Positions 1 to 64,000 of a stretch of 64,000 nucleotides of DNA are shown here, one piece after another. The notes under the pieces are model-generated. The model did no database searches, was not told where the DNA came from, and worked only from the letters and a program-made list of their open reading frames with translations. The translations under genes and the position numbers were made by a program. How positions within the stretch are numbered: position 1 is the first letter of the stretch; each line of letters begins with the position of its first letter. The DNA is from a virus, in the IMG/VR virus record IMGVR_UViG_3300026097_000980, positions 91,509 through 155,508 of that record; one strand, written 5' to 3'.

Positions 1-122
1 AGAGCACCCATTATGCTGGTAGGTGTCACCGTAATGCCAAAGATTTTCATCTTGGTATTTTTAAGATTTTCCATTTCGTTTTCTATATTTTCGGTGATTT
101 CACCCAAGTCTTTGTCACTCAT
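1..122 (-). CDS. Hypothetical protein, N-terminal fragment (MSDKDLGEITENIENEM...), runs off window edge
   Basis: ATG at 122 preceded by GGAGCGAACA; frame open to position 1. Confidence 0.6.
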   Translation of the reverse strand, partial: MSDKDLGEITENIENEMENLKNTKMKIFGITVTPTSIMGA

Positions 123-807
123 TGTTCGCTCCTAGTGTTGTATAAAGTTGTTTGAGTTCTGTGTAATTTTTTACAGTTGTATTTTTCCTAGCATTAGCTA
201 CAGTGCTAGGTTTTTTGTTAGAATGTAGGTCAAAATCAAACACTGTTTTAAGATCCTGTTTCGGATTAAATGATAGCCGATCATAATCAACTATCCTATC
301 AAATTCGCAAAAATTTTCCACGTAGTTTTTTTGTCTTTTAAGGGTATAATACGCTTCTGCGAATAGTTCGGTACTTACAGTGATCTTTTTAACCATACCA
401 AACTCAAATCTTTTTCTGTGCCATTTTCCTGTTTCAGACGCTACAGAATAACTTAACACAATATCAAATAAATTTTGTCTGTCAATGTATACTGTATAGA
501 AATTTGCATCTACATAATTTCTGTATTCTCTATCTAAATCTTTGAACTTTTCAAAGTGATTCTCTTTTTGGCTGATATACCAAAAAAGATTCCCGATATC
601 TTTTATTAGAGCCGAGTTACTGTTTTTTATATTTTTTAATTTGTTAACAAATTTTTTATAGTCTGTATCATATTCTAAGTCAGGGTTTTTGCCAGTGTGA
701 AACGGCTCACAATAATCAACATTATAATGTTGCATAAACTGTGCAATCTCTAACATATATGTGCTTCCTGATCTAGGAAGACTAATTATTGCAATTTTAT
801 CTATCAT
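115..807 (-). CDS. Sulfotransferase-family protein
   Basis: N-terminal ISLPRSGSTY PAPS-binding loop, EPF motif, R-x7-S motif. Confidence 0.65.
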   Translation of the reverse strand: MIDKIAIISLPRSGSTYMLEIAQFMQHYNVDYCEPFHTGKNPDLEYDTDYKKFVNKLKNIKNSNSALIKDIGNLFWYISQKENHFEKFKDLDREYRNYVDANFYTVYIDRQNLFDIVLSYSVASETGKWHRKRFEFGMVKKITVSTELFAEAYYTLKRQKNYVENFCEFDRIVDYDRLSFNPKQDLKTVFDFDLHSNKKPSTVANARKNTTVKNYTELKQLYTTLGANNE

Positions 808-1042
808 TACCTATCCGTGTCTCTGACACTACGTTATCATTCTGTTTGATTTTTATTATTATGGTTTGTTCTAATTCTACTTGTTCTTCGCACACTTCTA
901 TTTTACATTTCAAATGTTCGTCGTATTGTCTATGTGTAAACTCGCCGATTTCTGCTCCAAAATATGCTAAAAATCCAAACGCTATCGCTTCCATGTTCTT
1001 TTTGCCATCTCTCTGTCTAATGCTTTTTGAAAGTTTGAACAT
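797..1042 (-). CDS. Hypothetical protein
   Basis: 81-aa ORF, co-oriented and overlapping its neighbour. Confidence 0.5.
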   Translation of the reverse strand: MFKLSKSIRQRDGKKNMEAIAFGFLAYFGAEIGEFTHRQYDEHLKCKIEVCEEQVELEQTIIIKIKQNDNVVSETRIGNDR

Positions 1043-1123
1043 CTAGGGTTCATTCTTTTAATCTTTAGCTCATTATCCTGCCATTCACTGGTCCAACATA
1101 TCACAGGTGAATAACGAGTTCGT

Positions 1124-3115
1124 TCACTGTTCATATTGACTTCTCACCATTGATTTATGTTTTGCATCGCTGGCTCCATTAAAGAAGCGAGCCGCAGGAT
1201 TGTCATAGTTCTTCTTGTCCGTGTATATATCCTTTGGCGGGTATAAATCGCCGTCTGCCATTTGCGGTTGTTGATATGCTCTAAAGTCGGGATTATATCC
1301 TAACAGTGCTACCAGTGCTGATTCATCTGTGCTACCTGCCATTGCAGCCTGTGCCAGTCTATCTTCTTCTGCATTGGCTTGTGCGATACTGGTTTCATTG
1401 GCTTCTTCCATTGTATCTTCTTGTTCGTCCTTGATGTCTTGTAGTGTGCGTTCTGCAACGCCGTTCACAATGTCGCGTATCAGATTCAAATCCAAACTGG
1501 CCAGTTCAATGTCTGCCATGTCAGCACCTTGACTTAACTGCTCTGATGCGCTCAGTGCAGATTCGCCTGTGATGTCTTCAGTTTGCACTGACCCGCCCTG
1601 TGCAAGATCCATGCTGTTGTCACTGCCCGCATTGCCTGCACTACTACCAGAGCCGTCCATACTGTTCATACTGCCCATGCCACTGCCTTGTGAACTGCTA
1701 CTTCCAAAGCCTCCTCCACTGCTACTCATACTGGAGTTCATAGCACTAAGACTGCTTGTAAGGCTCTGTGTGCTACTCTCTGCGGCTGTGCTTTGTGCGG
1801 CACTGGCTACATCGTCAGCGGCACTGAGAGCGTTCAGTTCGTTTGCGTTTAAGGATCTTCCCGATCCTGATGAGGTTGTTTCCGTGCTCGGAGCAATATC
1901 CCCTGTTGACACTTCAATACCTCCAGCGACTGCTTGTGTTTCTTGCACAGGCGTTCCTGTTGCTGGGTCAGTTGTCTCCATTCCCACCATTCCTTGAGAT
2001 TGTGTATCCATTGAAACATTTCCTGTTCCTCCTGTTATATCTGGAGTGCCTGTAAAATCTTGTGTGCCTGAATATAAATCTTGTTGCGGTGCTATTTGTG
2101 CCATCATAGCATCATTGTAGCCTGGACATTCTGGGGAGAATGTAGGATCTGCTGAACACTGTGCTGACAGCAATACCGTATCCTCTAGGCTTTCCTCTTC
2201 TAGGGGATTGCCTGCGTATCTGTAGTTCAGTTTGATTGAGGGATTCGCAAACTCTGGACCGTAGTATCCTGCCCAGTATCCCAAATCTTTACCAGTCACA
2301 TTCAGTTGAATAGATTCCAGTGTGTTCACATCAAACGGGTCTTTGAATGTTTCCTCACCTGAGATGTTTGTCCACTCACTGTAATATTGACTGTAGTCAT
2401 AGGTCTTTGAAAACACAGCCGTGCCCTGTGTGTCACGAATAACTACCTCCACATAGAAAGTGTCTGGAGTGCTTCTTGCATTATTAGTATAGTTGGCATC
2501 CCAGTTCTTGACACTCCACGAATAGTTGTAGCCAGTGGCTTCTATTCCTGCTTGCTCTAGTGCAATGTTTATTGCGGCGAGGTTCGTGAGTGTGCGTTCT
2601 ACATATCCAAAGTTAATCTGTCCATCCGCCGCACCAACGTATTGATCATTAATAGTAGGACATGATCCGCCTGAAGTTCCACCCCATCCTCTGTTAAGTT
2701 CGTAGCATCCATTCCAATATTGGCTAGTGTCACCTATCAAGTCGCCGGTTTGCCCCACAATGTATTCCTGTGTTGCCCAGTCTATCTCGTCAATCTGTAT
2801 ATATGAGTAGGTAGAATCCATTGACCTATTGACGCAGACATCTGAACGACCCACATACACTTTGTTTACATCGTCTCTCAAACAAAGATATTCGTTGCCT
2901 AACACGCCGTCCGATCCTGTGGTTGAGTTTTCTGAATAGAAATATTCGTCAACACTGCCGCCTTGATCTATCCACCAATCTTTTATTTCATTGTGGTCGG
3001 GTGCTTGGAATGTGTGGGTGTCGTGAGGACCCGCTTTAGAAAGCGGCGCCACCAGTAGCATACATAAGCAGAGCACTGCCCAATATGCCCCAGCCAATGC
3101 CTTTGAGTGTGTCAT
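1124..3115 (-). CDS. Large secreted/surface protein with Ser/Gly/Met-rich low-complexity region
   Basis: Signal-peptide-like N-terminus, 663 aa, acidic. Confidence 0.6.
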   Translation of the reverse strand: MTHSKALAGAYWAVLCLCMLLVAPLSKAGPHDTHTFQAPDHNEIKDWWIDQGGSVDEYFYSENSTTGSDGVLGNEYLCLRDDVNKVYVGRSDVCVNRSMDSTYSYIQIDEIDWATQEYIVGQTGDLIGDTSQYWNGCYELNRGWGGTSGGSCPTINDQYVGAADGQINFGYVERTLTNLAAINIALEQAGIEATGYNYSWSVKNWDANYTNNARSTPDTFYVEVVIRDTQGTAVFSKTYDYSQYYSEWTNISGEETFKDPFDVNTLESIQLNVTGKDLGYWAGYYGPEFANPSIKLNYRYAGNPLEEESLEDTVLLSAQCSADPTFSPECPGYNDAMMAQIAPQQDLYSGTQDFTGTPDITGGTGNVSMDTQSQGMVGMETTDPATGTPVQETQAVAGGIEVSTGDIAPSTETTSSGSGRSLNANELNALSAADDVASAAQSTAAESSTQSLTSSLSAMNSSMSSSGGGFGSSSSQGSGMGSMNSMDGSGSSAGNAGSDNSMDLAQGGSVQTEDITGESALSASEQLSQGADMADIELASLDLNLIRDIVNGVAERTLQDIKDEQEDTMEEANETSIAQANAEEDRLAQAAMAGSTDESALVALLGYNPDFRAYQQPQMADGDLYPPKDIYTDKKNYDNPAARFFNGASDAKHKSMVRSQYEQ

Positions 3116-4001
3116 TGCGTCTGGTTTCCTCTTCCTGTTCAGTAGGCTTTAGTTCTGGATACTTTGCCCACATTTCTTTGGCTTCATCGCCTATCTTGCC
3201 ATTGAACGGACAAGGTGTTCCAGCCATTTCCATTGCTGTAAATACCTTTGGATCCTGGCACATTAGACTCACAGCCGCAACCTTCATGCCCATGTTGTAC
3301 AGGGTCTTTGAATTCTTTAGTCGCTCACAGTTTAGATCACGAACATGTCCACCGCCCGCAATACCCAGTATTTGACTTTGCACTGCCGCTGAATATGAAA
3401 CTGTGCAGGTGTCATTGCCTCCTGCGTTCACCGTGGGGGCAATAGCACTGGGTGGTGGTGACTTGATGGTCTGTGTAATATCACTCTTGTTGTTGTTATT
3501 GTTTGTGTTGTTATTGTTGTTGGTGTTATTACTGGTTGACGTATTTGTGTTCGTGTTGTTGTTAGTGTTTGTGTTCGTGCTGGTGCTGTTCACAGTTTGG
3601 TCAACAGTTTGATCAATGGTGCTGTCCGTGGTCTGATTGATAGTGCTGTCTGTGGTCTGATTGATTGTGCTGTTAGTAGTGTTATTAATCGTGCTGTTGT
3701 TGGTGTTGTTGGTAGTCTGATCAATAGTGCTGTTATTAGTGTTTGTGTTAGTGTTGGTGTTGTTAGTGCCGCCACTCAGAATATTGTTGTTGGTGTTTGT
3801 GTTTGTGTTGGTGGTTCCGCCACTCAGCACATTATTGTTGGTATTTGTACTGTTCACCGTTGAGTTGGTATTTGTGGTGCTTTCCGTCACCACAAGGCTT
3901 GAACTGTCTGCTTCGCCATCTGCATCTTCAAGTGCATGTGCTTGTGGCACCGCACTGATAGACAAGGCTATAACTGCTACGAATAGCACTCTTTTAATCA
4001 T
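3036..4001 (-). CDS. Secreted/membrane-anchored Asn/Thr-repeat protein with Cys-rich C-terminal domain
   Basis: Start moved to ATG 4001 (GGAGCGA SD); signal peptide; (NT)n and STIDQT repeats; C-terminal TM segment. Confidence 0.65.
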   Translation of the reverse strand: MIKRVLFVAVIALSISAVPQAHALEDADGEADSSSLVVTESTTNTNSTVNSTNTNNNVLSGGTTNTNTNTNNNILSGGTNNTNTNTNTNNSTIDQTTNNTNNSTINNTTNSTINQTTDSTINQTTDSTIDQTVDQTVNSTSTNTNTNNNTNTNTSTSNNTNNNNNTNNNNNKSDITQTIKSPPPSAIAPTVNAGGNDTCTVSYSAAVQSQILGIAGGGHVRDLNCERLKNSKTLYNMGMKVAAVSLMCQDPKVFTAMEMAGTPCPFNGKIGDEAKEMWAKYPELKPTEQEEETRRNDTLKGIGWGILGSALLMYATGGAAF

Positions 4002-4097
4002 TTTTCGCTCCCGGGATAAATCGTATTCCCTCAACAGTATTTAATCACAGGTTATTGTGAATTTTAGTACTACTTTAGTACAAGTATTTATCATAAA

Positions 4098-4117
4098 GGT
4101 GTAAAAATATTTACACC
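4098..4117. promoter_or_regulatory. Perfect 8-bp inverted repeat GGTGTAAA-N4-TTTACACC (TGT-N10-ACA), putative operator
   Basis: Directly upstream of TATAAATA promoter and Fis-like gene. Confidence 0.45.
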
Positions 4118-4133
4118 AGACTATAAATACATC

Positions 4134-4355
4134 ATGTCCAGAGAAGAAGATGACGAACTGAGAAGAATCGTTGAGGAACTAGAAAGTTTAAGAAAACAAG
4201 TAGGGCTTCCAGACCGTGTTGAAAAAGTAGAAAAGGATGCTATTCAGAATGCTCTTTATGAGACCGATGGCAATCAAACACTTGCGGCAAAAAAACTTGG
4301 ATTAGGTAGAACCTGTTTGATTGCCAAAATGAAGAAGTATGGGATTATAAAGTAG
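4134..4355 (+). CDS. Stand-alone Fis/NtrC-type HTH_8 DNA-binding protein
   Basis: VEKDAIQNALYETDGNQTLAAKKLGLGRTCLIAKMKKYGI matches HTH_8. Confidence 0.85.
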   Translation: MSREEDDELRRIVEELESLRKQVGLPDRVEKVEKDAIQNALYETDGNQTLAAKKLGLGRTCLIAKMKKYGIIK

Positions 4356-6045
4356 CGTTAGGCTCGTTAGGTTTCTTATCTAGAGAATCTGGCATTCCAT
4401 CATTGTCAGCGTCATTATATGTATTAGGAGTGTCAGTGTCTTTCTTCTTATAGATTGTCAGCATTTCATTGTTAAGATCTGCTAACACCTTACCGGCGGC
4501 ATCTACTTCAACAATATTTCTAATAGTTTTTCCTTGTTGAATGTATGAACGATACTGTACTAGAATATTGTTCTTACCTAACTTCTGTGCAATATTTTTT
4601 ATTTCATCAGGTGCATCTTTTAGTTTTTCGCTAGGCTTAACTTTAACTTGTAACGCAACGCCATTTCCGCCTTTGGCAGTTAAAACATTACTGCACTCTA
4701 AGTCAAAATATTCGCAGACTTGATAAAATGTTTTTCCAAACCTTAGTTCTACAAAATCTTTACCTGCTCCTGGATCCATGATAGTCACAACTACTAGCTC
4801 GTCGCCGCGAGTCTTAGAAGAGGCATCTTGCTGATCAACATTCTTCCCTGAATGATATAGTAGTCCTTGCTGTAAATGTGATAGAAAGTCTATTTCACCT
4901 TCTGTTGTATCACCTGCAAGATGTTTGTTAATTTTTTGTTGGGCCCATTGATAAGTTTCTTTAATAGGCCCATTCATTACTGCTTGAAGAGTCTTAGGAT
5001 TTACTATGAACTCACCATCTTTGGTATAGTTGTCTATTACTTTTGCAAATGATGATTTGAAGTTTTCAGGTAACTCATAGTTAAAACTCTGTCTCCAGAA
5101 CAATCCAAGTTTCTCAAAAGTTCTACCACTTGCCTGTCCAATCTGTGAACGGCCACTGCCTGCTTTTAAACTTAAAAGACTTAGTGTTTCTGGATCTCCT
5201 TCGCTACCAGCAACGATAAGTTTTAAATCAACCTTTGTCATATTTTGGTTTTCTGCTTCTGCACCGTCACTTACTACGCTGATCTCTTGTTTGACATCAT
5301 CAGTGTAATATTCTTGGATTTTAGATACAGCATTACTTGGTTCAAGGCCTGTGTTTGCATAGTTTGCCGCCTTGCTTATCATTTCATTTAGTTTCTTTCC
5401 AGCATCATCACTTAATTCTAGTTTTCTCTGCACTGCTAATCCGTCGCCTTTTGCTTCTATAAGCATTCTTAAGGCTTTGATGTCTCCTCTAGGGAGTGTC
5501 ACTTTAATACTTAGACTATCATCGGTTCTGTCTTGCACCGGCAAACTTATTTCATTTTTTCCGCTTGCAAAGAAATTTTCTCCAATGCGTAGAACATCGT
5601 CTGCCGAAATTTCTGTAGATGTATTAGTAAATCTTGCAGCCATTGCAAATCCTAATACACCTTCAGTAACATTTCCTGCATTTACAGTAGTTTTAACAGC
5701 TGACTTATCTATGTTTGTAGGAATAAATTTATGAGTTTTGCCGTCTTCGTCTACGCCGGTTATTTTTTCTTTTACATTTGTTTTTTCACCCGACGATCTT
5801 AGTTCTACTTGCTTGTTTATTATTGCAAGAGCATTTTCTATCTCTTCTTCAGGAATAGTAACAGGAATTAACCCACTCCCTGCCTTAACTATGATTGTCT
5901 CTCCTGCTTTTATCTTTGCGATAAGAGGAGGTATGTATGCATTATGGCTTTTATTTTCCGGAGTCCAATATTCTCCCGAAATTAGAGCTTCGTGTAGTTT
6001 CATTGTAGACTTGACTGTTTCTGATAAAAATTCAAATGCTCTCAT
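4345..6045 (-). CDS. Hypothetical protein, possible head-internal protein
   Basis: 566 aa; N-terminus MRAFEFLSE; TAAATA 5 nt before ATG. Confidence 0.6.
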   Translation of the reverse strand: MRAFEFLSETVKSTMKLHEALISGEYWTPENKSHNAYIPPLIAKIKAGETIIVKAGSGLIPVTIPEEEIENALAIINKQVELRSSGEKTNVKEKITGVDEDGKTHKFIPTNIDKSAVKTTVNAGNVTEGVLGFAMAARFTNTSTEISADDVLRIGENFFASGKNEISLPVQDRTDDSLSIKVTLPRGDIKALRMLIEAKGDGLAVQRKLELSDDAGKKLNEMISKAANYANTGLEPSNAVSKIQEYYTDDVKQEISVVSDGAEAENQNMTKVDLKLIVAGSEGDPETLSLLSLKAGSGRSQIGQASGRTFEKLGLFWRQSFNYELPENFKSSFAKVIDNYTKDGEFIVNPKTLQAVMNGPIKETYQWAQQKINKHLAGDTTEGEIDFLSHLQQGLLYHSGKNVDQQDASSKTRGDELVVVTIMDPGAGKDFVELRFGKTFYQVCEYFDLECSNVLTAKGGNGVALQVKVKPSEKLKDAPDEIKNIAQKLGKNNILVQYRSYIQQGKTIRNIVEVDAAGKVLADLNNEMLTIYKKKDTDTPNTYNDADNDGMPDSLDKKPNEPNATL

Positions 6046-6053
6046 AAGTGTAT

Positions 6054-6740
6054 TTATTCAATATCGGGGAATAGGCAATCTTGTATGAATGCTCGGACAT
6101 CCTCTTCGTCCAGGCCTAATGCGGCCATTGTGCGAGGAGTATGTGGATTTTGTTTTTGGTAATACGCATAACGATTTTGTGCGGTGATGCCTTGTTCGCG
6201 ATCGCCTTGATCATTAAAGAACGCAATCTCATCTAGGTAAGCATACACATTATGTTCAGCCATTGCGTAAATCTGTTCTAGTTCATCTTCCTTGTTAACA
6301 TTACCGGCAGCGACCATATGCTCAGAAAATATAGCTTGCGCCCAGTCTGGTAACTCTCTCTTTTTACGCCAGTCTAGTTTGGCAACTTCTTGAGCAAATC
6401 CTTCAATCATAACATGATGTGGATTTTGTGTTGCTGAGTAATCGTGAAAGCATCCTGTAATTTTATTTTTGCCTGCAATAACATCGAATCCAAATATAGG
6501 ACCGTCATTTTCTAGGTGTGGGAAGATGCAACAATGCATCATCCACAGTCCTTTGGTATCGCGAGCATCAACTACATCCACATGAGCCCTGCGATACTGA
6601 TCACTATTCCAAACACGATTAACCCACCCAGGCTGATTGAAGCGATCCATACCAGGCTCCGATACCTCAGTTCCTGTTTTGTCAAACGCCGCTTCAAAAG
6701 TCTGCTGTACTCCTATCAATGTATCCCAAACTTGACTCAT
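6054..6740 (-). CDS. pcyX: Ferredoxin-dependent bilin reductase (PcyX/PcyA-like)
   Basis: RRAHVDVVD, MHCCIFP, PIFGFDVI, ELPDWAQAIFS, QKQNPHT motifs; linked to heme oxygenase. Confidence 0.8.
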   Translation of the reverse strand: MSQVWDTLIGVQQTFEAAFDKTGTEVSEPGMDRFNQPGWVNRVWNSDQYRRAHVDVVDARDTKGLWMMHCCIFPHLENDGPIFGFDVIAGKNKITGCFHDYSATQNPHHVMIEGFAQEVAKLDWRKKRELPDWAQAIFSEHMVAAGNVNKEDELEQIYAMAEHNVYAYLDEIAFFNDQGDREQGITAQNRYAYYQKQNPHTPRTMAALGLDEEDVRAFIQDCLFPDIE

Positions 6741-8026
6741 TAGTATCTATAAGTCTCTAGTTTGTAAGGTCCTTGTACAGGTACACTAATATACTTTGCC
6801 TGTTCTTTTGTGAGCACAGTTAGGTCAGCACCTAGTTGTTCTAGATGTAGTCTAGCTACCTTCTCGTCTAGATGTTTTGGTAGAAGATATAACTTGCCTT
6901 TTTCGTAGTTTTCTGCATTATTCCACATTTCAATTTGTGCAAGAACCTGGTTAGTAAAACTATTGCTCATTACATAACTAGGATGGCCAGTAGCACAACC
7001 TAGATTTACTAATCTTCCTTTTGCTAGAACGATAATCTTTTTACCATCAGGAAATTTTACATGATCAACCTGTGGTTTAATTTCATCCCACTCATATTTT
7101 TCTATGCCTTTAATATCAATTTCACTGTCAAAATGGCCAATATTACACACAATAGCATTGTTTTTCATTTTAATCATATGGTCGTGTGTGATAACATCGA
7201 TGTTGCCTGTGGCTGTAACAAAGATATCTGCTTTGTCTGCGGCATACTCCATTGTGGTAACTTTGTACCCTTCCATAGCCGCTTGGAGTGCAAGAATAGG
7301 ATCAATTTCAGTAATCCATACTTGAGCACTTAATGCTCTTAATGCCTGAGCAGATCCTTTGCCAACATCTCCATATCCACAAACGACAGCAATTTTGCCA
7401 GCAATCATAACATCTGTTGCTCTTTTAATTGCATCTACACAGCTTTCACGGCAACCATATAGATTATCAAATTTAGATTTAGTAACACTGTCATTTACAT
7501 TGATTGCAGGAATTTTAAGTGTGTTATTTTCAATTCTTTCCAACAGTTTGTGAATACCTGTAGTAGTTTCTTCTGTAACTCCTACAATGTCTTCCAACAG
7601 TTCAGGATACTTGTCGTGAATATAACCTGTAAGATCGTGGCCATCATCCAGTAGAATGTTAGGTGTCCAGCCATTAGAACCTCTCAGTGTTTGTTCGATA
7701 CACCACCAATACTCATCTTCAGTCTCACCTTTCCATGCAAATACTGGAATACCTTGATCAGCCAAAGCGGCTGCCGCATGATCTTGAGTAGAAAAAATAT
7801 TACAACTACTCCAGCGAACATCAGCACCTAGCTCTACTAGTGTTTCAACTAACACTGCTGTTTGAATAGTCATGTGCAAACTACCTGTAATTCTAGCACC
7901 AGCTAGAGGTTTTTTACCTGCATACTCTTTCCTAATTGCCATCAATCCTGGCATTTCGCCTTCGGCAATCTCTATTTCTTTTCTGCCGTAATCTGCAAGG
8001 TTAATATCTTTAATTTTGTAATCCAC
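6740..8026 (-). CDS. ahcY: S-adenosylhomocysteine hydrolase
   Basis: [52 protein letters not shown]. Confidence 0.97.
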
Positions 8027-8048
8027 TAATGTTTTCCTTATGTTAATA

Positions 8049-8444
8049 TTATAAACTGTTTACTAAATTCATTGCTACACTGGTTCCCGTTATCGCACTG
8101 CCTATCATAATAGCGCGATCGTTCCATACGCCGCCTACGTATATCCACAAGACAGATGCGATTAGATAGGACAGTTTTCCATAAACGTCCATATCAGCCG
8201 AAAACAAAAATACACCAATAATAGCCAATACAGTTGCACCCCACTTGGCATAATAATCAACGGTGCCAGTAGGTGTTGTCGGACGTAGATCATCCGCCTC
8301 TGCTTGAAGCTCTTCTAGCTCCTGCTTCAGTCTTCTTTTTTCTGTGGCAAGTTCCATTGCAAGCTTCCCTGCTTTAGACATGGTGCTGCCTTCGAATCTT
8401 TCGTGTGTTTCTTCACTCACTATCGGGTCATCTCTATCTGTCAT
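8049..8444 (-). CDS. Small membrane protein with coiled-coil N-terminus
   Basis: Three hydrophobic segments in C-terminal half. Confidence 0.6.
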
Positions 8445-8450
8445 AAAGGA

Positions 8451-8993
8451 TTATTTATCTACAAATTCCATCATTTCTTGAAATAATCTAGTTGCAAACT
8501 CAAAACATAGTTTAGCTTCATCGGCCATACTGTCGTCAACCTTTTTTCTAATTTTTTCTTTTAATTCTTCTCGATCACCATCGAATTGATAAAAACGTCC
8601 TTCTCCAGGAACTTTTTTAGCAATTATTTGTCCGCCACTTAGATCGCCCATGTGCCTTACATAGATATGAGCCATAAGTTTATGTGGGTCATTGCTGATG
8701 CTCATGATATGATCAAGATATTCTTTTACAACCGCACACTGAGGTGGCTGTTGATCCTTGTGCGGCCACAATTCCATAAAGTCCGCATAGATTTCCTTAG
8801 ATCGTTCAACAATTCGCATATCGTTTAATAATCCGTGACGTGCGGCCATAACTTCTAACAGTTCATACATTGGAAACTGATTCCATAGGTAGGTTGCATA
8901 TAATTCTGCATCGATATCTTTAAACAATACTTTTACAAATTCTTGCCTTTCGGCGTTTGTGTGTTGTTCTTTGGTAAGTTCTTTTAGACTCAT
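8451..8993 (-). CDS. hemO: Heme oxygenase (biliverdin-producing)
   Basis: LKELTKEQHTNAE proximal His; AHIYVRHMGDLSGGQII motif. Confidence 0.92.
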   Translation of the reverse strand: MSLKELTKEQHTNAERQEFVKVLFKDIDAELYATYLWNQFPMYELLEVMAARHGLLNDMRIVERSKEIYADFMELWPHKDQQPPQCAVVKEYLDHIMSISNDPHKLMAHIYVRHMGDLSGGQIIAKKVPGEGRFYQFDGDREELKEKIRKKVDDSMADEAKLCFEFATRLFQEMMEFVDK

Positions 8994-9292
8994 TGTTCTT
9001 CTTCTACCACAATCTTTAACGGATACCCGTTGCTTCTCGCAATCGCTGTTGCTTCTAGACCTTTTTGTTCTGCAATTTCATATAGATATGCACCGGCTAT
9101 GCCACTTCCTGTATTATGCACTTCCATTGTGATTTGTTCAGCAGTCATCCTATCATGTCTAAATATTCCCATTAAGATTTCTATCACCAGTTCCATAGGT
9201 GTTACGTCGTCGTTCAACAATAACACTTTCCATAATTTTGGAGGTGACAGGTCCGTTTTGGTTTTTATTTTAAGATCATTTTCTGTTGTCAT
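8990..9292 (-). CDS. clpS: N-end-rule adaptor ClpS
   Basis: WKVLLLNDDVTPMELV, VHNTG, YEIAEQK, YPL motifs. Confidence 0.92.
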   Translation of the reverse strand: MTTENDLKIKTKTDLSPPKLWKVLLLNDDVTPMELVIEILMGIFRHDRMTAEQITMEVHNTGSGIAGAYLYEIAEQKGLEATAIARSNGYPLKIVVEEEQ

Positions 9293-9311
9293 GTTATCCT
9301 CTGATATAAGT

Positions 9312-9330
9312 GGGGGAGTTGCCTCCCCCT
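9312..9330 (-). terminator. GC hairpin after Hsp20
   Basis: GGGGGAG-ttgc-CTCCCCC stem; no clear U tract. Confidence 0.4.
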
Positions 9331-9338
9331 AGACTGTG

Positions 9339-9803
9339 TTACTTGCTATCTACTGTGAGAGATTCTTTTGAAGCAGGAGCCTCAATTGCAATCTTCTTAG
9401 GTTGTAGCTCTTCTGGAACTTCACGCTTGAGGTATACATTCAGCATACCGTTGTCTAGCGAAGCTCGTTCTACTTCTACGTGATCAGCAAGTGTAAACGA
9501 TCTGCTGAAGTTACGTCCTGCGATGCCTTTGTGTAGATAGTTTACTTCATCATCACCTTTTGGAGATATACCTTCTACAGTAAGGATATTTTTGTCCTTG
9601 GTAATATCCAAGTTATCCATATCGAACCCAGCAACGGCCAAAGTAATTACATACTCGTCGTCGTTAATCTGTGCAATGTTATATGGAGGATATCCTTGCG
9701 GAGCACTGTTTGCGAATTGACGATCTAGTTCGTCGAACAGTCTATCAAATCCCACAGTTGCTCTGTGTAATGAAGGTAGGTCTAGAGTTGTTAGTCTTGT
9801 CAT
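9339..9803 (-). CDS. ibpA: Small heat-shock protein (Hsp20/IbpA family)
   Basis: GFDRLF, YPPYNI, LAVAGF, YLHKGIAGRNF, NGML. Confidence 0.93.
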   Translation of the reverse strand: MTRLTTLDLPSLHRATVGFDRLFDELDRQFANSAPQGYPPYNIAQINDDEYVITLAVAGFDMDNLDITKDKNILTVEGISPKGDDEVNYLHKGIAGRNFSRSFTLADHVEVERASLDNGMLNVYLKREVPEELQPKKIAIEAPASKESLTVDSK

Positions 9804-9869
9804 TTTGTTTCTCCTTTTAAATAAGCAAGATTTTTACGTAGGACCCATTATGGCGTCCAAGTTTATTTA
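9804..9869 (-). promoter_or_regulatory. TAAATA promoter plus ROSE-like RNA thermometer leader
   Basis: Leader AAUCUUGCUUAUUUAAAAGGAGA: UCUUGCU can pair with the AGGAGA SD. Confidence 0.6.
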
Positions 9870-10982
9870 TCACACGAATACACCGTTGTACTGTTGTGTG
9901 ACTCTGACAAATGTAGTACATTTACTTAGGTGCTTGAGCTTTGCGGCTCCGGCATAGGTACAGGTACTACGCAAACCGCCCAGGATGTCCTGAACGACGT
10001 CTTCTACTGCTCCGCGATATGGCACAAGAACTTCTCTGCCTTCCGCGGAACGGTATTCTCGTAATCCACCAAAGTGTTTTTCATTTGCGGCCTTTGAGCT
10101 CATTCCGTAGAATTGTACAAACTGTTTTACTTCCACAATTGGTTTTCCATCTTGTAGGGTATACTCTTTCTGGTACCAACGGTTTACAACGTCTCCGCCG
10201 CCTTCATCACAGCCCGCAAGCATACCACCAAGCATTACAAAGTCAGCACCTGCGGCAAACGCCTTAGCCACATCGCCAGGACAAGTGCAACCGCCATCAG
10301 CAATAATGTGGCCGCCCAAACCGTGGGCTGCATCGGCACACTCAATGACAGCTGATAACTGAGGATAACCAACCCCAGTTTGAATCCGTGTAGTACATAC
10401 ACTACCAGGGCCAATGCCCACTTTAACAATATCTGCACCTGCAAGAATAAGTTCCTCAGTCATCTCACCTGTTACTACATTACCCGCAATGATGACAATA
10501 TGCGGATAAGTCTTGCGCATCTCTGACACAAAGTCACGGAAGCGATTTGAATATCCGTTGGCTACGTCGATGCAAACGTATTTTAGATTACCGTCTGCAC
10601 GACTGTATACATCTGCAAACTTGTTCCAATCACTGCCGTTGATGCCTATGCTCATAGCAACTTTATTAGTTCGTAGATATTCGTCTGTGTCGTAAAAGTC
10701 CACAAGCTCGTCCGCAGTGTAAGTCTTAACTAGACAGGTAAACATACCTAGACGTGCAAGTTCGTCTGCCATCTCAAATGTACCAACACCGTCCATATTG
10801 GCAGCCATAACAGGAATGCCTCGCCAGTGTTCATCTTCGATATTGTCAGGAAACTCTGGCGTCCAATTGCGCCAAGTGTATCCTCTATGAAGCTGTACTT
10901 CTTTGCGACTGCCTAGTGTGCTACGCTTGGGGCGAATAAGAACGTCTTTATAATCTAGTCTAAGTTCTGATTCAATTCTCAT
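9870..10982 (-). CDS. guaC: GMP reductase
   Basis: [37 protein letters not shown]; start set at MRIESE. Confidence 0.95.
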
Positions 10983-11542
10983 CTGCTTTCTCCAATAGGA
11001 TCTAGTCCTTTGTTTCGCAATCCTTTTAGCACATTCTGTACACCGACTGCTTGATTCCAAGCATCTTCTAGTGCGTGATGTTTTAGCACAGGCGGACGAT
11101 TGGGATCAATACCTAAGTCATACAATGTACGAGTGTCACGGGCTTGCCAAAACTGCCAAGGACATGATTTTTGTAATTTGCTAAAAATATGTTCTAGAAT
11201 TACCAAGTCAAATCCTGCTCCGTGACTCCACACTCGTTTAGCACCCCAACAAAATTTATACAATTGATCCATAGCATCCTTAATATCGACTCTGCCTTCA
11301 GGATTAAATGCTTCTTCTTGTGCTTCGGCACTTTGCTTTGCCCACCACTCAATGGTAGCATCGCTTGTGGTAAGACCTAGTGCGTCGCAACTGTCGATGT
11401 CCACACGGACATAAAACTTTTCACAGTCAGGTGATTCGACATCGTCACCATAAGGATCAAACTTCACAGCACCAATACTCAAAACTGTAGCCGTAGGCAA
11501 TACGTCCAAAGTTTCTAAATCTATCATTACATCACTTAGCAT
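10979..11542 (-). CDS. DEDDh 3'-5' exonuclease (Rv2179c/DUF5051-like)
   Basis: [27 protein letters not shown]. Confidence 0.85.
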
Positions 11543-11603
11543 TATTTTCTCTCAAGTTTTTGATCTATGTTACTATAGTAACATCTAAGAAAATTTTGTC
11601 AAT

Positions 11604-11631
11604 AAAAAAGGACTCCGAAGAGTCCTTTTTG
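11604..11631. terminator. Intrinsic terminator after groEL
   Basis: A6-GGACTC-cgaa-GAGTCC-T5. Confidence 0.8.
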
Positions 11632-11638
11632 TTTTTTA

Positions 11639-13240
<1,602 letters not shown>

Positions 13241-13537
13241 TTACTCTCCCTCTCTTACAATTGCATACACTTCTTCTTCTTTTAGAATGTGGTAGTCCTG
13301 TCCGTCAACTTTAATCGTTTGTCCTTGGAAAGTACCAAACACTACAGTATCATCTACTTTAATTTGCATTTCTACATGTTCACCGTTGTCTAGTACTCTA
13401 CCAGGTCCAACTGCAAGAACTTTTCCTTTGGTGGGTTGCGCATTCACCGCATCTGGAATAACCAGCGATGAAGCATTTAATGTATCGTCATCTAGTAATT
13501 GGACAACGAGTCTGTCTCTGATAGGTTCAAATTTCAT
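13241..13537 (-). CDS. groES: Co-chaperonin GroES
   Basis: PIRDRLVV, GKVLAVGPG; adjacent to groEL. Confidence 0.95.
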   Translation of the reverse strand: MKFEPIRDRLVVQLLDDDTLNASSLVIPDAVNAQPTKGKVLAVGPGRVLDNGEHVEMQIKVDDTVVFGTFQGQTIKVDGQDYHILKEEEVYAIVREGE

Positions 13538-13596
13538 TATATTCTCCTTTTAAAGTAAGATTGTTTTCGGCCCTATTTAGGTTCCATGACTATTTA
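13538..13596 (-). promoter_or_regulatory. TAAATA promoter(s) and ROSE-like SD-sequestering leader of groES
   Basis: AAUCUUACUUUAAAAGGAGA, nearly identical to the Hsp20 leader. Confidence 0.5.
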
Positions 13597-13598
13597 TT

Positions 13599-13841
13599 TT
13601 AATAGTTTTTCTGCGGTAATTTTTGTTGATTAAGTTTTTTACGCCATCGAGCTTTTGCCGCAGAACGTGCCCGCTTCCTTTCAGAACTAGGTTTTTCGTA
13701 AGACTCTCTTTTTCGTACTTCTTCCAATATACGACTATCGTTGACTTTTCGTTTAAGTCTACGAAGAGCTTGAGTAAGATTTTCATTGTCTTTTAATTTG
13801 ACAGATCTGCCTTTAAAATCGTTATGTTTATAATTAGCCAT
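13599..13841 (-). CDS. rpsU: 30S ribosomal protein bS21
   Basis: ENLTQALRRLKRKV...RKRESYEKPSSERKR; TATAAATA ends 5 nt before ATG. Confidence 0.92.
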   Translation of the reverse strand: MANYKHNDFKGRSVKLKDNENLTQALRRLKRKVNDSRILEEVRKRESYEKPSSERKRARSAAKARWRKKLNQQKLPQKNY

Positions 13842-13888
13842 GGAAATATTTATATTTTAACCTTAATACAACTATTATATATGAAACA

Positions 13889-14299
13889 TTAAAGATTGTC
13901 TACCGAAGGATGCTTTAAAATAATATTAGTAATCTGACTATATGAATTTATAATTCTGTGATTGTAGCTTGGAAAAAATCTATCGTTGCCTACTGAATAT
14001 GCTTTTTTATTTGCTTTTAAAAACCCAACTAATTCTCTAAAATCTGATTCGGCATTATAGATTATTAAATCGCTTTTTACAATTTTATCGAGCAACCATT
14101 CCTGACTATGTTCTTGACCCCAATAATAACATATAACAGGCACTGTCTCCCCAATATCCAACAAAGGCTTTGTAAAATTTTGAGTTTGATCTTGATTTAA
14201 ATCCACAAGAAGAAGGCGAAATCCTGATTCAAGATAGTCATCCGGTTCGGTAACTACAATAATTTTCTGATCTACTTCTTGTTCTTGATTTGGTTCCAT
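13889..14299 (-). CDS. Hypothetical protein
   Basis: 136-aa ORF in gene run. Confidence 0.6.
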   Translation of the reverse strand: MEPNQEQEVDQKIIVVTEPDDYLESGFRLLLVDLNQDQTQNFTKPLLDIGETVPVICYYWGQEHSQEWLLDKIVKSDLIIYNAESDFRELVGFLKANKKAYSVGNDRFFPSYNHRIINSYSQITNIILKHPSVDNL

Positions 14300-14336
14300 A
14301 TAGAGGTGCTCGATTGTTCAGAGTTTTGAATGTAAT

Positions 14337-16139
14337 CTATTTTTCTCTTTTGATCTGCTGGGTTCCCTGTTTCTCTATCCACTGAGATCTTTTTTTTTGA
14401 TCTTGTTGTTCAGCTATCCATTTGAGTGCTTCGGTAGCATCCTCGTCGAGCTCTAAATATTCTTCAGTTTCCCAAGGCAATAACTCTATTTTTCCGTGTT
14501 TTAACAATTGTCTTTGTCTTTTTAAACTGTCCTCAGGATTGTCTGCCTTCCACATTCTCATTGCTTCTCTTTCAGCTTCATGAACAGAATCTAAAATTTC
14601 TTCGTCCGTTTCGTCGTACTCTTCTTCTGTATCATTATCCGAATCGATCTCTGTCTCGACTGTCTCAATTTCTGTTTCAGTGATTTCAACTTCTTGATTG
14701 ATTTTTTCATCTCTACTTACAGGATTTTCGTCATTGTAAAATTCTTCTACCAATCCTTGTGTTTCTTTTTGCGTAGCAAGGTCCCAATCTTGTAAATATT
14801 TTGGATCTATCGTTGGCGCCGGTATGTAGTCATCTTGCGTAGGATCGCTTCCTTGTTCCTCTGGAATTGGTTCCTCACTTCCTCTATCCGTTCCATTAGG
14901 AGGTCCGTCTCCGTCAGGATCCTCTGGCCCTCCATCATTATCGTTGGGCTCATCTTTTTCCTCGGTGGCAGTTTCATTTCGCTCCTCCCTGCTCCAATTA
15001 AAAGTATACTGGCTTGCAATTAGAAGTAGTACAGCAAGAGGATCAAACACAATGATAATAACAATAATAACCCAACGAACTGCTTCTTCTAATAGATTTT
15101 TATCTGCTTGCTCGCCATAGATAAACTCTGCAATATACTTGATAGGACCAACTTCCGCTTCTAGCTTGCGATACTCAGCTTCTAGAGTAAACTTTTGTTC
15201 TGTGAGAGCGTCAAGCTCTGTGTTAGCGGCTTTGATTCTTGCGTTCTGTTCGTCGATGATAGCATCAATATCTTCGCCTGTGCTTTGACCTAATTGTCCA
15301 CGAAGTCTGCCAATAAGTTTGTTGCTGTCATCAATCTCTGCTTCAGCACGACTACGAAGTCTCTGTATTTCTTCTTGAGCGTTTGCTTTTAGTTCTTCAA
15401 TCTTAGCGAGAATCTCCGTACGTTCTTGCTCGAGCCCTTCTTTATATGCAGATACAGCACGGGCTGTGCCGCCGCCGTATGCACCGTCTGGTCTAGTACC
15501 TACTAGACTTTGTAGGCGTTTAACTGCTTCTTCGTCTGTGGTATCAATATCGGATAGTTCGTTAAATCTAGCAAGTTTTTCATCAACAGCTGGAAGTTGA
15601 CCTAAATAAAATTCTTTGTCTCGTTCAAGTTTTTCGTTAGTAGCATCAATAGCAGGTTGTACACGATCGTAGGCTGTGTCAATACGCTCTTGTTCTCTGT
15701 CAATCTGTGACTGTATGTTTTGATCTGCACCTGTGCCTGAAGTTTGTGTAGTTTCTACTATTTGTTCGGCACGAGCAATAACTGCTTGCTGTCTAGCAAT
15801 CTCTTTTTCAATCTGTTCAATTTGTGCAACGCCTTCGCCTGCGGCTGACGTCTGTTCTATGTGTGCCTTTGACAAGAACCCAAAGATACCCATGCTTGTA
15901 ATAAACATTAGAATAATAACAGCGGTACTTAGATAGGTTTTGAGCCACCAAGTAGCACGTTCCCAGTGCTTGTGTAACCACACTGCTGTGACCAGTTTAC
16001 CAATCTCAAGAGCGCCGCCCATAATGATAATTGGAACTGCGGCTGCCGCAAAGATAGCAACAAGCCCTGCTACTGAGTAGTAAATGGCAACCGCACTAAT
16101 AGTGAGTGCGGTGATGAGTGTTAGTACTGCTAAGAACAT
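14337..16139 (-). CDS. Membrane coiled-coil protein with peptidoglycan-binding-like segment and acidic tail
   Basis: Three N-terminal TMs, long coiled coil, LQSLVGTRPDGAYGGGT, a further TM. Confidence 0.7.
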   Translation of the reverse strand: MFLAVLTLITALTISAVAIYYSVAGLVAIFAAAAVPIIIMGGALEIGKLVTAVWLHKHWERATWWLKTYLSTAVIILMFITSMGIFGFLSKAHIEQTSAAGEGVAQIEQIEKEIARQQAVIARAEQIVETTQTSGTGADQNIQSQIDREQERIDTAYDRVQPAIDATNEKLERDKEFYLGQLPAVDEKLARFNELSDIDTTDEEAVKRLQSLVGTRPDGAYGGGTARAVSAYKEGLEQERTEILAKIEELKANAQEEIQRLRSRAEAEIDDSNKLIGRLRGQLGQSTGEDIDAIIDEQNARIKAANTELDALTEQKFTLEAEYRKLEAEVGPIKYIAEFIYGEQADKNLLEEAVRWVIIVIIIVFDPLAVLLLIASQYTFNWSREERNETATEEKDEPNDNDGGPEDPDGDGPPNGTDRGSEEPIPEEQGSDPTQDDYIPAPTIDPKYLQDWDLATQKETQGLVEEFYNDENPVSRDEKINQEVEITETEIETVETEIDSDNDTEEEYDETDEEILDSVHEAEREAMRMWKADNPEDSLKRQRQLLKHGKIELLPWETEEYLELDEDATEALKWIAEQQDQKKRSQWIEKQGTQQIKREK

Positions 16140-16146
16140 ACTGTAT

Positions 16147-16581
16147 TTATTTTTCTACCCATGTCCAAGCACCGGAACCGTTATCGAAACACGCAGTAGC
16201 GTCCATGGTTTTTGTAACATTATGTGCAGTTGCTTGAATGTAAATTTTTCGACAGTATCCGCTTCCGGCTGGATAGGTAATAACAGGAACAGCCATACCG
16301 GTTGCTTCAGAGCCGTACCAGATAACTTTTTCTCCGTTTTCCGCAAACATCAAAGCATGGTGAATTGAACTTTGATACTTCACTTCGTCCTGACTGTTCA
16401 TTGTTTTAAACCAGCCAAATGATAGTGTGATAATTTGGTTTGTAAAGTTTCCCGAACGATACTCGTAAAATTTAGGACTATTAAAGTCAGCAAATGCCTG
16501 ATTAGTAACCAGGCATAGCGGTATTAATAACTTCCCAAGTGCCGTCAGGACGTTGACAGCTGATAGCTTGGCGATGAACAT
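16147..16581 (-). CDS. Surface-antigen-like protein (RT0821/17-kDa antigen-like); start uncertain
   Basis: GYCRKI...ATACFD..GAW pattern. Confidence 0.5.
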   Translation of the reverse strand: MFIAKLSAVNVLTALGKLLIPLCLVTNQAFADFNSPKFYEYRSGNFTNQIITLSFGWFKTMNSQDEVKYQSSIHHALMFAENGEKVIWYGSEATGMAVPVITYPAGSGYCRKIYIQATAHNVTKTMDATACFDNGSGAWTWVEK

Positions 16582-16831
16582 AATGTCCTCCGATTTGCAT
16601 TGGATATGTGAACACTCCGCAATTAGGTGCCATACCTAATCTATGTTGTGCAACCCTTTTGATCTGATCATCAGTACACTCGACAAGAGTTTGACTTTCG
16701 ACAGTTTCGCCATTCTTGGTTAAGATTTCCTGTGAAGTATGGCAGTATTGCGGAGTGTGATTAACAACTTTTGTTTGAGCAGAGGAGCAACCTGCTAATG
16801 CAATTGCTCCTAAGATTAACAGACCACGCAT
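16502..16831 (-). CDS. Lipoprotein
   Basis: Lipobox LAGC. Confidence 0.7.
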   Translation of the reverse strand: MRGLLILGAIALAGCSSAQTKVVNHTPQYCHTSQEILTKNGETVESQTLVECTDDQIKRVAQHRLGMAPNCGVFTYPMQIGGHYVHRQAISCQRPDGTWEVINTAMPGY

Positions 16832-16832
16832 G

Positions 16833-17321
16833 TTATTGTGCCTTGTTAGTTGTTATTAAAGCGTCGAATACATCTTTAGGCATTTTAAGTTTTACAAACG
16901 TGTAATGTTTGCCCTGAAAAATATAAGTGCCTCGTTCTTCTTCAAGATGCTGGGTAATTGCAGTATCTTTTACACTGTATGAAATAACAGTATGAGTCGA
17001 ACGCTGGTCGTTTACAAATTCTAGTTTTGTTTCTGAATTAACTTTGCCATTAATTCGCTTGGCAAAATTATTCATTGCAATTGCATGCATTTGTTCTTCA
17101 GCGGCTTGCTGATAACGACTTTCACCTGCACCGCAAGCATATGCATAATCCTTTGACCACCAAAGGAACCCTTCTGTGCCTGCCTGTGCGCAACTTGCGT
17201 ACCACTTAGGTTGGGCGTATGAATCGCGTTCTGCGATTTCAACAGTTGATGAAAATGTAGAACAACCTGCTGTTACTGCAAATGCTGATGCTACTGCCAG
17301 TGCCTTAAATGTGCCTTTCAT
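16833..17321 (-). CDS. Lipoprotein (LPP20-like)
   Basis: Lipobox TAGC; PKWY...GAGES pattern. Confidence 0.65.
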   Translation of the reverse strand: MKGTFKALAVASAFAVTAGCSTFSSTVEIAERDSYAQPKWYASCAQAGTEGFLWWSKDYAYACGAGESRYQQAAEEQMHAIAMNNFAKRINGKVNSETKLEFVNDQRSTHTVISYSVKDTAITQHLEEERGTYIFQGKHYTFVKLKMPKDVFDALITTNKAQ

Positions 17322-17394
17322 TGTATTAGTCTCCGTGTGTGTTTTCTAACAATGTTTAATTAGTATAAGTGAAATTGATCCGGTTGTCAACCTT

Positions 17395-17946
17395 TTATTC
17401 GGCTCTGTAAAAGATGTGAGCACCGATGCGTCCAATTGTGCGGAATCGCTTGTTCCAACTTGGGTCAACATAGGTTGCATGATAGTGAGTAGCACCTTCT
17501 GTGATGCCTCTGTATAAGTCGCGATTGAGGATTTGAAATGCCACAGTCTGTGCCCGTCTCCATGCCTCGGCATCAGTAGGATTATCACTCTTGCCATCAC
17601 AGAACCAGCTGAACTGACACTTGTGTCTAACAGGTACAAGTTTGTTGTGATTATCTTTCCACCATTTGGAATATTTCGCATCTTGAACTACTCCACAAGG
17701 TGTGTTCGGCCAGCGGCTGTCTCGCACACGATTAAGAACAACATCGCTGACAGCGAACATTCCTGCAAGATTGTCTGAACGACTTTCGTGGTACACATTT
17801 AGTGCCATACAGTATTCCTGCGGATGGCTCTCCATTGTGTATAATTCTGCTTCTGGTGCTCTGATAGTATCACCAAAGGAATTGTCTGACGCAACCGATA
17901 CTGTTGCAAACAACATCGAAGACACGATTGCTGTTGTAAATTTCAT
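17395..17946 (-). CDS. Cell-wall hydrolase, SleB/Hydrolase_2 family
   Basis: CMALNVYHESR, VLNRV, CQFSWFCDG, GATHYHA, IGAHIFY; signal peptide. Confidence 0.9.
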   Translation of the reverse strand: MKFTTAIVSSMLFATVSVASDNSFGDTIRAPEAELYTMESHPQEYCMALNVYHESRSDNLAGMFAVSDVVLNRVRDSRWPNTPCGVVQDAKYSKWWKDNHNKLVPVRHKCQFSWFCDGKSDNPTDAEAWRRAQTVAFQILNRDLYRGITEGATHYHATYVDPSWNKRFRTIGRIGAHIFYRAE

Positions 17947-17999
17947 TATTCGCTCCATCAATTATTTAAAGGTTAATCTCTTATAATAAACTGTTAAGT

Positions 18000-18446
18000 T
18001 TACCCGCGACGCATTTTACTGATCATTTCTGCTTCTTCTTGATTAATAACAGGAACAGCATTACTTTTATGCATAGTAGCCACTCCCTTGATGAGTGTGC
18101 CTGTATATTCTTTCTTTGGTTGTGCAAGTGCATTTCCTGTGCTCAGTTCGCCACTGGGGATATGTGATCCGCTGTCTCTGCGATAGCCTTTTGGTTGCCA
18201 GTCGAATGTTTTTACTTCTGGTGCTGTCTGATACTGCACAGGCTTGCGGCGTTCTGTTTCGCCATGCACCCAAGCAACATATTGATCAATGTCCATGCAG
18301 AGATCGTGTTGATGTGCCTGCTTCATTCGCTTGTTGTAATCGCGAAGTTCTGCTTGATACTTTTTTAACTGCGTTTTTGTAAGTTTGCTTTTCTTAGGCT
18401 TGGCTGTTCGTAAAGTAGACAAACCTTTTTCGAGATGCATTGTCAT
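18000..18446 (-). CDS. Hypothetical phage protein
   Basis: SD-preceded MTMHLE start; own TTGACA-17-TAATAT promoter at 18507-18479. Confidence 0.7.
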   Translation of the reverse strand: MTMHLEKGLSTLRTAKPKKSKLTKTQLKKYQAELRDYNKRMKQAHQHDLCMDIDQYVAWVHGETERRKPVQYQTAPEVKTFDWQPKGYRRDSGSHIPSGELSTGNALAQPKKEYTGTLIKGVATMHKSNAVPVINQEEAEMISKMRRG

Positions 18447-18510
18447 ACGACACTCCGTAGTTGTTAAACTATACAACTATATTAAACTCGTGTTGTAGAA
18501 ATGTCAACCG

Positions 18511-18558
18511 TTATTGTATTTGTGATTTCATCCACTGCCAGTATTCTGAATCAGTCAT
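18511..18558 (-). CDS. 15-aa peptide MTDSEYWQWMKSQIQ downstream of attenuator
   Basis: Strong SD GGAGAAAGGAA immediately after the terminator. Confidence 0.4.
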   Translation of the reverse strand: MTDSEYWQWMKSQIQ

Positions 18559-18572
18559 TTCCTTTCTCCATT

Positions 18573-18691
18573 AAAAAACCCCGGAACATTTCTATCCCGG
18601 GGTTAAGTCTAGCACAATAGAGCCTACTCCCCGGGAGAGTATCCTAATAGTAGTAGACTGCTGTGTGCGATTGTCTTCATATTATTATTTA
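18573..18691 (-). promoter_or_regulatory. Leucine-sensing transcription attenuator (leader peptide MKTIAHSSLLLLGYSPGE, 18680-18624)
   Basis: CTA CTA CTA TTA codon run; antiterminator UCCCGGGG; terminator AACCCCGG/CCGGGGUU plus U tract. Confidence 0.75.
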
Positions 18692-19278
18692 CTCAAACTT
18701 TTTAAAAATTGAAATGCTTCTTTAGATTTAAGATAATCTAAACAATTCTCCGGTGTTGATTCAAAATAAGGATCTTGATCTTCACCGAGGTCATTAATAT
18801 CTGGTTCTTGCCACCATTTTTCTATAACACAATCATTAATAATTGCAGAATAACGCCAGCTACGCATACCAAAACCAAGATGCGACTTATCGACTAACAT
18901 TCCCATTCTACGAGTAAAATCACCATTACCGTCTGGGATAAATTTAATGTTTTGAACGCTTTGATCAATCATCCACTTACGCATTACAAAGGTGTCGTTT
19001 ACTGAAATAACATAAATGTCATCTACGCCTTCGTCAAGAATCTGTTGATAGTTTTCTTCAAATCCTGGAACTTGAAATGTTGAACATGTAGGTGTAAATG
19101 CTCCAGGTAAAGAAAATAACACAATTCTTTTATTTGCAAAAATATCTTCGGTTGTAAATTCTTTCCAATCAAACGGATTTTCACCGCCGTTAGTTGTGTC
19201 TACATAAGTGATAGGATGTCCGTCAGTGCGGACACGATAATGAAATGTTGTAAACGGAATTTGTATGCCTTCTTTCAT
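18685..19278 (-). CDS. Peroxiredoxin (Prx5/redoxin family)
   Basis: FSLPGAFTPTCS, SVNDTFVM, GFGMRSWRY. Confidence 0.93.
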   Translation of the reverse strand: MKEGIQIPFTTFHYRVRTDGHPITYVDTTNGGENPFDWKEFTTEDIFANKRIVLFSLPGAFTPTCSTFQVPGFEENYQQILDEGVDDIYVISVNDTFVMRKWMIDQSVQNIKFIPDGNGDFTRRMGMLVDKSHLGFGMRSWRYSAIINDCVIEKWWQEPDINDLGEDQDPYFESTPENCLDYLKSKEAFQFLKSLSK

Positions 19279-19529
19279 GTGTGTGTTTCTCCTTGATAAG
19301 CACGAAAAAGTTTTGAACCTAATGGACTGATTGGTTCTTGAGGTTTCGCTTTTTTCCCTGTCCTTTCTTCTACCATCATTAACAGTCTGGTAGCGTGTCC
19401 TCGTTTTCTATATAGAGGATTCACAAAAATATATTCTATCTCTGCGTGTGTGTTATACCTAACAAAAGCAATAGTGGTGTTAGGATTACGAAAAGTGATG
19501 ACGCCATCACCGTAGATGACGTCCCACAT
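19275..19529 (-). CDS. Minimal GNAT acetyltransferase
   Basis: IFVNPLYRKRGHATRLL motif A; start set at MWDVIY. Confidence 0.7.
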   Translation of the reverse strand: MWDVIYGDGVITFRNPNTTIAFVRYNTHAEIEYIFVNPLYRKRGHATRLLMMVEERTGKKAKPQEPISPLGSKLFRAYQGETHT

Positions 19530-19536
19530 TACACAG

Positions 19537-19971
19537 TTAGGCGTTTTCTTCGTTGTATGCATCCAAAGTCTTCTTGAACTTGTTAGCATGTGAACGCTCT
19601 GCCTTAGCAAGAGTTTCAAACCAATCTGCAATCTCGTCGTGGCCTTCGTCACGAGCTGTCTTTGCCATGCCCGGGTACATGTCCGTGTATTCATGTGTTT
19701 CACCAGCAATAGCACTTTCCAATGCTTCTACAACATTGCCTGCCGCTAGACCGGTTTCTGGATCACCCGAGCCACCTTGAATTAGATATTCCATGTGTCC
19801 GTGTGCGTGACCAGTTTCGCCTTCTGCTGTGTTACGGAATACATTGGCTACTTCTGGAGCACCTTCAATGTCTGCCATGTTTGCAAAATACAAATAACGA
19901 CGGTTGGCTTTTGACTCACCTGCGAAAGCATCTTTCAATGCCTGTTCTGTTTTAGAACCTTTAAGACTCAT
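19537..19971 (-). CDS. Rubrerythrin (no rubredoxin domain)
   Basis: [37 protein letters not shown]. Confidence 0.93.
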
Positions 19972-20003
19972 AGTTTCCTCCTGTTGTTGTAAACTATTAA
20001 ACT

Positions 20004-20090
20004 ATTGTAGTAGATATTTACTATTAATGCAACCGTAAAAATTGCAAAAATCTATGTTATTTTTCTATGGGTGTGTTAGTTAAAATCTAT
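20004..20090 (-). promoter_or_regulatory. Sigma70 promoter TTGCAT-17-TACAAT with upstream OxyR-like box (20054-20090)
   Basis: ATAG-N7-CTAA-N7-ATAG-N7-ACAT versus OxyR consensus ATAG-N7-CTAT-N7-ATAG-N7-CTAT. Confidence 0.65.
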
Positions 20091-20103
20091 TATCTTTACA
20101 GAT

Positions 20104-20131
20104 AAAAAAAGGCCGCCGAAGCGACCTTTTT
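20104..20131 (-). terminator. Intrinsic terminator
   Basis: GGTCGC-ttcg-GCGGCC-T7 on minus strand. Confidence 0.8.
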
Positions 20132-20144
20132 ACTAGATTCTATA

Positions 20145-20486
20145 TTAGAATGATAATTTGATGCCTACAGTTGTTTCTGTACGCTCAACATCCTCGTTTA
20201 GATCTGTGTTGACATATGCTGATACACTGTCTGTGATTGATTTACTAACGTCAACTTCAATGTCTTCAAGTGTAAAATCTGCACCAGCATCTGTGTCATG
20301 TAGATTGATGCTTGTTGCAACTTCTACGCCGTATGGTAAACCTGTAAGGCTGTTGCCTAATACAAAGTTATTAATTTCACCTTTCGCTTCGTGCTCAAGT
20401 GCAATCGATGTTCCAAGGTCTAGTCCTTCAGCTGATACTGCTGTTGCAGATACGGCAAACATTGCCGCGATTAACGTTTTAGTCAT
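20145..20486 (-). CDS. Small outer-membrane beta-barrel-like protein
   Basis: Signal peptide, alternating beta strands, C-terminal VGIKLSF. Confidence 0.55.
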   Translation of the reverse strand: MTKTLIAAMFAVSATAVSAEGLDLGTSIALEHEAKGEINNFVLGNSLTGLPYGVEVATSINLHDTDAGADFTLEDIEVDVSKSITDSVSAYVNTDLNEDVERTETTVGIKLSF

Positions 20487-20540
20487 TTTATTTCCTTCTG
20501 TGTGTGATATTGTTTAGATATCTAAGTATAGTTATAAAAG

Positions 20541-20562
20541 AAAAGCACCCGAAGGTGCTTTT
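20541..20562 (-). terminator. Terminator of tmRNA
   Basis: AAAAGCACC-cgaa-GGTGCTTTT. Confidence 0.8.
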
Positions 20563-20878
20563 CTGACTTTTGGATTACAAGGCAGTCAACCCCGAAGCCT
20601 CATGCGGCCAGTGCGAATGTTTCATCATTTGCAGTTATTTTATTTTGCTTCTACGACCGGGTATACTCCCAATCCTAACGGCTTTCACATTGCCGGTAAC
20701 TCCACTCGCCTAATCATCTCGCCGTCGAATCCTTGATCTGCCCCATCATAGATACACCACGTTCTTCTCCTACTATTTCACCTTTCGGTCTACTCTCTCG
20801 GAGTTGTAGATGTATCTATGGTGGAACAGCCGGGAGTCGAACCCGGGTCCGTCAACCTTTCGGTCTGCTTCATCGTTA
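20563..20878 (-). ncRNA. ssrA: Circularly permuted (two-piece) tmRNA, tag ANDETFALAA
   Basis: Acceptor piece with T-arm CCGGGTTCGACTCCCGG and CTGTTCCACCA ending at 20819; 74-nt intervening stem; coding piece GGGGCAG...GGATTCGAC from 20744; G3-U70 pair; tag ORF 20632-20600. Confidence 0.92.
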
Positions 20879-20887
20879 CAGTATTAT

Positions 20888-21172
20888 TTAACTATCTTTT
20901 TTGCTGTCTGTCAAGTCTTCTAATTGCTTTTTTAAATTTAAGACTTGGATATGCAGTAACATGTTTTCCACAACCAATTTAGTCATAGATGCAAGGAGCA
21001 CAACTTTGTCTTCTTCTGTGTACTCTTCTTTATCGAATTGCTCCAGGATAGATGTTCCTATCATTTTAAAGGCTTCGTCTTTGCCTACAGATAATTTATC
21101 CCAAGGAATAGGATCTCCCGATTCCGCTTCTTTAGCGATGTCTACTAATAATTCTAAATCAATTTCTCTCAT
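20888..21172 (-). CDS. Hypothetical protein
   Basis: 94-aa ORF coupled to upstream gene. Confidence 0.6.
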   Translation of the reverse strand: MREIDLELLVDIAKEAESGDPIPWDKLSVGKDEAFKMIGTSILEQFDKEEYTEEDKVVLLASMTKLVVENMLLHIQVLNLKKQLEDLTDSKKDS

Positions 21173-21810
21173 AATTCTAAATCTCTACTTTCAAAAACGA
21201 TGTTATTAACAAATCTAGATCTGTGTTTTGTGGGACAGCTACCAGAATGCCATAATTTCGAAGGAAATAGCATAGCTCTTCCTTTTTTCGGCTCTACTTC
21301 TTTGAGAATTTTCAAGTTATCTTCTCCGAATCCTAAATGTGGTATCTTCTTTTTAAACAATCTAGTAGGACCATCCGAGTCGCTAACATAATATATTAAT
21401 GTGAATCTGTTAGGGAATGTACTGTCTTGATGTGGAGGATGAAATTTATTTTCAAATCCCGGATGCTGTAATAAACAGTTGTTTTTAATTCTATCAATAC
21501 CGTTAATTTGGCAGCTCAAAAGTTCTTGCAACAGATAGACCAAACTGCACTGTAAATAGAAATGCTCTCTATCGTATACACCATCTTCTTGTTTGCTAAT
21601 ATGAACAAGTTGAGGTGTTTCAAGTATGTTAGGATTGTTATTCCAGTCTTTGGGTTCTACTGTCCAATCTGTATACTTCCAATCTATGTCTCCATCTCGA
21701 AATATATTTTCTAGATCGTTCTGTAATGTTACCGGAGCAAAGTCGTCGATCACTAAACAGGTTTTATCTAAATAGTCCAATTTTTTTGTTGTTTTTAATT
21801 CTTTCATCAT
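21169..21810 (-). CDS. 2OG-Fe(II) oxygenase
   Basis: HPPHQD...LIYY...GPT...PKKGRAMLFPSKLWHSG...R; start approximate. Confidence 0.8.
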   Translation of the reverse strand: MMKELKTTKKLDYLDKTCLVIDDFAPVTLQNDLENIFRDGDIDWKYTDWTVEPKDWNNNPNILETPQLVHISKQEDGVYDREHFYLQCSLVYLLQELLSCQINGIDRIKNNCLLQHPGFENKFHPPHQDSTFPNRFTLIYYVSDSDGPTRLFKKKIPHLGFGEDNLKILKEVEPKKGRAMLFPSKLWHSGSCPTKHRSRFVNNIVFESRDLEL

Positions 21811-22183
21811 ACTCTTTCTTTGTACTAGGAAAATGCCATGCCCAAAATGCAATTAGAAACATAAAGCCGCCACTGTAAATAACTGCATTTAAATTTCCGG
21901 TTGCATAGTATGTTATCAAAACAGTCGAACTCATCACAGTAATCATGGCATACTTGGCTTTCAACGGAAAAACTTTATAATGTGTCCAATTGGTTAGAAA
22001 CTCGCCGAACCATGGATGATTGTACAACCAATCGTGCATCTTTTTAGAACTTTTACTAAACGCCCAAGCGGCAGTGACAAGGAATATTGAAAACGGAATA
22101 CCCGGTGTTACAAATCCTATGTAGGCCATTCCTACACAGAAAAAGCCTAAAGTCATATATAGATATTTTTTAAGGTGATACAA
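21764..22183 (-). CDS. YbaN/DUF454 family membrane protein
   Basis: IGFVTPGIPFSIFL..AAWAFSKSS...WLYNHPWFG. Confidence 0.8.
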   Translation of the reverse strand: MYHLKKYLYMTLGFFCVGMAYIGFVTPGIPFSIFLVTAAWAFSKSSKKMHDWLYNHPWFGEFLTNWTHYKVFPLKAKYAMITVMSSTVLITYYATGNLNAVIYSGGFMFLIAFWAWHFPSTKKEYDERIKNNKKIGLFR

Positions 22184-22973
22184 CTATAATCTCGCCGGTA
22201 GTCGGATTGTAATACATAGGACTAAATCCTGCAGGGGGTGTGCCGCCGGTTACTTCTCTAACTGGTTTTACATAGAATCTGTTTGAATCTTCAGATTCTA
22301 ATACAGCTATTGCAGGCTGTGCGGAGATGATAATTGTATGTTCATGTTGATTATTTGCCCCGGCGCCGAGGCCTATAGCAATTGATCTCGCTCCCTGGTT
22401 GTTACGACCTGCAGAATCACCGATGGCTATTGCATCTTCTCCCTGATCGATTCTACCTGCGAAAGCGCCCATGGCTACAGCGGCTTGTCCTTGGTTTTGA
22501 TATCCGGCGTTGTCGCCGACGGCTACAGCATCGTCTCCTTGATTGGAATTTCCGGCGACGTTGCCGATTGCAATAGCAGTAATACCTTGCGAGCTAATGC
22601 TGCCGGCTTTGTAGCCAATTGCTACAGATCTCAATCCTGCATCAAGTCCTGCTTCAAAACCTAATGCAATCGTCTGTTCTGAAGTTCTTATTTGTGACGT
22701 TTCGACCGGGCCGACAATTTTTCCGTCAACCCCGTCTACAAGTATAGTACTATCGTCAGCAAATACCGATCCTGTCAAATCTCCATCAATTCGATCAAGA
22801 CTAATAGTAGTGAACGAAAGTTGACCATTACCATCGGTGGTTAGTACCTGATTTTCTAATCCATCAGTAGCAGGAAATTGATATGATCCATCGCCACCTA
22901 AATGGGTAAAGTTTCCATCAAGTTCGTTATATGTTAAGGCTTCGCCCTTGTCGCTACGCTTAACTAAAGTCAT
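22170..22973 (-). CDS. Tail-fibre-like protein with YadA-head-like 14-aa repeats
   Basis: Repeated QGxxA(V/I)A(I/V)GxxAG. Confidence 0.7.
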   Translation of the reverse strand: MTLVKRSDKGEALTYNELDGNFTHLGGDGSYQFPATDGLENQVLTTDGNGQLSFTTISLDRIDGDLTGSVFADDSTILVDGVDGKIVGPVETSQIRTSEQTIALGFEAGLDAGLRSVAIGYKAGSISSQGITAIAIGNVAGNSNQGDDAVAVGDNAGYQNQGQAAVAMGAFAGRIDQGEDAIAIGDSAGRNNQGARSIAIGLGAGANNQHEHTIIISAQPAIAVLESEDSNRFYVKPVREVTGGTPPAGFSPMYYNPTTGEIIVVSP

Positions 22974-23167
22974 TCGCTAATATTTCCGTCATCGTCGTAG
23001 TGTTCGCCTACATAACTACTAAACACACCATTCTCTATTCCTGGATTGTTTTCAACATAATCAAAAACAACATATTCAAATCTTGCTGTTTGTTGACGAG
23101 TTGGCAATCTTAAAAAGGTAAAACCAGTGTCATCAAGTGTTGCTTCTGTTTCTCCGTATCTTGGCAT
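22970..23167 (-). CDS. Hypothetical virion-associated protein
   Basis: 65-aa ORF between PAAR and fibre genes. Confidence 0.55.
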   Translation of the reverse strand: MPRYGETEATLDDTGFTFLRLPTRQQTARFEYVVFDYVENNPGIENGVFSSYVGEHYDDDGNISE

Positions 23168-23172
23168 TTATT

Positions 23173-23469
23173 TCATCCATTGGCAATCACATCGCCACTT
23201 CCTGTAGCCGCAGAGTTCGGAACCCAAGAACCGTGTCCGCTCGTAGCATCGCCTAGCCGATGCACTGGAATATTATTTGCAAAAACATCAGGAGAACCGG
23301 CCGAAGCAGGATCTCCACAACTTGTAGTATCACCAATTCTTACTGTTTTAGAATTATTTGTGAATACATCCGGAGAACCAGTTGCATAAGAAGTTTGGTG
23401 GAAAGGGCTAGGTGTAGGACTTGCGTGTCCAACGTGAACATCTTGCCCAACTCTAACCACCGCAGGCAT
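23173..23469 (-). CDS. PAAR-repeat spike-tip protein (T4 gp5.4-like)
   Basis: MPAVVRVG, GSPDVF repeats, RIGD/RLGD, CGD. Confidence 0.88.
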   Translation of the reverse strand: MPAVVRVGQDVHVGHASPTPSPFHQTSYATGSPDVFTNNSKTVRIGDTTSCGDPASAGSPDVFANNIPVHRLGDATSGHGSWVPNSAATGSGDVIANG

Positions 23470-23488
23470 TATAATGCTGGTCCTTGTG

Positions 23489-23797
23489 TCATAACGTTCC
23501 TTGATTAGGAGAAACAGAAATCCCAGTGGTAGCTTGAATATATTGATCGGCAAACCCTGCTTCTGTGTTAGTTGCAACACAAACTGATCCCTTGTCAACT
23601 GGAATTTCTTTAGTTACATCTACGGTAAACAAAAACGGAACTAATCCAATACCTTGCGGCGATGCACTAATAACCATAGGCGAACTAATTACATAAACGT
23701 TGTCTTTATCTTCTACAAACTTTGCTACCAATTCTTCTCCACTAAAAAGTTTTAGTGTAACAATTTCGCCTGCGACTAAGCCTTTTTCGATTAACAT
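23489..23797 (-). CDS. Hypothetical protein (Sm-like fold possible)
   Basis: IVTLKLFSGEELVAK...YIQATTGI. Confidence 0.6.
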   Translation of the reverse strand: MLIEKGLVAGEIVTLKLFSGEELVAKFVEDKDNVYVISSPMVISASPQGIGLVPFLFTVDVTKEIPVDKGSVCVATNTEAGFADQYIQATTGISVSPNQGTL

Positions 23798-24051
23798 TAT
23801 AATTTTCCTTCTGTTGAACCTGTTGTTGTTTCTTCTAAATATGTTTTTAAGTCTGTCATTCCGCCTACATATTGACCATAGATAAAAATCTGAGGAACTG
23901 ATCTTGCAGTCGGAACCTGCTCAATCAACTGCTCTTTCGTCCAGCCCGAGCCTATCTTTCTTTCTTCAAATGATATATCGTGCGCATGTAGAAGATGCTT
24001 TGCTTCTTCGCAGTGCGGACAATTTTCTTTACTCCAAACAATAGTTTTCAT
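23797..24051 (-). CDS. Glutaredoxin
   Basis: CPHC, SVPQIF, YVGG. Confidence 0.92.
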   Translation of the reverse strand: MKTIVWSKENCPHCEEAKHLLHAHDISFEERKIGSGWTKEQLIEQVPTARSVPQIFIYGQYVGGMTDLKTYLEETTTGSTEGKL

Positions 24052-24059
24052 TCTTTTCC

Positions 24060-24227
24060 TTATGATGTAAACACAATTTTATTTTGCTTGTCGGTCACCC
24101 GAACTAGGACTGCGCCAGCATTTTTCTTTGCAATTGCCATTGAAATTGCTTGGTTCTCACTACTGTAAGAACCAATCGTTGTCCATTTTTCATACGGACT
24201 GTTTCTTTTTAATTGTGCTTTAAACAT
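24060..24227 (-). CDS. Hypothetical protein
   Basis: 55-aa ORF MFKAQLKR between nrdB and glutaredoxin. Confidence 0.5.
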   Translation of the reverse strand: MFKAQLKRNSPYEKWTTIGSYSSENQAISMAIAKKNAGAVLVRVTDKQNKIVFTS

Positions 24228-24228
24228 A

Positions 24229-25329
24229 TTATATATTAGGCAAATCGTCGTAGTCAAGTTTTTCTGTCATAACTCCTATGACGTAATTTGTGCTCTCATT
24301 CTCCTGTAGTGCAGTTTGCTTTGAAGACGTATCCGAGTGCTTGTTGAACCAAGGAATCGGAGTAGTCTTGGGAGCCTGCTCAGTGTATTTAATCCCAATG
24401 TCCTTCAAACTTTCCTTTGCCGTGTAGTCTACAAAGTCTCTGAGAATGTTTGCATTTAGACCAATCACTGGACCTTTCATAAACAAGTAGTCTGCCCATT
24501 GCTTTTCTTCTTCAATAACAGCCATATACATATCATAAACTTCTTGCTCGCATTCTTCCTTAGCACGAGCAAATCTTTCATCTTCTTTAACAACTTGATT
24601 GATAAGATATGCAGTCCATCCTTTGTGTAGTAGCTCGTCCTGCAGAATAAGGCTGATGATATTGCCGTTGCCGATAAAGATCTTATTCTCTACCATTGCG
24701 AGGCTTGTAGCAAAACTTACCATAAAGCGAAGTGCTTCGAGCGCATAACTTGCGTTCAATGCCAGCCAGATAGCTTTAATGTGTTCGTACTCATCTACTT
24801 TCTTACCTAGTTCAACTTCACAGTTTAGCACATGCAGTTTGTCATAGTATTCGCCTACATTGGCAGCCATGTCTACGATTTCATTCGTATCGTGAATAGA
24901 GTTAAACACCTCCTTAGGTACATTGTAAATGTTACGAATGATATGGCTGTATGAACGGCTGTGAATATTTGTTTCAAAAAATCCCCAGTTTAAACACAGT
25001 GCTTCTAGTTCTGGTAGACTCACAACAGGAGTGAATACCTGTGTAGGACCTCGTCCTTGGATACTGTCCAGTGCGGTCTGTCTCAGTAGATTAGAAGTAA
25101 AGATGTGTTTAACTGCGTCGCTTGAATCTTTAAAATCTTGTGAATCTTTTGTTAAACTTACTTCTTCAGGAACCCAAAAGAATCCGCGAGCTGTAGTTTC
25201 AAAGCTCTGAATTTTTGGATATTTTACTTCTTCGAAACGTTGGATAGTTACAGGACCTGCTGGATCCAGAAACATTTTACGCTGTAAATAGTCTGTATTC
25301 TTTGTTAAGTCATATTGTGCTTTGCTCAT
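24229..25329 (-). CDS. nrdB: Class Ia ribonucleotide reductase beta subunit
   Basis: FFWVPEEV, ETNIHSRSY, RFMVSFA, DELLH. Confidence 0.96.
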   Translation of the reverse strand: MSKAQYDLTKNTDYLQRKMFLDPAGPVTIQRFEEVKYPKIQSFETTARGFFWVPEEVSLTKDSQDFKDSSDAVKHIFTSNLLRQTALDSIQGRGPTQVFTPVVSLPELEALCLNWGFFETNIHSRSYSHIIRNIYNVPKEVFNSIHDTNEIVDMAANVGEYYDKLHVLNCEVELGKKVDEYEHIKAIWLALNASYALEALRFMVSFATSLAMVENKIFIGNGNIISLILQDELLHKGWTAYLINQVVKEDERFARAKEECEQEVYDMYMAVIEEEKQWADYLFMKGPVIGLNANILRDFVDYTAKESLKDIGIKYTEQAPKTTPIPWFNKHSDTSSKQTALQENESTNYVIGVMTEKLDYDDLPNI

Positions 25330-25337
25330 GTTTGCTC

Positions 25338-27689
25338 CTATAATTTACACGCTTCGCAATCTTCATCTTCTTCGAATCCAATAACACTGTGTCCGTTAGT
25401 TTGTATTTCTAATTTAGGTTGTTCTGTTGTGTTGAGAAGTTTATCTTCTTGTTTTGCACCGCTTTTGTTAATTAGACTGTAATAGAATGTTTTTAGTCCC
25501 CAATAGTGTGCCTGCATTAAATTTTTAGCAATCATGGTACTAGGAACTTTACCTCCTTCAAAGTAAGCAGGATTATAAAATGTATTGGTGCTAATACTCT
25601 GATCAACATACGCCGCCAAAACTGCCGCAGTTTTTATATACCCGACGCAGTCTGTCTGTTGCCACATCAACTGGTATTTCTTTTTAAGTTTATGATACTC
25701 GGGAACTACTTGTACAAACGACCCTGCTTTTGATTCTTTGGTTGAAATCAGTGCCATTGGCATTTCGATACCGTTAGTACTGTTAATAACAACTGAGCTT
25801 GACTCTACCGGAGCAATAGCTGTTAGTGTGGCATTATGAATTCCGTATTGTTTCATATCAGCTCGTAAAGTTTCCCAGTCAAGTTCTGGAGTAAAATCAA
25901 CCAAGTCGTTAACTCCCGGAGCGCGGCATTCCCAAGGAAACACTCCACGGCCGTACCGAGTCTTACTTGAATCTTTGCAAGCGCCTCTTTCTTTAGCAAG
26001 TTCGACACTGGCTTCGGTTAAGAAAAACGCTTGATGCTCCATCCATGTTTTTACTTCTTCTAGTGAATCTTGTTCGCCGTACTGTAAATTCCTCTTAGCA
26101 TGCCAATACGCAAGATTGGTAACACCGATGCCTAAAGGACGGATTTCGTCATTGCTTAATCGACTTTGGACACTTAAGAAGTCTTGATAGTCTAGGATAT
26201 TACACAAACTACGCTGTAAGATTCTACATGCCCTGCGCATGTCTTCCGGATTTCTAAAGGAACCCCAATTAATGCTTCCTAAGGTACACAACGCTATGCG
26301 TCCATCTTCATCGTCCAGGCGCTTAAATGGTTTTGTGGGCAGTAGAATCTCACAGCATAGGTTTGATTGGTAAATTGTGTGATACTCAGGATCAAAAGGA
26401 CCTTGATTCATCACATTGTCAATGAACACAAGATAAATGCGTCCAGTGTCAGTGCGTTCTTTCAGTATGCCTGAGCGGAACACTTCATCTGCTGAGATTG
26501 TTTTCTTTCTAATGTCTGTGCGCTTTTCATATTTTACGTACAGCCTTTCGAACTCCTCCGTGTTAGAATAAAATGCTTCGTACAGTTCAGGTACTTCATT
26601 AGGATCAAAGAATGTTATTTCTTTTTGTTCTTTAAATCTTCTCCAAAAGAATGCATTGAGGACGACACCATAGTCCATATGTCTGACTCGGGTTTCATCG
26701 GTTCCTTGATTATTTTTAAGAACAATAAGATCGTCAAACTGGTAATGCCAAATAGGATAAAACACTGTAGCACTTGCATTTCTAATCCCTCCTTGCGAGC
26801 AACTACGAAGATCACCAAACCACTTCTTAAGGAATGGGATCATACCTGTGTGCATAATCTCTCCGCCTCGAATAGGAGCACCTAGCGGACGAAGCCTACC
26901 AATTTCAAATCCAATACCTGCTCGCTTTGAAGCATACTTCGCCATCATTTCGCCTGACGCAAAAATACTATCAAGATCATCGTCCGAACGAATTAACACG
27001 CAAGAACTGAACTGTTTTGTTTTAGTACCAAGTCCGGCAAGCACAGGAGTGGCAAGGGTAAACAAGCCGTCCGAGGCACAGTTATAATACTCTTTGATTA
27101 ACTTCATTCTTGTGCGATTAGGTTCTTCACGATGCATAACGGTTGCGGCGGCAATCATATATCTAACTTGAGGCGTTTCGTATATGGTCTTAGTACTTCT
27201 GTTCTTGACTAGATACTTTTCAATCATCTGTTCAATTGCAGAATAGGAATAGTTCTCATCCTTTTCGTGATCGATGATTGTGTTCATACGATCCCAATCC
27301 TCTTCTGTGTACCACTCAAGAAGTTCAGGTGTGTACAATCCGACCTGGACGTTCTTTTTTACAATATCATACAGGCTCGGAACTTCGTATGAGCCGTATA
27401 CATCTTTGCGTAACATAGATAATCGCTGTTTGCCTGCGACATATTGATAGTTTGTATGGCCGACTCCTGGATTTGATTCTACATTAATAAGGTCGACGAT
27501 TGCTCTCAGTGTTATTTCGTCAATTTCTTTTGTGGTAATACCGTCATAAAAGTGCGGCTGTGCATTAATTTCGATCATGCTCTGACTTACGTCGGCAATT
27601 CCTTGACAAACTTTCGCTATCTGTGCCTGCCATTTTTCGACTGCTAATATTTCTTTCTTTCCGCTTCTTTTAATGACTGTGATTGACAT
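25338..27689 (-). CDS. nrdA: Class Ia ribonucleotide reductase alpha subunit with ATP cone
   Basis: VIKRSG, QFSSC, SNLCCEI, KTFYY, C-terminal CEAC. Confidence 0.97.
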   Translation of the reverse strand: MSITVIKRSGKKEILAVEKWQAQIAKVCQGIADVSQSMIEINAQPHFYDGITTKEIDEITLRAIVDLINVESNPGVGHTNYQYVAGKQRLSMLRKDVYGSYEVPSLYDIVKKNVQVGLYTPELLEWYTEEDWDRMNTIIDHEKDENYSYSAIEQMIEKYLVKNRSTKTIYETPQVRYMIAAATVMHREEPNRTRMKLIKEYYNCASDGLFTLATPVLAGLGTKTKQFSSCVLIRSDDDLDSIFASGEMMAKYASKRAGIGFEIGRLRPLGAPIRGGEIMHTGMIPFLKKWFGDLRSCSQGGIRNASATVFYPIWHYQFDDLIVLKNNQGTDETRVRHMDYGVVLNAFFWRRFKEQKEITFFDPNEVPELYEAFYSNTEEFERLYVKYEKRTDIRKKTISADEVFRSGILKERTDTGRIYLVFIDNVMNQGPFDPEYHTIYQSNLCCEILLPTKPFKRLDDEDGRIALCTLGSINWGSFRNPEDMRRACRILQRSLCNILDYQDFLSVQSRLSNDEIRPLGIGVTNLAYWHAKRNLQYGEQDSLEEVKTWMEHQAFFLTEASVELAKERGACKDSSKTRYGRGVFPWECRAPGVNDLVDFTPELDWETLRADMKQYGIHNATLTAIAPVESSSVVINSTNGIEMPMALISTKESKAGSFVQVVPEYHKLKKKYQLMWQQTDCVGYIKTAAVLAAYVDQSISTNTFYNPAYFEGGKVPSTMIAKNLMQAHYWGLKTFYYSLINKSGAKQEDKLLNTTEQPKLEIQTNGHSVIGFEEDEDCEACKL

Positions 27690-27806
27690 ATCTTTCCTTA
27701 TTCTTGATTGAACTTGTGATACACATCAACTGAGATGATGCGTTCGAGTGTAGAAGTATGTATCCAAATTCAGGACTTCATTAAACATTTAGTTAATTTT
27801 TTGTAA

Positions 27807-29375
27807 TCAGCCGCCATATGTGACTGAGAACGCTAAAGTGCCCGGTAACGCTGATGACAACGGATTTCTGTACGTTAACAGTATTGTGTCTTGGCGAGAA
27901 CTGTCGTCGGCAATGTTGTTTCTTAGTGTAGCAGAAAATTCAAAATTTGTAAATATTGTAGGAGAACTTCCTCCTTCTATTACGTAATCATAGTCATCTG
28001 ATATGCTAACAACATTGTTATCTTCCACGGTCATAATAGTAAGACGACCTCGTCTTACTGATGTATCTAATGTAAGAGTATAATCTACATAGATATAACC
28101 GTTATCAGCTCCTAATGCTAAGAATGGTCTAGGACTTGGATCAAGGAATACTTCAGTTTTAATAACATTAGAAAATTCAGCAAAACTAGAACCAATTACT
28201 TCGGCTATTGCTCCAGTTCCTTCTCCGGTTGTAAGTCCTGCATTTTCTACTCTGTTTGATGTACAGTTGTACATCACGTTTTCTAGTGTGTCTCCGAAAT
28301 AAACTATTTCGCTTATAGGGTTAGCGGCAGACTGAGTTCCGTTTCCGCAATTTCTAAAGTCGGTGGTACGAATTGTTGTGCCACCGCCAGCGTTAAAATT
28401 TATTGCTCGTGTGTGTATCTCTTCAAATGTACAGTGATCGAAAATCCAATTATTGGTCTGTCCTGTTACACCATTTACATAGACACCGTCGTGTAAGTTA
28501 GTAAAGTTACAGGATTCAAAAGTTAATCTGGTTTGAAAATTATCTGTCTGTGTAATCTTAACAGCAAGATCGGAATCTTTAAAAGTACAATTATCAAAAA
28601 AGACATCAGTTACACTAACTCCGACAAGCTCGTTAGTCCAGTTTAGCATTCCGAACCTACTTTCTATCGGCCCTACGGCGTTTCCTAATGTATAATTTGA
28701 TTCGAACGTGACATTTTCAAATTTAGAATTTTGTAATCCAGACAGGTTCATTTGTCCGCCTGCGAAGTCTAAAGTTAGATTTGAAATTTGAACATTATTA
28801 GGTATGTTAGAACTGGTGAAATCTGCAAGTTCGTCGCCATCCTCGGTAATAAAAAACACACTGTTCCCGCCGAATCTTAAAAAAGTGTTCTGTTCAGTTT
28901 CTCCTCTTAGGATAACGTTGGAAGGAATATTTAGAGTTTGTGTAAAAAGGTATTCTCCATTCGGAACTATTAAAACTTTTCTAAGATCAGTGTTAGTGCT
29001 TCTAAATAATTGTGTGAATGCGTTTTCGAAAGCTTGAGTACTATCAGTGGATCCATCATTGACTGCTCCGAAATCAGCAACACTTACATACTCGTCTAGT
29101 TTATTCTGCAAGCTTCTCGAAGTAGAAAGACTTATTCCACTTACATTTCTTCCGTACTGATAACTTGCCGCTAATTCTAAGAGATTATCATTTTCAGTAA
29201 CAATTTTAGTGTTTCCGACATATGGAGCGCCTTCTGCTACACTGCCATTTCCTATAAACAATTCCTGAGAATCAATTGCCCAGGCGATCTCACCTGAACT
29301 TAATTGAGGAATGCCGTTATTGTTATTTTTAAGACCTCGTCTTACCTGAATTTTTGAGATTTGAACCACTGCCAC
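27807..29375 (-). CDS. Tail/baseplate protein with pectate-lyase-like beta-helix
   Basis: QISKIQVRRG, VSVADFGAVNDGSTDST, beta-helix repeats. Confidence 0.75.
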   Translation of the reverse strand: MAVVQISKIQVRRGLKNNNNGIPQLSSGEIAWAIDSQELFIGNGSVAEGAPYVGNTKIVTENDNLLELAASYQYGRNVSGISLSTSRSLQNKLDEYVSVADFGAVNDGSTDSTQAFENAFTQLFRSTNTDLRKVLIVPNGEYLFTQTLNIPSNVILRGETEQNTFLRFGGNSVFFITEDGDELADFTSSNIPNNVQISNLTLDFAGGQMNLSGLQNSKFENVTFESNYTLGNAVGPIESRFGMLNWTNELVGVSVTDVFFDNCTFKDSDLAVKITQTDNFQTRLTFESCNFTNLHDGVYVNGVTGQTNNWIFDHCTFEEIHTRAINFNAGGGTTIRTTDFRNCGNGTQSAANPISEIVYFGDTLENVMYNCTSNRVENAGLTTGEGTGAIAEVIGSSFAEFSNVIKTEVFLDPSPRPFLALGADNGYIYVDYTLTLDTSVRRGRLTIMTVEDNNVVSISDDYDYVIEGGSSPTIFTNFEFSATLRNNIADDSSRQDTILLTYRNPLSSALPGTLAFSVTYGG

Positions 29376-29410
29376 TTTGGCACACTCCTAATTGATATTA
29401 TCCAAAGTAT

Positions 29411-30127
29411 TTATGTGATTCTGTAGTACTGTTCGACTCGCTTACACCACTCTTCAGTCCAGTAATCAAAGTGTTCAGGCTCAAGGACAAATTCTTGATA
29501 TTGCGGATCTCCCCATTTACCTGGTTCAACTTCAGGTGGACGAACACACATAAGCACAACACCTTTGCGAATATTTGTACCATGCACTTCATTATGCGCT
29601 AATGCATATGCCGTTAGTTGTAAAAAGTAATCATTAATCCATTCTCTTTTTTTAGGTTTGTTAGATTGTTTGAAGTCGAGAATAGCTTCGTCACCGTTAT
29701 GCAACCCCACACAGTCAGTGGTACCAGCGTAAAGCTCTGGAAAATATAAAGGAACTTCTGAACCCCATACTTCTGAGATAGCAGGGAATCCAACTTCGAT
29801 GACTTTCTTTGCCATGTTTAGACTTTGTTGAGCATACGGATTGCTCACGCTTTCTTTAAGTTCGTCGCCTTTGATGTAGTTTTCAAGATAAGTGTGCATA
29901 CGAGTTCCGCGACTGGCAGCTTCTGTAGTAATCTGCTGTGCTTTCTGTTCGCCTACACGTTTACGCCATGCTTGAAGTGCTTGTCTTTGTTCTTCAGGTT
30001 TAGTCTTATCTAAGATAGTTGTTACTGAAGGAACTCGACTGCCATCCGGGCATTGATATAATCTTTTACCTTGGGAGTCATCACGAGAGAGATTGAAGTA
30101 TTGAAATTTATTTTTTAATAAGCTCAT
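29411..30127 (-). CDS. PD-(D/E)XK exonuclease (Cas4/MGME1-like)
   Basis: PSVTTIL, RGTRMH, AGTTD, ILDFKQS, QLTAY; TTGACA-17-TATACT ends 6 nt before ATG. Confidence 0.85.
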   Translation of the reverse strand: MSLLKNKFQYFNLSRDDSQGKRLYQCPDGSRVPSVTTILDKTKPEEQRQALQAWRKRVGEQKAQQITTEAASRGTRMHTYLENYIKGDELKESVSNPYAQQSLNMAKKVIEVGFPAISEVWGSEVPLYFPELYAGTTDCVGLHNGDEAILDFKQSNKPKKREWINDYFLQLTAYALAHNEVHGTNIRKGVVLMCVRPPEVEPGKWGDPQYQEFVLEPEHFDYWTEEWCKRVEQYYRIT

Positions 30128-30163
30128 CAAACAAGTATACTTGCTCTTTGTACCGTTGTCAAG

Positions 30164-31261
30164 TTAATTTTCAATTAATTTTTCCCAGGGTACATCTTTA
30201 CTACCGAAATGTCCGTAAACACAATTGGCACTGTACTGAGTAAAATTAAACATATTAAATTGTCTAATGATACCAAGTGGTGTAAGATCAAATTGTTCAA
30301 TCCAATTAAGTATACTCGCGTCGGCGCCGTCGCTGTCAACATATATGCTAACTGGATCTTTTACTCCAATAGCATAACCTAACTGTATAGTACAACTGTT
30401 ACAAAAACCTTTTGCTACAGCGTTTTTAGCTAACCAGCGAGCCATGTATGCCGCACTTCGATCTACTTTGGTAGGATCTTTTCCACTAAACGCACCGCCA
30501 CCGTGACGAGCATAGCCGCCGTAAGTGTCTACAATAATCTTACGACCGGTAACACCTGCATCGCCATCCGGGCCACCTACTACAAAATTGCCTGTTGGGT
30601 TAAGATATAATTTTGTAACACCTTCTTGATATAATCCTCCAAGTTCTTCTATAATTGCAAGATTAGCTAAACCAAGTGCTTCTAATTTTTTACCTTCGGC
30701 ATGCTGTGTGCTTACAACCACGGCTGTAGCCACACTAGGCTTTCCGTCTACATATTTAATAGATACCTGTGACTTGGCATCTGGACCTAGTATATCTAAA
30801 TTAGATAAACGCTTGTTATCTAAATTTTTAAGTATTTCGTGACTGTAATGGATAGGTGCTGGCATATAACTTGACGTTTCGTTACAGGCATACCCGAACA
30901 TTAGTCCTTGATCGCCTGCTCCGAAGTTGTCTGTGCCTAACCCAATGTCTCCACTTTGCTTGTGTAAATGATTGTGTACTGTTAATTGGTTCCAATGAAA
31001 TCCTTGTTGTTCGTAACCGATTTCTTTGACCTTGTCTCGCACTAACTGCTCAACTTCGTCAGTAGTTAGATTGAAGTTTTTAACTTCTCCCGCTAGGCAA
31101 ACATAGTTTGTAGTTACAAGAGTTTCGCATGCTACTCTGGTAGTTTCATCACCCGCTTGCAATGCCGCATCTAAGATTGCATCTGAAATCTGATCAGCAA
31201 CTTTATCAGGATGTCCGGAGCTCACTGACTCGCTTGTAAATATAAAGTTATCTTTATTCAT
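30164..31261 (-). CDS. metK: S-adenosylmethionine synthetase
   Basis: FTSESVSSGHPDK, GAGDQG, GRKIIVDTYGG, GGGAFSGKDPTKVDRS. Confidence 0.97.
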   Translation of the reverse strand: MNKDNFIFTSESVSSGHPDKVADQISDAILDAALQAGDETTRVACETLVTTNYVCLAGEVKNFNLTTDEVEQLVRDKVKEIGYEQQGFHWNQLTVHNHLHKQSGDIGLGTDNFGAGDQGLMFGYACNETSSYMPAPIHYSHEILKNLDNKRLSNLDILGPDAKSQVSIKYVDGKPSVATAVVVSTQHAEGKKLEALGLANLAIIEELGGLYQEGVTKLYLNPTGNFVVGGPDGDAGVTGRKIIVDTYGGYARHGGGAFSGKDPTKVDRSAAYMARWLAKNAVAKGFCNSCTIQLGYAIGVKDPVSIYVDSDGADASILNWIEQFDLTPLGIIRQFNMFNFTQYSANCVYGHFGSKDVPWEKLIEN

Positions 31262-31284
31262 ATATGTAGTTATTCGTTTGCTTA

Positions 31285-31644
31285 TTAGGAAAGATTTTTT
31301 TCGGCGTTTGATGCGGCGATCTGATCAACAGCATCTTGGCTGTCGTCGCCATCTGAAGTTCGTTTTTCTTTTCCGACACCCGGAACATTTAGTTCAATAC
31401 CACTGCCGTCATAGTTTTTTGTAAGATTTTTTATAACTTTCCCTTCATCGCTATTAAAAATAGCGTCGAAGGTTTCATAATCCATAGTAACATAGATTTC
31501 GTTGTTTGCGAGGAAGTCAGTCAGCGCACCGTAGTTTATCTTAGCTGGGGAAGTTCTGTAAGATGACTTTGAAATGTAATTTTTCAAGACAGTAGCAAGA
31601 ACACTTATAATGTGTTCTTGGTTTGAAAATTCAAACAGCTTCAT
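31285..31644 (-). CDS. Hypothetical protein
   Basis: N-terminus MKLFEF. Confidence 0.6.
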   Translation of the reverse strand: MKLFEFSNQEHIISVLATVLKNYISKSSYRTSPAKINYGALTDFLANNEIYVTMDYETFDAIFNSDEGKVIKNLTKNYDGSGIELNVPGVGKEKRTSDGDDSQDAVDQIAASNAEKNLS

Positions 31645-32711
31645 CCAGCTAAAATTCCTAACATTCTGCTAGAACGCTCGATGCTTTCTCTCTTTGCTCT
31701 GCCCTCTGCTTCACTGCCACCTACTGCTGGTTCCGAAGTCCCAAAATCATCTTCTTCAGGCTCTAATTCATCTAAATCCAAAGGACCTTCATCTTCTGGT
31801 TCTTCCTGAGGTTCGTCGCCTAGCATATCAGTTGGAGCTGATTCTCCCGATAGTACCAAAAGTGCATTATGTAAATCCATTCTGGTAGTCTTAAGATGAT
31901 CTAATGCATCAGAAATTGCAGGTGATACCGACTCAATGAAGTCTTTTGCTTCTTGATAACCCATTTCTTCGCGGATGGAATCGCCTAGTTGTAGTAAAGT
32001 TTCATTTTCCATACCACTAAGTTCGTCAATCCAGCGATCCACTCTATCAACCATTGTTTTTGCAGTTACAATTGCAGAAGCCTGTTGTACTTCACCTTCT
32101 GCTACTACACTGTTATTATTTTCTATACTATCCATCATATCATCCATCGGGTCGTCATCGTATTCTTGTCTAAAATCAAAATCATCATTTTCGTATTCTA
32201 TTACTGCCTGAAAATCATCTTCAAGATCCTGTAAGAGATTATCGAATCCCCTTCTTGGTTCTTCGCCATCATCGCCTGAATATTCATATGCCACAGCTTC
32301 TATTGCGGCCTCAACATCACCTTGTTCTAGGTGACGAATCACTGTTTCAGGATTTACATCACCGTAGGCACGATAATCATCGTTGGCTTTTTGGTCAAAC
32401 TTTTTTAGTAGTTCACGGACCATATTTTCATCAACGTCCTGTCCTTCAGCAACCTGTTCCTCTCTCTCAGCAAGTTCGGCATTGATAGCATCAAGCATCC
32501 ACTGTGCTTGAAGATAATTTTCATTTTGTAAATCTTCATTAAATTTGCTATTTGATCTAAAATTATGTAACTGTGTACGTAATTTATTTCTAGAATCTTC
32601 TAATTGCGGATCGGAGAACGACTCAAAATTAATTTTTTTACCGAAAGTTTTAGCCATACTTTCGTTAATTTTTTTCGAAGTGTTCTTTGAAAAAATTTCT
32701 TTTGTTATCAT
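31641..32711 (-). CDS. Acidic hypothetical protein (scaffold/core-like)
   Basis: 356 aa, highly acidic. Confidence 0.6.
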   Translation of the reverse strand: MITKEIFSKNTSKKINESMAKTFGKKINFESFSDPQLEDSRNKLRTQLHNFRSNSKFNEDLQNENYLQAQWMLDAINAELAEREEQVAEGQDVDENMVRELLKKFDQKANDDYRAYGDVNPETVIRHLEQGDVEAAIEAVAYEYSGDDGEEPRRGFDNLLQDLEDDFQAVIEYENDDFDFRQEYDDDPMDDMMDSIENNNSVVAEGEVQQASAIVTAKTMVDRVDRWIDELSGMENETLLQLGDSIREEMGYQEAKDFIESVSPAISDALDHLKTTRMDLHNALLVLSGESAPTDMLGDEPQEEPEDEGPLDLDELEPEEDDFGTSEPAVGGSEAEGRAKRESIERSSRMLGILAG

Positions 32712-33160
32712 AATAAAATTTCCAACTGTCTTTTATTTAGTGAATTTTTAACTAAATTTTCTATTTTTTGTTTTGTAAGATCTAAACGGATTTTTGCTTC
32801 TTGATATCTCGATTCGAATATTTCAGCGTCATAATATTTTCTCTGACCAAGTTTTTCTTTGTGATGTTTCGCAAAAATTTTTGTTTCGATTAACCAGTGT
32901 CCGTATTCTTGATCTAATCCGTACAATTGTTGTTGTTTCTGTGCGTTGGCTTTGAAAAAAACGTATTCTGCAAGTGCAAGTGCAGTATCATTTAAAAATA
33001 TGTTATCGTATAATGTTTTATTTTTAAAAATGATTTTTTTTCTTTTATTTTTTTGAACTATTTTAATTTCGCCTAGCTGAATACCTTCATTAATTTTTTT
33101 AGGAATTAATTTATTACTTGTTTTAATGATCTGATTAAGTTTTTTGTCAAGATCGTTCAT
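32708..33160 (-). CDS. Hypothetical basic protein
   Basis: 150-aa ORF after TAAATA. Confidence 0.6.
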   Translation of the reverse strand: MNDLDKKLNQIIKTSNKLIPKKINEGIQLGEIKIVQKNKRKKIIFKNKTLYDNIFLNDTALALAEYVFFKANAQKQQQLYGLDQEYGHWLIETKIFAKHHKEKLGQRKYYDAEIFESRYQEAKIRLDLTKQKIENLVKNSLNKRQLEILL

Positions 33161-33191
33161 GATCTTGTATTTAAAAAAAGAAAAGGACTTC

Positions 33192-33434
33192 TTAGCCCAT
33201 TTTGAGTAGTATGGTAACTACAATTGACAGCACACCAGCTACCACAGTACCTGCTGTACCAATGATTACTTTGCTTAGGCTTTTTTGTCCGGTGATGATG
33301 TCGTCGTGAATGTCATCTACTTTGGTTTCGAGGGTTGTTAAGCGGTTGTCTAACTGCTCATAACGAAGGGCACACAAATCAACATGTGCTTCTAGACTTT
33401 CTTTTTCTAATGATGTAGGCTGTTTAGTTGCCAT
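33192..33434 (-). CDS. Small coiled-coil protein with C-terminal TM
   Basis: LEAHVDLCALRY...IIGTAGTVVAGVLSIVV. Confidence 0.65.
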   Translation of the reverse strand: MATKQPTSLEKESLEAHVDLCALRYEQLDNRLTTLETKVDDIHDDIITGQKSLSKVIIGTAGTVVAGVLSIVVTILLKMG

Positions 33435-33529
33435 CTTATCTCCGTTTATCTCGCTCCGAGATGAATAAAGTAAACTCTTGGTTGGCCTTTATTGAGTTGT
33501 TCTAAGATGCCTTGTTTGCCTATATGTGT

Positions 33530-33853
33530 TTATTTATCTTCTTGCTTTAAATTCTGATTGATCTCGCGAAGTTCTTCGCTGATTTCTTTTAGATTGTTTG
33601 CTGTATTTAATAAGAGATTACTTAATCGTGCCAGTTTAAATATTGCCCACCACCACCAATACACAGCAACAGCGAAAAATGCAATGCCGCCGATAACAAC
33701 AGCACGATTCCAACCTTCAGTCCAGCCGATCATGTCTATAAAAAATATACCGGCTAATGCAATTAGTGGAACAGTCCAGCCAGCATACGCCCACCAACGA
33801 ACTTCTCTGTTGGTAGTAGAATAGAAATTTTTAAACCGTTCTAAGTTGATCAT
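33530..33853 (-). CDS. Two-TM membrane protein (holin-like topology)
   Basis: Two TMs plus C-terminal coiled coil. Confidence 0.55.
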   Translation of the reverse strand: MINLERFKNFYSTTNREVRWWAYAGWTVPLIALAGIFFIDMIGWTEGWNRAVVIGGIAFFAVAVYWWWWAIFKLARLSNLLLNTANNLKEISEELREINQNLKQEDK

Positions 33854-33889
33854 ACTAATATTTAAATTTTTTTGTAAAAAAAGAAAACA

Positions 33890-34282
33890 CTAGGCTTTAA
33901 TATGAACCCAGGTGTTAGACGCTTCGCCGATGGTTATAAATGCAGGCGGTGAGAAATCTACAGTATCGTCGAGCCCTTCTATAATGGGAACACCTTGTAG
34001 GTCTTTTATAAGTAAACCGGCTTCTCCGTCTTCGTCAAGAAAAAACCCATTCTGTTCTGTGTTGAATTCCCAGATCCAGTGAGCGGCTTTTCCTCTGTTC
34101 GCAACCGGAACTGTGCCAGTATGTTTTACAGGATCGACTATCCAATCTATATTACTGCGAAGCCCTATCGTTTGAATTAGAGCGTTGAGATTAGACTGTT
34201 GAAGCTTCTGATAATCAGATTGAGGACGCAGATTATCTGTTCTAGTTATGTCTACTAATGTAATAATCTCAAAAGTCTGCAT
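33890..34282 (-). CDS. Hypothetical protein
   Basis: 130 aa, TLVDITRT; TAAATA 6 nt upstream. Confidence 0.6.
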   Translation of the reverse strand: MQTFEIITLVDITRTDNLRPQSDYQKLQQSNLNALIQTIGLRSNIDWIVDPVKHTGTVPVANRGKAAHWIWEFNTEQNGFFLDEDGEAGLLIKDLQGVPIIEGLDDTVDFSPPAFITIGEASNTWVHIKA

Positions 34283-34300
34283 GACCTTTATTTACGTCAT

Positions 34301-34329
34301 AAAAAAAGGGCAATAAAATTATTGCCCTT
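34301..34329 (-). terminator. Intrinsic terminator
   Basis: AAGGGCAATAA/TTATTGCCCTT plus T tract on minus strand. Confidence 0.75.
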
Positions 34330-34351
34330 CTTCGTAATAGTTTAAAAACTA

Positions 34352-34798
34352 TTAAGCGAAAGTACCGCCAGTAAGTGTGACTTCAGTGATAGCCACGTCG
34401 TCAGCTGACTGACCTAGTGCAGAAGCAACTGCTTCTTCCATGCTTTCGAAAGTAGTGTTTCCAGTATCGTCTGTACCACCGTATGCAGAAGCACCACGTC
34501 CGCCTCTGTTTACTGTGTTTGCATTGACAATTACAGTAATAAAGTTAGAAGCCGGAACACCAATGTAATAAACTTCAGCAAAGCCTTGAACTGCATTGAT
34601 AATCTTTTGAAGATTTGAGTTTGCAGCCGCTGGTGTAGTAGTTTCGTCTACTGCTGTAGAAACAATTTTAAGAGCTGTAAGTTGTGGTGTACCAAAACGA
34701 GTGTATGGTCCAACACCTGAAGCTCCGTCGCCTAAAATTTTACGGTTGTTAGCACCGAGGGTAGTTGATCCTACCACTGTTGAATATAGATCTGCCAT
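34352..34798 (-). CDS. Probable abundant virion structural protein
   Basis: Ala/Gly/Thr-rich, strong SD, own TAAATA promoter and terminator. Confidence 0.6.
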   Translation of the reverse strand: MADLYSTVVGSTTLGANNRKILGDGASGVGPYTRFGTPQLTALKIVSTAVDETTTPAAANSNLQKIINAVQGFAEVYYIGVPASNFITVIVNANTVNRGGRGASAYGGTDDTGNTTFESMEEAVASALGQSADDVAITEVTLTGGTFA

Positions 34799-34892
34799 GA
34801 TATTTCTCCTTCTCTTATCATTAGCCTCGCTCAGAGACTGGCATAGTATTTAGCAATTTTGTAATATTTCAAGGAGATAGGTTTGTTTTTGA

Positions 34893-36005
34893 TCAGTTCA
34901 GTGTGAATCTTTTGCGAGGGACCAGCTTGACTTTTTCGCCATGTTTGACATACCCTTCTCCGCCTTTCTCTGAACCTATGTTTGCTATAACATCGCCTTC
35001 AGCGGCATCTAGTTCGCGAATAACTTCGTCTTTGGCTGACATAATCTGTCTTACCAAGTCGATAATATCTGCGGTTATGTCTTCAACAGTATTATCATTC
35101 TTCACAACAAATTCTTGTGCTAGGTCGAGAACTCGCTGTCTTTTTGGATCAGTAAGTTTGGCTTCTTCTTTTTGCAAATAATCTAAGAATGACTCTTTGC
35201 TGAGATCATCCAGCCTACGCTGTTTGCCCATATAGTTTACATAACGATAGAATATTTCTTGTATGTCGGCTAAGCCTTTTCTTGGAGCAAAGAACTCTTT
35301 TATTCTGGATTGAACTTTTTTAGCTTTTGCATCTATATTATCTAAATTTTCTACGTCAACTTCTGGCTTGCTGTCAACATATGTTTGTCCTAACACCGCA
35401 ACATCACCTTTAAACAAATCTTGTCCGTCGAATGGTTTGCCTTGTTTAGACCCAAACTCGTCAAATATTGCAGTAGCTGCCACAGCGGCTTTTTTACCTT
35501 GAAGTTTTGCACCGACTTCGCTGTCAGTTTTGACTGTGTAGGTTACTTTATTTGGTGTAAACACGATGCTTCCATCTGTTGATTGTGCAGGTCTTCCTGG
35601 ATGAAACAGTATGTCTGCATATACAAATCCACGAAAGTCTTTTGGAGTTGCACTTTCAAATATTGGCCACAGTGCCGCCATATCGCCTGCAAACTTTTCA
35701 CGCCATTCTTCGCCCTTACCAGTCGATAAAATAAAGTCTGCTAGATCATCTGCACTGGTTGTTTTGTTTCTTCCCCAGCCATTCTTTCCTGTGAGAATAA
35801 ATGTTCCGTCACTGTCTCTGCCCCAGTACATTGTGGGATACCCGTCCCACTTCACAGCGACATCTTTAGCGCCTTGTTCCATATTTCGTAGTATTTCTAC
35901 AGCACGAACAGCACCGTTCTCTGGATCTGTAAACACTAGGTCTTCTAGGTGATTAAACTCTCTACCTACTTTTTTAGCTTCTGTTAGGATTTCAAACGCT
36001 CTCAT
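34893..36005 (-). CDS. Ligase-like covalent nucleotidyltransferase (RNA-ligase-like)
   Basis: VKWDG (motif I), GGEGYV (IV), VKLVPR (V); N-terminus MRAFEILTE. Confidence 0.55.
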   Translation of the reverse strand: MRAFEILTEAKKVGREFNHLEDLVFTDPENGAVRAVEILRNMEQGAKDVAVKWDGYPTMYWGRDSDGTFILTGKNGWGRNKTTSADDLADFILSTGKGEEWREKFAGDMAALWPIFESATPKDFRGFVYADILFHPGRPAQSTDGSIVFTPNKVTYTVKTDSEVGAKLQGKKAAVAATAIFDEFGSKQGKPFDGQDLFKGDVAVLGQTYVDSKPEVDVENLDNIDAKAKKVQSRIKEFFAPRKGLADIQEIFYRYVNYMGKQRRLDDLSKESFLDYLQKEEAKLTDPKRQRVLDLAQEFVVKNDNTVEDITADIIDLVRQIMSAKDEVIRELDAAEGDVIANIGSEKGGEGYVKHGEKVKLVPRKRFTLN

Positions 36006-36202
36006 TAAATTGCCTTCTCACCTGTTAGATGCGGCATCGAAAACCAAAGTTTGAACCATTCGGGTGTACCTGGTTTAATATTGTGTTTCTTTTCGAGTCG
36101 TTGTTTTTCTGTGCCTGTAATTGAAAGGTTCTCAGGAACATATTCAGTGTATCCTTTAAACTCGTTAACCCCTGCTAATTTTTTAAGTTCGTTTATGGTC
36201 AT
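36005..36202 (-). CDS. Hypothetical protein
   Basis: ELKKLAG...IKPGTPEWFKLWF. Confidence 0.6.
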   Translation of the reverse strand: MTINELKKLAGVNEFKGYTEYVPENLSITGTEKQRLEKKHNIKPGTPEWFKLWFSMPHLTGEKAI

Positions 36203-36966
36203 GATACTATATCTATCATCGATCTCATCCAGCCGATAGTTCCGGGTTGGAAAGATTCTATCTGTTTGTGACTGGGCAGTTCAATGCCTTGCTTGCCTAG
36301 TGTTTCTCTAGCATCCACTGTGAGTTCTTCATAGTTAGGAAGCTTTTTAATAAAGTCCATAATCTTTGGAAAGCTCATTGCGATTTCTGCTGTGGCTGTT
36401 GGCCCTAGCAAAATCTTTGCAATTTGATTAGGGTCTTTTGTAATAACTTCATTGGTTGCTCTGTCAACAAGTCCTTGGGTGTAGCTCCACTTTAGTCCTT
36501 GCGGATATTCATCGCTGATCTTTGCTTTGCCGATACTGTTTAAAAGTATATGGCGATGCTGTCCTTTGATACCATCTTCGCCATACTCGCCTGCCATTGA
36601 AAACTTTAACCATTCAGGGTCGCCGAACATAAAATCAGTCTGTACAAATCCGTTTTCTTCTTTGCCGTTAATTGGTGTTTTGAAATGAACACTAATTCCG
36701 GATTTAGCAACAGCATTTTCTAAACCTGCTTGTTCTGCATAGGCTTTCAGCTTTGATTCTAGATCGCCTTTAGATGTAGAAGCCACGTCTACCGCAAGAT
36801 CTAAATCACCCGAAGTAGGCTTTTTGCCAGTAGTGCCCAGCATGTTATCTGACAACGGTAATCCTGTGATGCCTTCAAGATATTTAACAGTTGACTCAAC
36901 ATCACCTTGATTGATGCGTTGAGTTAGACTATTGCCTTCGCTGTCTTTAAATACATTTCCGCTCAT
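36199..36966 (-). CDS. Pol-beta-superfamily nucleotidyltransferase
   Basis: LGTTGKKPTSGDLDLAVD and VQTDFM acidic triad. Confidence 0.65.
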   Translation of the reverse strand: MSGNVFKDSEGNSLTQRINQGDVESTVKYLEGITGLPLSDNMLGTTGKKPTSGDLDLAVDVASTSKGDLESKLKAYAEQAGLENAVAKSGISVHFKTPINGKEENGFVQTDFMFGDPEWLKFSMAGEYGEDGIKGQHRHILLNSIGKAKISDEYPQGLKWSYTQGLVDRATNEVITKDPNQIAKILLGPTATAEIAMSFPKIMDFIKKLPNYEELTVDARETLGKQGIELPSHKQIESFQPGTIGWMRSMIDIVS

Positions 36967-37217
36967 CGTTCTTTTGACTCTATTACTTTTTTCATGCCAC
37001 GTTTAAACTTGTTGGAATCCTGTCCTTTAATACTGTTGATCAATCTTCTTTCTAATTCGTCAGCGGTTTCACTGTCATAGTGATTGCGAAGACTTTCAAT
37101 AAGATTGACTGCACTATTGATTACGTTCACAGCCCTGGACTCTATTATACGATCAGTGTCTCTGTGATTACCAAAGTCGTTTAGCTCTTGTAATATTGAT
37201 CTAGTTTTTAATTTCAT
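36963..37217 (-). CDS. Hypothetical protein
   Basis: 84-aa ORF at head of operon. Confidence 0.6.
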   Translation of the reverse strand: MKLKTRSILQELNDFGNHRDTDRIIESRAVNVINSAVNLIESLRNHYDSETADELERRLINSIKGQDSNKFKRGMKKVIESKER

Positions 37218-37381
37218 AACACCAACTTAGTTTAATTTATTTACCGAAGTTTGTCTACATTTTTTACATCCAGAATAAAATGTTAAATTTTGATTAATTT
37301 TTTTGTGCGAGTGCTAAATATTGTTGCAAAGCACAATAACTGTGCTACAATAGTATAACACACAAAAGGAACTTTCACACA

Positions 37382-37573
37382 ATGAAAAAACTCTTAAATT
37401 GGATCTCACAAGGACTCAAAAGAACTTCTCAGACAGAAGAAGAACGTTATCTGTCACAGGCAACTGATCTAGCTGATCTAGAAAGACGTCAAAGATTACT
37501 TACCTACGGTAAGGCACCTCATCAAACAGGATATCAATACTATCACGATGTCCGCGGTGGGAGAGCGGTATAA
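37382..37573 (+). CDS. Small protein, DUF3563-like
   Basis: EERYLSQATDLADLERRQR. Confidence 0.6.
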   Translation: MKKLLNWISQGLKRTSQTEEERYLSQATDLADLERRQRLLTYGKAPHQTGYQYYHDVRGGRAV

Positions 37574-37782
37574 TGGAACAGTCAATGCAATCAAGCAGAA
37601 ATGGCGTAGCGTTTAGACGACCAACCTTTGACGGCTGGCGAATCCTTAAAAACTTCTGGAAGGGAGTAGCTTGGAGACTAGAGCTCTTAGGTAGAGCAAA
37701 GGCAGCATCAGAACTGTCAAGAATGGGCTATCATGATCAAGCCAAAGAGCTGATGATGGAAATGCTCAAGGAGAGACGTTAG
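37573..37782 (+). CDS. Small host-like hypothetical protein
   Basis: GRAKAASELSRMGYHDQAK; translationally coupled. Confidence 0.55.
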   Translation: MEQSMQSSRNGVAFRRPTFDGWRILKNFWKGVAWRLELLGRAKAASELSRMGYHDQAKELMMEMLKERR

Positions 37783-38013
37783 TTCAACCTAACACAGACC
37801 AGTGTCATCATAATGATACTGTTATCACTGAACGGTGCAGGGAAGTACCGTTCAACACTAGACGCAGAGACACATAGGAGAAAACATCGTGGCACATATA
37901 CCATACTTTGGCGAAGATGAACCCAAAAAAGATTCTAAGCCAGTTGACAAGAAATAAATAATAATGTTACGTTAGTAACACATTACACATACACACACAA
38001 AAGGAGAAATGTA

Positions 38014-38334
38014 ATGAATGACTTTAATCAAGTTACACAACAACTCTCTGCTATGGCAGAGCAATTCAAAGACATGGCGGCACAGTATACGCCAAAAGCA
38101 CCAGAAGTTAAGTTCAATCGTAACGGTTATGAAATCCGTACAGAAGTTCTTGATATGGCCAAAGCATTCACAGAGTTTGAATACTCAATGAAGTTTACTG
38201 GTTGGGAACAAACTGTAACACGCGATCCAGAAACTGGCGAAGTTGTTACCACAGTTGAAGTTCCATCTGTACCTGGTGTTGATAAAGTTCTTGAGAACGC
38301 TGAAAAGTTCTATGAGTTTATAAATAAAAAGTGA
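38014..38334 (+). CDS. Hypothetical protein
   Basis: Strong SD; NGYEIRTEVLDMAK...AEKFYEF. Confidence 0.7.
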   Translation: MNDFNQVTQQLSAMAEQFKDMAAQYTPKAPEVKFNRNGYEIRTEVLDMAKAFTEFEYSMKFTGWEQTVTRDPETGEVVTTVEVPSVPGVDKVLENAEKFYEFINKK

Positions 38335-38386
38335 ACAAACTACTAAGACAATCAGGGACATAGTCCTTATATAATAAAGTAGAGTT

Positions 38387-38413
38387 GAAAGGGTCTTCGG
38401 ACCCTTTCTTTTT
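38387..38413 (+). terminator. Intrinsic terminator
   Basis: GAAAGGGTC-ttcg-GACCCTTTC-T5. Confidence 0.85.
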
Positions 38414-38450
38414 GGTTGACAATTCATAAATCATCAGCTATATTAGCAGT

Positions 38451-39041
38451 ATGATGAAAAATAAAGTAATATTAACAGACGTTGATGGCGTCCTCTTTGA
38501 CTGGCAGTATTCATTTGAAAACTGGATGAATCGACACGGTTATGAAATGAATCTCGATCACAAAGATGATTATCTAATGGATAAAAAGTACGGGATCGAT
38601 AAAAAAGAGTCTAAGCGTTTAATCCGCATGTTCAATGAAAGTGCTTGGATACGTAGACTTCCGCCTTTTAGAGATGCTATCCATTATGTAAGAAGATTGC
38701 ATCAAGAACACGGGTATGTTTTTCATGCTATTACAAGTTTAAGTAATGATCAATATTCTCAACATCTTCGCACAAAGAATCTTAGAGAAATGTTTGGAGA
38801 CACTGTATTTGAAGATTACGTATATCTAGATACTGGCGCTGACAAGGACGAAGTATTAGAAATCTATAGAGACACAGATTGCTGGTGGGTCGAAGACAAA
38901 CCTCAAAATGCTTTGGTTGGTAGGGATCTTGGGTTGAGTTCAATCCTAATGGATCACTCCCATAACCAAGGAGAATTTTCCGGAGTCACAAGGGTAAGGA
39001 ACTGGAAAGAAATATATAGTATCATAATAGGAGAAAAATAA
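38451..39041 (+). CDS. HAD-family 5'(3')-nucleotidase-like phosphatase
   Basis: LTDVDGVL, ITS, WVEDK; TTGACA-17-TATATT ends 6 nt before ATG. Confidence 0.8.
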   Translation: MMKNKVILTDVDGVLFDWQYSFENWMNRHGYEMNLDHKDDYLMDKKYGIDKKESKRLIRMFNESAWIRRLPPFRDAIHYVRRLHQEHGYVFHAITSLSNDQYSQHLRTKNLREMFGDTVFEDYVYLDTGADKDEVLEIYRDTDCWWVEDKPQNALVGRDLGLSSILMDHSHNQGEFSGVTRVRNWKEIYSIIIGEK

Positions 39042-39218
39042 ATGACACTACATGAGCAAATCGTAGAAGCCTACGAAAACTACCTAAAAGAAGCTGAAAC
39101 TTTTGATGGAAAAGGTGTAAAGGCTGCCGCTACCCGTGCAAGAGGAGCACTAAACGATCTTGGTAAATTAACTAAAGAAAGACGTAAAGAAATCCAAGAA
39201 ACAAAAAACGCAATGTAA
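39042..39218 (+). CDS. Histone H1-like Hc1-family small DNA-binding protein (not in ORF track)
   Basis: 58 aa: KGVKAAATRARGALNDLGKLTKERRKEIQ; SD GGAG. Confidence 0.7.
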   Translation: MTLHEQIVEAYENYLKEAETFDGKGVKAAATRARGALNDLGKLTKERRKEIQETKNAM

Positions 39219-39243
39219 AAAAAGCCCCTTTCGGGGCTTTTTT
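39217..39243. terminator. Bidirectional terminator
   Basis: A7-GCCCC-tttc-GGGGC-T6 between convergent genes. Confidence 0.85.
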
Positions 39244-39251
39244 GTGTCTAC

Positions 39252-39413
39252 TTAAAAATCAGTGACAATCCACTTCGGACCGAAGCTGGTTTTACCTTCA
39301 CGCCTTTTGGCTAGGATATGTTCCAGTTCTGCTTTATGAAGCTCTATCATTTTGTCTTTGCGGTGAGATAGTGAGGCTTCATACATTTTTTTGATTAGTT
39401 CATTTTGTTTCAT
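39252..39413 (-). CDS. Hypothetical 53-aa protein (MKQNELIKKMYEAS...)
   Basis: SD AGGAGG; TTGACT-18-TATAAT upstream. Confidence 0.6.
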   Translation of the reverse strand: MKQNELIKKMYEASLSHRKDKMIELHKAELEHILAKRREGKTSFGPKWIVTDF

Positions 39414-39489
39414 GACTTTCGCCTCCTGTTGTATAATTATTTAGCATTATACGCACAGTTTGCGCAAAAAGTCAAGCTCGATTTTGACT

Positions 39490-39560
39490 TCGAGGGTAGC
39501 GAACACTCTCCGTCGGGCTCGAGCACACCCATCACCCTAACGTAACGGTCCCAAGGTGAA
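39490..39560. ncRNA. Candidate ncRNA containing permuted 23S rRNA H69-H71 segments
   Basis: GGTAGCGAA (39495-39503) and TAACGGTCCCAAGGT (39543-39557) versus 23S TAACGGTCCTAAGGTAGCGAA; intergenic, GC-rich, hairpin-flanked. Confidence 0.55.
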
Positions 39561-39563
39561 TTC

Positions 39564-39812
39564 TTATGTTTCGTGTCCTTCAGTGTAAGGACGAACACCG
39601 TGTTCTTCCAGTTTGTCTTCACGGATGCATACCGAGTCGTGTATTTCCCAGCCATTGGGATAGATGGAGTTAAGAGTTTGTATGATAGGCACAGGATTGT
39701 TTTCTGCCCAGTAAACACATTCCTGTTCAGTTTCAAATTTGGGATCATACCAAAGGAAACCTTCGTGCATGCCCTGACTCATCTGTGTGACCAATATCAT
39801 CACATACCACAT
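39564..39812 (-). CDS. Hypothetical protein (FETEQEC motif)
   Basis: Hydrophobic N-terminus, two Cys. Confidence 0.6.
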   Translation of the reverse strand: MWYVMILVTQMSQGMHEGFLWYDPKFETEQECVYWAENNPVPIIQTLNSIYPNGWEIHDSVCIREDKLEEHGVRPYTEGHET

Positions 39813-40087
39813 TAGATACGGTCTCTGTTTATCTTGTCTTGAAACTGTTCAGCTGTGTAACACACGCCGCGGAATATTAAGCCGTCCTTGCTGGCAAACT
39901 TAAACTCATAGTTATCATCAACTACATCGATGCCTGTGCCATCATCCGCCACAGCATTCACAAACTGTTCACAGGCTTCGTGCGAGTCAAACAGCCTATC
40001 ACTCACAGATGGACCTTGTGTGACCAAAGGATTAGATACATCAGTTACTGAAAAAATCAACATTATGCCGACTGATATAAGTGTCAT
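39812..40087 (-). CDS. Hypothetical protein (FDSHEAC motif)
   Basis: Same architecture as neighbour. Confidence 0.55.
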   Translation of the reverse strand: MTLISVGIMLIFSVTDVSNPLVTQGPSVSDRLFDSHEACEQFVNAVADDGTGIDVVDDNYEFKFASKDGLIFRGVCYTAEQFQDKINRDRI

Positions 40088-40416
40088 ACATTAGGTTCCT
40101 CTAGTATCGGAGCGAACTCATCTCCCATTAGCATAACGCAACCTTTGTTGAGTTCGGGGAATTCGATCGTAACGGTAAACCCTTTGCCTTGCGGATCAAC
40201 ATACAGTTTACCAGCACCTTGGATTATATCGCCATTGGGCATACGGATAACACTGGGTCCACCAGCAAAGGGTTGTTCGTTATATGTTTCTAGAAACTGT
40301 TTGTTTTCATCTATGGATTTACAAACGGCTACCATTGGAAGTGATTCAACCGCGAATGTCAGGGCTGATAAAGTTAGCCCTAACAAAAAAGCAGTCGTTT
40401 GGGCTAACTTCTTCAT
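40084..40416 (-). CDS. Secreted hypothetical protein
   Basis: Signal peptide, two Cys. Confidence 0.6.
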   Translation of the reverse strand: MKKLAQTTAFLLGLTLSALTFAVESLPMVAVCKSIDENKQFLETYNEQPFAGGPSVIRMPNGDIIQGAGKLYVDPQGKGFTVTIEFPELNKGCVMLMGDEFAPILEEPNV

Positions 40417-40449
40417 AGGATATTCTCCTGTTATAAAGTTATTTAGTGA

Positions 40450-40932
40450 TTACTTGCCTTCCATTAGTTTAACTGCGGCATCGTAGTCCGCTTGTGATAC
40501 TAAACCTTCTTCTAGTAAACGCTGTCTGTTAACCGCATGAGCCGCTTGTGTTTCTTCTTTGCTTCCGCCGAAGTAAGGAACACAATGTCCTTCGGCGATC
40601 ATAATCTCTGTGACTCGCTTCATTTCGCCGTTATAGTCAACTTTAAAGTCTCCTAGAATACGACCAAACTTGCCTTTCATATCCTCGCCGTGCTTGTCTT
40701 CTGTGGTGATTAACTTGCCACCATTCTTCATTAGCTCTTTTAATCTTGCTTTTGCCGCTTCGCCGAAAAGATCTTCTACTCTATCGCTGGTGCGTGACTC
40801 TGGTGTGTCGATGCCCATAATGCGAACACGCTCGTCCTTTAGGCAAACGCCAAATCCTAGATCAATGTCAACATCAACTGTATCGCCGTCAACAACTTTT
40901 ATTACTGTTACATCATATTCATTTTGTGTCAT
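40450..40932 (-). CDS. Thermonuclease (SNase) family nuclease
   Basis: VVDGDTVD, VRIMGIDTPE, KFGRILG. Confidence 0.9.
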   Translation of the reverse strand: MTQNEYDVTVIKVVDGDTVDVDIDLGFGVCLKDERVRIMGIDTPESRTSDRVEDLFGEAAKARLKELMKNGGKLITTEDKHGEDMKGKFGRILGDFKVDYNGEMKRVTEIMIAEGHCVPYFGGSKEETQAAHAVNRQRLLEEGLVSQADYDAAVKLMEGK

Positions 40933-41564
40933 TAGAAATATACCTTCTTTGAGTTAAATGCTCGCTCCCAACCCCAGAAACGGGCCTTCCAGTCTGATTG
41001 ATCATCGGAGCAGAGATTGATCCATTCACTCTTTCGGTCTATGATTTCTTGAATCCTTCCCTCCCAGTCTGCAGAATCGATTAACTCTTCTGCACGGTCT
41101 TTCAAATCAACTGCGTCATTGTATGTCACGGCATCTTGCTCTATGTGAAAAACTTCAAAACAGTGTTCGTGGGTGACATAGTCTATTGAAAAGTCAATGC
41201 CCCACTTTGGCTGTATACGAAGCAGTTTGTTCAGCACAGGTCGAACCCGTGCGGCTCGTTCTATTGCTTCTCTTGCTTCGCCTGCATATGCCCAACGATG
41301 CAGTATTTGTGTATGATCTAATATTAATCCGCTTTCGCTAGAATCACTGTCTCTATACCATTGTTGACAACAGGCTGTGTGATATTGCACATCACCTATT
41401 AGGGCACCATTGTATTCATAATGAAGTCTTTCGATAGGAGTTGCTACCTCGTAGCCATCCTTGTCAAAGTCTCTGAACTCTGCATTGTAGAGAACATCTG
41501 TGTGGATCGGCTGTGTGAGATAAGGTTCCGGAAACAGAACCACATGATTTTTATGTAGACGCAA
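40932..41564 (-). CDS. Hypothetical protein
   Basis: 210 aa; TTG start with GGAGCGA SD. Confidence 0.65.
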   Translation of the reverse strand: MRLHKNHVVLFPEPYLTQPIHTDVLYNAEFRDFDKDGYEVATPIERLHYEYNGALIGDVQYHTACCQQWYRDSDSSESGLILDHTQILHRWAYAGEAREAIERAARVRPVLNKLLRIQPKWGIDFSIDYVTHEHCFEVFHIEQDAVTYNDAVDLKDRAEELIDSADWEGRIQEIIDRKSEWINLCSDDQSDWKARFWGWERAFNSKKVYF

Positions 41565-41648
41565 TCGTCGCTCCTTTAATCTACTGTAATCATATTTATT
41601 GCAAAAACCCTATAAATATTAGTAGATTAAACTTCCGGGAGCGAAACA

Positions 41649-42452
41649 ATGGAACTTATTTCACCAGCCGTTAAAAGCGGTATTTCAACTCTTACACTGT
41701 CAGGTCGTGCTTTGTTATTTGCAGAGCTGGCCTCAATAGCCTATATGGACGAAAAAGAAGCAACCAGTCAAGCAAAGAAACTAGGATTCACAACTGTTGA
41801 ATTCTACAATAAAGCTGGTGCTCAAGCCTATCGGTTTATGAGCAAGCGAGATCTTGTGATCATCTGCCGTGGCACAGAGCCAACAGAATGGAATGACATT
41901 AAAGCAGACCTAGATGCTGTTCCTGTTATGGCTGAAACTGTTAGTCGTGTTCATAGAGGATTCAAAGCAGAAGTTGACGAACTATGGCCAATGGTTATAG
42001 AAGATGTTCAGCGTGAAGCAGAAGGCAGAGACCTTTGGTTCTGCGGACACAGTTTAGGTGCGGCAATGACTACAATCATGGCAAGCAGATGCTTCCACGA
42101 TCCGGACCTTGCTGATCCAGTAGAAGTTCACACATATGGTTCACCAAGAGTAGGATGGCCAGGATATGCTAAAAGTCTCGGTATGACACATCATCGTTGG
42201 GTTAACAACAACGACATAGTCACCCGAGTTCCTATGTGGATTATGGGTTATCGTCATCACGGTATAGAACACTATATCGATTCAGAAGGCGACGTGGATC
42301 AGGAAAAAGGTCTTGCTCGTTTCTGGGATGGCTTTCAAGGAACTGTAAGAGGACTACTAAAAGGAAGTGTGGATCAGATTTCAGATCATAATATGAGTGA
42401 ATATATCAAACATCTTGCTAGAAATGCACGGGGTAGAATAGAACCCAAATAA
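41649..42452 (+). CDS. Class 3 lipase
   Basis: RGTE, VHRGF, CGHSLGAA, YGSPRVG, NNNDIVTRVP, DH. Confidence 0.92.
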   Translation: MELISPAVKSGISTLTLSGRALLFAELASIAYMDEKEATSQAKKLGFTTVEFYNKAGAQAYRFMSKRDLVIICRGTEPTEWNDIKADLDAVPVMAETVSRVHRGFKAEVDELWPMVIEDVQREAEGRDLWFCGHSLGAAMTTIMASRCFHDPDLADPVEVHTYGSPRVGWPGYAKSLGMTHHRWVNNNDIVTRVPMWIMGYRHHGIEHYIDSEGDVDQEKGLARFWDGFQGTVRGLLKGSVDQISDHNMSEYIKHLARNARGRIEPK

Positions 42453-42457
42453 CCCAC

Positions 42458-42480
42458 AAAGCCCCGAAAGGGGCTTTTTT
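42458..42480. terminator. Bidirectional terminator
   Basis: AAAGCCCC-gaaa-GGGGCTTTTT. Confidence 0.85.
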
Positions 42481-43786
42481 ATCTAACTTCGATCCAACCC
42501 AAACTTGCCCAACCCTTTTTGTTGGCACCAATACTTGCCATTGCGATTAGGAATATGCCTGAAGTGTCGCCCAGTGTGGTTGTGGTTGTACGACTAAGTT
42601 GTGTGATGCTTCGATTTGGAAACTTGTATACTTGTCCCATATTACCTGAACTGATATAAGTTGTGTTTAGGATACTACCGTTAGTAAACCCTGTTGCGGT
42701 TAGGTTGTATTCAACAGCACTATCATCGCCCATGCTTACCCAAGTGCCGCCTGTGATGGTAGGATTTTCAATAGCACGAACAAAGATGTTGGTGTTGTCT
42801 AGTGTAGCACCAGAGAACTCATCAGGTATGATAACGCTGTCTAAGGAGTCGCTCTTTAGTCGTATAGCAACCAACGGATAGAAAGTATTGGCAGTAGTAA
42901 GTGTCTTACCAGTGATGGCATTTGACACGCTGTTCTGTCTACCTAGTAGTTCTGTGATTGCTTCCACAGTCATTGAGTGTGAACCTTGGTAGAAGGTGTG
43001 TGTTCCTGCTGTGCCTGCGACATTGGTTAATTCTACGCGAATAGGTAGTGCGGCTTTGGCAGCCCATGGATGGTCATGTGTGTTAGCGTGTTGTATTTTA
43101 TGAACAGGATATTTGTTGTTGTCTATCACAAAGTTCCATTCAATCTGTCCAGCACCGTACCATTCAAACTCTATAGTCATATGCTGTATGGCTGTAGGAT
43201 CTGCTGTGATACCACTAGGTCCTGTGCCGTCTAAAGGATCTACATTCCACTCGTCTCTAGCAAAACTTTCTGTTTCAACTCCACCAGCTGTGTTCCTGCG
43301 TAGCACACAACGATAAGTGCCATCTCCACTATCCTCAAAGTAGAATCCGTTGAGTTCGTCAAACAGGCCAAAGCGTCTGCGAATGCCTGTGGTAGGTGTG
43401 CCAAATATCATACTCATAGCCACTTCAGCTTGGCGTCCTGGAATGTATCGCTGAACACGATTAGTTTGGCGTATAACTTCATCGCCAGCATCGCCGCCTA
43501 CTTCTAGTTTTACCATGCCAAGATATTCATCGTGTGTAGCTGAAGCTGTGCCCGTAATCAGCTCGTCAAAGATATCTGTGTCTTTGCTTCTTGTGAATGT
43601 TGCGAAGTCTGTGATTTCGTTGGTGCTGACTTTCACACGGTTGGTTGATGTATGCTGTTTGGTAGTGTCGTCTATGCGTATAACAGGATAACCATACGGA
43701 TCGTAGGCCATTGCCTGTACTAAGTCGTTGGTGTTAGGTTCGTGACTGTGGACATAGTTGGTTGAGTTGGGGTTAATGTTTGGCAT
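42479..43786 (-). CDS. Probable virion structural protein (beta-rich)
   Basis: 435 aa; RYIPG, FEWYGAG, LPIRVE. Confidence 0.6.
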   Translation of the reverse strand: MPNINPNSTNYVHSHEPNTNDLVQAMAYDPYGYPVIRIDDTTKQHTSTNRVKVSTNEITDFATFTRSKDTDIFDELITGTASATHDEYLGMVKLEVGGDAGDEVIRQTNRVQRYIPGRQAEVAMSMIFGTPTTGIRRRFGLFDELNGFYFEDSGDGTYRCVLRRNTAGGVETESFARDEWNVDPLDGTGPSGITADPTAIQHMTIEFEWYGAGQIEWNFVIDNNKYPVHKIQHANTHDHPWAAKAALPIRVELTNVAGTAGTHTFYQGSHSMTVEAITELLGRQNSVSNAITGKTLTTANTFYPLVAIRLKSDSLDSVIIPDEFSGATLDNTNIFVRAIENPTITGGTWVSMGDDSAVEYNLTATGFTNGSILNTTYISSGNMGQVYKFPNRSITQLSRTTTTTLGDTSGIFLIAMASIGANKKGWASLGWIEVR

Positions 43787-44892
43787 TACTGGCCGTCCGT
43801 AGCAGTATTATAGAAAATAAGTCCAGTAAAATCAGATCCTACGCCGCCAGGTCCGTCTTGATTTTCTGATTCGCCTGGTGCTGTAAAGTAAAACTCTGCT
43901 GTGCCTGGGCCTCCATCATTGCCGAAGATTGCATAAAGATAATAATAAGAATCAGCTTCAAGATAAAAGTCTCCTGTAGCATTTGCAGCCGGATGCTTAC
44001 CGCCATTATCAACGACTGCATCAGCCAGTGTGATATTTGTAGGTGCATCATTATCGTTCACATCTGCATCTGTGCCTAAGAACAAATAACTTGCATCATC
44101 ACTGCGTATTCTGAATCCCCAAGTGCCTGTGCTGTTCGGCTTGAAATATCCTAACAGCGTATAGGTTGTGGTTTCGGCTACAGTTCCATCTCTGCTGATG
44201 TTGTTAACCACATTCTCATCATTTATCGCAGGCGAACCGCCAAAGAAGTTATCATATGCTGTTTGATCATCGTATGGAGAAGTTTTATCTCCAAAATAAT
44301 CCACGGTGTATTCTCTTTCAACTAATCCTGCACTTAATGTCAATCCACTTACGTCTACGCCCGCTACGCCTAACGCTGTATTCCAAGGACGAAAAGGAAT
44401 AAGTCCACTTGCATTTGGATTATCGAATATAGTTCCGTCTGTGTTGTAAACTGTAGGTAGGTTATCCCACTCGTAGGTATTGTTTGTTCTATAGTAATCT
44501 TCTGTTGTGGGGTTATCACTCATAAGGGCTTTTCTTTTGATTTGAGCGATGCCCAGTTTGACCTGCTGTCTTACTCTTTTGTTCGCGGCCGACCCTGTTC
44601 CATCTTTGGGTGTGCAGATGATTTCGTCACCGTCAGCCAGGTGTTGATCGATAGTGTCTGAGCCTGTTAGATCTGTAAGCTGGATCGAAGTGTCTCGAGA
44701 AACATAAAAACGATCATAGCAGTCTCCGTAGCTGAGACTGTCTGGTCCGTCTATGGTTGTGGAAGCGGCACCACCTGTTTCATCACTTTTGATATCAGCA
44801 ATCAGTTGTGTAATAGTTTTAGCAGTTTCGTCAATGCCAGTAAAAGACCCAGGAACTGCTGTAATACCTTTGTAGGTTAAACTCCACGCCAT
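43786..44892 (-). CDS. PA14-domain protein (putative adhesin/structural)
   Basis: GYFKP...GFRIRSDDASYLFLG...VDNGGKH. Confidence 0.7.
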   Translation of the reverse strand: MAWSLTYKGITAVPGSFTGIDETAKTITQLIADIKSDETGGAASTTIDGPDSLSYGDCYDRFYVSRDTSIQLTDLTGSDTIDQHLADGDEIICTPKDGTGSAANKRVRQQVKLGIAQIKRKALMSDNPTTEDYYRTNNTYEWDNLPTVYNTDGTIFDNPNASGLIPFRPWNTALGVAGVDVSGLTLSAGLVEREYTVDYFGDKTSPYDDQTAYDNFFGGSPAINDENVVNNISRDGTVAETTTYTLLGYFKPNSTGTWGFRIRSDDASYLFLGTDADVNDNDAPTNITLADAVVDNGGKHPAANATGDFYLEADSYYYLYAIFGNDGGPGTAEFYFTAPGESENQDGPGGVGSDFTGLIFYNTATDGQ

Positions 44893-45176
44893 CAGTTATC
44901 CCCGTATACCCTACCGTGTTCTCCACGAATGTCCGCAGGGTGCTTGGGCTCTTGCCATCCACCGCCTGCATCTACGGTCACGCTGGCAATATCTGAAACT
45001 TGTTCATCTGGCTCGTTTGCATAGGTACTACCACATCCTGAACTTTGTAGGTCATCGATCTGATCCATTCTACGAGATTCATCGTCGTAGTAATCTTGTT
45101 CTTCGTTATGTTTACTTTGATCTTCTACTTTATCTATTAGATCTAATAGATCTCTGATTATTTCTATAGCTCTCAT
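44892..45176 (-). CDS. Hypothetical acidic protein
   Basis: MRAIEIIRD; TAAATA 5 nt upstream. Confidence 0.6.
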   Translation of the reverse strand: MRAIEIIRDLLDLIDKVEDQSKHNEEQDYYDDESRRMDQIDDLQSSGCGSTYANEPDEQVSDIASVTVDAGGGWQEPKHPADIRGEHGRVYGDN

Positions 45177-45184
45177 GTTTGTAT

Positions 45185-45784
45185 TTATAGAGATTCAGCG
45201 AACTGTTTTAGGTCATCGAATATCTGAACTTTTTTGCGAATGTCTCTGTAGGTAAATTTCTTCAACTCTTGTTCAGTCTTTAAACCATGCCCGGTTCTAA
45301 CTAGAATAGGTCTAGCTCCAATTTTTACCGCCGCTTTTAGATCTTTGATTTTATCACCTACAAAATAACCTCTGTTGAACTTGATATGTGGATTTTCTTT
45401 TTCACAACGTTTGAACATACCAGTGTTTGGCTTTGCGTACATATCATCTTTACGACTGCTGGCACTGTAGTAAATTGCATCAATGCTAGGGCATCCGGCT
45501 TTGCCAAAAAGTTCAAGCATGTGATCATGAACCTTTTCCACATGTTCTTGGGTGTATAGTCCTTTTTCTATGCCTCCTTGATTAGTAATAATTACAATTT
45601 TATGTCCTAGAGATCTAAGCAGTGAGACGGCTTCGATAGATCCTTCAATCGGCTCGAAGTCTTCTACGTTACAACAATAACCTCTGTCTTTGTTAATAAC
45701 ACCGTCTCTGTCTAAACCAATGACACATTTATCGTAGACTTTTCCTGTCCACCCTAGATTAACTTGATTCTGTGTTGTTTCCAT
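45185..45784 (-). CDS. gmhB: GmhB-like HAD phosphatase (heptose-1,7-bisphosphate/histidinol-phosphatase family)
   Basis: LDRDGVIN, ITNQGG, KPNTGM, VGDK..D, LVRTGHG. Confidence 0.8.
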   Translation of the reverse strand: METTQNQVNLGWTGKVYDKCVIGLDRDGVINKDRGYCCNVEDFEPIEGSIEAVSLLRSLGHKIVIITNQGGIEKGLYTQEHVEKVHDHMLELFGKAGCPSIDAIYYSASSRKDDMYAKPNTGMFKRCEKENPHIKFNRGYFVGDKIKDLKAAVKIGARPILVRTGHGLKTEQELKKFTYRDIRKKVQIFDDLKQFAESL

Positions 45785-46166
45785 TTTCTTCTTTGGCTAT
45801 CCTTTGACTGTCTCCAGGAATAATTCGATAGTTATCTGTTGGCTCATCTTTGGTGCTTACTTCGAATATAGTTGCACCCGGAACAAGAGCCTCTAACTGA
45901 TGAGGTTGCAAAGGTGGATTATGCCATGCTTCGCCTTCCTGCAGGATTTTTTCTTTATACTCGGCTGTTTCAGTGTCGCACCAAAGAAGTCTAAATTTAC
46001 CGTAGTTTACAAACCACGATTCTTCTTTATCTTTATGGAAGTGCATACTAAATTTACTGCCTTCTTTTTCAAACACTAAAAACTTTGCACAATAATCTTC
46101 TCTGTTAGCCCAAATAACTTCGTAGCCCCAACCTTTATCGACTTTACCTAAAAATCTGTCTGCCAT
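45759..46166 (-). CDS. Cupin (sugar-isomerase-like)
   Basis: KGWGYE, SMHFHKDKEESW, PHQL, EVST. Confidence 0.8.
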   Translation of the reverse strand: MADRFLGKVDKGWGYEVIWANREDYCAKFLVFEKEGSKFSMHFHKDKEESWFVNYGKFRLLWCDTETAEYKEKILQEGEAWHNPPLQPHQLEALVPGATIFEVSTKDEPTDNYRIIPGDSQRIAKEENGNNTESS

Positions 46167-46783
46167 TATCTATTCTCCACGATCTTATCAGCCAAACCCC
46201 ATTCTACCGCTTCTTCGGCACTGAGGAACGTATCAAACTTCATGGTCTCGAACATATCATCATAGGTCTTGCCTGCGGTGTTGTGACGAACATACAGTTC
46301 GGTTAGACGTTGATTAATACGCTGGCTTTCTTCGAATGTGCGTTTCGCATCTTCAAATTGTAATTCTTGTACATGTACTGAACCCCGGGTGCCTGGAGTA
46401 CCCGAACTCACACGGTGAACCATTGTGCGACTTTCTGGCAGTACATAACGCTTGCCTTCTGCTCCTGCTTGTGCTAAGAAACTGCCCATGCTGGCGGCTT
46501 GGCCCATAACATATGTAGCAACATCTGGTTTGATAAACTGCATGGTGTCATAGATAGCAAGCCCTGCTGTGACTAATCCTCCCGGACTGTTAATAAACAG
46601 TTGAATATCTTTGTCTGGATTCTCTGATTCTAAAAATAATAATTGTGCAACAACTACATTGCTCATATGATCTTCTACAGGGCCATTCAACATAATGATT
46701 CGCTCTTTGAGCAATCGACTGTAGATATCATAAGCTCGTTCGCCTTTTGATGTTGATTCTACTACCATTGGTATCAGTGACAT
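46166..46783 (-). CDS. clpP: ATP-dependent Clp protease proteolytic subunit
   Basis: [30 protein letters not shown]. Confidence 0.96.
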
Positions 46784-46923
46784 AGATATTTCCTTGTGTG
46801 TTTAAACGTATAATATATAGTAGTATTACTAGAATGTCAACGAGTAATTGAAGTTGACAACACTTTAAATTGATCGTACAGTTTAATGTTAATGTAATCA
46901 TTTTTCAAGTAAATATTTTATCG

Positions 46924-47433
46924 ATGGCAACCTTAGTTTTAAACGCAGATGCACAGCCTACTAATTTGGTGCCACTTTCTGTTATCTCATGGCAGGAAGC
47001 TATCAAATATATAGTGCTGGAAAAAGCTCGAGTTATGACATACTATGACGATTGGGTTGTGCGTAGCCCCACGTGGGAAACTGCTGTGCCTGCGATTATC
47101 ATGCTGTTAGAATATCAAAAACCCAAGAAGGGTGTAAGGCTTTCTAAGAAAAATATCTATTTGAGAGACAACTACAAATGCCAATACTGTGGCATACGAG
47201 TTACTGAATCTACAGCCAGTATTGATCATGTGATTCCACAGAGCAAAGGCGGGCGTGGCGGATGGGCAAATCTAACCACAGCCTGTCGTAGATGTAACAG
47301 TGCAAAGTCAGATAGAAGCGACATGCTACCTTCGACTATGCCTTACAAACCCGATTATTGGGAACTTGCGGCGAAACGCAAAGCCATGGGCTATGACATC
47401 AAACACCCAAGCTGGCTTGACTTTATAGGTTGA
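46924..47433 (+). CDS. HNH endonuclease (McrA-like)
   Basis: LVLNAD, RDNYKCQYCG, IDHVIPQSKGG, ACRRCN. Confidence 0.9.
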   Translation: MATLVLNADAQPTNLVPLSVISWQEAIKYIVLEKARVMTYYDDWVVRSPTWETAVPAIIMLLEYQKPKKGVRLSKKNIYLRDNYKCQYCGIRVTESTASIDHVIPQSKGGRGGWANLTTACRRCNSAKSDRSDMLPSTMPYKPDYWELAAKRKAMGYDIKHPSWLDFIG

Positions 47434-47484
47434 CAACTCTTAAGATTTTTTGTATACTTGTATAAATTGTGTTAGGAGCGAAGC

Positions 47485-47991
47485 ATGAGCAAACACTTTT
47501 TCGAGAGAGTACAACAAGGGTATGCAGGTGTAAAGAAAACAGTTTCGACTACCTGTTCACTTGCATACTGTAACGAAACATCTTCTAAATATAAAGGATA
47601 CGGTTCGAGATTATGTGAACACCATCAGAGTTTGATGCGTGAATACGGCGGCCCGGGCCGCACTGATCGTCCGTATACATTCCATAAAAACCGCCACTGT
47701 GAATGTTGCGGACTTGACCCGTGGGAACATCCTATGGTTAAAAAAATAGACGACGAACTGGTTCGAGATAGAGTTGCATGGGGCATGCTTATTGTAGATC
47801 ATCTACACACCCAGCGTGACGGCGGCTGTGACAGCAAGCATAATGTACAAACACTATGTAGAATGTGTGATCAAATAAAAACCACACTGGCCTGTGACAG
47901 CATGCCAAAAGCTCGTTACAAAGACGAAGCAGAATATTATGCTGTTATTGAACGTCTCCGTCCTTATTATGAAAAACTGTTTGGAAAATAA
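47485..47991 (+). CDS. Zn-binding HNH-like protein
   Basis: CECCG, IVDH, NVQTLCRMCD; TTGACA-17-TATACT at 47430-47458. Confidence 0.65.
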   Translation: MSKHFFERVQQGYAGVKKTVSTTCSLAYCNETSSKYKGYGSRLCEHHQSLMREYGGPGRTDRPYTFHKNRHCECCGLDPWEHPMVKKIDDELVRDRVAWGMLIVDHLHTQRDGGCDSKHNVQTLCRMCDQIKTTLACDSMPKARYKDEAEYYAVIERLRPYYEKLFGK

Positions 47992-47992
47992 A

Positions 47993-48667
47993 ATGGAAAT
48001 TGATTTAGAAACAATGCGTATTGCTACTCGCGAACGTATCGAAATGGAACAGAAAATGAGTAAGGGTGAGTTTGATAATCATCCGTGGGACGAATGTCCT
48101 ACACTCAGTCGCTTTATTGCCAACTCAAACATTACCAGTCGTTGGTGGGAACGTAGAATTGCAAATTTATTAAGTTGGGGTACACAGCCTTCCAGTGATG
48201 ATCCCGACGATGAACAAGACTATGGAGATCTATTTGCTCCTCCATTTGTATTAGGTGAAGACAACATCGAATTAAAAACAAATGAAAAACTTGGACGGCC
48301 ACACATTGTAGGTCAACAGTTTCGATTCTACGAAAACATTCCATTCTACATGATGTTTAAATTAGATCCTGAGGAAGACATTGGGCGATGTTTTATGTTT
48401 TCAAAAGAAGATCTATACAAAGAGATTTTTGAACACGAAAGTAGTTATCCTTGGAGTTCACAAGGTAGCGGTAAGACCACAGGACTTGATCGTCCAGAAC
48501 GTCTTCGATTGATTGAAGATTCGTTTGAAGGAAAAAATCAAATATTATGGGGCTTTGGTATAAATCCAAAGTCAAAGCCAGATGTATATGAAAGATGGTG
48601 CGACGAGTATCTAGTTGATATATACACACTTAAAGATTGGAAAGGATTTAAGGAAAGCAAGGCATGA
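47993..48667 (+). CDS. Putative restriction-endonuclease-like PD-(D/E)XK protein
   Basis: E...GD...IELK pattern only. Confidence 0.45.
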   Translation: MEIDLETMRIATRERIEMEQKMSKGEFDNHPWDECPTLSRFIANSNITSRWWERRIANLLSWGTQPSSDDPDDEQDYGDLFAPPFVLGEDNIELKTNEKLGRPHIVGQQFRFYENIPFYMMFKLDPEEDIGRCFMFSKEDLYKEIFEHESSYPWSSQGSGKTTGLDRPERLRLIEDSFEGKNQILWGFGINPKSKPDVYERWCDEYLVDIYTLKDWKGFKESKA

Positions 48668-49983
48668 GAACACAACCAGAATACATTATTGGACAACTAG
48701 AAATCCATAACAGTCGCTTGAACAAAGAAGCGATTCTAGAGTCTGCAATGGAGGAAGAATTAGATGAATTCTTCCACGGTTTACGATTAGCATTAGACAA
48801 GCTGGTAACATTCGGTGTCAAGGAAATTCCATTAAAGGAAACAGACGACGGACAAGGCCTAGCTTGGGATAATTTCTTAAAACTGACTGATTTGTTAGTT
48901 AGCAGGCATGCGACAGGTCACACCGCTCGTGATGCTATCTTGCTTGCTATGGAAGTATCAAGCAAGTCACAGTGGAATGACTGGTATCGTCGTATCCTTA
49001 TCAAAGATCTACGCTGTGGTGTAAGTGAAAAGACAGTGAATAAGGTTGCTAAAAAGATGAAGCGACCTGAGTATCAAGTTCCTGTGTTTGAATGTATGTT
49101 AGCCCAGGACAGCAACAATCACGAACGTCACTTAGAAGGAGTTAAACGTTTAGAGCCCAAGCTGGATGGGGTACGCTGTTTGACCATTATTGATCCAGCA
49201 TCCGGAAAGGTAGAACAATATACCCGCAACGGCAAATTACTCGAAAACTTTTCTCATATCACCCAGGCCCTTCAGCCTTATGTTACCGAGATAGGTCGAG
49301 GGTGGGTCCTTGACGGCGAAGTTGTCAGCAGTGATTTCCAGACCCTTATGCGACAGGTGCATCGTAAAAAGGATGTCCAGGCAGAAGATGCACGATTGAT
49401 GTTGTTTGACGCTGTACCCTTGCCAGAGTTTAAAGCAGGTCAGAGTGTGATGGGCTTACGCAAACGCAGGGTTATGCTGAAAGAACTGTGTGCTATGTTA
49501 GAAGACGTTGACTGCATAGGTCTTATTGAGCAGTCCAGGGTTGATCTTGATACCCTAGAAGGCAAAGTAGAAATGGAAGACTATTTAGAGAACGCTGTGG
49601 CACAGGGCTATGAAGGCATTATGATCAAAGATGATGACTCTCTTTATGAATGTAAGCGTAGCACGGCGTGGCTTAAACAGAAGCCATACATTGAAGTATC
49701 CTTAAAGGTGATTGAAGTTGAAGAAGGTACAGGTAGGAATGCGGGACGATTGGGTGCTGTTGTGTGCGAAGGCATCGACGACGGAAAAGATATTAGAGTT
49801 AACGTCGGTAGCGGCTTCACTGACACTGATAGGGATGAGTATTGGGATTGTCGTGATGCTGTTGTTGGGCAGGTTGTAGAAGTAAGGGCTGATGCCATCA
49901 CACAAAATCAGGATGGCACCTACAGCCTAAGATTCCCTAGATTCCTAAAGTTCCGTGGCTTTACACGCGGAGAAAAGATCTAG
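48664..49983 (+). CDS. ATP-dependent DNA ligase
   Basis: EPKLDGVR, LDGE, EGIMIK, VGSGF, SLRFPRF. Confidence 0.96.
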   Translation: MRTQPEYIIGQLEIHNSRLNKEAILESAMEEELDEFFHGLRLALDKLVTFGVKEIPLKETDDGQGLAWDNFLKLTDLLVSRHATGHTARDAILLAMEVSSKSQWNDWYRRILIKDLRCGVSEKTVNKVAKKMKRPEYQVPVFECMLAQDSNNHERHLEGVKRLEPKLDGVRCLTIIDPASGKVEQYTRNGKLLENFSHITQALQPYVTEIGRGWVLDGEVVSSDFQTLMRQVHRKKDVQAEDARLMLFDAVPLPEFKAGQSVMGLRKRRVMLKELCAMLEDVDCIGLIEQSRVDLDTLEGKVEMEDYLENAVAQGYEGIMIKDDDSLYECKRSTAWLKQKPYIEVSLKVIEVEEGTGRNAGRLGAVVCEGIDDGKDIRVNVGSGFTDTDRDEYWDCRDAVVGQVVEVRADAITQNQDGTYSLRFPRFLKFRGFTRGEKI

Positions 49984-49986
49984 TCC

Positions 49987-50853
49987 ATGACAACACTACA
50001 CACGTTCGGCTGTTCTATAACCCAAGGGTTTGCACTTCCAGATGTAGTGAAACCTTTGCTTAACGAACAAGGAAAACCATTAACCGACGACGAAGTGCGG
50101 GCATTGGGTGACCAGTTTAACTGGAATGACGTCCATGTGTACGCTCCTAGCGACTATGCATGGCCTAGTGTGCTTGCCGATAAGTTGGGTATCTCTGTAC
50201 AGAACTATGCAAGACGCGGAGCATGTTTTAAACAGATAGCCAGACAGTGTGCTACAGAAGCAAAAAACATACAGCCCGACGACACAGTAATTGTGATGTG
50301 GACATACCTATCTAGGCTAAGCCTTCAGTGGCCTGCTAGAACATCGGTTCCGTTCTGTAATATCGTGGATCCAGACAGAGGATGGCGCACAAGAATTCTG
50401 CCAAAGTTTAACAAGTTCTTTGGGTTGAGCCCTTCCGACAAGAGCACCAACGAAGCAGATGCCCACATTCACAATTACATACAAGACTCTGCACACACCT
50501 ATCTCAGTCCGTTAGGAGTGTATGACAGATACTACAACAGCATGGTGCTTCAGCAAATGACCGATGGATTTCTCAGGGCTACTGGTGCAAGGGTTATACA
50601 TCTCAGCGTAGAGTCAGAGAGCGTGATCCAACAACTTGAACAGGCAAGAGCAGAACTTGATGAATCGCTGAAAGGGCCTTACAGCATTCCGCACCCAGAC
50701 GAATGGTATTCTGTAGACGTAGATTATTCATGCTGTCCTGTGATATTCAATCCTGAAATACCCCCTGCGGAGAACGACATGCACCCAAGCGTGACGCATC
50801 ATCGTAACTTTGCCGAATACGTCTACGCAGGGTACTTCGAGGGTAGGGTCTAG
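49987..50853 (+). CDS. SGNH-hydrolase-like protein
   Basis: FGCSITQG, NYARRG, DMHPS. Confidence 0.6.
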   Translation: MTTLHTFGCSITQGFALPDVVKPLLNEQGKPLTDDEVRALGDQFNWNDVHVYAPSDYAWPSVLADKLGISVQNYARRGACFKQIARQCATEAKNIQPDDTVIVMWTYLSRLSLQWPARTSVPFCNIVDPDRGWRTRILPKFNKFFGLSPSDKSTNEADAHIHNYIQDSAHTYLSPLGVYDRYYNSMVLQQMTDGFLRATGARVIHLSVESESVIQQLEQARAELDESLKGPYSIPHPDEWYSVDVDYSCCPVIFNPEIPPAENDMHPSVTHHRNFAEYVYAGYFEGRV

Positions 50854-51398
50854 GCCAGCCACGTGCTTGTGGTTTGATTGCCTATTATTTCACAGGCATC
50901 ACGCCACATGTCTTCTGGGTCAGTTTCCCAAATAAACTCTGGGTCTGGCTGTTTCAGTATCATCCATGAGTGCTTGGGTGTCCAAGGATGTTCGCCTTTG
51001 ATCTCACCCGCTAACTGCCCAGGTGCCCAACCCGTGTAACCCAAGAACAATCTTAGATATCTGGGTGCGTCCTGATCCTGTAGGTGTCCAAACATTGCTG
51101 AATGACTGGTGTAGCTGAGATACTCGGTGATGTGTTGTGTGTTGTTCATGCTCCACTCTGCACTGTGTAGCATCCACACACTGCTTGGAGCAACAGGCCC
51201 ACCTAGATACATGGGGAATCTCAAATTAATTTCGTCTTCTATCATGACGTCATCCACGGTTAGGTCTGTGCTACGATTAAGCACAACTCCAAACGTGCCA
51301 TCCGCTGAGTGTTGGCAGATCATGATTACTGAATTCTTGAATCGTGGGTCAGCACAGCTGGGCAGTGACACCACACAGTCTCCGGGTCTTATTCTCAT
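50850..51398 (-). CDS. YqgE/AlgH (DUF179) family protein
   Basis: DPRFKNSV, GVVLNR, GGPV, GYTGWAPGQLAGEI. Confidence 0.9.
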   Translation of the reverse strand: MRIRPGDCVVSLPSCADPRFKNSVIMICQHSADGTFGVVLNRSTDLTVDDVMIEDEINLRFPMYLGGPVAPSSVWMLHSAEWSMNNTQHITEYLSYTSHSAMFGHLQDQDAPRYLRLFLGYTGWAPGQLAGEIKGEHPWTPKHSWMILKQPDPEFIWETDPEDMWRDACEIIGNQTTSTWLA

Positions 51399-51403
51399 CG
51401 TGT

Positions 51404-51634
51404 TTAACTCCAATCAGGTAATGGGCCGCCGTACTTTTTGCCTTTGATCTTCTTGCCACGCACACGTATGCGTTCTGGTCCGACCTTGTGGCTCTTTCCA
51501 CCGTCACGGGCACGATAGCCCTGACTTTTACAGGAAGCAAGCTGAGAAGCACCCAGGGCGGCATCCGGCTTTCCACTGGTACACAGTGCTCTGCTGGCAG
51601 GTGCTTCAGTAACGATTACTTCTTGAATCTTCAT
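51404..51634 (-). CDS. Small basic hypothetical protein
   Basis: MKIQEVIVTE...CKSQGYRAR. Confidence 0.6.
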   Translation of the reverse strand: MKIQEVIVTEAPASRALCTSGKPDAALGASQLASCKSQGYRARDGGKSHKVGPERIRVRGKKIKGKKYGGPLPDWS

Positions 51635-51912
51635 TGTGTGTGTTTTTCCAGTTCTGCAATGCGAGCTTCTAGCTCGTCTATTTTACGAGTTACGTGTGGA
51701 TACTTCTTGCGCCATGCGTCCACGGGCTGTTCTAACCAAGTCCAGCCATAACGCTCAACAAGGAAGTCTAGAGTTTGATCCAGTTTTGCATAACACCAAA
51801 TGCCCGCTCGAGTGTCTTTGAAGTATGCCAAGAATGCGGCTCCCGCCAATGAGCCAAGGATGGCTGTGTAGATCCACAGCGTGTCCGCAAACAGTTTGTC
51901 AATGATGTCCAT
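51631..51912 (-). CDS. Small membrane protein
   Basis: N-terminal TM, C-terminal coiled coil, SD present. Confidence 0.65.
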   Translation of the reverse strand: MDIIDKLFADTLWIYTAILGSLAGAAFLAYFKDTRAGIWCYAKLDQTLDFLVERYGWTWLEQPVDAWRKKYPHVTRKIDELEARIAELEKHTQ

Positions 51913-52096
51913 TTGATTCCCTCTGTACAGTATTTAGCGGAACCCTGCGAGTCTCTCCGGTCTTCCTGTTATACTGAGTCTTCCCCCAAGGATTGATCGC
52001 AATCAGTATCCAATCTTGGGCTGTGTCACACCCTCCACAACACAGCTCAGTACCGCACTGCTGATGTAGTTCTGCCATTTCTTTTAGATCGCTCAT
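51899..52096 (-). CDS. Small Cys-rich hypothetical protein
   Basis: SD GGAG before MSDLKE; CGTELCCGGC. Confidence 0.5.
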   Translation of the reverse strand: MSDLKEMAELHQQCGTELCCGGCDTAQDWILIAINPWGKTQYNRKTGETRRVPLNTVQRESNGHH

Positions 52097-52250
52097 TGAA
52101 TTCTCCCGTAAAATATTTAGCGACGATGCACACAGAGCAAGAGAAATCCCCGAGGGGCCGCGCAATTTTTCAACGCGAAGCGCCGCGCAGATTTTTACAC
52201 ACAAGCGATAGAATAGAGCACCCAGCACAATCAAAACCATAAATAGCAAC

Positions 52251-52517
52251 ATGCAGATTGCGTTTAATACTGAACAGGATATAGAATTCCTCCGCTGGCT
52301 GAAAACCACTGACCACGAAGCAACTATGATCGCAGTAGACTGCGGTTGGACGCCTGACTATGCCACGGGTACATACTACGCATGGTTCACTTGGGAGCTA
52401 GACGAAGATGCGCTAGAAGAATATGTACACAGTATTCCGCACAGAGTTCCGGAACAGTTAACACTAGACTTGGACTACACACTGTGCAACATATCAAGAT
52501 CAGTGAGGTTTCCATAA
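52251..52517 (+). CDS. Hypothetical protein
   Basis: TAAATA 5 nt before ATG. Confidence 0.6.
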   Translation: MQIAFNTEQDIEFLRWLKTTDHEATMIAVDCGWTPDYATGTYYAWFTWELDEDALEEYVHSIPHRVPEQLTLDLDYTLCNISRSVRFP

Positions 52518-52696
52518 TGACCGAAGCTAAACACTATACCAAAGAACAACTGTACAGCATACTTGACTGGCATACTGAACGTGGCTATGACATACAGTGT
52601 GTATGGCAGTATCATCCAGAAGGCGGACACCTAGGTGTAATGCTGAAGTGGCATGATCCCCTAAGACAGTTAGAATACTGGTTAACTGCGACATGA
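52517..52696 (+). CDS. Hypothetical protein (MTEAKHY...)
   Basis: Coupled TAATG junction. Confidence 0.55.
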   Translation: MTEAKHYTKEQLYSILDWHTERGYDIQCVWQYHPEGGHLGVMLKWHDPLRQLEYWLTAT

Positions 52697-52920
52697 TAAC
52701 ACATACACTGGAACTGGATCGATTAACAGACTTATGTGACTACTCCCAAGCACAGTTCGGAGAAGATGCTAAACTGTGGCCTTGGTACTATACCACAGAA
52801 GGCTTGGACATATACGAAATGCGCACAGACGATGTAATCACAGTGTACTGGAAGGATGAACAGGCAGCAATGTTATTCATGTTAAAGAGAGGTGCAGAAT
52901 GGAAAGTGGTAGTAGCATAG
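52693..52920 (+). CDS. Hypothetical protein
   Basis: ATGA overlap; DEQAAMLFMLK. Confidence 0.55.
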   Translation: MITHTLELDRLTDLCDYSQAQFGEDAKLWPWYYTTEGLDIYEMRTDDVITVYWKDEQAAMLFMLKRGAEWKVVVA

Positions 52921-53132
52921 CAAGTATAGCGAGTACGGTGAGTAACACACTGAGCTCAGTAACACGAGTAGCAAACATCAACGGTGGCTACACAGTAACT
53001 AACACGATACACGAAGAGACTGGCAAAGGCATAACCAGTTCAAGTACCCAATACACAGTGTACGACAAGACTGCAAGCATAACCGATGACAGTACTCCAC
53101 GTTATGGGATTAGCATAGACACATGGGCATAA
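52899..53132 (+). CDS. Hypothetical Ser/Thr-rich protein
   Basis: SD GAGG; 77 aa. Confidence 0.5.
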   Translation: MESGSSIASIASTVSNTLSSVTRVANINGGYTVTNTIHEETGKGITSSSTQYTVYDKTASITDDSTPRYGISIDTWA

Positions 53133-53285
53133 CAGAACTGTTATTGTGTGTGTGCATAGGCTCCGCCGTGGGAATTTTTATATATCTACTGACCTAACTG
53201 TGTATCTTTGTGTAGGATAGGCCCCGCTGTAAGGTGCGCACACACACGTATGTGAGGGTATAGTGTAGAATTGTGTGCCAAACTG

Positions 53286-53569
53286 TGTGGAAAAGTGTGA
53301 CAAAGTGTGATATTGTGTGGTATTGTAGCAATGCCTGTCATCCCCTCCATCCTGATTCACAATTCTCCACAGTAAATCTACCGTTTCCCCCAGAATATGA
53401 CTCACTTTCGGGGTTTCACTGTGCATAAATCACACAATCTGAGTGGATATCACTGTGGATAAGTCGGTGATTTCACAGTTCGACCTGCGCATAAGTGATA
53501 TTATGTTAAATCACAGTCCCTCTACTGTACACACAGAGTTATCCACAGTACAGTACACAGTTATCCACA
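53286..53569. promoter_or_regulatory. DnaA-box cluster
   Basis: Perfect TTATCCACA at 53539 and 53561, reverse copy at 53454; single-mismatch copies at 53286, 53363, 53420. Confidence 0.75.
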
Positions 53570-53680
53570 GTGTGTAGAACAGCGACAGAAGATTCTATAC
53601 TACTGTGTAGACCGCATAGGCCCCGCTGTAACACATATACATATACACACGTGTATGTGGGCACACAGTGTAAATACAAT

Positions 53681-53827
53681 ATGCAGATACACAAGTATCA
53701 CAACACATACATTATAGAGTGGGCGGATGGTTCATACACAGTAGTAAGTGAAGACTCGGTGGATGACAGTTGGTCAGAGCTTGCTGATATACTGGATACA
53801 CTGCATGACGGTGAACAGCCCCAATAG
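53681..53827 (+). CDS. Small acidic hypothetical protein (MQIHKYH...)
   Basis: TAAATA 4 nt before ATG; bracketed by two 14-mer repeats. Confidence 0.5.
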   Translation: MQIHKYHNTYIIEWADGSYTVVSEDSVDDSWSELADILDTLHDGEQPQ

Positions 53828-53900
53828 GCCCCGCTGTAACACATGCGCATATGCGTATAAAGAGGTTGACACACCCTGTGTTTGATCATACTATAACTGT

Positions 53901-54149
53901 ATGACTATGCCATATGAGAGATTCAACGCAGTTAACAGGACCCGTGAGTGGTTGCTGGTGAACATCCATAACACACGACTTCCCAAGTATATTCGTGAGG
54001 AGATGCGGAGTTTATTACGACACTATCCTGTACATTCGGAACTGGCACATATTGCCGAACAGGTTCCTGGATATCTAGAAGCTTCGCCGGACCCGTTTGT
54101 TAAAATGGTAAATGAATATCCCGGGGTTGACACCGAAGGGGATACATAG
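53901..54149 (+). CDS. Hypothetical protein
   Basis: MTMPYER...SLLRHYP; -10 box ends 6 nt before ATG. Confidence 0.7.
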   Translation: MTMPYERFNAVNRTREWLLVNIHNTRLPKYIREEMRSLLRHYPVHSELAHIAEQVPGYLEASPDPFVKMVNEYPGVDTEGDT

Positions 54150-54197
54150 TATACTGTATTCACAGTGAGCGGAAAAGGATATATACACAACAGTTTC

Positions 54198-54274
54198 GCG
54201 CCTATAGCTCAGTTGGTTAGAGCAGGGGACTCATAATCCCTTGGCCCGAGGTTCGAGTCCTCGTGGGCGCACCA
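54198..54274 (+). tRNA. tRNA with CAT anticodon, Ile2-like (elongator Met not excluded)
   Basis: Cloverleaf, AGGGA-like arm with CTCATAA loop, encoded CCA. Confidence 0.9.
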
Positions 54275-54279
54275 TAACA

Positions 54280-54355
54280 CTCTCGGTAGCATAATGGATA
54301 ATGCAACAGCCTTCTAAGCTGTGGATTGCAGGTTCGAGTCCTGCCCGGGAGGCCA
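54280..54355 (+). tRNA. tRNA-Arg(TCT)
   Basis: ACAGC-CTTCTAA-GCTGT anticodon arm; GGTTCGAGTCC; CCA. Confidence 0.92.
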
Positions 54356-54359
54356 CTTT

Positions 54360-54446
54360 GCCAGTATGGTGGAATTGGTAGACACAATGGACTTAAAATC
54401 CATCGCCCGCAAGGGTATCCCGGTTCGAGTCCGGGTACTGGTACCA
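54360..54446 (+). tRNA. tRNA-Leu(TAA)
   Basis: ATGGA-CTTAAAA-TCCAT arm, long variable arm, CCA. Confidence 0.93.
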
Positions 54447-54567
54447 CGTTGAACAACAGTTGAACAAAAAAGTTTTACTGTTCACCATTTGTCCTAAAAA
54501 TAACACTTTACACATACGTGCGCAGACGTTACTATATACACATACTTTAAAAAACGGAGCGTACACT

Positions 54568-54819
54568 ATGCAAAATTACACAACTGCTGTTGCAAGCGTT
54601 ATTGCTTACTATGCAAAAATGATTGCAGAAGCAAGCTACGACTCAGTAGCGGAAGCAAGCGACTACAGCATTACAGACAACTGCGCAAAAATACAGTACT
54701 TGCTTGCGGAAAGTGCGCAACACACTACTGTGCAAAGTTTAGCAGTTGCCGCAATAAACAGCAGTGCGGATACAGTAGTACGCGAATGCATGTACACACA
54801 ATTAATGCAACACACGTAG
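54568..54819 (+). CDS. Early hypothetical protein (DTVVRE motif)
   Basis: Own promoter and GGAGCG SD; start MQNYTT. Confidence 0.7.
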   Translation: MQNYTTAVASVIAYYAKMIAEASYDSVAEASDYSITDNCAKIQYLLAESAQHTTVQSLAVAAINSSADTVVRECMYTQLMQHT

Positions 54820-54899
54820 TTAATAGTAAAACACAATTGTACACTGTAGCATGCATGTGTTACTATATACACATACTAAACAAAACGGAGCGTGTATAT

Positions 54900-55109
54900 A
54901 TGTTAACTACTAAGCAACTTAGTGCTAAAACGTTTGTAACATACTGTAGTACTACTAACACACTGTTTTTGCACAAGCAAAAAGTAAAACCCAAAAACGT
55001 AGCATTTGCTACAGCGGATTTTGTAGTTAAAAATGCGGCTGTGCAACAAGTTAAAAAGTTTTTTGCACTGCCCGCGCTGTACAACTTACGTAAAAAAACT
55101 GCAACTTAA
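54900..55109 (+). CDS. Early basic hypothetical protein
   Basis: Own promoter and GGAGCG SD; start MLTTKQ. Confidence 0.65.
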   Translation: MLTTKQLSAKTFVTYCSTTNTLFLHKQKVKPKNVAFATADFVVKNAAVQQVKKFFALPALYNLRKKTAT

Positions 55110-55193
55110 TTGCAAAAAACACTTGCACTATGTGTGCAAGTGTGCTACTATATACACATACACTAAACAATTAACTGCATTAGGAGCGAACTT

Positions 55194-55640
55194 ATGCAAT
55201 ACTGTAATATTAATACACACTGCGCTGTGGTTGATAGCGCAAACTATGCACTGCTTACAGCAGAACAACAGCAAACACTTACACAAGCGGAAAAGTGTTT
55301 TGTTGTGCAATTTTTAGCAGATACACTTGCAAGCTTAACACAACTTAATAATGCAAGTGTAGTTGAGGGTGAGGAGTACGTTATACGTTTAACGGACGCA
55401 CTTGAAGTTATGCAAAACTTGCAAGCACTGTATGAAACGTATGAGGATGATAACGCACAGTTAACGTTTACAATAGCAGATGCGGGTGCGGCAATTTGTA
55501 GTTACGATACAGAGTACAGAGAGTGCATTGCGGAGCAATTTGAGTGTGCGTGTGATGAGCAAGCAAAACTTGCAAAGCAATTGCACACTACTGGTGCGGA
55601 CTATAGCACACTTGCACTGCGTGTAATTTACGCTTACTAA
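55194..55640 (+). CDS. Early acidic hypothetical protein (DTEYRE motif)
   Basis: Own promoter and GGAGCGAA SD. Confidence 0.75.
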   Translation: MQYCNINTHCAVVDSANYALLTAEQQQTLTQAEKCFVVQFLADTLASLTQLNNASVVEGEEYVIRLTDALEVMQNLQALYETYEDDNAQLTFTIADAGAAICSYDTEYRECIAEQFECACDEQAKLAKQLHTTGADYSTLALRVIYAY

Positions 55641-55709
55641 AAAAACACTTGACAAAGTGTGCGTATGCTGTTATAGTATACGCATACTTTAAATACAGGA
55701 GCGTACACT

Positions 55710-55877
55710 ATGCAAGCAAAGCAAGCATACACTGTTAACTTAACAGCAAACGAAGTTAGCACACTGCTAGAGTTAGTAAAAGCGGAGCAACAGCACTACG
55801 AGGACAGTGAGGACACAACAGACGTTGCTGTGTACACACTGTGCGACAACATACTAAACAAATTGTATAACGCATAA
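55710..55877 (+). CDS. Early 55-aa acidic protein (MQAKQAY...; not in ORF track)
   Basis: Own promoter and GGAGCG SD. Confidence 0.7.
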   Translation: MQAKQAYTVNLTANEVSTLLELVKAEQQHYEDSEDTTDVAVYTLCDNILNKLYNA

Positions 55878-55945
55878 AAAACACTTGACAACTGTGTATG
55901 TGTGTGCTATAGTATACACATACACTAAACAAAACGGAGCGAACA

Positions 55946-56128
55946 ATGACAGTAGCAGAACTTGTAGCACAGCTACAGCAACTTCCACAAGACCTCGCAG
56001 TCACAGCGTTTTCACATCAACAAGCACAAGAGCTTGAACTGTATAGTGCGGAACTGTTTGAAGCAATGGGCACACCTGAAGATGAGCACTATATTCCAGA
56101 ATCAGTCACACTGCACTTCGACGTATAA
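55946..56128 (+). CDS. Early hypothetical protein
   Basis: MTVAELVAQLQQLPQD; promoter and SD. Confidence 0.7.
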   Translation: MTVAELVAQLQQLPQDLAVTAFSHQQAQELELYSAELFEAMGTPEDEHYIPESVTLHFDV

Positions 56129-56137
56129 GGAGCGAAC

Positions 56138-56932
56138 ATGCCAGCCAAAAGAGAAACAGATGCGGAAATTGTCGAACGCTTACGCGAGCGTTTCGATATC
56201 CTTAACTTAATGACAGCCGCTGTTAAAGCAGGCGATATCCGAGCAATGATTGTAACAGGTCCTCCGGGTGTGGGCAAGAGTTTCGGTGTTCAAGCCACAC
56301 TAGAGAAGGACGACCTATTCGCCACACTGGGCAATCGTCCACCCAAGTATGAGTTTGTTAAAGGTGCTATGAGTGCAGTGGGCTTGTACGCCAAACTGTA
56401 TCAGTATAGTGCTCGAGACGAAGTCCTAGTGTTTGATGACTGTGATAGCATTCTACTAGACGATCTCTCGCTTAACATTTTAAAGGCCGCATTGGATTCG
56501 GGCAAGAAGCGCATGATCCATTGGAACACGGATTCACGTAGCCTACGACAGGAAGGCATCCCTCACAGCTTTGAGTACAAGGGCGGTGCTATCTTCATCA
56601 CCAACCTTAAGTTTGAGAACGTGCGTAGCAAGAAACTAAAGGACCACCTTGAGGCATTAGAGTCACGCTGTCACCACATTGACTTGGGCATGGACACTGA
56701 TCGTGAAAAGGTTCTGCGCATCAAACAGATTGTGCAGGATGGCATGCTAGACGGATATGATCTTGCCAGCGACATCAAAGACAGCATTGTAGACTACGTA
56801 GTTGCCAACAAAGAACGACTGCGCGAACTCAGCCTGCGTTCAGTGTTGAAGATTGCAGACTTAGCCAAAGCACACCCGGATCGTTGGGAGCGCATGGCTG
56901 AGGTCACTGTGATGCGGAGGGCTCGTTCATGA
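56138..56932 (+). CDS. AAA+ ATPase
   Basis: Walker A GPPGVGKS, Walker B LVFDDCD, FITN, ALESR. Confidence 0.88.
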   Translation: MPAKRETDAEIVERLRERFDILNLMTAAVKAGDIRAMIVTGPPGVGKSFGVQATLEKDDLFATLGNRPPKYEFVKGAMSAVGLYAKLYQYSARDEVLVFDDCDSILLDDLSLNILKAALDSGKKRMIHWNTDSRSLRQEGIPHSFEYKGGAIFITNLKFENVRSKKLKDHLEALESRCHHIDLGMDTDREKVLRIKQIVQDGMLDGYDLASDIKDSIVDYVVANKERLRELSLRSVLKIADLAKAHPDRWERMAEVTVMRRARS

Positions 56933-57099
56933 TCGATGCAGGATATTGGAGTACTTGCCAGTACATTCTCTACAGGGGTCGTACACCAGACGGTACCAAG
57001 TACTGTGGAGTTGACAGCAACGGGCGTAGTTCATACTGTGAAGAACATCATGCAGTATGTTATACAGCACACAAGCGCAAGCGCAAGAAGAAACTTTAA
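56929..57099 (+). CDS. GcrA C-terminal-domain-like mini-protein (not in ORF track)
   Basis: 56 aa STCQYI...KYCG...SYCEEHHAVCY; ATGA overlap with ATPase and GGAGG SD. Confidence 0.6.
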   Translation: MIDAGYWSTCQYILYRGRTPDGTKYCGVDSNGRSSYCEEHHAVCYTAHKRKRKKKL

Positions 57100-57156
57100 T
57101 TCAATTTGGATCCCTAAGGGGTTGTTAAAAGAGTATATAACATGTACTATAATAAT

Positions 57157-57270
57157 ATAATAAAAACAATAACAATTTTATTATAGACATTACCGATCAC
57201 ACTGCGCAAGCTCCGATTCGCTCCCGGGGTGCAGTGGGGGGACTACGATCTTGTAGTCCCCTTTCTTTTT
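57157..57270 (+). ncRNA. Candidate trans-acting sRNA with anti-GGAGCGAA loop
   Basis: Promoter TTGTTA-17-TACTAT; A-rich 5' hairpin; hairpin with loop ATTCGCTCC (57216-57224); terminator GGGGACTAC/GTAGTCCCC plus T tract. Confidence 0.7.
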
Positions 57271-57367
57271 ATTCAAAATACCACAGGCCCCGCTGTAAAG
57301 GGGTTGACAAGTCCTATCAAAGACCATATACTGTATAGACAATGAAGCAATAAGTGGAGCGAACACT

Positions 57368-57685
57368 ATGAGCCAAAGAGATACTAACTCATTCGATAGA
57401 ACAGCAACCGCTGTCACAGCAATCATGCAACTTGAATCCGTAGAAGAGATCCGTGCGGTATGTGATGCGATCAAGCGTCAGCAAACATACCTCAGCACAC
57501 AGAACATCCGCAAGGTTGTGAAGGGTGCATGCGTGAGCTTTACTGATCGTTCGGGTCGTAAGATAGTTGGCACAGTCACAAAAGTCAACCGCAAGACTGT
57601 GGAGGTGTTAGGTGGCATGAGCAACGGCCTGTTCAGGACAACCTATAAGGTTCCAGGATCAATGTTAACAGTGGAGGGTGCGTAA
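57368..57685 (+). CDS. Early protein with SH3/KOW-like C-terminus
   Basis: VSFT...GTVTKVNRKTVEV...YKVP. Confidence 0.7.
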   Translation: MSQRDTNSFDRTATAVTAIMQLESVEEIRAVCDAIKRQQTYLSTQNIRKVVKGACVSFTDRSGRKIVGTVTKVNRKTVEVLGGMSNGLFRTTYKVPGSMLTVEGA

Positions 57686-57873
57686 TGATCAAGTTAGCAA
57701 TTGGAATTGTAATAGGGGCCCTCGTGGTTGCCTATTACCCTAAAGCGGGCACAGAAGTTCGCAAACTAACCAACACCGCGGCCGCTGAAGTAGAGAGTGC
57801 TACTAGGGATGAGGCCAAGTTTGAGCAATTGTACAAAGAAACGTTGAAGGCACTACAGGAGAAGTCAGAATGA
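57685..57873 (+). CDS. Small membrane-anchored protein
   Basis: N-terminal TM. Confidence 0.6.
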   Translation: MIKLAIGIVIGALVVAYYPKAGTEVRKLTNTAAAEVESATRDEAKFEQLYKETLKALQEKSE

Positions 57874-58043
57874 TCACTTCAGATGCTGACCTCAACCTAG
57901 CACGGTTGATCTTCGATGACATCACGGACTTCACTGCCGAAGAGGTCCTGGAGATGGAGCTGGCACTAATGGATAGCATTGCGATCAAACAAGCTGGTGG
58001 CGAGCACCTCGTACACTGGGATGCCGCAGGAGATTATCAATGA
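57870..58043 (+). CDS. Small acidic protein (MITSDAD...)
   Basis: ATGA overlaps at both ends. Confidence 0.6.
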   Translation: MITSDADLNLARLIFDDITDFTAEEVLEMELALMDSIAIKQAGGEHLVHWDAAGDYQ

Positions 58044-58246
58044 GTGGTCCAACCTTTCACTGGGACGGAGACAGACGTCGTTGGATTATTATGCACGGCA
58101 GTCACAACCCTGTCTACAGTAATAACCTAGAATCACTCACAGAGTTAGCCAAACTGCAAGAGATTGATGATTCCGTAGAAGATTGGTGTGACTGTGATGA
58201 TGCAGAGGCTATTTGGCAGAAAATGGTTGACTGTGATCCAAAATGA
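58040..58246 (+). CDS. Hypothetical protein
   Basis: SD GGAG; coupled to upstream ORF. Confidence 0.6.
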   Translation: MSGPTFHWDGDRRRWIIMHGSHNPVYSNNLESLTELAKLQEIDDSVEDWCDCDDAEAIWQKMVDCDPK

Positions 58247-58293
58247 CCATACACTATACATATAGTTAGGAAATAGGCATTAGGAGCGAAACT

Positions 58294-58638
58294 ATGCAAG
58301 CACAAATCGAAAAGCTTATCCAAGACATCAAAGCGGACTACGTGCGTTTCATGACTGGCGTTGGCGACAAAGAAGACATCCGCCAAGACATGATCGACAA
58401 CTTCGTAGACAGCATCACATACAACGAAGGCAAGAAGTATATCAAGATCCTCAAGAAGCTGGGTAGCCAGACTATGGTGTGGGGCTTCATCGTAAATGTA
58501 GACGACGACAAGAAGTTCCGCAAGGGTGACATCTTAATGGCGGCAGGCTACAATGCTCCTGCTCGCAACAAGCCACGTGGCAATGTTATTGATGGCAACT
58601 ACAGTATTCGTTGGACTGGACCGGAGTACTTAAAGTGA
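58294..58638 (+). CDS. Hypothetical phage early protein
   Basis: KKYIKI...VWGF...GDILMAAGYNAPARNKPRGNV. Confidence 0.75.
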   Translation: MQAQIEKLIQDIKADYVRFMTGVGDKEDIRQDMIDNFVDSITYNEGKKYIKILKKLGSQTMVWGFIVNVDDDKKFRKGDILMAAGYNAPARNKPRGNVIDGNYSIRWTGPEYLK

Positions 58639-58850
58639 AGAAGTGCCAGGATTGGCAGATCGAGATCCTCCGAGAAGTCACAGAGGGTCTCCATCAAAGC
58701 CATTACTATGTGACTAAGGGACGCACCAAGTTGGTTGCGTATTATCCAGAGGACCGCAAGGACGAGTTCGTTATCTTCAAGAAGCCCAAGAGCTTCTCAA
58801 CTCGTTATCGCAAGTTCGAGGTCATTGCCTCAGGATTAAATAGCCTTTAG
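58635..58850 (+). CDS. Hypothetical protein
   Basis: GTGA overlap; EVTE...HYYV...FSTRYRKF. Confidence 0.6.
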   Translation: MKKCQDWQIEILREVTEGLHQSHYYVTKGRTKLVAYYPEDRKDEFVIFKKPKSFSTRYRKFEVIASGLNSL

Positions 58851-58912
58851 GGGTTGACATCTTTCTTTACAGAGGCTATACTGTAAAGACAATGAACAGA
58901 CAGGAGCGAAAC

Positions 58913-59272
58913 ATGTCAAATTCAGTAGAAGCAATGTTGGTAGAGGCGGCACACGCCAAAGCAATCCAAGCGGCTCGCAATGCGGCCCAAGCGTTCGCAG
59001 ATCGCCACTTCGGCGGCGGCGATGGCGGTGCGTGTGGCTTTGCTTGGGTTGACGCATACAAGGTACGTTCAAATTCAAAGATGGGCAAGGCACTGCAGGA
59101 AGTAGGCTTCCGCAAGAGCTACACTGGTGCACTCCAACTGTGGAACGGACGTGATGGTTGGTATTTTGGCCAGAGCGTGGATGCCGCAGAAGAAGGTGCT
59201 CGTGCCTACGCTGAAGTATTCAAAGAAGAGCTTGAGCTTGACAACATCTACGCAGGATCGCGCTTAGACTAA
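58913..59272 (+). CDS. Hypothetical phage early protein (CGFAWV motif)
   Basis: Promoter and GGAGCGAA SD; start MSNSVE. Confidence 0.75.
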   Translation: MSNSVEAMLVEAAHAKAIQAARNAAQAFADRHFGGGDGGACGFAWVDAYKVRSNSKMGKALQEVGFRKSYTGALQLWNGRDGWYFGQSVDAAEEGARAYAEVFKEELELDNIYAGSRLD

Positions 59273-59392
59273 GGAACAAACGACCTGGGCACGTCGCGAG
59301 GAAAACTGCCCGTTTTATTTTTCCTAAATGGTTGACACTGATCCAAAATGGCCATACACTATACATATAGTAAGAAATTAGGAGCGAATCCA

Positions 59393-59788
59393 ATGACCAC
59401 ACTTTTACAACACATCGAGTCACTTAACGCACACGCAGACCTCATGATGGAGCAGGAGCCAGGTCTGTGGATGAGCAAGTACACGGACGATATGTCGCAT
59501 TGGGCAGACATGGGTGTGTACACCGTGGAGGACTTCAAGCGCAATCAGTTGATCAACGGCATCTCGGATGCCAGCAAGGACCTCTATGGTTGCCGCTTGC
59601 GTTTGGACTGGGATGAGATGACTATTGAGCAGATGGAGTCTACATACGAGAACATCTGTGCTCAACTGCGTATCCAGTTCGAAGAGGAGCAGGCTTGGGA
59701 GGCTTGGGAAGCAGAGTGTAAGAAAGGCTTGCCAGATGACTGCGAGCCTCTTCCATACGAAGAGTATGCAGACTTGGAGCGTGTGTAA
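59393..59788 (+). CDS. Early acidic protein
   Basis: Promoter and SD; ISDASKDLYGCRLR. Confidence 0.75.
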   Translation: MTTLLQHIESLNAHADLMMEQEPGLWMSKYTDDMSHWADMGVYTVEDFKRNQLINGISDASKDLYGCRLRLDWDEMTIEQMESTYENICAQLRIQFEEEQAWEAWEAECKKGLPDDCEPLPYEEYADLERV

Positions 59789-59858
59789 TGGAGTTGGCGA
59801 TCGCAAGTTTGGTTCTTATCCCTTTAATTGCAACGGCTATTCTAGCAAGGTTCTTATA

Positions 59859-60026
59859 ATGCTAGAGCTGATTGGATTCGTCGCCCTTGCCTACTTGGCA
59901 TTCAAGTTTCTTCCTGCGGTGTTAGAAGCAGGGTTCAAATTTGCCATCATCTGCATTGGACTGTTGGCATTCATTTTGCTGATCGGATTCTTTACCACAT
60001 CAATTCAAATTGCATTTAGTGGTTGA
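59859..60026 (+). CDS. Small two-TM membrane protein
   Basis: MLELIGFVALAYL...; hydrophobic. Confidence 0.5.
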   Translation: MLELIGFVALAYLAFKFLPAVLEAGFKFAIICIGLLAFILLIGFFTTSIQIAFSG

Positions 60027-60080
60027 CACTGATCCAAAATGATCATACACTATACATATAGTGAAGTTAAGGAGCGAACA

Positions 60081-60236
60081 ATGGACTACAGAGATTACAC
60101 ACTTGAGCTGGTAGACGAAGGTCTAGTCGATGCACGTGACTTATTGGTCATGGCTGTAAAGTATATGAGTCAAGACGACGTCCGCGACATGATTACTGTC
60201 AACGAACTAGAAGCACTAACAGCGGAGGACGCATAA
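60081..60236 (+). CDS. Early acidic protein (MDYRDY...)
   Basis: Promoter and SD. Confidence 0.7.
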   Translation: MDYRDYTLELVDEGLVDARDLLVMAVKYMSQDDVRDMITVNELEALTAEDA

Positions 60237-60397
60237 TGTTCCAACAATACTTTGTTTATTATGATGGCCGGTTTGCTGGCACTGTGATGGCACTGTCAGA
60301 GTCTAGTGCAAAGGACAAAGGCTGTCAGATGGTTGGTGTGAGTGCGAGTGCTTACACTGGTAAGGCAAGACGTTTGGTAGAGGTAGTAAGACGATGA
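60236..60397 (+). CDS. Hypothetical protein (MFQQYFV...)
   Basis: TAATG coupling; GGAGG SD. Confidence 0.55.
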   Translation: MFQQYFVYYDGRFAGTVMALSESSAKDKGCQMVGVSASAYTGKARRLVEVVRR

Positions 60398-60546
60398 ACG
60401 GGAAGCGCATTGAACTCACTGTTAGTCTTTGGATTGCAGAAGACGCAGACGTTGCAGAAGTGTTCGAGAACATGGACTACGACTTCTCATATGAAGACAA
60501 GATTCTCGACACTGAGATTACCGACTTGAATACGGAGGTGGCATAA
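60394..60546 (+). CDS. Very acidic 50-aa protein (MNGKRIE...)
   Basis: ATGA overlap; GAGG SD. Confidence 0.55.
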   Translation: MNGKRIELTVSLWIAEDADVAEVFENMDYDFSYEDKILDTEITDLNTEVA

Positions 60547-60755
60547 TGAGCGCAGGTTCAAGCAACTATGAGTCAGTGGATGTGATCACAACGATCCGTC
60601 AGACTGTTGAAGTCCCCAAAGGCAGCGACAAGCAAGAGATCCTAAACTTCCTAGCACAGGAACAGAGTTTCAACGATGCATTCAAAGGCACTCGCAACGA
60701 AGCCTACGATATGTATATCCAAGACATTGAAGTAATAGATGAGGAGGTAGAGTAA
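60546..60755 (+). CDS. Acidic hypothetical protein
   Basis: TAATG coupling; GGAGG SD. Confidence 0.6.
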   Translation: MSAGSSNYESVDVITTIRQTVEVPKGSDKQEILNFLAQEQSFNDAFKGTRNEAYDMYIQDIEVIDEEVE

Positions 60756-61276
60756 TGCCCAATTGGTGTTATAATCATGTGGACATCACAGCCACCACAG
60801 ACGAGCAGAAAGACTTGTTGGACCGTGTGTCACGAGCAGAGACAGCGGACGGGTTCTTTGCAATGTTCCGTCCTATCGGAGAGTGGGACTACAATGTCGC
60901 ACTAGAGAAGTGGGGCACCAAGTGGGATGTTGAGCCTCTGGATGTGGAGTTCGATGGTGAGATGTTAACCACAAGTTTCGACTCAGCCTGGGCTCCACCC
61001 GTTGCACTCTACGAGTATTTGAAAGAACAAGGCTTTGGAGTCACTGCTTCTTACTACGAACCAGGTATGAACTTTGGCGGCTTCTGGAACGATGGTGAGT
61101 CGATCGAGCTTGACGATGTTAGCACTATGGCTCGCACACCGGATGACACTTGGGACGAAGACTTCCGTGAACTGGACGACATCTATGGCATTGCAGATGA
61201 TGTTGCCCAGTGGGACGAAGACGAAGAAGAGGAAGAAGATCCTTATGTGAGTCCAGGGAGTGACTGTCAGGTATGA
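60755..61276 (+). CDS. DUF1281/YubB-like ferredoxin-fold protein
   Basis: MPNWC, WGTKWD, FDSAWAPP, YYEPG. Confidence 0.8.
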   Translation: MPNWCYNHVDITATTDEQKDLLDRVSRAETADGFFAMFRPIGEWDYNVALEKWGTKWDVEPLDVEFDGEMLTTSFDSAWAPPVALYEYLKEQGFGVTASYYEPGMNFGGFWNDGESIELDDVSTMARTPDDTWDEDFRELDDIYGIADDVAQWDEDEEEEEDPYVSPGSDCQV

Positions 61277-61446
61277 GGACATATCATTTCCATTTTGAAA
61301 TCACGTGTGCTTCAGAAGGGCATGCGGACCTAGAGCGTGTTGAACAGATGATCGATCTGTCAATGCAGGAGTTGGTGTTTGATGATGAGTTCATCAAGGC
61401 ACTTGCAGAGAAAGAATCAGTAACTATACAGGTAACACAATCATGA
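61273..61446 (+). CDS. Hypothetical protein (MRTYHF...)
   Basis: ATGA overlaps at both ends. Confidence 0.55.
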   Translation: MRTYHFHFEITCASEGHADLERVEQMIDLSMQELVFDDEFIKALAEKESVTIQVTQS

Positions 61447-61679
61447 AACAGTATCAAGCGGCAGGCGTATCGTTCTTTCGAGATCGATACAAGGTACGGG
61501 TAGCACAAGACATCAGCAGAGTAAACGTGTTGAGCCGTAACGGACACACCAACATCGATATGGAGACACTGCCACGCTCAATGACCAAAGCAGAGATCGC
61601 AGAATGGTTCGACGGCGAGCTGTGGCCCACAGAAGCAAGAGAGGCAATTACCAAATTCCAGATCAAGCACTTGGCATAA
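61443..61679 (+). CDS. Hypothetical protein
   Basis: AGVS...KVR...GHTNI...LPRSMTK. Confidence 0.65.
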   Translation: MKQYQAAGVSFFRDRYKVRVAQDISRVNVLSRNGHTNIDMETLPRSMTKAEIAEWFDGELWPTEAREAITKFQIKHLA

Positions 61680-61687
61680 ATATTTTT

Positions 61688-62077
61688 ATGGAAGAGCTTG
61701 TGGGATACATCATTGTTCTCGTCATTGGAATTGCGATTGGTTGGTTCTATGCTAACCGTATTGCCATCCAGGCATTCGCCAACGTGATCCAGCGACTGGG
61801 AGTTCCTGAAGAAAAGCTCATAGAGCTTATGGAAGATATCAAAGAGAACGGCTATCAAGAAGAAGAAGAATCCTCGCCCATTGAGGATACTGTAGAGGTT
61901 CGCGTGGAACAGGTTGACGGCGTCCTCTATGCCTACAATGATGTAACCCAGGAGTTTCTCGCCCAGCACTCCGATCCAGAACAGTTGATAGAAAGAATCT
62001 CCCAACAAATCCCCACTGGATCTCTAGTAAGCATCCCCGTAAACAAAGGCGGACTTTTCTTTAAAGATATAGCCTAA
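61688..62077 (+). CDS. Membrane-anchored acidic protein
   Basis: TAAATA 5 nt before MEELVG; N-terminal TM. Confidence 0.65.
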   Translation: MEELVGYIIVLVIGIAIGWFYANRIAIQAFANVIQRLGVPEEKLIELMEDIKENGYQEEEESSPIEDTVEVRVEQVDGVLYAYNDVTQEFLAQHSDPEQLIERISQQIPTGSLVSIPVNKGGLFFKDIA

Positions 62078-62140
62078 ACCGGTTGACAACCTCTTCAAAA
62101 GATCCTATACTATACATATAGTGAAGTTAAGGAGCGAACG

Positions 62141-62242
62141 ATGGCTTACACTGCAAATCACCTAGATGTCATGCTTGTACTTGCCGCCACCGGCATTGCG
62201 ATTAGTTATTTGATGATCACCGGCGAATGGAGGAAGTTCTAA
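62141..62242 (+). CDS. 33-aa single-TM peptide (MAYTANH...)
   Basis: Promoter and GGAGCGAA SD. Confidence 0.6.
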   Translation: MAYTANHLDVMLVLAATGIAISYLMITGEWRKF

Positions 62243-62538
62243 TGCCTTACTACACTCACACCAAAGATCCAATCGGCGTATTCACGGAAAAGGACACCGG
62301 CAACTATTTTGAATACAGCCTCAACCCAGAACGAGTATTGGCTCCACCAGCACACGGCGGACGCAACATGGACTTCCCACACCGAGTTTGGGTAGGCGGC
62401 GAAGGCGTGTGCGGTATGAGTGGATGGCGACACGCTAAGGTTGGCAAGACTGTGGTCCACATCATCACAGACGAAGACGATCGTGGTCGTGCTGTGGTTG
62501 AGAAGTGGTATATTAAGAATCATCGGGAATATGCATAA
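62242..62538 (+). CDS. Hypothetical protein
   Basis: TAATG coupling; GGAGG SD. Confidence 0.65.
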   Translation: MPYYTHTKDPIGVFTEKDTGNYFEYSLNPERVLAPPAHGGRNMDFPHRVWVGGEGVCGMSGWRHAKVGKTVVHIITDEDDRGRAVVEKWYIKNHREYA

Positions 62539-62605
62539 AGGGGTTGACTGTGATCCAAATTGAGTCTATACTGTATAGACAATGAAGCATTAAGGAGCGA
62601 ACACA

Positions 62606-62875
62606 ATGCGAGTAGTAGAACAATACGGCATGTTTACTGACACTGGCGACTACATGGTAGACCGCATCGTACGTGCCGGCATCACAATGTGCCACGCAGA
62701 CACCCCAGCAACCAATGCTGAAATTTGGGGATTCGTCAAGCGTGAGTGCGCCAAGCTTGCAACTTCAGAAGACTTTGCAGAAGCAACTGACACTGTGGTC
62801 AGAGAGGAATGCTTCACAGCACTGTTCAATTGCATTCCAGGATTTAACCTTTCAGAAGACCAATACTGGGCATAA
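62606..62875 (+). CDS. Early protein (DTVVRE motif)
   Basis: Promoter and SD. Confidence 0.7.
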   Translation: MRVVEQYGMFTDTGDYMVDRIVRAGITMCHADTPATNAEIWGFVKRECAKLATSEDFAEATDTVVREECFTALFNCIPGFNLSEDQYWA

Positions 62876-62885
62876 GGAGTCTAGC

Positions 62886-63065
62886 ATGCACATCAACGAC
62901 GTATACGCATTGCGCACAGAGTTAAGCAAAGTATTAAGCAACGAACAGGTAGACCGTACCACAGTGAGAGCTCTATTAAGTGCGGCCTGTGACGAGATCA
63001 CTGAGTTCGAAGCACACTTACATGAACTGGCATTAGCAGAAGAAGCACGGGAGTTATACTCATGA
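62886..63065 (+). CDS. Hypothetical protein (MHINDV...)
   Basis: AAGGAG SD. Confidence 0.6.
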   Translation: MHINDVYALRTELSKVLSNEQVDRTTVRALLSAACDEITEFEAHLHELALAEEARELYS

Positions 63066-63322
63066 ACATGTTTGAAATGCAGAAGTTGGCAGAGCGTGGC
63101 ATGGAGTTCCTAGCATACATGCGTGAGTTCTACAGTAAAGAGCACGGTGGCATCTACGCTGATGAGACTGACTTTACCACAGAAGAGATTGTGGACGGCA
63201 TCAACGAATACTTGAAGGACCAAGACTGCTATCGTGGCATCATGCAGTACGGTGCTGACACAGTGGACCGTGAGCGAGTAAGACTGATCATTGAGCTGGC
63301 ACGGGAGGAGGCTACAGCATGA
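63062..63322 (+). CDS. Early protein (DTVDRE motif)
   Basis: ATGA overlap. Confidence 0.65.
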   Translation: MNMFEMQKLAERGMEFLAYMREFYSKEHGGIYADETDFTTEEIVDGINEYLKDQDCYRGIMQYGADTVDRERVRLIIELAREEATA

Positions 63323-63516
63323 AGCTGTTAGTGTTAACCGTGTGCATAGCATTGGGGGGCTGTAAGTTTAACAGCCACAAGGATGCACCCTGGGATCCTG
63401 CACACCCGGGTGAGCTACTACAACAACTACCTAACTGGGACCGTGAAGCCAATCAGATCTGTGCGGGACATCTTGATCCTCGAGACAGACTGCCTCACCA
63501 GAGTGGTCGGTGCTGA
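63319..63516 (+). CDS. Small lipoprotein
   Basis: Lipobox LGGC; GGAGG SD. Confidence 0.65.
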   Translation: MKLLVLTVCIALGGCKFNSHKDAPWDPAHPGELLQQLPNWDREANQICAGHLDPRDRLPHQSGRC

Positions 63517-63577
63517 GGGGATGACAGTCGGTGGGTATGGGGGCTATAGTGTAATACTGTATATACAGTATAGCTGT

Positions 63578-63657
63578 CCTTAACTCTCTACTTTCTTCTA
63601 TTCTTCTCTACTCTTCTCTACTCTTTTCTATTCTTCTTCTACTCTTTCTACATTTTT
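63578..63657 (+). repeat. G-free polypyrimidine tract of degenerate CTA(C/T)TCTT units
   Basis: About 80 nt without G, intergenic. Confidence 0.8.
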
Positions 63658-63769
63658 GAACCCAGGGGTTGTAAATCACCAGGGGGAGGGAAATCTTCAG
63701 ATATAATTTTTTTGCGCGGTAATTTTTTTTTGGCACAGAACCCCTTTTGTGCACCTGCTAAATAACACT

Positions 63770-63943
63770 ATGCTATACACACTATTCATAATCACAGTCA
63801 CAGTTTCAGGATACTCGACACAGTTGGTAGATCATTATCCCACCATGCAGTCATGCTTTCAAGCTCGCACTGCTGTTGTACAACAGTTAGGCAAGCCAGT
63901 GGATAACCATTATCAAGCTGTGTGCATTACTCGTCCACTGTAG
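63770..63943 (+). CDS. Small hypothetical protein (YPTMQSC motif)
   Basis: TAAATA 5 nt before MLYTLF. Confidence 0.6.
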   Translation: MLYTLFIITVTVSGYSTQLVDHYPTMQSCFQARTAVVQQLGKPVDNHYQAVCITRPL

Positions 63944-64000
63944 ACCCTAAGATTCAATCACAGACGCCTTTAGGAATTGCAGTCCACGATCATCCCACGA

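Follow-up and report, generated by a model that had tools for sequence, protein, structure and literature searches.

The eight-base motif GGAGCGAA marks the ribosome binding sites of promoter-proximal, mostly early genes throughout a clade of phages related to the one studied here, and its exact complement is displayed in the loop of a hairpin, with covarying stems, at the 3' end of an early ATPase operon of the same clade. In the explanation that we favor and consider probable, the GGAG half of this tag is the ribosome site and the CGAA half is a private address, read by an anti-Shine-Dalgarno (anti-SD) RNA that would repress the tagged genes. We infer that this RNA is made, that it pairs with the tagged leaders and that its effect is repressive. 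The source phage is an uncultured, giant, T4-like phage. The window, which is the whole 64,000-nucleotide stretch analyzed, belongs to a contig of 155,508 bp that represents about 42% of a genome. A DNA search among 50,697 deposited phages found no near relative, and the phage is therefore without a cultured host; the closest deposited ATPase, that of Pseudomonas phage PA5oct, is 46% identical. In a sequencing-run search, the stretch was present in marine, saltern and soil DNA assemblies only, with no RNA set among those listed. For comparison, we used 80 related contigs of uncultured phages. The homologue search was filled by relatives of at least 71% identity, and intermediate lineages lay outside its reach. 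The ATPase of these relatives carries an N-terminal extension of about 90 residues when compared with the gene of this phage.

The window contains 31 copies of the hexamer GGAGCG; dinucleotide shuffles gave 12.35 ± 3.48, and none of 100 reached 31. The whole contig has 128 GGAG sites before a start codon with an open reading frame (ORF) of at least 50 codons; 23 of these read GGAGCG and 16 read GGAGCGAA, the most abundant class. The tag is also the most frequent 8-mer in the 20 nt upstream of 214 gene calls, where it precedes 15 genes. It has 20 copies in the contig, three of them outside a start context, while about three would be expected by chance on both strands. All 19 GGAGCG sites of the original prediction were found just upstream of a start codon, with 3-7 nt between the end of the hexamer and the start, which corresponds to 5-9 nt from the end of GGAG. 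Two entries of that list stand in altered form: the gene at 41564 is tagged, but it starts with TTG and carries the variant GGAGCGAC, and the site before 62141 exists, but its ORF is a hydrophobic one of 33 codons. On the upstream side of the window, the contig has another four tagged genes (contig positions 11397, 23743, 40759 and 90985).

On the minus strand, GGAGCGAA is found at 125-132, before the ATG at 122 of a gene that extends past the window start (predicted loop duplex of -13.1 kcal/mol), and at 4004-4011, in the context CCCGGGAGCGAA, before the ATG at 4001 of a 321-residue protein without a Pfam family. A third copy, GGAGCGAA(U), at 17949-17956, precedes the ATG at 17946 of a cell-wall hydrolase (PF07486), and this leader has the best predicted loop duplex, -14.1 kcal/mol. 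The variant GGAGCGAC at 41567-41574 precedes the TTG at 41564, from which a product of 210 residues is read. On the plus strand, the tag at 41638-41645 belongs to a class-3 lipase (PF01764; ATG at 41649), and the one at 47475-47482 to an HNH endonuclease (ATG at 47485) with TTGACA-17-TATACT upstream. Late-type boxes, TTTAAATA and TATAAATA, lie upstream of the tags of 17946 and 41649, respectively. The remaining sites, all on the plus strand, lie in the region of 54 to 62.6 kb, in which six sites have TTGACA-17-TATACT or TATAGT with 11 of 12 matches. GGAGCGT variants at 54556-54562 and 54887-54893 precede the starts at 54568 and 54900. They are followed by GGAGCGAA at 55183 (start at 55194), GGAGCGT at 55698 (start at 55710) and GGAGCGAA at 55936 (start at 55946), and each of these three tags is preceded by an early promoter. 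The tag at 56129-56136 is that of the nrdC.10-like AAA ATPase gene (56138-56932). An example of an early cassette spans 57304-57363 and is composed of TTGACA-17-TATACT (57304-57332), a short leader and GGAGCGAA (57356-57363), with the ATG at 57368; a terminator hairpin precedes its promoter. Six further copies, at 58283, 58903, 59381, 60071, 62131 and 62594, serve the starts at 58294, 58913, 59393, 60081, 62141 and 62606.

In the 80 relatives, GGAGCGAA accounts for 316 of 1,239 GGAG-type sites, and at least one copy is present in 75 of the 80 loci. The tag had been proposed to sit typically on the first gene after a promoter. This holds clade-wide, in that 90% of the 273 unique GGAGCGAA sites, but 21% of other GGAG sites, lie 17-23 nt past a near-consensus sigma-70 -10 box. 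An exception is the ATPase gene at 56138, which is tagged although it begins 9 nt past the previous gene, with no promoter before it. Coupled genes do use ordinary SD sequences, as the GGAGG or GAGGAGG of 57685, 60546 and 60755 illustrates. The flanks of the 273 sites are variable, A-rich and G-poor. The base before the tag is A in 83% of them and the base after it is T in only 5%, so that the complementarity to the hairpin comprises exactly the 8-mer and is not that of an inverted cassette copy. With flanks this variable, and with ATPase identity in the clade going down to 66%, the motif is not a product of recent duplication.

The candidate anti-SD RNA, at 57160-57272 on the plus strand, combines an A-rich 5' segment with a hairpin and with an intrinsic terminator (57236-57263) that has a U run, and it folds with a z-score of -4.1. 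The 9-nt loop of the hairpin, AUUCGCUCC (57216-57224), is the complement of GGAGCGAAU. A promoter-like site, TTAAAA-17-TATAAT, is located before this RNA at 57125-57153 (plus strand), in this phage and its nearest relative only, which corresponds to two of 70 unique hairpin units. In the relatives, the hairpin lies almost always in the 3' untranslated region (UTR) or terminator of the early ATPase operon: all 70 units are 0-95 nt past an ORF stop, 61 end in a T run, and in 41 another promoter and tagged gene follow within 190 nt. The units have one loop copy in 41 cases and two in 39. Across 94 distinct hairpin sequences GATTCGCTCCC is invariant, while the apical stem, 95% paired, has 29 double-sided changes where shuffles have 3.3; at least four pairs enclose the loop in 111 of 117 unique instances. 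When whole two-hairpin units were aligned with MAFFT and folded with RNAalifold, the apical stem was the only one recovered, because the variable stems do not align. The hairpin 11-mer is present twice in each of four relatives of 100-223 kb, where it is confined to the early-gene strand, and in three of the four an array of about 10 kb with 4-11 tagged genes precedes it. By its position, terminator and invariant exposed seed, this element resembles a 3'-UTR-derived, terminator-embedded regulatory RNA. No Rfam 15 family matched at its gathering score; the best of the weak hits was AbsR28, whose 19.5 bits fall short of the 50 required. A supposed loop variant in a shifted register, GCTCCTT, is in fact coding sequence for the C-terminus of a conserved protein.

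An unbiased search for 8-mers at SD position with a reverse complement on the same strand ranked GGAGCGAA/TTCGCTCC first, a pair present in 32 loci. A branch of 99% support in the ATPase tree sets 66 rows that have the tag, the loop or both apart from 47 that have neither; tag and loop occur in one clade and both are absent from its sister clade, a co-occurrence that counts as one evolutionary event. No lineage-specific tag variants with matching loops were found, GGAGCGAA and TTCGCTCC being present at every locus sampled. With an invariant loop, and no sampled lineage in which tag and loop have changed together, there is therefore no compensatory evidence for the pairing. Within 10 kb of the ATPase gene, the sister clade has no other CU-rich terminator loop and no self-complementary SD 8-mer.

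The two halves of the tag relate differently to the ribosome. GGAG, usually after A or UAA, is purine-rich and complementary to CCUCC, a core reported to be conserved across bacteria (PMC10783764), and would act as an ordinary SD core pairing with the canonical 16S tail. CGAA, as had been predicted, is left unpaired by that tail: it faces C, A, C and U, with at most one pair. The tag thus differs from an extended SD (GGAGGUGAUC), in which bases beyond the core pair with 16S, the tails compared being those of proxy genomes. Its predicted duplex with the canonical tail has -5.6 to -10 kcal/mol. Predicted pairing of leaders with the loop is bimodal, with about 19 genes at -12 kcal/mol or lower and all others at -10 or weaker, and the tagged class has a mean of -12.8 kcal/mol with the loop against -7.4 with the 16S tail. 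The GGAGCGT variants (54556, 54887 and 55698) are predicted to pair more weakly with the loop, as had been expected of them, at -10.4 to -10.5 against about -13 kcal/mol. The suggestion that CGAA is kept for another reader, RNA or protein, has thus gained a concrete, conserved RNA candidate, with eight loop bases that are the exact complement of the tag. The support for an RNA reader is comparative and thermodynamic.

The proposed mechanism could be described as follows. CGAA would be a clade-specific address, not paired by the ribosome, that lengthens the complementarity to loop AUUCGCUCC to eight bases. The hairpin RNA would come from the 3' end of the early ATPase operon and, in this phage, also from its own promoter-like site. 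As early transcripts build up, a stable hairpin-terminator fragment would pair with tagged leaders and out-compete the weaker SD/anti-SD contact, by which 30S binding would be blocked; the duplex might become a target for an RNase as well. The tagged genes, most of them immediate-early, would in this way be restrained as a class, an RNA counterpart of the action of RegB/S1 at GGAG sites of T4 early mRNAs. Phage and bacterial precedents exist for such a loop. The c4 antisense RNA of phages P1 and P7 has loops that pair around the ribosome binding site of a phage mRNA and block translation; as reviewed in PMC12197685, c4 is directed at a single antirepressor operon of temperate phages and acts in immunity, whereas about 20 genes are tagged here. 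The Cuckoo/CcsR (alpha-r14) sRNAs of Alphaproteobacteria have two to four adjacent hairpins with variable stems and the loop CCUCCUCCC (PMC4615179). They share with our candidate an invariant anti-SD-like loop on variable stems, but they are chromosomal and CCUCCUCCC mimics the general anti-SD, whereas AUUCGCUCC matches a private tag and is carried in one or two copies by a virulent phage, which places it outside that family. Some points do not favor the repressor mechanism. An 8-bp helix formed from a 9-nt loop closed by only three pairs is sterically demanding, and the stoichiometry poses a question, as a single hairpin (one or two loops in each genome fragment) would have to serve about 20 targets. 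Several tagged genes, such as those of the lipase and the cell-wall hydrolase, seem to be preceded by late-type TATAAATA boxes, which is at odds with a pure early shut-off.

The same pairing might have another outcome, and to this we assign a small but real chance. It could activate the leaders or shield them, from a host nuclease or 5'-end-dependent decay for instance; alternatively, it could act in cis only, silencing downstream SDs on read-through or circularizing its own operon mRNA. The latter has a precedent in icaR of Staphylococcus aureus, in which a pyrimidine-rich 3'-UTR motif pairs with the SD of the same mRNA, blocks initiation and creates an RNase III substrate (PMC3868564). As in icaR, the hairpin is in the 3' UTR of an operon with its own tagged gene, the ATPase gene, and the promoter and tagged gene that follow 41 of the 70 units also suit an action in cis. 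However, icaR acts on its own mRNA alone, and the complement is here presented by a structured loop; since the majority of tagged genes belong to other transcripts, a cis-only action cannot account for the roughly 20 leaders that share the tag. Activation is opposed by the fact that pairing covers GGAG and leaves no free SD, which is normally repressive.

Somewhat less chance is given to inheritance of cassettes alone, in which GGAGCGAA would be the 3' end of PeSL-like early promoter-leader cassettes that recombination copies and homogenizes, CGAA would have no reader and the loop would be unrelated or a relic. Promoter-early stem-loop (PeSL) modules of T4-type phages have been described as recombination substrates (Arbiol et al. 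2010, PMC2839356; Comeau et al. 2014, PMC4122927), and such recombination could by itself keep the leader motif uniform. PeSLs are repeated modules with a stem-loop or terminator, a near-consensus sigma-70 promoter, an SD and a start, located before small early ORFans in plastic regions of T4-like genomes. The cassettes here share the repeated promoter, SD and start before small ORFs, and a terminator hairpin precedes the promoter at 57304; some cassettes of the window are near-identical over at least 40 nt. Yet the PeSL description includes neither a private SD extension nor an SD-complementary RNA, and the SD block is kept here even when the rest of the cassette differs. The 8-mer persists at the 273 unique sites while the flanks vary, and it also occurs with unrelated upstream sequence and late-type boxes (4001, 17946, 41649 and contig position 40759). 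In addition, selection acts on the hairpin, in which the stems covary and the loop is fixed, and chance complementarity over eight bases between two independently invariant motifs is very unlikely.

A protein reader, with some other role for the hairpin, appears similarly improbable; it could be a RegB-like nuclease with S1, a RegA-like repressor or ribosomes carrying a phage bS21. In T4, strong RegB/S1 sites have the extended early SD GG*AGRAYARAA, and the reader inactivates the early transcripts so flagged after the early period (PMC3014915). The likeness lies in an extended SD consensus that flags early transcripts for a dedicated, phage-directed reader. The T4 reader is a protein nuclease helped by S1, whereas the candidate here is an RNA, and the RegB consensus needs a purine at position 5, where the tag has C. 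Neither RegB (PF10715) nor RegA (PF01818) had a match in the 155 kb, but with about 42% of a genome in hand the reader gene could lie outside the contig. The phage does encode bS21, a 30S protein near the anti-SD; two sister-clade contigs that lack the tag encode it as well, and bS21 hence does not track the tag. A protein reader leaves the conserved complementary loop unexplained.

It is very unlikely that the hairpin RNA is a surrogate, orthogonal anti-SD, docking tagged mRNAs for a private translation route or for protection, perhaps together with phage-modified ribosomes. More improbable still is a double-stranded DNA operator, GGAGCGAA/TTCGCTCC, at about +12 to +24 of early promoters and bound by a transcription factor in either orientation: the fairly fixed distance of 17-23 nt from the -10 box would suit it, but the forward form is found before starts only, at SD spacing, and the reverse form only in hairpin loops, on RNA-type covarying stems beside U runs, neither of which would be expected from binding to DNA. 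A host 16S with an unusual 3' tail complementary to GGAGCGAA is scarcely credible, for the AGGAGGT, GAGGTG and GGAGGTG sites of other genes of the phage fit CACCUCCU and the 16S genes of three proxy betaproteobacterial (Burkholderiales-type) genomes end in GGATCACCTCCTTTC.

If the pairing with the hairpin RNA is real, one short RNA and an eight-base address at the ribosome binding site would control a whole temporal gene class, in uncultured aquatic jumbo phages of the T4-like type that form a large and widespread clade. It would be an RNA answer to the problem that T4 handles with the RegB nuclease, and among the very few regulatory RNAs known from virulent phages. If the RNA were instead a surrogate anti-SD, GAUUCGCUCC/GGAGCGAAUC would be a natural counterpart of engineered orthogonal ribosome-mRNA systems. 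A tag of this kind would mean that selection for a second reader can act on bases beside the SD core, which bears on gene-start prediction, on statistics of non-canonical SDs in metagenomic phages and on the design of orthogonal translation control. The tag has a practical use as well, as a marker of promoter-proximal, mostly immediate-early genes in unannotated genomes.

Two ORFs were considered between the ATPase gene and the hairpin. The 74-residue ORF at 56936-57160 is spurious and in the wrong frame. A 56-residue Cys/His-rich ORF, at 56929-57099 on the plus strand, has an ATG that overlaps the ATPase stop (ATGA), and it is conserved 3' of the ATPase gene in relatives.

All 19 GGAGCG sites that the original prediction had placed before starts are present. 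The site at 41564 stands, but its start is TTG and its sequence is GGAGCGAC, and the site at 62141 opens an ORF of just 33 codons (62141-62242, plus strand), whose hydrophobic product is possibly a small membrane protein. The window has 31 copies of GGAGCG, compared with 12.35±3.48 in shuffled sequences. Contig-wide, 128 GGAG sites stand before a start that opens an ORF of 50 codons or more. The largest class among them is GGAGCG with 23 cases, 16 of which read GGAGCGAA, the GGAG core with a CGAA extension hereafter called the tag; nearly half of the contig's GGAGCG copies occupy this start-preceding position. The tag is also the top 8-mer within 20 nt before starts in an independent call of 214 genes. 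The contig has four more tagged genes before the window begins, and a few apparently late genes, for a lipase and a cell-wall hydrolase, are among the tagged ones. The other Shine-Dalgarno (SD) sequences of the phage are ordinary (AGGA, AAGGAG, GGAGGT and GAGGTG), which argues for a canonical host anti-SD. Opposite CGAA, the canonical tail has C, A, C and U, so that at most one pair can form, and the 16S genes of three genomes of Burkholderiales/Nitrosomonadales type, taken as proxies for the host, end in GGATCACCTCCTTTC. As had been claimed, CGAA hardly pairs with the canonical anti-SD; it is very unlikely to be read by the ribosome.

The tagged gene of an nrdC.10-like AAA ATPase (56138-56932, plus strand) was used as a query and gave 80 related viral contigs with identities of 66-86%. 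These contain 1,239 GGAG-type sites, including 519 GGAGCG and 316 GGAGCGAA, and 75 of the 80 loci have at least one tag. After removal of duplicates, 273 unique tag sites remained. A sigma-70-like promoter, defined by at least 10 of 12 matches and a -10 box ending 17-23 nt upstream, precedes 90% of them, compared with 21% of other GGAG sites. The tag therefore marks promoter-proximal genes with short leaders, in agreement with the original prediction, and coupled genes use GGAGG-type sites, also as predicted. The leader around the tag is variable, A-rich and G-poor; retention of the tag between such variable flanks, across relatives at this ATPase divergence, speaks against an artefact of recent duplication. 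The tag modules match the PeSL cassettes of T4-type phages, which are composed of a stem-loop, an early promoter, an SD and a start (PMC2839356; PMC4122927).

One reverse-strand copy of the 8-mer is found in the plus-strand intergenic gap 57100-57367, downstream of a Cys/His ORF of 56 aa overlapping with the stop codon of the ATPase gene. The candidate anti-SD RNA at this place (57160-57272, plus strand) folds, with a z of -4.1, into a hairpin with the 9-nt loop AUUCGCUCC, the complement of GGAGCGAAU; a strong intrinsic terminator comes after the hairpin. No Rfam family was found for the RNA, and a search of sequencing runs gave no RNA run that contains the phage. The loop opens with UUCG, in keeping with a YUNR U-turn. 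In its 5' part (57160-57200, plus strand) the RNA is A-rich and contains AACAAUAACAA, which is similar to ARN repeats and might be bound by Hfq. The Cys/His-rich ORF (56929-57099, plus strand), which is lysine-tailed and has an ATGA overlap with the ATPase stop, is conserved at this position in relatives and is absent from a 60-aa ORF list; possibly, it is similar to the C-terminal part of GcrA-like proteins.

When SD-position 8-mers with a same-strand reverse complement were searched without bias, GGAGCGAA/TTCGCTCC came by far first, with 32 loci. The complementarity is limited to the exact 8-mer: the reverse complement of the hairpin needs G at -1 and T at +1, but leaders show A at the first of these positions and C or A at the second, so the loop is not an inverted copy of the cassette. 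Predicted duplexes with the loop are bimodal, about 19 genes reaching -12 kcal/mol or lower and every other gene -10 or weaker. For the tagged class, the mean predicted duplex is -12.8 with the loop versus -7.4 with the 16S tail. For the three GGAGCGT variants, the prediction is about -10.4 to -10.5, consistent with the weakened pairing proposed for them.

Around a tag-less lineage, 77 further relatives were taken; they have no GGAGCGA site, and TTCGCTCC occurs as a single chance copy. In the ATPase tree, 66 rows with tag and/or loop are set apart from 47 rows with neither, the sister clade, by a branch supported at 99%. Four rows have a single feature, including the loci L009, L022 and L027, contigs that end before the hairpin position. 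This distribution is co-retention after one event, not repeated co-gain. Among the loci examined, no lineage pairs an altered tag with a matching altered loop, and a search of the sister clade for an analogous element found none. The reader of the tag could instead be a protein (RegB, RegA or the phage bS21). The best functional precedent is T4 RegB/S1, where an extended early SD has a reader other than the ribosome, but the tag does not match its consensus, GG*AGRAYARAA (PMC3014915). No RegB or RegA homologue was found in the contig, which is about 42% complete, and bS21 is present in tag-less sister contigs too. The bS21 homologue of this phage (13599-13841, minus strand; 63 bits) lies behind sigma-70-like and TATAAATA-like boxes.

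In the relatives, TTCGCTCC has 129 copies on the early-gene strand, one or two in each, nearly all as CCGATTCGCTCCCGG and positioned directly behind the ATPase operon. GATTCGCTCCC is unchanged in 94 of 94 distinct sequences. The 3-bp apical stem alternates between CG, UA and GC and has undergone 29 double-sided changes, where shuffles give 3.3, and the outer stems vary freely yet stay paired, with at least four enclosing pairs in 111 of 117 unique instances. A stem of at least four pairs with an open loop is seen in 79 of the 117, compared with 37 of 300 random positions. An ORF stop precedes each of the 70 unique hairpin units by 0-95 nt, and 61 of the units have a T run at the end; a promoter-like site of its own before the hairpin is restricted to this phage and its nearest relative. 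Four relatives of 100-223 kb carry exactly two copies each of the hairpin 11-mer, all of them on the early-gene strand, and in three of these relatives it comes after an array of about 10 kb with 4-11 tags. Homogenisation of cassettes accounts for the alike leaders but leaves this conserved, structured complement unaccounted for. Were the motif a DNA operator, both its strict rule of orientation and the covariation of the stems, which is of RNA type, would stay unexplained. In most relatives (for example P0018-P0025), the ATPase has about 356 aa, with an N-terminus about 90 residues longer than in the 264-aa protein here.

The tag and the loop, judged from their sequences, support the original interpretation, and the candidate system is akin to anti-SD RNAs and PeSL cassettes; the second reader, foreseen as RNA or protein, has an RNA candidate in the conserved complementary hairpin loop. 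In this pairing, GGAG would recruit the ribosome, while CGAA would address the leader to the hairpin RNA freed at the 3' end of the early operon. The 8-bp loop-leader helix would cover the SD and shut translation of the tagged class, and RNase cleavage could follow, like in icaR (PMC3868564). The architecture of the hairpin RNA is like that of the multi-hairpin anti-SD cuckoo/CcsR RNAs (PMC4615179) and of c4 of P1/P7 (PMC12197685), although it is a member of neither.

The window is the final 64 kb of an IMG/VR viral contig, which has 155,508 bp at a CheckV completeness of about 42%, and its source is therefore a jumbo phage. No close relative was found among deposited phages (no match in a DNA search; best protein identities of 46-59%). 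T4-like traits include small genes densely arrayed behind near-consensus sigma-70 promoters, TATAAATA-type boxes ahead of many other genes, a T4 nrdC.10 homologue, genes for nrdA and GroEL, a permuted tmRNA and three tRNAs. GroEL (11639-13537, minus strand; 532 aa), which has a 98-aa gene upstream in the GroES position, is nearest to chaperonins of Burkholderiales and Nitrosomonadales (64-67%). The two-piece tmRNA (20600-20879, minus strand) has the predicted tag ANDETFALAA, presumably of betaproteobacterial type. Together, these two features are a hint to the host at class level only. In many untagged genes, a late box of T4 type (TATAAATA or TAAATA) ends 4-6 nt before the ATG and there is no SD; such genes are found at 4134 and 52251 (plus strand) and at 16139, 33160, 33853, 34282 and 45176 (minus strand), among others. 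From this spacing, late mRNAs may be leaderless or nearly so. The -10 regions of early promoters sit inside short palindromes (CTATACTGTATAG; CACTATACATATAGTG), at 57323-57335, 58248-58263, 59346-59361, 60037-60052, 62099-62114 and 62563-62575, which might be operator sites.

Follow-up and report, generated by a model that had tools for sequence, protein, structure and literature searches.

A candidate leucine-codon transcription attenuator behind a peroxiredoxin gene of a marine phage

The locus and its gene-start signal

The window analysed here covers 64,000 nucleotides of an IMG/VR viral record of 155.5 kb, which is estimated to be 42 % complete and derives from a marine phage with a G+C content of about 40 %. 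On its minus strand, a run of rubrerythrin, GNAT and peroxiredoxin genes ends with the peroxiredoxin (Redoxin/AhpC-TSA) gene at 18685..19278 (Pfam PF08534, 8.9e-22), whose phage relatives are annotated as peroxiredoxin. The stop codon of this gene (TAA, 18687-18685) lies inside a TAAATA box (18686..18691). Further along the same strand follow a leader ORF, a hairpin, a terminator, a 15-codon ORF, a TTGACA promoter and a 148-aa gene. The leader ORF, MKTIAHSSLLLLGYSPGE, occupies 18624..18680 with its ATG at 18680, 5 nt behind the box, and comprises 18 codons and a UAG stop (18626-18624); codons 9-12, CUA CUA CUA UUA (18645..18656), are the candidate control codons. The intrinsic terminator (18573..18604) consists of a 12-bp stem, a GAAA loop and U6, with the hairpin at 18604-18577 and the T-run extending to 18573. 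Behind a GGAG (18569-18566) lies the 15-codon ORF, MTDSEYWQWMKSQIQ (18511..18558). A sigma-70-like promoter, TTGACA-17-TAATAT (18479..18507), then precedes the next gene and marks the boundary of the element. The 148-aa gene (phrog_27048, 18000..18446, ATG at 18446) is followed by a SleB-like endolysin gene (ATG at 17958) with a TAAATA-N4-ATG start of its own. The first-pass annotation had listed the TAAATA box with its 5-nt spacer, the leader with its leucine codons, the U6 terminator, an 8/8 pairing of a leader segment with the terminator arm, the SD-led 15-aa ORF and a tRNA-Leu(UAA) elsewhere in the window (54360-54446), all of which are present. It had overlooked the TTGACA-17-TAATAT promoter between the 15-aa ORF and the next gene.

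The region upstream has features of its own. A small GNAT acetyltransferase gene (19275-19715, minus) lies between the rubrerythrin and peroxiredoxin genes. A phage tmRNA (20539-20905, minus), 2 kb upstream of the candidate ribosome-stalling device, scores as the permuted/betaproteobacterial type with the tag ANDETFALAA, and this type is a possible clue to the host. Sequence identity to two related contigs, L076 and L002, is uneven at 18685-20121: it amounts to 89-91 % in the rubrerythrin and tmRNA regions and only 71-75 % in the peroxiredoxin gene, while the element behind it is about 93 % identical to L076. This mosaic divergence suggests allele exchange at the peroxiredoxin gene.

The TAAATA box belongs to a signal that recurs across the phage genome. 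Where 2.5 occurrences of TAAATA-N5-ATG would be expected, 15 are seen, most of them at real ORFs; the enrichment of TAAATA ahead of ORFs is about six-fold and peaks sharply 4-6 nt before the ATG. The genes that carry this start signal include one for a 600-aa protein and the endolysin-like gene, whose TAAATA start is also kept in the relatives L076 and L078. TAAATA-N5-ATG is a genuine gene-start signal in this phage genome. At T4 late promoters, TATAAATA ends at -6. With this geometry and the 5-nt spacer, the first transcribed base would be the A of the AUG; the leader RNA would thus be leaderless, and the box is probably a T4-late-type promoter with transcription starting at or beside the AUG. 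Translation of the leader would then begin by a leaderless start or, alternatively, by re-initiation after the peroxiredoxin stop. Examples of TAAATA-N4-6-ATG in the window lie at 17968, 16149, 13852, 6056, 33864 and 45187 on the minus strand and at 4124, 52240 and 61677 on the plus strand; the over-representation of this arrangement suggests many leaderless late-type mRNAs in the phage group.

Leader/terminator complementarity and its conservation

Region 2 of the leader, the putative 5′ strand of an antiterminator (CU-C-UCCCGGGG, 18629..18639, minus), pairs with the terminator 5′ arm and the apical part (18602-18592). Within it, UCCCGGGG (18636-18629) is complementary at 8/8 positions to CCCCGGGA in the terminator 5′ arm. 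The 155-kb genome has 14 intrinsic terminators by strict criteria, this one included, and for each the best duplex of the 5′ arm with upstream RNA was sought in a span of 67 nt, 8 to 75 nt upstream of the arm. The leader/terminator-arm duplex reaches -19.6 kcal/mol, compared with -10.5 for the next best of the 14 and a median of -6.4, and a single one of 2000 dinucleotide shuffles of the leader matches it. In two further alleles, L076 and L004, the duplex energies are -15.3 and -21.7 kcal/mol, which 62 and 0 of 2000 shuffles reach. The complementarity between the leader and the terminator arm exceeds chance.

Two other sites in the record, both outside the window, carry terminators near small ORFs. 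A related terminator (G000:C1:87409-87451; L051 1350-1750), 81-92 % identical, follows a 34-aa ORF that stands behind a TTGACA-17-TAATAT placed for a leaderless start, and a tRNA-like sequence, GGTTCGAGTC, lies downstream of it. Considered as a second such switch, this terminator was rejected, its complementarity being at background level (-10.2 kcal/mol). Upstream of phoH (G000:C1 ~33852-33750, minus), TAAATA-N8-ATG opens an ORF of 15 codons, and the 5′ arm of a strong terminator is made up of its final codons and stop; such an arrangement would, unlike the leucine-codon switch, allow the terminator to be melted by the oncoming ribosome.

Protein-guided and pattern scans recovered only two other alleles of the element, in the marine phage contigs L076 and L004 (L072 and L075 are the same contig as L004). 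Since each allele is unchanged in 2-9 independent assemblies, an assembly artefact is excluded for all of them. The window and L076 elements are about 93 % identical, and the L004 leader is far more diverged. Common to all three are TAAATA-N5-ATG, the leader hairpin, the terminator, the UAG stop, the SD and the 15-aa ORF. The spacer between TAAATA and ATG differs in sequence (ATAAT or TTTTT) and is constant in length. No SD precedes the leader ATG in any allele. The leader ORF has 18 codons in the window, 17 in L076 and 19 in L004, the changes consisting of in-frame indels inside the leucine run and synonymous changes at codons 3, 4 and 16; the MKTI start is kept throughout, with synonymous third-base changes. 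The first-pass annotation had made conservation of the leucine run a test of its proposal, and the run is kept: it opens at codon 9 in every allele and comprises 3, 4 or 5 leucines (CUA x3; CUA x3 + UUA; UUA CUA CUG CUA CUA), 8 of the 12 codons being CUA. In all alleles three further codons (9 nt) lie between the run and CC(C/U), the first bases of the region-2 core.

The pairing between leader and terminator persists through sequence change. In L004, a C-G pair of the terminator has become U-A and the leader segment carries the matching G-to-A, so that one G-C to A-U change is reflected in the leader as well as in both arms of the terminator; leader segment and 5′ arm form 12 consecutive base pairs including one G-U. 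In L076 the terminator apex is replaced, and the leader, through a C-to-U change, gains 5 bp of new pairing beside a 6-bp GC core. The complementarity thus takes the form of 8+2 pairs in the window, 6+5 in L076 and 12 bp in L004. Across the alleles, 93 % of cells are paired in the register of region 2 and arm, versus at most 60 % when the alignment is slid, and the terminator stem holds three compensatory pairs. Covariation statistics are weak (179/500 and 20/500 shuffles), because there are only three alleles, two of them near-identical; they are consistent with covariation and no proof of it. The same small number of alleles counts against an attenuator.

Downstream of the terminator, the 15-aa ORF is the only part common to all alleles. 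In L004 it reads MTDSEYWQYMKKYIQ, with synonymous changes at Y6, I14 and Q15, and no longer version of it was found at any locus. Immediately behind its stop stands GGTTGACA in all alleles, one base later in the window, and the same motif lies directly ahead of the same gene in relatives without the element. This extended -35 motif occurs in 17 copies in 155 kb and marks places where gene content differs between relatives.

The element is patchy. The closest syntenic relatives, L078 (84 % peroxiredoxin identity), L002 and L001, are without it and pass from the peroxiredoxin gene directly to the promoter; L122 has a plain junction in which a terminator is directly followed by TTGACA. Among 49 loci surveyed downstream of the peroxiredoxin gene, the element was present in L004 only, and further look-ups by peroxiredoxin sequence returned only loci that lack the element or else one of the three alleles in unchanged form. 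An LLLL ORF in L011/L012 was rejected as a leader homologue, being an out-of-frame reading of the next gene.

This distribution invites the main rival to an attenuator: an ordinary PeSL-like junction of terminator and promoter between gene cassettes, in which the two tiny ORFs have no part or go untranslated and the complementarity arises simply because the terminator is GC-rich and nearly palindromic. Composite terminator/promoter cassettes of the PeSL type occur in T4-like phages (PMC2839356, PMC4122927). The element resembles them in placing a stem-loop terminator and an early-type promoter between variable cassette genes, in its patchy occurrence among close relatives and in its boundary at the shared GGTTGACA promoter. 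The next gene also has its own promoter, and the relatives show plain forms of the junction, with the promoter only or with a terminator followed by TTGACA. However, the PeSL described so far consists of a stem-loop and a promoter, and the phage element adds a translated-looking leader, an antiterminator and a micro-ORF; 50 nt with an ORF separate its terminator from its promoter, and one other related terminator exists in 155 kb. Upstream complementarity of this extent is seen at none of the genome's other terminators, and in the three alleles it is kept through sequence change. The ATG, the frame, the position of the leucine run, the stop and the TAAATA-N5 spacing are all retained in the diverged L004, and the changes in the 15-aa ORF are synonymous. 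We regard a plain cassette junction as rather unlikely.

Searches beyond these contigs gave little. A DNA search of GenBank phages with the region found no match. Pattern scans of IMG/VR yielded no hits for the region-2 motif, 22 chance hits plus the contig of L004 for a 16-mer of the terminator apex, and two unrelated hits only for a terminator-plus-SD pattern. A metagenome scan for the 15-aa ORF recovered L076, the contig of L004 and one unrelated hit. In Rfam, no leader family appeared among the matches up to E=10 for 18300-21100. No copy of the element was found in 185,579 prokaryote genomes, where scans gave none and then 13 chance hits, so a host origin is not supported. The idea in the first-pass annotation that the element is a captured host relic finds no backing in these searches, and selection on the pairings likewise speaks against it.

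That the leader is a relic of another sort, the degenerated start of a signal-peptide gene that cassette shuffling left behind, is very improbable. MKTI followed by a hydrophobic run does resemble a signal peptide, and a pattern scan found TAAATA-N5-ATG MKTI...LLL at the starts of SleB-like hydrolases in other viral contigs; these hits match by construction, however, and show no further nucleotide likeness. No longer homologue exists at any locus, and the stop position and the pairings are conserved.

The protector hairpin and folding of the nascent RNA

Minimum free energy (MFE) folds place a protector (1:2) hairpin at 18612..18668 (minus). Its 5′ arm contains the leucine codons, and its 3′ arm runs from the last part of the ORF over the UAG to about 12 nt past it; in the window allele the pairings are GCACA/UGUGC and AGUCUACU/AGUAGGCU. 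The first-pass annotation had proposed a sequestering hairpin from AGUCUA/UAGACU and UACUC/GAGUA. A hairpin is indeed present, but that register is not the MFE one, and AGUCUA/UAGACU is not kept in L004. The energies for the window, L076 and L004 are -20.4, -22.2 and -27.6 kcal/mol with z of -1.4, -2.5 and -4.9, which makes the protector of the window allele weak. L004 has the same topology with a base helix UUUGCCAACA/UGUUGGCAAA in place of GCACA/UGUGC, and there region 2 pairs through UCCUAG directly with CUAGGA, the Leu-Gly codons. CUA/UAG pairing occurs in the protector of all three alleles.

We folded the nascent RNA up to the terminator loop with a ribosome footprint masked out, which extends from the 5′ end to 12 nt beyond the first base of the codon in the A site. 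When this codon is any leucine codon of the run, the leader segment pairs with the whole of the terminator arm in 3/3 alleles. When it is the stop codon, the leader segment is covered and the arm is free, again in 3/3 alleles. When no ribosome is present, L076 and L004 form the protector and have a free arm; the nascent RNA of the window allele instead prefers the antiterminator, and its arm is not free. In the full-length RNA with a stalled ribosome, the terminator remains the MFE structure in the window and L076. Because of this, an attenuator model needs kinetic trapping. A pyrBI-type design is ruled out, because the leader stop lies 20 nt ahead of the terminator and a ribosome at that stop cannot melt it.

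We propose that the element is a phage-borne, ribosome-mediated leucine-codon transcription attenuator of the trp/leu type. Its geometry is shown in silico, and a response to Leu-tRNA is predicted; we hold the proposal to be about evenly balanced. Transcription would probably start at the TAAATA late-type promoter, the RNA beginning with the AUG of the 18-codon leader. A ribosome that reaches the UAG stop would cover CUCUCCCGGGG, allowing the terminator to form and the transcript to end after about 105 nt. A ribosome stalled on the leucine codons (9-12, mostly CUA) would open the protector and leave CUCUCCCGGGG free to pair with the terminator 5′ arm as the arm emerges. RNA polymerase would then continue into the SD-led 15-aa ORF, through the next promoter and into the following gene. 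The ribosome-mediated architecture is supported by its parts, their conservation, the compensatory changes, the excess complementarity and the in silico geometry. Against it stand the lack of an SD, which makes leader translation depend on leaderless initiation or re-initiation, and the folding results for the full-length RNA of the window and L076 and for the untranslated RNA of the window allele.

The same structural evidence would also fit a ribosome-dependent attenuator that reports general translation and not leucine, for which ribosome supply, any stalling or a translation-targeting defence have been considered as inputs. CUA would then be present for its pairing with the UAG-containing arm, and such pairing may indeed explain the choice of codon, given the CUA/UAG pairs in every protector. 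CUA makes up 18 % of leucine codons in phage genes and is not rare, so an argument for it as a rare codon in phage usage fails; moreover, the length of the run varies from 3 to 5. On the other hand, runs of at least 3 consecutive leucine codons are rare (9 in 39,780 codons of long ORFs), and this one is fixed at codon 9 and at 9 nt from region 2, as a codon-specific stall site needs. We find a readout of general translation unlikely.

A lesser rival takes the RNA of about 105 nt, from AUG to U-tract, as the product itself: a phage small RNA, possibly with a dual function, that would act in trans through a conserved 5′ end or loop, the terminator being merely its end. It would carry two hairpins and a U-tail behind its own promoter-like box, and the first 11 nt of the leader are nearly invariant, L004 included. 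Precedent comes from Sinorhizobium trpL, where the attenuator-derived small RNA rnTrpL and the active leader peptide peTrpL are reported to have roles of their own (PMC6614838, PMC7968998); unlike the phage element, that attenuator still controls trpE(G). Yet the two differences within the first 12 nt are third-position synonymous changes, and a small RNA leaves unexplained both the conserved arm complementarity and the SD-led ORF right after the terminator. Although it does not exclude an attenuator, we consider it quite unlikely. The decayed signal-peptide gene discussed above is likewise a lesser rival.

Output of the element and relation to known attenuators

The gene behind the element is the 148-aa gene in the window, a 2OG-Fe(II) oxygenase-like gene in L076 and a different gene in L004, and in every allele it has its own TTGACA promoter. 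The first-pass annotation had suggested surveying which gene follows the homologous leader, and the answer is a different one in each of the three alleles. Because the next gene varies and is separately promoted, the constant regulated part would be the 15-aa ORF plus read-through. The proposal that the switch tunes a SleB-type lysis cluster is not supported, given these findings and the separate TAAATA-N4-ATG start of the SleB-like gene; the 148-aa and SleB-like genes are possible read-through targets and not specific to the element. As the first-pass annotation had noted, no biosynthetic gene follows, the downstream genes being the 15-aa ORF, the 148-aa gene and the SleB-like endolysin gene, and none for leucine or amino-acid synthesis, transport or charging lies downstream of the element. 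That no leucine-related gene is controlled, that the next gene varies and is separately promoted, and that the closest relatives do without the element, counts against a leucine attenuator.

In the leu attenuator of Salmonella, CUA triplets are the control codons (PMC1183508). The phage element resembles the enterobacterial leu attenuator (leuL; Rfam Leu_leader) in its short leader ORF with CUA-dominated tandem leucine codons, its protector hairpin, its mutually exclusive antiterminator and intrinsic terminator and, here in silico, its read-through on stalling and termination on completion (PMC1183508). Unlike leuL, it has no SD and its TAAATA-N5-ATG points to a leaderless RNA; in place of leuABCD there is only the 15-aa ORF and a variable gene with an independent promoter. 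The element also gives no sequence or covariance-model match to leuL. The leuL-type architecture described in the first-pass annotation stands, supported by three alleles with compensatory changes. By homology the phage element is not a member of the leu attenuators, given the missing Rfam match and the lack of a copy in the prokaryote genomes scanned, and it is also without the tie to amino-acid genes that defines them.

With the E. coli trp attenuator the element shares the four-region logic and a terminator that is thermodynamically stronger than the antiterminator, so that the outcome would be kinetic. In the trp attenuator, too, the terminator is more stable even with a stalled ribosome. 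Unlike trp, the phage element has leucine and not tryptophan control codons, the protector of the window allele is weak (z -1.4), and its untranslated RNA is predicted not to terminate by default.

In bacteria, leader-peptide attenuation of amino-acid operons is textbook knowledge, and in open-access papers and preprints we found no example of a phage-encoded attenuator of this type. The setting would be new: the device looks leaderless, resides in a phage and lacks a biosynthetic target. Its purpose might be to sense the charging or integrity of host tRNA-Leu(UAG), gating a 15-aa effector and read-through late in infection, an extension of the attenuator proposal that we consider doubtful and that would turn the element into a viral sensor for the state of host translation. 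The signal could be starvation or a tRNA-cleaving defence. A tRNA-Leu with the anticodon UAA decodes UUA and UUG, not CUA, under standard wobble rules, and in this sensor reading the phage tRNA-Leu(UAA) would not replace the host tRNA-Leu(UAG).

If the element works as built, a virus can monitor the aminoacyl-tRNA supply or the ribosome progress of its host directly, with an attenuator that has no tie to amino-acid metabolism and operates on a leaderless RNA. At about 180 nt the element is compact and testable, and its three natural alleles offer different antiterminator strengths. A further lead is the 15-aa peptide, whose expression the phage would gate tightly.

Follow-up and report, generated by a model that had tools for sequence, protein, structure and literature searches.

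Gene content of the gap and an optional insert

The window analyzed here, 64,000 nucleotides long, forms the final 64 kb of an IMG/VR virus record of 155.5 kb with a completeness of ~42%. The record belongs to a large phage and encodes a ribonucleotide reductase, GroEL, DNA ligase, a permuted tmRNA, and three tRNAs. Positions 39414–39563 form the only sizeable gap in a block of small minus-strand genes. The gap is bounded by an 82-aa gene upstream (39812–39564) and a 53-aa gene downstream (39413–39252), both on the minus strand, so the ORF list bears out the original prediction that this strand is co-oriented with its flanking genes. The 82-aa gene ends with a TAA stop codon at 39566–39564, and the RNA module described below begins 1 nt later. 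Its homologues in relatives are 81–90% identical, and no Pfam family was matched. Read along the minus strand, the far end of the gap contains a sigma-70 promoter (TTGACT-18-TATAAT, 39446–39475, 11 of 12 consensus positions), followed by an AGGAGG ribosome-binding site and the ATG of the 53-aa gene. This gene has 11 homologues, each preceded by the same promoter cassette.

We found relatives of the locus through the flanking proteins and a DNA pattern. In one of them (L033), the 82-aa gene, the promoter, and the 53-aa gene are all present, and exactly 85 nt are missing, corresponding to minus-strand positions 39478–39562 of the window; three others (L006, L015, and L017) are also without this insert. 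The cassette of promoter and 53-aa gene is kept in relatives both with and without the RNA module and is found behind at least six different upstream genes, and the 85-nt insert accompanies it behind three of these, encoding 82, 229, and 157 residues. Where present, the insert is 91–99% identical between relatives, compared with 81–88% for the flanking genes, and the few substitutions in it fall at unpaired positions of the minus strand or are compatible with wobble pairs there. The examined 73% of the genome of a 262-kb relative contains no RNA module. The module is dispensable, given close relatives that lack it at the same site, and this counts against the interpretation that we favor below.

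Several explanations for such an insert were rejected. As signs of a mobile element, neither terminal inverted repeats nor a target duplication nor a second copy was found, and both the element and a 17-mer of the promoter are single-copy in the window and in the record. A link to homing endonucleases was discarded, the upstream genes being free of such domains, as was a host or bacterial origin, since a 25-mer of the element is absent from 596 Gb of genomes. Nor is the insert coding: the minus strand has stops in all frames, where a 31-codon ATG frame ends with TAA in the window and with TAG in two relatives (L018 and L022), and a 46-aa frame on the plus strand is disrupted by indels in relatives. 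A CRISPR-repeat mimic, ribozyme, riboswitch, or tRNA-like element was set aside for want of any Rfam or ARAGORN match.

The original prediction drew attention to two pieces resembling 23S rRNA, and alignment to E. coli rrlH (L019) confirms their positions, identities, and order. On the plus strand, GGTAGCGAA at 39495–39503 equals E. coli 23S 1929–1937 (9/9), and TAACGGTCCCAAGGT at 39543–39557 equals 1917–1931 with one mismatch (14/15); the two stand in swapped order relative to 23S. All relatives carry T on the plus strand (A on the minus strand) where the window has C (G), and they therefore match 23S at 15/15. Statistics from this one window do not set the rRNA match apart from chance. Under blastn-short scoring, the element's best single HSP to rRNA scores 26, outside the top 13 rRNA matches of the window, whereas shuffled windows reach 28–34. 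When two nearby pieces are scored together in any order, the element (score 43) ranks eighth, with seven other two-piece rRNA matches in the window equal or better and 9.2 such pairs per shuffled window. The best gapped local alignment of the element to 23S spans 24 columns, with a best local score of 26–31. The element is not a 23S gene or pseudogene: homology is colinear only within the short arms, and Rfam returned no LSU match.

Parts and fold of the minus-strand RNA

Three observations across the module family described in the next section put the RNA on the strand complementary to 23S. In 54 of 100 modules, an ORF of 60 codons or more in the same orientation ends within 25 nt upstream, compared with 27 of 500 random sites (5%); the intrinsic terminators of the short type run in the orientation antisense to 23S; and many G-U pairs in the stems exist solely on that strand. 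As in the window, a sigma-70 promoter lies directly downstream of the module in 15 of 100 other loci. A hairpin that had been noted to pair better on the plus strand, GAGGGU/ACUCUC, does exist but is broken in L018 and L022, and no promoter was found on the plus strand. Fold energies are unremarkable on either strand (z −0.35 to −2.0).

On the minus strand, arm 1 (CCUUGGGACCGUUA, 39543–39556) is antisense to 23S 1917–1930, with one G-U at U1926, and arm 2 (UUCGCUAC, 39496–39503) is antisense to 23S 1930–1937. Arm 2 is invariant in all copies of the window's subfamily. The first hairpin, P1 (39532–39559), was derived with RNAalifold from five subfamily variants and pairs UCACCUUGG with UUAGGGUGA around the loop GACCGUUACG. 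Its variants include a change from AU to GU in the window and the loss of one U-G pair, on both sides, in L022, and the equivalent helix covaries in the standard class of the family. The second hairpin, P2 (GGGU/GCCC, 39515–39530), corresponds to inverted repeat I7. The third, P3 (GAC..GAG/CUC..GUC, 39486–39514), appears in minimum free energy folds of the window and of L007 and carries arm 2 as its loop; the P3 stem is weak in the window's subfamily.

The loop of P2 (GCUCGA, 39519–39524) is complementary to the tail of the module (UCGAGC, 39476–39481). The corresponding pairs differ between subfamilies (GCCACU/AGUGGC, GCCGAU/AUCGGC, UCCGUUGA/UCAACGGA, and GCCGG/CCGGC), which suggests a pseudoknot between P2 loop and tail. 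A per-sequence shuffle test of this pairing was not significant (median p 0.46), so the argument for it comes from the subfamily differences.

A further hairpin, H3, overlaps the 3′ end of the module (39466–39491; GAAGUCAA/UUGACUUU, −7 kcal/mol) and is followed by five U residues, forming a weak terminator-like end that overlaps the −35 element. The hairpin AAGUCAA/UUGACUU with its U run, noted at the outset, is present as described, with the −35 hexamer of the sigma-70 promoter as its 3′ arm.

Across the family, the module occurs in two types. In the long type (58–65 nt from arm 1 to arm 2), the stop codon is followed by the P1 5′ strand, arm 1, a small hairpin, the P1 3′ strand, P2, P3 with arm 2 in its loop, an A-rich linker, and the tail. 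The short type (44–50 nt) opens with a 5′ hairpin, continues with a lengthened arm 1, and closes with an intrinsic terminator in which arm 2 forms the loop. The arms are conserved on varying scaffolds: P3 shows 50 distinct stem sequences around the same loop, and P1 has 34 distinct stems with compensatory AU/UA and CG/UG changes. Internal pairing is predicted for both arms, with a variable partner for the 5′ half of arm 1 and, in the standard class, pairing of arm 2 with the tail AGUGAG. Because both arms can pair internally in predicted folds, their conservation could be partly structural.

Recurrence of the module across phages

We searched for both arms in swapped order with a pattern consisting of CTTAGGACCGTTA, a gap of 15–45 nt, and TTCGCTAC. 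This yielded 67 IMG/VR loci from many samples on contigs of up to 344 kb, and many carriers of the module family are large phages. The control with the same arms in the opposite order gave no viral locus. In 596 Gb of bacterial genomes, the pattern matches genuine 23S genes almost exclusively, since helix 68 of some phyla contains GUAGCGAA 39 nt away; a single clearly non-23S match was left (L126). The viral recurrence in swapped order and the bacterial control together mark the arms as a phage-specific recurrent pair.

An independent scan left the arms out and used only two pieces of the scaffold, the P2 hairpin GGCGGCUGCUGCC and the tail AAGUGAGC. It recovered at least 120 loci, and arm frequencies were counted among 120 unique sequences. 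Part of arm 1, CUUAGGACC, is present in 98 of them (82%), and its core CCUUAGGACCG, antisense to 23S 1920–1930, in 91. For arm 2, the shorter CGCUAC occurs in 93 (78%) and the complete UUCGCUAC in 78. An alternative loop, ACGCCAUUC or UUACGCCA, antisense to 23S 1968–1976 or 1971–1978, is carried by 21 of the 120 (17%). The complementarity is not confined to the searched bases: arm 1 of the short type extends to 19 nt of exact antisense to 23S 1911–1929, and one locus (L096) matches the antisense of 23S 1895–1929 over ~30 of 35 nt. By our estimate, the probability is ~1e-6 that a single contiguous piece of rRNA would by chance be complementary to both an 11-mer and a 6-mer next to it. Arm 1 is not strictly invariant: its last three bases vary in the scaffold-selected set, and one U is lost within it in L022, as it is in L173, L215, and L251.

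Membership of the window copy in this family was established with a covariance model, R2, built from 19 standard-class sequences, none from the group of the source phage. R2 matches the minus strand at 39471–39567 with 38.6 bits (E 6.7e-9) over model positions 1–97 of 97, the sole match in the window and in the 155-kb record. L018, L022, and L031 are matched about as well, and the relatives with an empty site give no R2 match. The window copy lies directly after a stop codon, and its length from the start of arm 1 to the end of arm 2, 60 nt, falls within the long-type range of 58–65 nt and the family range of 44–65 nt. The family arm 2, (U)UCGCUAC, is antisense to 23S 1930–1937 and forms a hairpin loop 3′ of arm 1. 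The relatives of the window have the exact arm 1 core, and the window itself has CCUUGGGACCG, with one A>G change that gives a G-U pair with U1926; the same change recurs in L175 and L242. The T>C difference had been proposed to be tolerated as G-U if the minus strand pairs with 23S, and both its position opposite U1926 and its recurrence in other lineages fit this proposal.

The window copy belongs to a divergent subfamily, because it has its own P2 and tail, GGGUGUGCUCGAGCCC and AAAAUCGAGC, in place of the standard-class hairpin GGCGGCUGCUGCC and tail AAGUGAGC. Four other loci (L045, L048, L095, and L101) likewise have a hairpin and a loop-complementary tail at the P2 and tail places. The subfamily is also marked by a P1 that extends over CCUUAG and by its weak P3.

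Searches of viral metagenomes of the kind suggested for this element found its arms conserved, by pattern (67 loci against none) and by scaffold (at least 120 loci). The module sits at gene-shuffling junctions, behind three upstream genes here and behind 37 clusters of upstream genes family-wide, and is therefore a portable 3′-UTR unit. The largest cluster comprises 20 loci of the short type behind a 618-aa protein, which we take from C-terminal motifs recognized by eye to resemble the large subunit of ribonucleotide reductase. Rfam 15 gave no match to the window element at E values up to 10 and none to seven other member loci, GenBank phages gave none to the window region or to two other family members, and a literature search returned no paper matching the RNA module. 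The family is widespread and apparently undescribed.

Complementarity to 23S rRNA and comparison with known systems

Our preferred interpretation, to which we assign a probability of roughly 55%, is that the window carries one copy of a folded 3′-UTR RNA module family of uncultured phages that probably pairs with 23S helix 69–70. Upon minus-strand transcription, the module would form the 3′ untranslated end of the mRNA of the 82-aa gene. The hairpin scaffold would then hold two conserved segments, arm 1 in P1 and arm 2 in the P3 loop, while the P2 loop may pair with the 3′ tail. Arm 1 (CCUUAGGACCGUUA, present as a G-U variant in the window) and arm 2 (UUCGCUAC) could pair with the adjacent 23S segments 1917–1930 and 1930–1937, a target running from the 3′ strand of helix 69 to helix 70. 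The swapped order of the arms is what would be expected if two separate loops of one fold grip a continuous target side by side. In the source phage, the module may also supply a weak terminator-like hairpin fused to the promoter of the next gene.

Nearest-neighbor duplex energies of the two arm regions with naked 23S 1900–1950 are −34.7 and −23.4 kcal/mol, compared with −8.9 and −5.9 kcal/mol for the internal hairpins, in a calculation that ignores rRNA structure and proteins. Parts of the 23S target are helical and buried once the ribosome is mature, which counts against easy access. The form bound might be a free 50S subunit, an assembling 50S subunit, or nascent rRNA. The target lies at the foot of helix 69, which makes up intersubunit bridge B2a and is where ribosomes are recycled. 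Pairing might block the maturation of 50S or the joining of subunits, tether the mRNA to the 50S subunit after termination, or shield or mark the site. An rRNA-binding guide was among the functions first proposed, and the minus strand and the conserved antisense arms favor it; that the RNA base-pairs with host 23S rRNA is what we infer from complementarity. The more specific idea of a natural trans-acting phage RNA, whose two loops would grip 23S 1917–1937 so that 50S subunits or precursors of them could be blocked, marked, tethered, or protected, and whose arms might also cover 15 early ribosome-binding sites that mimic the rRNA target, seems to us to have about even odds.

The module may instead be a purely structural 3′ end that serves mRNA protection, termination, or insulation, with its rRNA complementarity unused and its arms engaged in tertiary pairing or protein contact. 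We regard this as unlikely, yet as deserving serious consideration. It would account for a module that immediately follows stop codons and often has a sigma-70 promoter right downstream, as in the window and 15 of 100 other loci, for H3 and its U run forming with the promoter −35 element, for the internal partners predicted for both arms, and for the gene-shuffling junctions (three upstream genes here, 37 clusters family-wide). Elements of this kind have a precedent in PeSLs, which are conserved terminator/promoter cassettes (PMC2839356, PMC4122927). It leaves to coincidence, however, an 11-mer and an adjacent 6-mer complementing one rRNA stretch (~1e-6 by our estimate), a second loop class that complements 23S 1968–1978, and arm extensions that follow the rRNA sequence. 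The arms remain constant as their internal partners change, and the module differs both from the ordinary terminators of the source phage, which are compact GC hairpins of 25–35 nt, and from PeSLs in being single-copy per genome.

The remaining alternatives fare worse. The sequence AGCGAAC at 39498, the complement of arm 2, had been read as a "barcode" shared with Shine-Dalgarno regions, the element acting as an adaptor between ribosomes and barcoded mRNAs. This heptamer belongs to a ribosome-binding site that recurs in the window, GGAGCGAA(C): 15 GGAGCGAA-N1-8-ATG sites occur there, 10 of them in the early block at 55–63 kb. Its non-RBS copies in the window, the one at 39498 among them, number five, with 5.8 expected by chance. 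The arms might accordingly be imagined to act mainly on the source phage's own early mRNAs, covering their ribosome-binding sites and shutting early translation. These leaders offer a 7-nt perfect complement to arm 2 (GUUCGCU) and 5 nt to arm 1 (CCUU(A/G)), and the (UA)AGGAGCGAA form of the site equals 23S 1926–1937 minus U1931. The pairing would nevertheless amount to 5 + 7 bp around a bulge, and the early leaders count as one evolutionary event because they are duplicated cassettes. In 1.6 Mb of other module-bearing loci, GGAGCGAA is not enriched (13 copies against ~50 expected, six at start codons) and hence cannot account for conservation across the family. This ribosome-binding site is a peculiarity of the source phage, the barcode link finds no support at the family level, and an action mainly on early mRNAs appears improbable.

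A further possibility, partly raised in the original prediction, is a decoy transcribed from the plus strand that mimics 23S helix 69–71 and diverts a toxin, an enzyme, or the small RNA at 57 kb. The plus strand does fold slightly better than shuffles (z −1.8 to −2.0), and AGCGAAC can sit in the loop of its hairpin. Relatives do not conserve that hairpin, which is broken in both L018 and L022 (six broken cells on the plus strand); the plus strand has no promoter that we could find; and throughout the family, the orientation of upstream ORFs, the terminators, and the G-U pairs all assign the RNA to the opposite strand. The helix 69–70 fold itself cannot form, because the pieces are permuted. 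We consider such a decoy very improbable, and give equally little credence to a chance resemblance to rRNA in an ordinary spacer. We initially favored chance on the single-window statistics, with seven equal or better two-piece matches in the window and 9.2 per shuffle, and dropped it after the cross-phage scans: 67 loci against none in the order-swapped control, at least 120 scaffold-selected loci that keep the arms, and an R2 match at E 6.7e-9 all speak against it.

To our knowledge, and as far as our searches go, no bacterial or phage RNA targets rRNA by base pairing. If the pairing with 23S is real, phages would be able to act through an RNA on the most highly conserved portion of the host's translation apparatus, by a means that would work across hosts because the target is universal. 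It would open questions of host shut-off, control of ribosome assembly, and mRNA-ribosome tethering at the bridge B2a and recycling-factor site, and could give a natural template for antisense ribosome inhibitors. Even if the pairing is unused, the module defines a large, well-delimited family of structured RNAs in phage 3′ UTRs that is absent from Rfam.

Among known systems, the locus resembles a fragment of a 23S gene or an I-CeuI-type site in that 15 bases (14 in the window) and 9 bases of its plus strand are identical to 23S 1917–1937. It differs in that its pieces are permuted with unrelated sequence between them, no homing endonuclease gene lies nearby, and the antisense strand is the functional one. 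PeSLs of T4-type phages, conserved terminator/promoter cassettes (PMC2839356, PMC4122927), are similar in being intergenic stem-loops that adjoin strong sigma-70 early promoters, are better conserved than their flanks, and lie at junctions where small genes are shuffled. Here the promoter matches 11 of 12 consensus positions, and the adjacent H3 with its U5 run has a predicted energy of only −7 kcal/mol. Unlike PeSLs, which are present in many copies per genome, the module is single-copy in the window and in the record, the 85-nt module is found in other phages without an adjoining promoter, and its conserved bases complement rRNA. PeSL-bearing phages are T4-type, and the source is a jumbo phage of possibly different type.

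Two classes of cellular RNA offer parallels to the proposed mode of action. In the eukaryotic snoRNAs U3 and snR30/U17 (m1-m2), two short elements in one fold pair with pre-rRNA, and the module would likewise present two short guide elements for neighboring rRNA segments on a folded scaffold. It is a viral RNA in a bacterial host, without box C/D or H/ACA motifs or known protein partners, and we do not claim homology. Bacteria possess base-pairing small RNAs derived from 3′ UTRs, of the CpxQ, SroC, and DapZ type. The module departs from these in complementing 23S rRNA rather than mRNAs, in having two swapped seeds for one contiguous target, and in being phage-encoded. Like them, it is positioned directly after a stop codon, would be co-transcribed with an mRNA, and displays short conserved segments on a folded scaffold, and the short type of the family would share the intrinsic terminator of its mRNA.

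Complementarity to rRNA beyond the two arms

The module, a folded 3'-UTR RNA (39471-39567, minus strand) whose two arms are antisense to 23S rRNA, belongs to a family with further complementarity to rRNA. In the standard class (L038-L103 and L148-L263), the conserved core of the P2 hairpin is GCGGCUGCUG, an exact antisense of 16S 519-528, and a variant of this core, GGCUGCUGGC, is antisense to 16S 517-526. The matched 16S stretch is the universally conserved 530-loop region. Because the same nucleotides also form the stem of the hairpin itself, the P2 match may be coincidental. The window copy, which belongs to a divergent subfamily, has a P2 without this 16S-antisense core.

The P3 loop that constitutes arm 2 also varies. 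Among the matches listed, ~17% of the members selected by their P2 and tail scaffold (at least 120 loci) carry ACGCCAUUC or UUACGCCA(GA) in place of arm 2 (L148, L152, L163, L174, L177, L187, L192, L227, L257, L263, and others), and these loops are antisense to 23S 1968-1978. Some of these members have the motif GGCGUCA upstream of P2, which could pair with the replacement loop.

Ribosome-binding sites resembling the probable rRNA target

Fifteen ribosome-binding sites in the window follow the pattern GGAGCGAA, a 1-8 nt spacer, and ATG; three lie on the minus strand (132, 4011, and 17956) and twelve on the plus strand (41638, 47475, 55183, 55936, 56129, 57356, 58283, 58903, 59381, 60071, 62131, and 62594). 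The early block at 55-63 kb holds 10 of the 15, downstream of TTGACA-17-TATACT promoters. Together with a preceding (UA)A, GGAGCGAA reproduces 23S 1926-1937 minus U1931, so that these leaders resemble the rRNA target of the module. Across 1.6 Mb of loci from other module-bearing phages, we found no enrichment of this motif.

The original prediction had also pointed out a candidate small RNA at 57195-57270 (plus strand), which contains a hairpin and is followed by a canonical terminator. The loop of this hairpin, AUUCGCUCC, is complementary to ribosome-binding sites of the GGAGCGAAU type; a single base distinguishes it from AUUCGCUAC, the loop that carries arm 2 in the family. RNA genes in the window include a permuted tmRNA (20600-20879, minus strand; Rfam RF04321, 81.7 bits) encoding the tag ANDETFALAA, and a tRNA-Met/Arg/Leu cluster (54198-54446, plus strand).

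Genomic surroundings of the module

Downstream of the module, a cassette formed by promoter and leader (39414-39475, minus strand) and the 53-aa gene follows at least six different upstream genes among relatives (L006, L013-L018, and L022-L037). In L006, another gene stands behind this promoter-leader. The promoter cassette is thus conserved, while the genes around it are shuffled as modules. The 53-aa gene converges with a 58-aa Hc1-like gene, and a bidirectional terminator (39219-39245) lies between the two. At ~38.4 kb (38375-38445, plus strand), a compact terminator with a GC hairpin and a TTGACA-17-TATATT promoter are directly fused.

Short-type modules are preceded by a 618-aa gene ending in ...DPDCLSCDG (L049, L051, L063, L067, L074, L081, L092, L102, and others), the biggest cluster of upstream genes (20 of 105), whose product resembles a ribonucleotide reductase large subunit in C-terminal motifs judged by eye.

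Several contigs among L007-L012 (JGI samples 3300007609 and 3300026097) start or end at the module. Contig ends at an identical stretch with divergent flanks are typical assembly breaks between co-occurring strains, and these ends fit that pattern.

Possibly interrupted 23S genes

In true 23S genes of five Acidobacteriota and Acidimicrobiales MAGs (L108, L110, L117, L129, and L140), the 23S sequence stops exactly at 1929/1930 and adjoins unrelated sequence. This position is the classical homing site, and an intron or another kind of insertion there could account for the break.

Follow-up and report, generated by a model that had tools for sequence, protein, structure and literature searches.

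The early regions of T7 and T5 are poor in restriction sites, and messages that lack ACA resist MazF. PA5oct has been reported to carry modified guanine, inferred to lie at GA and/or GG, and among the phages with mapped DpdA motifs the motif is GA alone in iggy, where 97% of sites are modified, and GA together with GGC in CAjan (PMC10484667, PMC7544227). On RNA, CmdT ADP-ribosylates the A of GA in single-stranded molecules and blocks translation in T-even infection, and its authors thought that escape by recoding was implausible (bioRxiv 10.1101/2024.02.24.581662). The primary binding clefts (PBS) of Rho take 5′-YC dinucleotides (PMC12360218, PMC13323073), and avoidance of Rho through base composition has been described in Bacilli and reportedly forms a barrier to phages (PMC13323073). 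Here, we analysed a stretch of 64,000 nt (the window; positions 91,509 to 155,508 of the 155,508-bp viral contig IMGVR_UViG_3300026097_000980), in which four small early genes of an uncultured giant phage are written almost without TC and CC. A literature search did not find a published description of early genes with such a ban.

Early transcription units nearly free of TC and CC

On the + strand of the window, TC is absent from 54644 to 55983, between a TC at 54643 and the next at 55984, a gap of 1341 nt in which 63.2 would be expected from the local base composition (Poisson P(0) ~1e-27). The next-longest TC gap in the whole contig is 165 nt, and for dinucleotides other than TC and CC no gap anywhere in the contig exceeds 342 nt. 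CC occurs 5 times in the block against 51 expected, at 54749, 54990-91 and 55071-72 only, and four of the five sites lie within two CCC proline codons. An earlier reading of this DNA (hereafter the original prediction) had claimed both the missing TC and the restriction of CC to 54749, 54990-92 and 55071-73, and the computed counts confirm them.

The block is made of five sigma70-type promoter/leader/Shine-Dalgarno (SD) cassettes and four small ORFs, directly downstream of a tRNA-Met/Arg/Leu cluster (Table 1); an Rfam scan near the block returned the three tRNAs only. No terminator lies before 57236, so the block transcripts continue into the YC-rich o5 and o6. ORFs, leaders and internal promoters are all subject to the ban: no YC lies in the 301 nt of the four internal spacers, whereas early spacers beyond the block have 8.6 per 100 nt. 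It is also all-or-none per gene, as exactly 4 of the 234 ORFs in the contig are TC-low and their neighbours are normal, giving sharp gene-level edges, and about 30 remaining early genes behind the same promoter type are unpurged, so that the property is either on or off. Stated equivalently, the template strand is without 5′-GA and almost without 5′-GG.

Table 1. Features at the YC-poor locus, in positions of the window
Feature	Position	Strand	Description
Promoter P0	54127..54155	+	TTGACA-17-TATACT; upstream of tRNA genes
tRNA-Met(CAT), tRNA-Arg(TCT), tRNA-Leu(TAA)	54198..54446	+	
YC-poor block	54495..55983	+	1489 nt; 1 TC, 5 CC; strictly TC-free part 54644-55983
Promoter P1	54507..54535	+	TTTACA-17-TACTAT; -35 without GA
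o1	54568..54819	+	83 aa; 1 TC, 1 CC; no Pro, Gly or Trp
Promoter P2	54838..54866	+	TGTACA-17-TACTAT; -35 without GA; read from sequence
o2	54900..55109	+	69 aa, basic; 0 TC, 4 CC (two CCC Pro codons)
Promoter P3	55123..55151	+	TTGCAC-17-TACTAT; -35 without GA; read from sequence
o3	55194..55640	+	148 aa, acidic; 0 YC
Promoter P4	55649..55677	+	TTGACA-17-TATAGT, TG extension
o4	55710..55877	+	55 aa, acidic; 0 YC
Promoter P5	55885..55913	+	TTGACA-17-TATAGT, TG extension; still within the YC-free run
o5	55946..56128	+	60 aa; YC back 38 nt in (TC 55984), normal thereafter
o6	56138..56932	+	T4 NrdC.10-like AAA ATPase (phrog_1250); normal composition

The block contains 19.6% C and 20.3% G and is 56% purine (55% in neighbouring genes), with C in AC context at 1.62 and in GC context at 1.96. 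The residual TC sites show no flanking preference and TC is avoided in every flanking context, which excludes a longer motif (TNTC, TTC or TCA) as the unit. A codon- or tRNA-level cause is also excluded, since junction positions and untranslated spacers follow the rule. The proteins of o1-o4, with 2 Pro, 3 Gly and 0 Trp in 355 residues, are nearly without proline because CC is almost banned on the message strand, and the o2 protein has a single Asp and lacks Glu, Gly and Trp, as had been noticed. The claim that the avoidance reshapes promoters and proteins is therefore upheld; the first three -35 boxes are GA-free, and those of P4 and P5 are TTGACA.

PHROGs and Pfam searches with o1-o5 gave noise only, such as a BicD coiled-coil at threshold, and neither homologues of o1-o5 in PA5oct nor paralogues in the contig were found. 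For o3 there are 306 metagenomic homologues; the protein has 65 invariant columns, and its AF2 model is helical (pLDDT 90), without a structural match at E<0.1 in the PDB or BFVD.

The ban recurs in relatives and is held by selection

Relatives were collected with o6 as the marker. The original prediction had proposed to look for the same depletion there, and YC-poor runs of at least 300 nt are indeed carried by 16 of 81 related loci, always on the early coding strand; in further contigs such runs reach 1650 nt. The same tRNA cluster stands immediately upstream of the YC-free runs in relatives, and of the TC-low windows, 245 lie on the early coding strand and 6 on the opposite one. In L051 and L061 the spacer of the first promoter retains YC, so that the run begins at about the -10 box or transcription start. 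Across the relatives' blocks (1716 codons), T|C at codon junctions stands at 1/55.5 (observed/expected), C|C at 3/50.4 and proline at 0.1%, and GGTTGACA is used freely in the promoters within these blocks. The block is cassette-like and its gene content differs among relatives: an o1 homologue lies within the YC-free block of L100, and the o2 homologue of the closest relative, L002 (65% aa), is relaxed, with 2 TC and 8 CC.

Homologues of o3 differ by 78-147 nt, yet they hold 0-2 YC, and the 134 substitutions that separate the window copy from that of L100 left no YC in either, at a gene where 24% of the possible substitutions would yield one. Independent assemblies (ENA, JGI and Logan) show the same property. 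These results indicate that the pattern is not chance, assembly artefact or mutational decay, and that the block is a set of early transcription units whose recoding is held by strong purifying selection.

The avoided steps form a nested hierarchy, TC > CC > GA(+) > GG(+), which is new here. When gene classes were scored on SD-preceded ORFs rather than on windows, 13 genes were TC-low with mid or normal CC and none combined low CC with normal TC; in the two low-CC genes outside the TC-low class, TC is still at ~0.2 of expectation. The "TC-only" genes of L102 show this at codon junctions, with TC at 2/13.4 and CC at 9/10.1. Apparent "TC-only" windows in L048 and L066 were discarded because they lie antisense to a minus-strand fibre-like gene and reflect the composition of its protein.

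On the coding strand of the block, 40 of the 54 GA lie in Asp/Glu codons and 10 are intergenic, five of these in GGAG Shine-Dalgarno sites, two in TTGACA and three elsewhere. The original prediction had both GA and GG allowed at codon junctions, which holds for GG (18 vs 23.5, no avoidance) and fails for GA, found once at the junctions of o1-o4 against 20.8 in codon-order shuffles (P<2e-4). Junction GA in the relatives' blocks is 5/21.8 in L100, 3/16.3 in L102 and 0/8.6 in L103, and varies overall from 0/5.1 up to 6/6.9. GA is removed wherever coding allows in the block, as escape from a CmdT-type enzyme would require, but this does not account for the TC/CC ban itself.

What reads the TC and CC steps

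Something in the infected cell reads TC/CC steps, and there are two main readings, either a copied strand that is free of G at GA and GG, or an enzyme specific for TC over CC that acts on mRNA or on displaced ssDNA. We tentatively favour the first, in which the genes needed first are written so that the strand copied by host RNA polymerase lacks the phage's own modified G. The phage, like PA5oct, would replace or modify guanine in 5′-GA and less often in 5′-GG, and a template with no modifiable G would allow parental virion DNA to be transcribed at full yield right after injection. The bulky modified G might itself slow or stop the unmodified host polymerase, or host modification-dependent glycosylases or nucleases might make template-strand lesions at modified G that halt transcription. 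The loss of yield would then multiply from site to site, and this would account for both the push to zero and the surrender of proline; a smaller effect of opposite-strand sites would account for the weaker, variable depletion of GA(+).

At the level of sequence, the TC > CC order matches the published DpdA motifs, which counts for modified G, and the depletion of junction GA on the coding strand is an opposite-strand effect that points to DNA. Our guarded preference also leans on the strand bias, the purged spacers, the per-site cost and the selection on o3. The closest cultured-phage match of the o6 ATPase is PA5oct (46%), and the contig encodes a QueD/PTPS protein (57 bits, 36% identical to that of iggy). 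In PA5oct, a promoter-repeat region directly upstream of the tRNA-Met/Leu cluster has a GA/GG-free run of 311 nt and a YC-free run of 217 nt. The four 6-bp palindromes most avoided genome-wide (AGCGCT, GCTAGC, ACTAGT and GTGCAC) are all without GA, GG, TC or CC steps, which lends the modified-G reading weak support.

Other results hold this preference at a tentative level. QueC and FolE are absent from the 155-kb contig, where only QueD was seen, and QueC is absent from four large related contigs (29-60% complete). An Rfam search beside queD found nothing, leaving a preQ1 riboswitch unconfirmed. As a probe for DpdA, PF01702 (the Pfam TGT family) had no match here or in PA5oct, and it also misses the proven DpdA phages CAjan and iggy; BLAST with the ORFs of these two phages gave no DpdA-like match in the 42%-complete contig. 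Purged genes are present in none of PA5oct (0 of 291 ORFs TC-low), CAjan and iggy, all with reported or mapped GA modification, so modification alone does not force recoding; a 242-nt TC gap in CAjan is no analogue, since it falls within a minus-strand gene. 7-Deazaguanine derivatives are not known to impede bacterial RNA polymerase. The free use of GGTTGACA in the relatives' block promoters counts against modified G and is one reason for our caution, and the roughly 30 unpurged early genes behind the same promoter type weigh in the same direction.

Only slightly less likely is that an enzyme of the infected cell acts at single 5′-TC, and less at 5′-CC, on mRNA or on non-template DNA exposed by heavy transcription. 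Such an enzyme could belong to a host defence or serve the phage in host shutoff, and the YC-free genes, for example its inhibitors, would have to work while it is active. Speculative candidates are a CmdT-like ADP-ribosyltransferase, an endoribonuclease, an APOBEC- or DddA-like deaminase and a T4 DenB-like ssDNA nuclease. Zero tolerance and on/off behaviour fit one-hit inactivation, and CmdT is a precedent for a dinucleotide-specific anti-phage enzyme on mRNA. Cytosine deaminases typically prefer TC over CC, as is seen here, and T4 endonuclease IV prefers TCA on ssDNA. Free-position GA is purged here (1/20.8) and not in other lineages, as if host repertoires differed; the block adjoins phage tRNAs, another counter-defence item; and the relaxed o2 of L002, the closest relative, also fits. 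However, no YC-specific enzyme was identified here, and we know of none acting on RNA or ssDNA in bacteria or phages. A purely translation-blocking mark would not need the untranslated spacers to be purged, a nuclease could enter from the 3′ side through the YC-rich o5/o6 part of the transcripts, the depletion of GA(+) would need a further factor unless the other strand were exposed too, and early genes elsewhere behind the same promoters lack protection.

Evasion of Rho is unlikely as the explanation. Rho could not load on YC-free transcripts, which would be spared early termination while host transcription is not yet under phage control, and what is avoided, UC and CC on the sense strand within transcribed units, is indeed what the PBS recognises. 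But loading takes several YC per ~80 nt, so that selection should be blind to the last few sites, whereas proline has been eliminated and T|C stands at 1/55. UC and CC should behave alike, yet TC-only genes exist (C|C 9/10.1) and CC-only genes do not. Moreover, GA on the same strand is purged too, the block is neither unusually purine-rich nor depleted of C (C 19.6%, purines 56% vs 55%), ribosomes should cover the ORFs with their strong SD sites, and the ban touches only 4 of ~30 early genes. Rho as the sole cause is thus disfavoured.

The original prediction had seen in the block a leading, first-injected "stealth" end of the genome evading R-M, phosphorothioation and DarT-type TNTC targeting. 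We consider this model very improbable, also when the duplex readers are widened to Dnd/Ssp, BREX and CRISPR with PAMs such as TTC or CC. Sites with GA/TC or GG/CC are necessarily absent, and some blocks, this one included, purge coding-strand GA; as predicted, GATC, GGCC and CCGG do not occur in the block, and the sole GANTC (GACTC, 54641-45) is built on the TC at 54643, just outside the TC-free stretch. The rule, however, is strongly strand-asymmetric (245 vs 6 windows) and tracks transcription units, not a DNA end. The block holds 40 six-bp palindromes in 1489 bp against ~23 expected, GTTAAC, TGCGCA, TGTACA and AAGCTT among others, and there are 28 copies of TGCA. The avoidance of TC extends to every context and is not confined to TTC or TNTC, which goes against DarT. 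The block lies 8 kb inside the contig and is interior in relatives' contigs of up to 102 kb, with no terminus visible. These results argue against generic restriction-site stealth; from the original interpretation, the extreme, selected avoidance in a small early-gene block stands, and the genome-end, duplex-target and DarT parts find no support.

Still less probable is a damage-proof template that, without GG and GA, stays readable in sunlight-damaged surface-water virions. One-electron oxidation strikes preferentially at the 5′ G of GG and GA, which makes the avoided template steps (G, then purine) known hot spots. Oxidation favours GG over GA, whereas here template GA is purged first and GG can stay normal, and the TC-only genes largely refute this explanation; UV dipyrimidine damage is excluded, as it predicts purging of the opposite strand. 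That the block has no function (local mutational bias, a hitch-hiking mobile cassette or an assembly artefact) is hardly credible: its cassette-like nature and variable gene content would suit it, but the property is common to independent assemblies, C is kept up in AC and GC contexts so that there is no simple C decay, the proteins are conserved (o3 with its invariant columns and confident model), the o3 copies of the window and L100 have diverged without gaining a YC, and the gene-level edges are sharp.

Comparison with known systems

The ban is kept across diverged phages at an amino-acid cost, which points to a strong single-site agent on early transcription that is so far undescribed. If this agent is modified G, DNA hypermodification burdens transcription, or leaves the template strand open to attack by modification-dependent host enzymes, so strongly that coding sequence is remodelled and proline stripped from proteins; if it is an enzyme, it would be a new TC/CC-specific one on mRNA or single-stranded DNA. 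In either case, the block marks tiny orphan genes that the phage most needs at the start of infection, making them priority candidates for takeover or counter-defence functions, and shows that short genes can evade a dinucleotide-reading factor through recoding.

The locus resembles the DpdA 7-deazaguanine phages in that the steps missing from the template (GA, then GG) are the reported modification contexts, its nearest cultured relative is PA5oct and its contig carries a QueD/PTPS gene. It differs from them in that recoded, modification-free genes are not known from published work on those phages and were found in none of PA5oct, CAjan and iggy, and neither DpdA nor a full preQ0 pathway was seen in this contig. 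With Rho avoidance (the "hidden code" of purine bias; PMC13323073) it shares a sense-strand, transcription-linked loss of Rho-bound dinucleotides, but known Rho avoidance is a genome-wide statistical bias, whereas the block is absolute, dinucleotide-exact and limited to four genes, distinguishes TC from CC and is depleted of GA. CmdTAC is a case of a defence recognising no more than a dinucleotide on phage mRNA, and the block purges free-position GA; in contrast, its main banned steps are TC and CC, not GA, and its SD sites retain GGAG. As in the early regions of T7 and T5 and in MazF-resistant messages, avoidance shields what is expressed first or is under attack; those cases concern sites of 3-8 nt, whereas the block obeys a two-letter, strand-specific ban under which an amino acid is lost and palindromes are plentiful.

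Organization of the early locus

Transcription switches to the + strand near 54 kb in the window, which forms the right-hand end (64 kb) of an IMG/VR contig of 155,508 bp; CheckV puts the completeness of the contig at 42%, indicating that the full genome measures at least about 350 kb. Downstream of the tRNAs, five near-identical cassettes, each made up of a promoter of the sigma70 type, a leader rich in A and C and a Shine-Dalgarno (SD) site reading GGAGCG, drive the small genes o1 to o5, and no + strand terminator was predicted before 57236. Family searches with o1-o5 gave no match; o2 has only five homologues, and the confidently predicted helical structure of o3 has no structural neighbour. 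The best match of o6 among cultured phages is in the Pseudomonas jumbo phage PA5oct (46% identity), in which no homologues of the block genes were found. The original prediction put this block at the leading end of the genome, a placement for which neither the contig nor the related loci gave support.

Features of the early locus, related loci and PA5oct
Feature	Position	Strand	Remarks
Permuted tmRNA-like gene	window 20509-20911	-	phage late region; tag peptide ANDETFALAA (ARAGORN)
Non-coding stretch ahead of early block	window 53150-53860		14-mer AGGCCCCGCTGTAA repeated, same orientation; DnaA-box-like 9-mers TTATCCACA
Promoter P0	window 54127	+	first element of layout
tRNA-Met(CAT), tRNA-Arg(TCT), tRNA-Leu(TAA)	window 54198-54446	+	after P0
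ORFs driven by five cassettes		+	o1 83 aa, o2 69 aa, o3 148 aa, o4 55 aa, o5 60 aa
o6		+	next after o5; AAA ATPase, T4 NrdC.10 type (phrog_1250)
QueD/PTPS gene	whole contig (G000) 36816-37241	-	within L099 (G000 35316-38741)
TC-only halo, L102	2172-3421, 6013-6174		round fully YC-free core
TC-only halo, L073	1970-2203, 3193-3444		round fully YC-free core
EST35_0386 (annotated CDS)	PA5oct MK797984.1 264905-265149		longest YC-free run of PA5oct; reads like GCATGCAAAATAACGCA-type repeats of a regulatory or ncRNA kind
Promoter-repeat region (L098)	PA5oct MK797984.1 267252-267563		311-bp tandem repeat of TTGCAA-17-TATAAT ahead of tRNA-Met; no GA, GG, TC, CC
tRNA-Met/Leu(UUA) repeats	PA5oct 267558-268247		place comparable to tRNA cluster of window and relatives

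TC and CC are avoided on the coding strand of four early genes

As originally predicted, TC is missing from the + strand over 54644-55983 (0 against 63 expected), and the claimed scarcity of CC held as well (5 against 51); the next-longest TC gap in the whole contig is 165 nt. The C content of the block is normal (19.6%) and, the five CC aside, each C sits behind a purine (AC ratio 1.62, GC ratio 1.96). At the gene level the loss of TC is all-or-none: o1 contains one TC and o2, o3 and o4 none, exactly 4 of the 234 SD-preceded ORFs of the contig are TC-low, and the remaining early ORFs, up to 63.5 kb, carry TC about as expected. The four internal spacers (301 nt) contain no TC or CC (YC), whereas early spacers beyond the block carry 8.6 YC for every 100 nt; YC returns from 38 nt into o5.

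Avoidance of YC is selected in related loci

The avoidance of YC is selected and is neither chance nor artefact. With o6 as the marker, 80 related loci were gathered; 16 of 81 loci contain YC-poor runs of at least 300 nt, all on the early coding strand and none on the opposite strand; TC-low 240-nt windows number 245 and 6 on these strands, respectively. The run contents vary by relative and are small, mostly acidic, mutually unrelated proteins. In 20 ORFs inside these runs (1716 codons), there is 1 T|C codon junction where 55.5 would be expected and there are 3 C|C junctions where 50.4 would be, Ser codons are nearly all AGY, the codons TTC, ATC and CTC are missing, and Pro amounts to 0.1% versus 2.7% in neighbouring genes. 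There are 306 metagenomic homologues of o3, and contigs with homologues at 66-82% identity carry TC-free blocks of 1650, 1287 and 652 nt. The o3 copies of the window and of the relative L100 differ at 134 positions with 0 YC in each, yet a new YC would arise from 24% of the substitutions open to the sequence and from 30% of the synonymous changes. We found no published description of such YC-free blocks in the literature.

In relatives the runs start 10-90 nt past the same tRNA cluster and, where the first promoter is visible, at about its -10/start site; two loci (L051, L061) retain YC in the promoter spacer. tRNA-Met(CAT) with tRNA-Arg(TCT) and/or tRNA-Leu(TAA) lies directly upstream of YC-free genes in the window and in L002, L071, L073, L061 and L103. 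Since the TTA share of Leu codons rises from 10% to 24% in YC-free genes, the adjoining tRNAs may serve the recoded genes.

Dinucleotides are avoided in a nested order

The junction and ORF-class counts establish the order TC > CC > GA(+) > GG(+), where (+) denotes the coding strand. Codon-order shuffles, a measure independent of amino-acid choice, gave for the o1-o4 junctions TC 0 versus 16.9 expected, CC 0 versus 9.9 and GA 1 versus 20.8 (each P<2e-4), with GG at 18 versus 23.5 (not significant); control early genes showed no TC, CC or GA junction depletion. L100, L102 and L103 keep the same order in their blocks with o3 (junction GA observed/expected 5/21.8, 3/16.3 and 0/8.6). GA avoidance is absent in other relatives (L004 6/6.9, L071 4/3.8), and these freely use GGTTGACA in their in-block promoters. 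A comparison of 880 distinct SD-preceded ORFs put 33 in a class with low TC and a CC count that was either low as well or too small for scoring; another 13 combine low TC with intermediate or normal CC, and no ORF pairs low CC with normal TC. Some relatives have a TC-only halo round the core (Table). Early genes in the halos of L102 and L073 have TC at ~0.1-0.2 of expectation with normal CC and proline, and the junctions of the TC-only genes of L102 count TC 2/13.4, CC 9/10.1 and GA 28/27. In L002, the closest relative, only o2 and o5 remain after the tRNAs, and o2 holds 2 TC and 8 CC. The few TC sites that remain have no preferred neighbouring bases, indicating that the avoided unit is a true dinucleotide.

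Possible causes of the avoidance

Two readings lead, and evasion of Rho and minor rivals share the remaining weight. The first, held tentatively, is that the early genes were recoded so that the copied template strand, on which YC reads as GA or GG, carries no modifiable G. A single-site enzyme that prefers TC over CC, acting on mRNA or the displaced non-template strand, is possible and ranks a close second, although we know of no enzyme of this kind. Inactivation by a single hit would account for genes that tolerate not even one site and are either purged or normal, and the lineage-specific GA avoidance and relaxed L002 copy would fit varying host repertoires; however, the spacers are likewise purged, and the transcripts run on into YC-rich genes. 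A precedent is CmdT, whose target is GA within single-stranded RNA (bioRxiv 10.1101/2024.02.24.581662).

It is unlikely that the YC-free transcripts serve to evade Rho. Both the avoided class and the strand match, since the primary binding clefts of Rho accept 5'-YC (PMC12360218) and composition-based avoidance of Rho is documented (PMC13323073). However, because Rho loading is cooperative, the last few YC sites are expected to be neutral; nor should Rho tell UC from CC at cost-free positions or pick out four well-translated genes from ~30, and the GA depletion is left unexplained. Generic restriction-site stealth, as first proposed, is not supported, with 40 six-bp palindromes in the block against ~23 expected and a strand-specific rule. 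Codon junctions and untranslated spacers are purged as well, which rules out a cause in codons or tRNAs; UV dipyrimidine damage would purge the opposite strand, and G-oxidation hot spots would purge GG ahead of GA, the opposite of what is observed.

Over the whole contig, two 6-bp palindromes, AGCGCT and GCTAGC, do not occur, and ACTAGT and GTGCAC are rare (O/E 0.06 and 0.19); none of the four contains GA, GG, TC or CC. PA5oct likewise avoids GTGCAC, more strongly than any other 6-bp palindrome (O/E 0.07).

Template strands lacking modifiable G remain our preferred reading, although to our knowledge modified G bases have no established effect on RNA polymerase. That the opposite strand is affected too, if less strongly, suggests a cause acting on DNA, and the contig encodes QueD/PTPS. 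Against it, QueC and FolE were not found in this contig, nor QueC in four related large contigs, Rfam shows no preQ1 riboswitch beside queD even at E 0.1, and purged genes number zero in PA5oct and in the phages CAjan and iggy. The Pfam model PF01702, used as a probe for DpdA, gave no hit here or in PA5oct, but failed its control by missing CAjan and iggy as well. The steps that the template strand lacks, with GA lost ahead of GG, agree with the published DpdA targets, namely GA in iggy, with 97% of sites modified, and GA plus GGC in CAjan (PMC10484667). PA5oct encodes QueE and PTPS, and its DNA resists five enzymes, from which its authors infer modified G at GA and/or GG. Consistent with this reading, PA5oct carries a 244-nt YC-free element and, immediately ahead of the tRNA-Met/Leu cluster that it has itself, a promoter-repeat region that is free of GA/GG over 311 nt and of YC over 217 nt.
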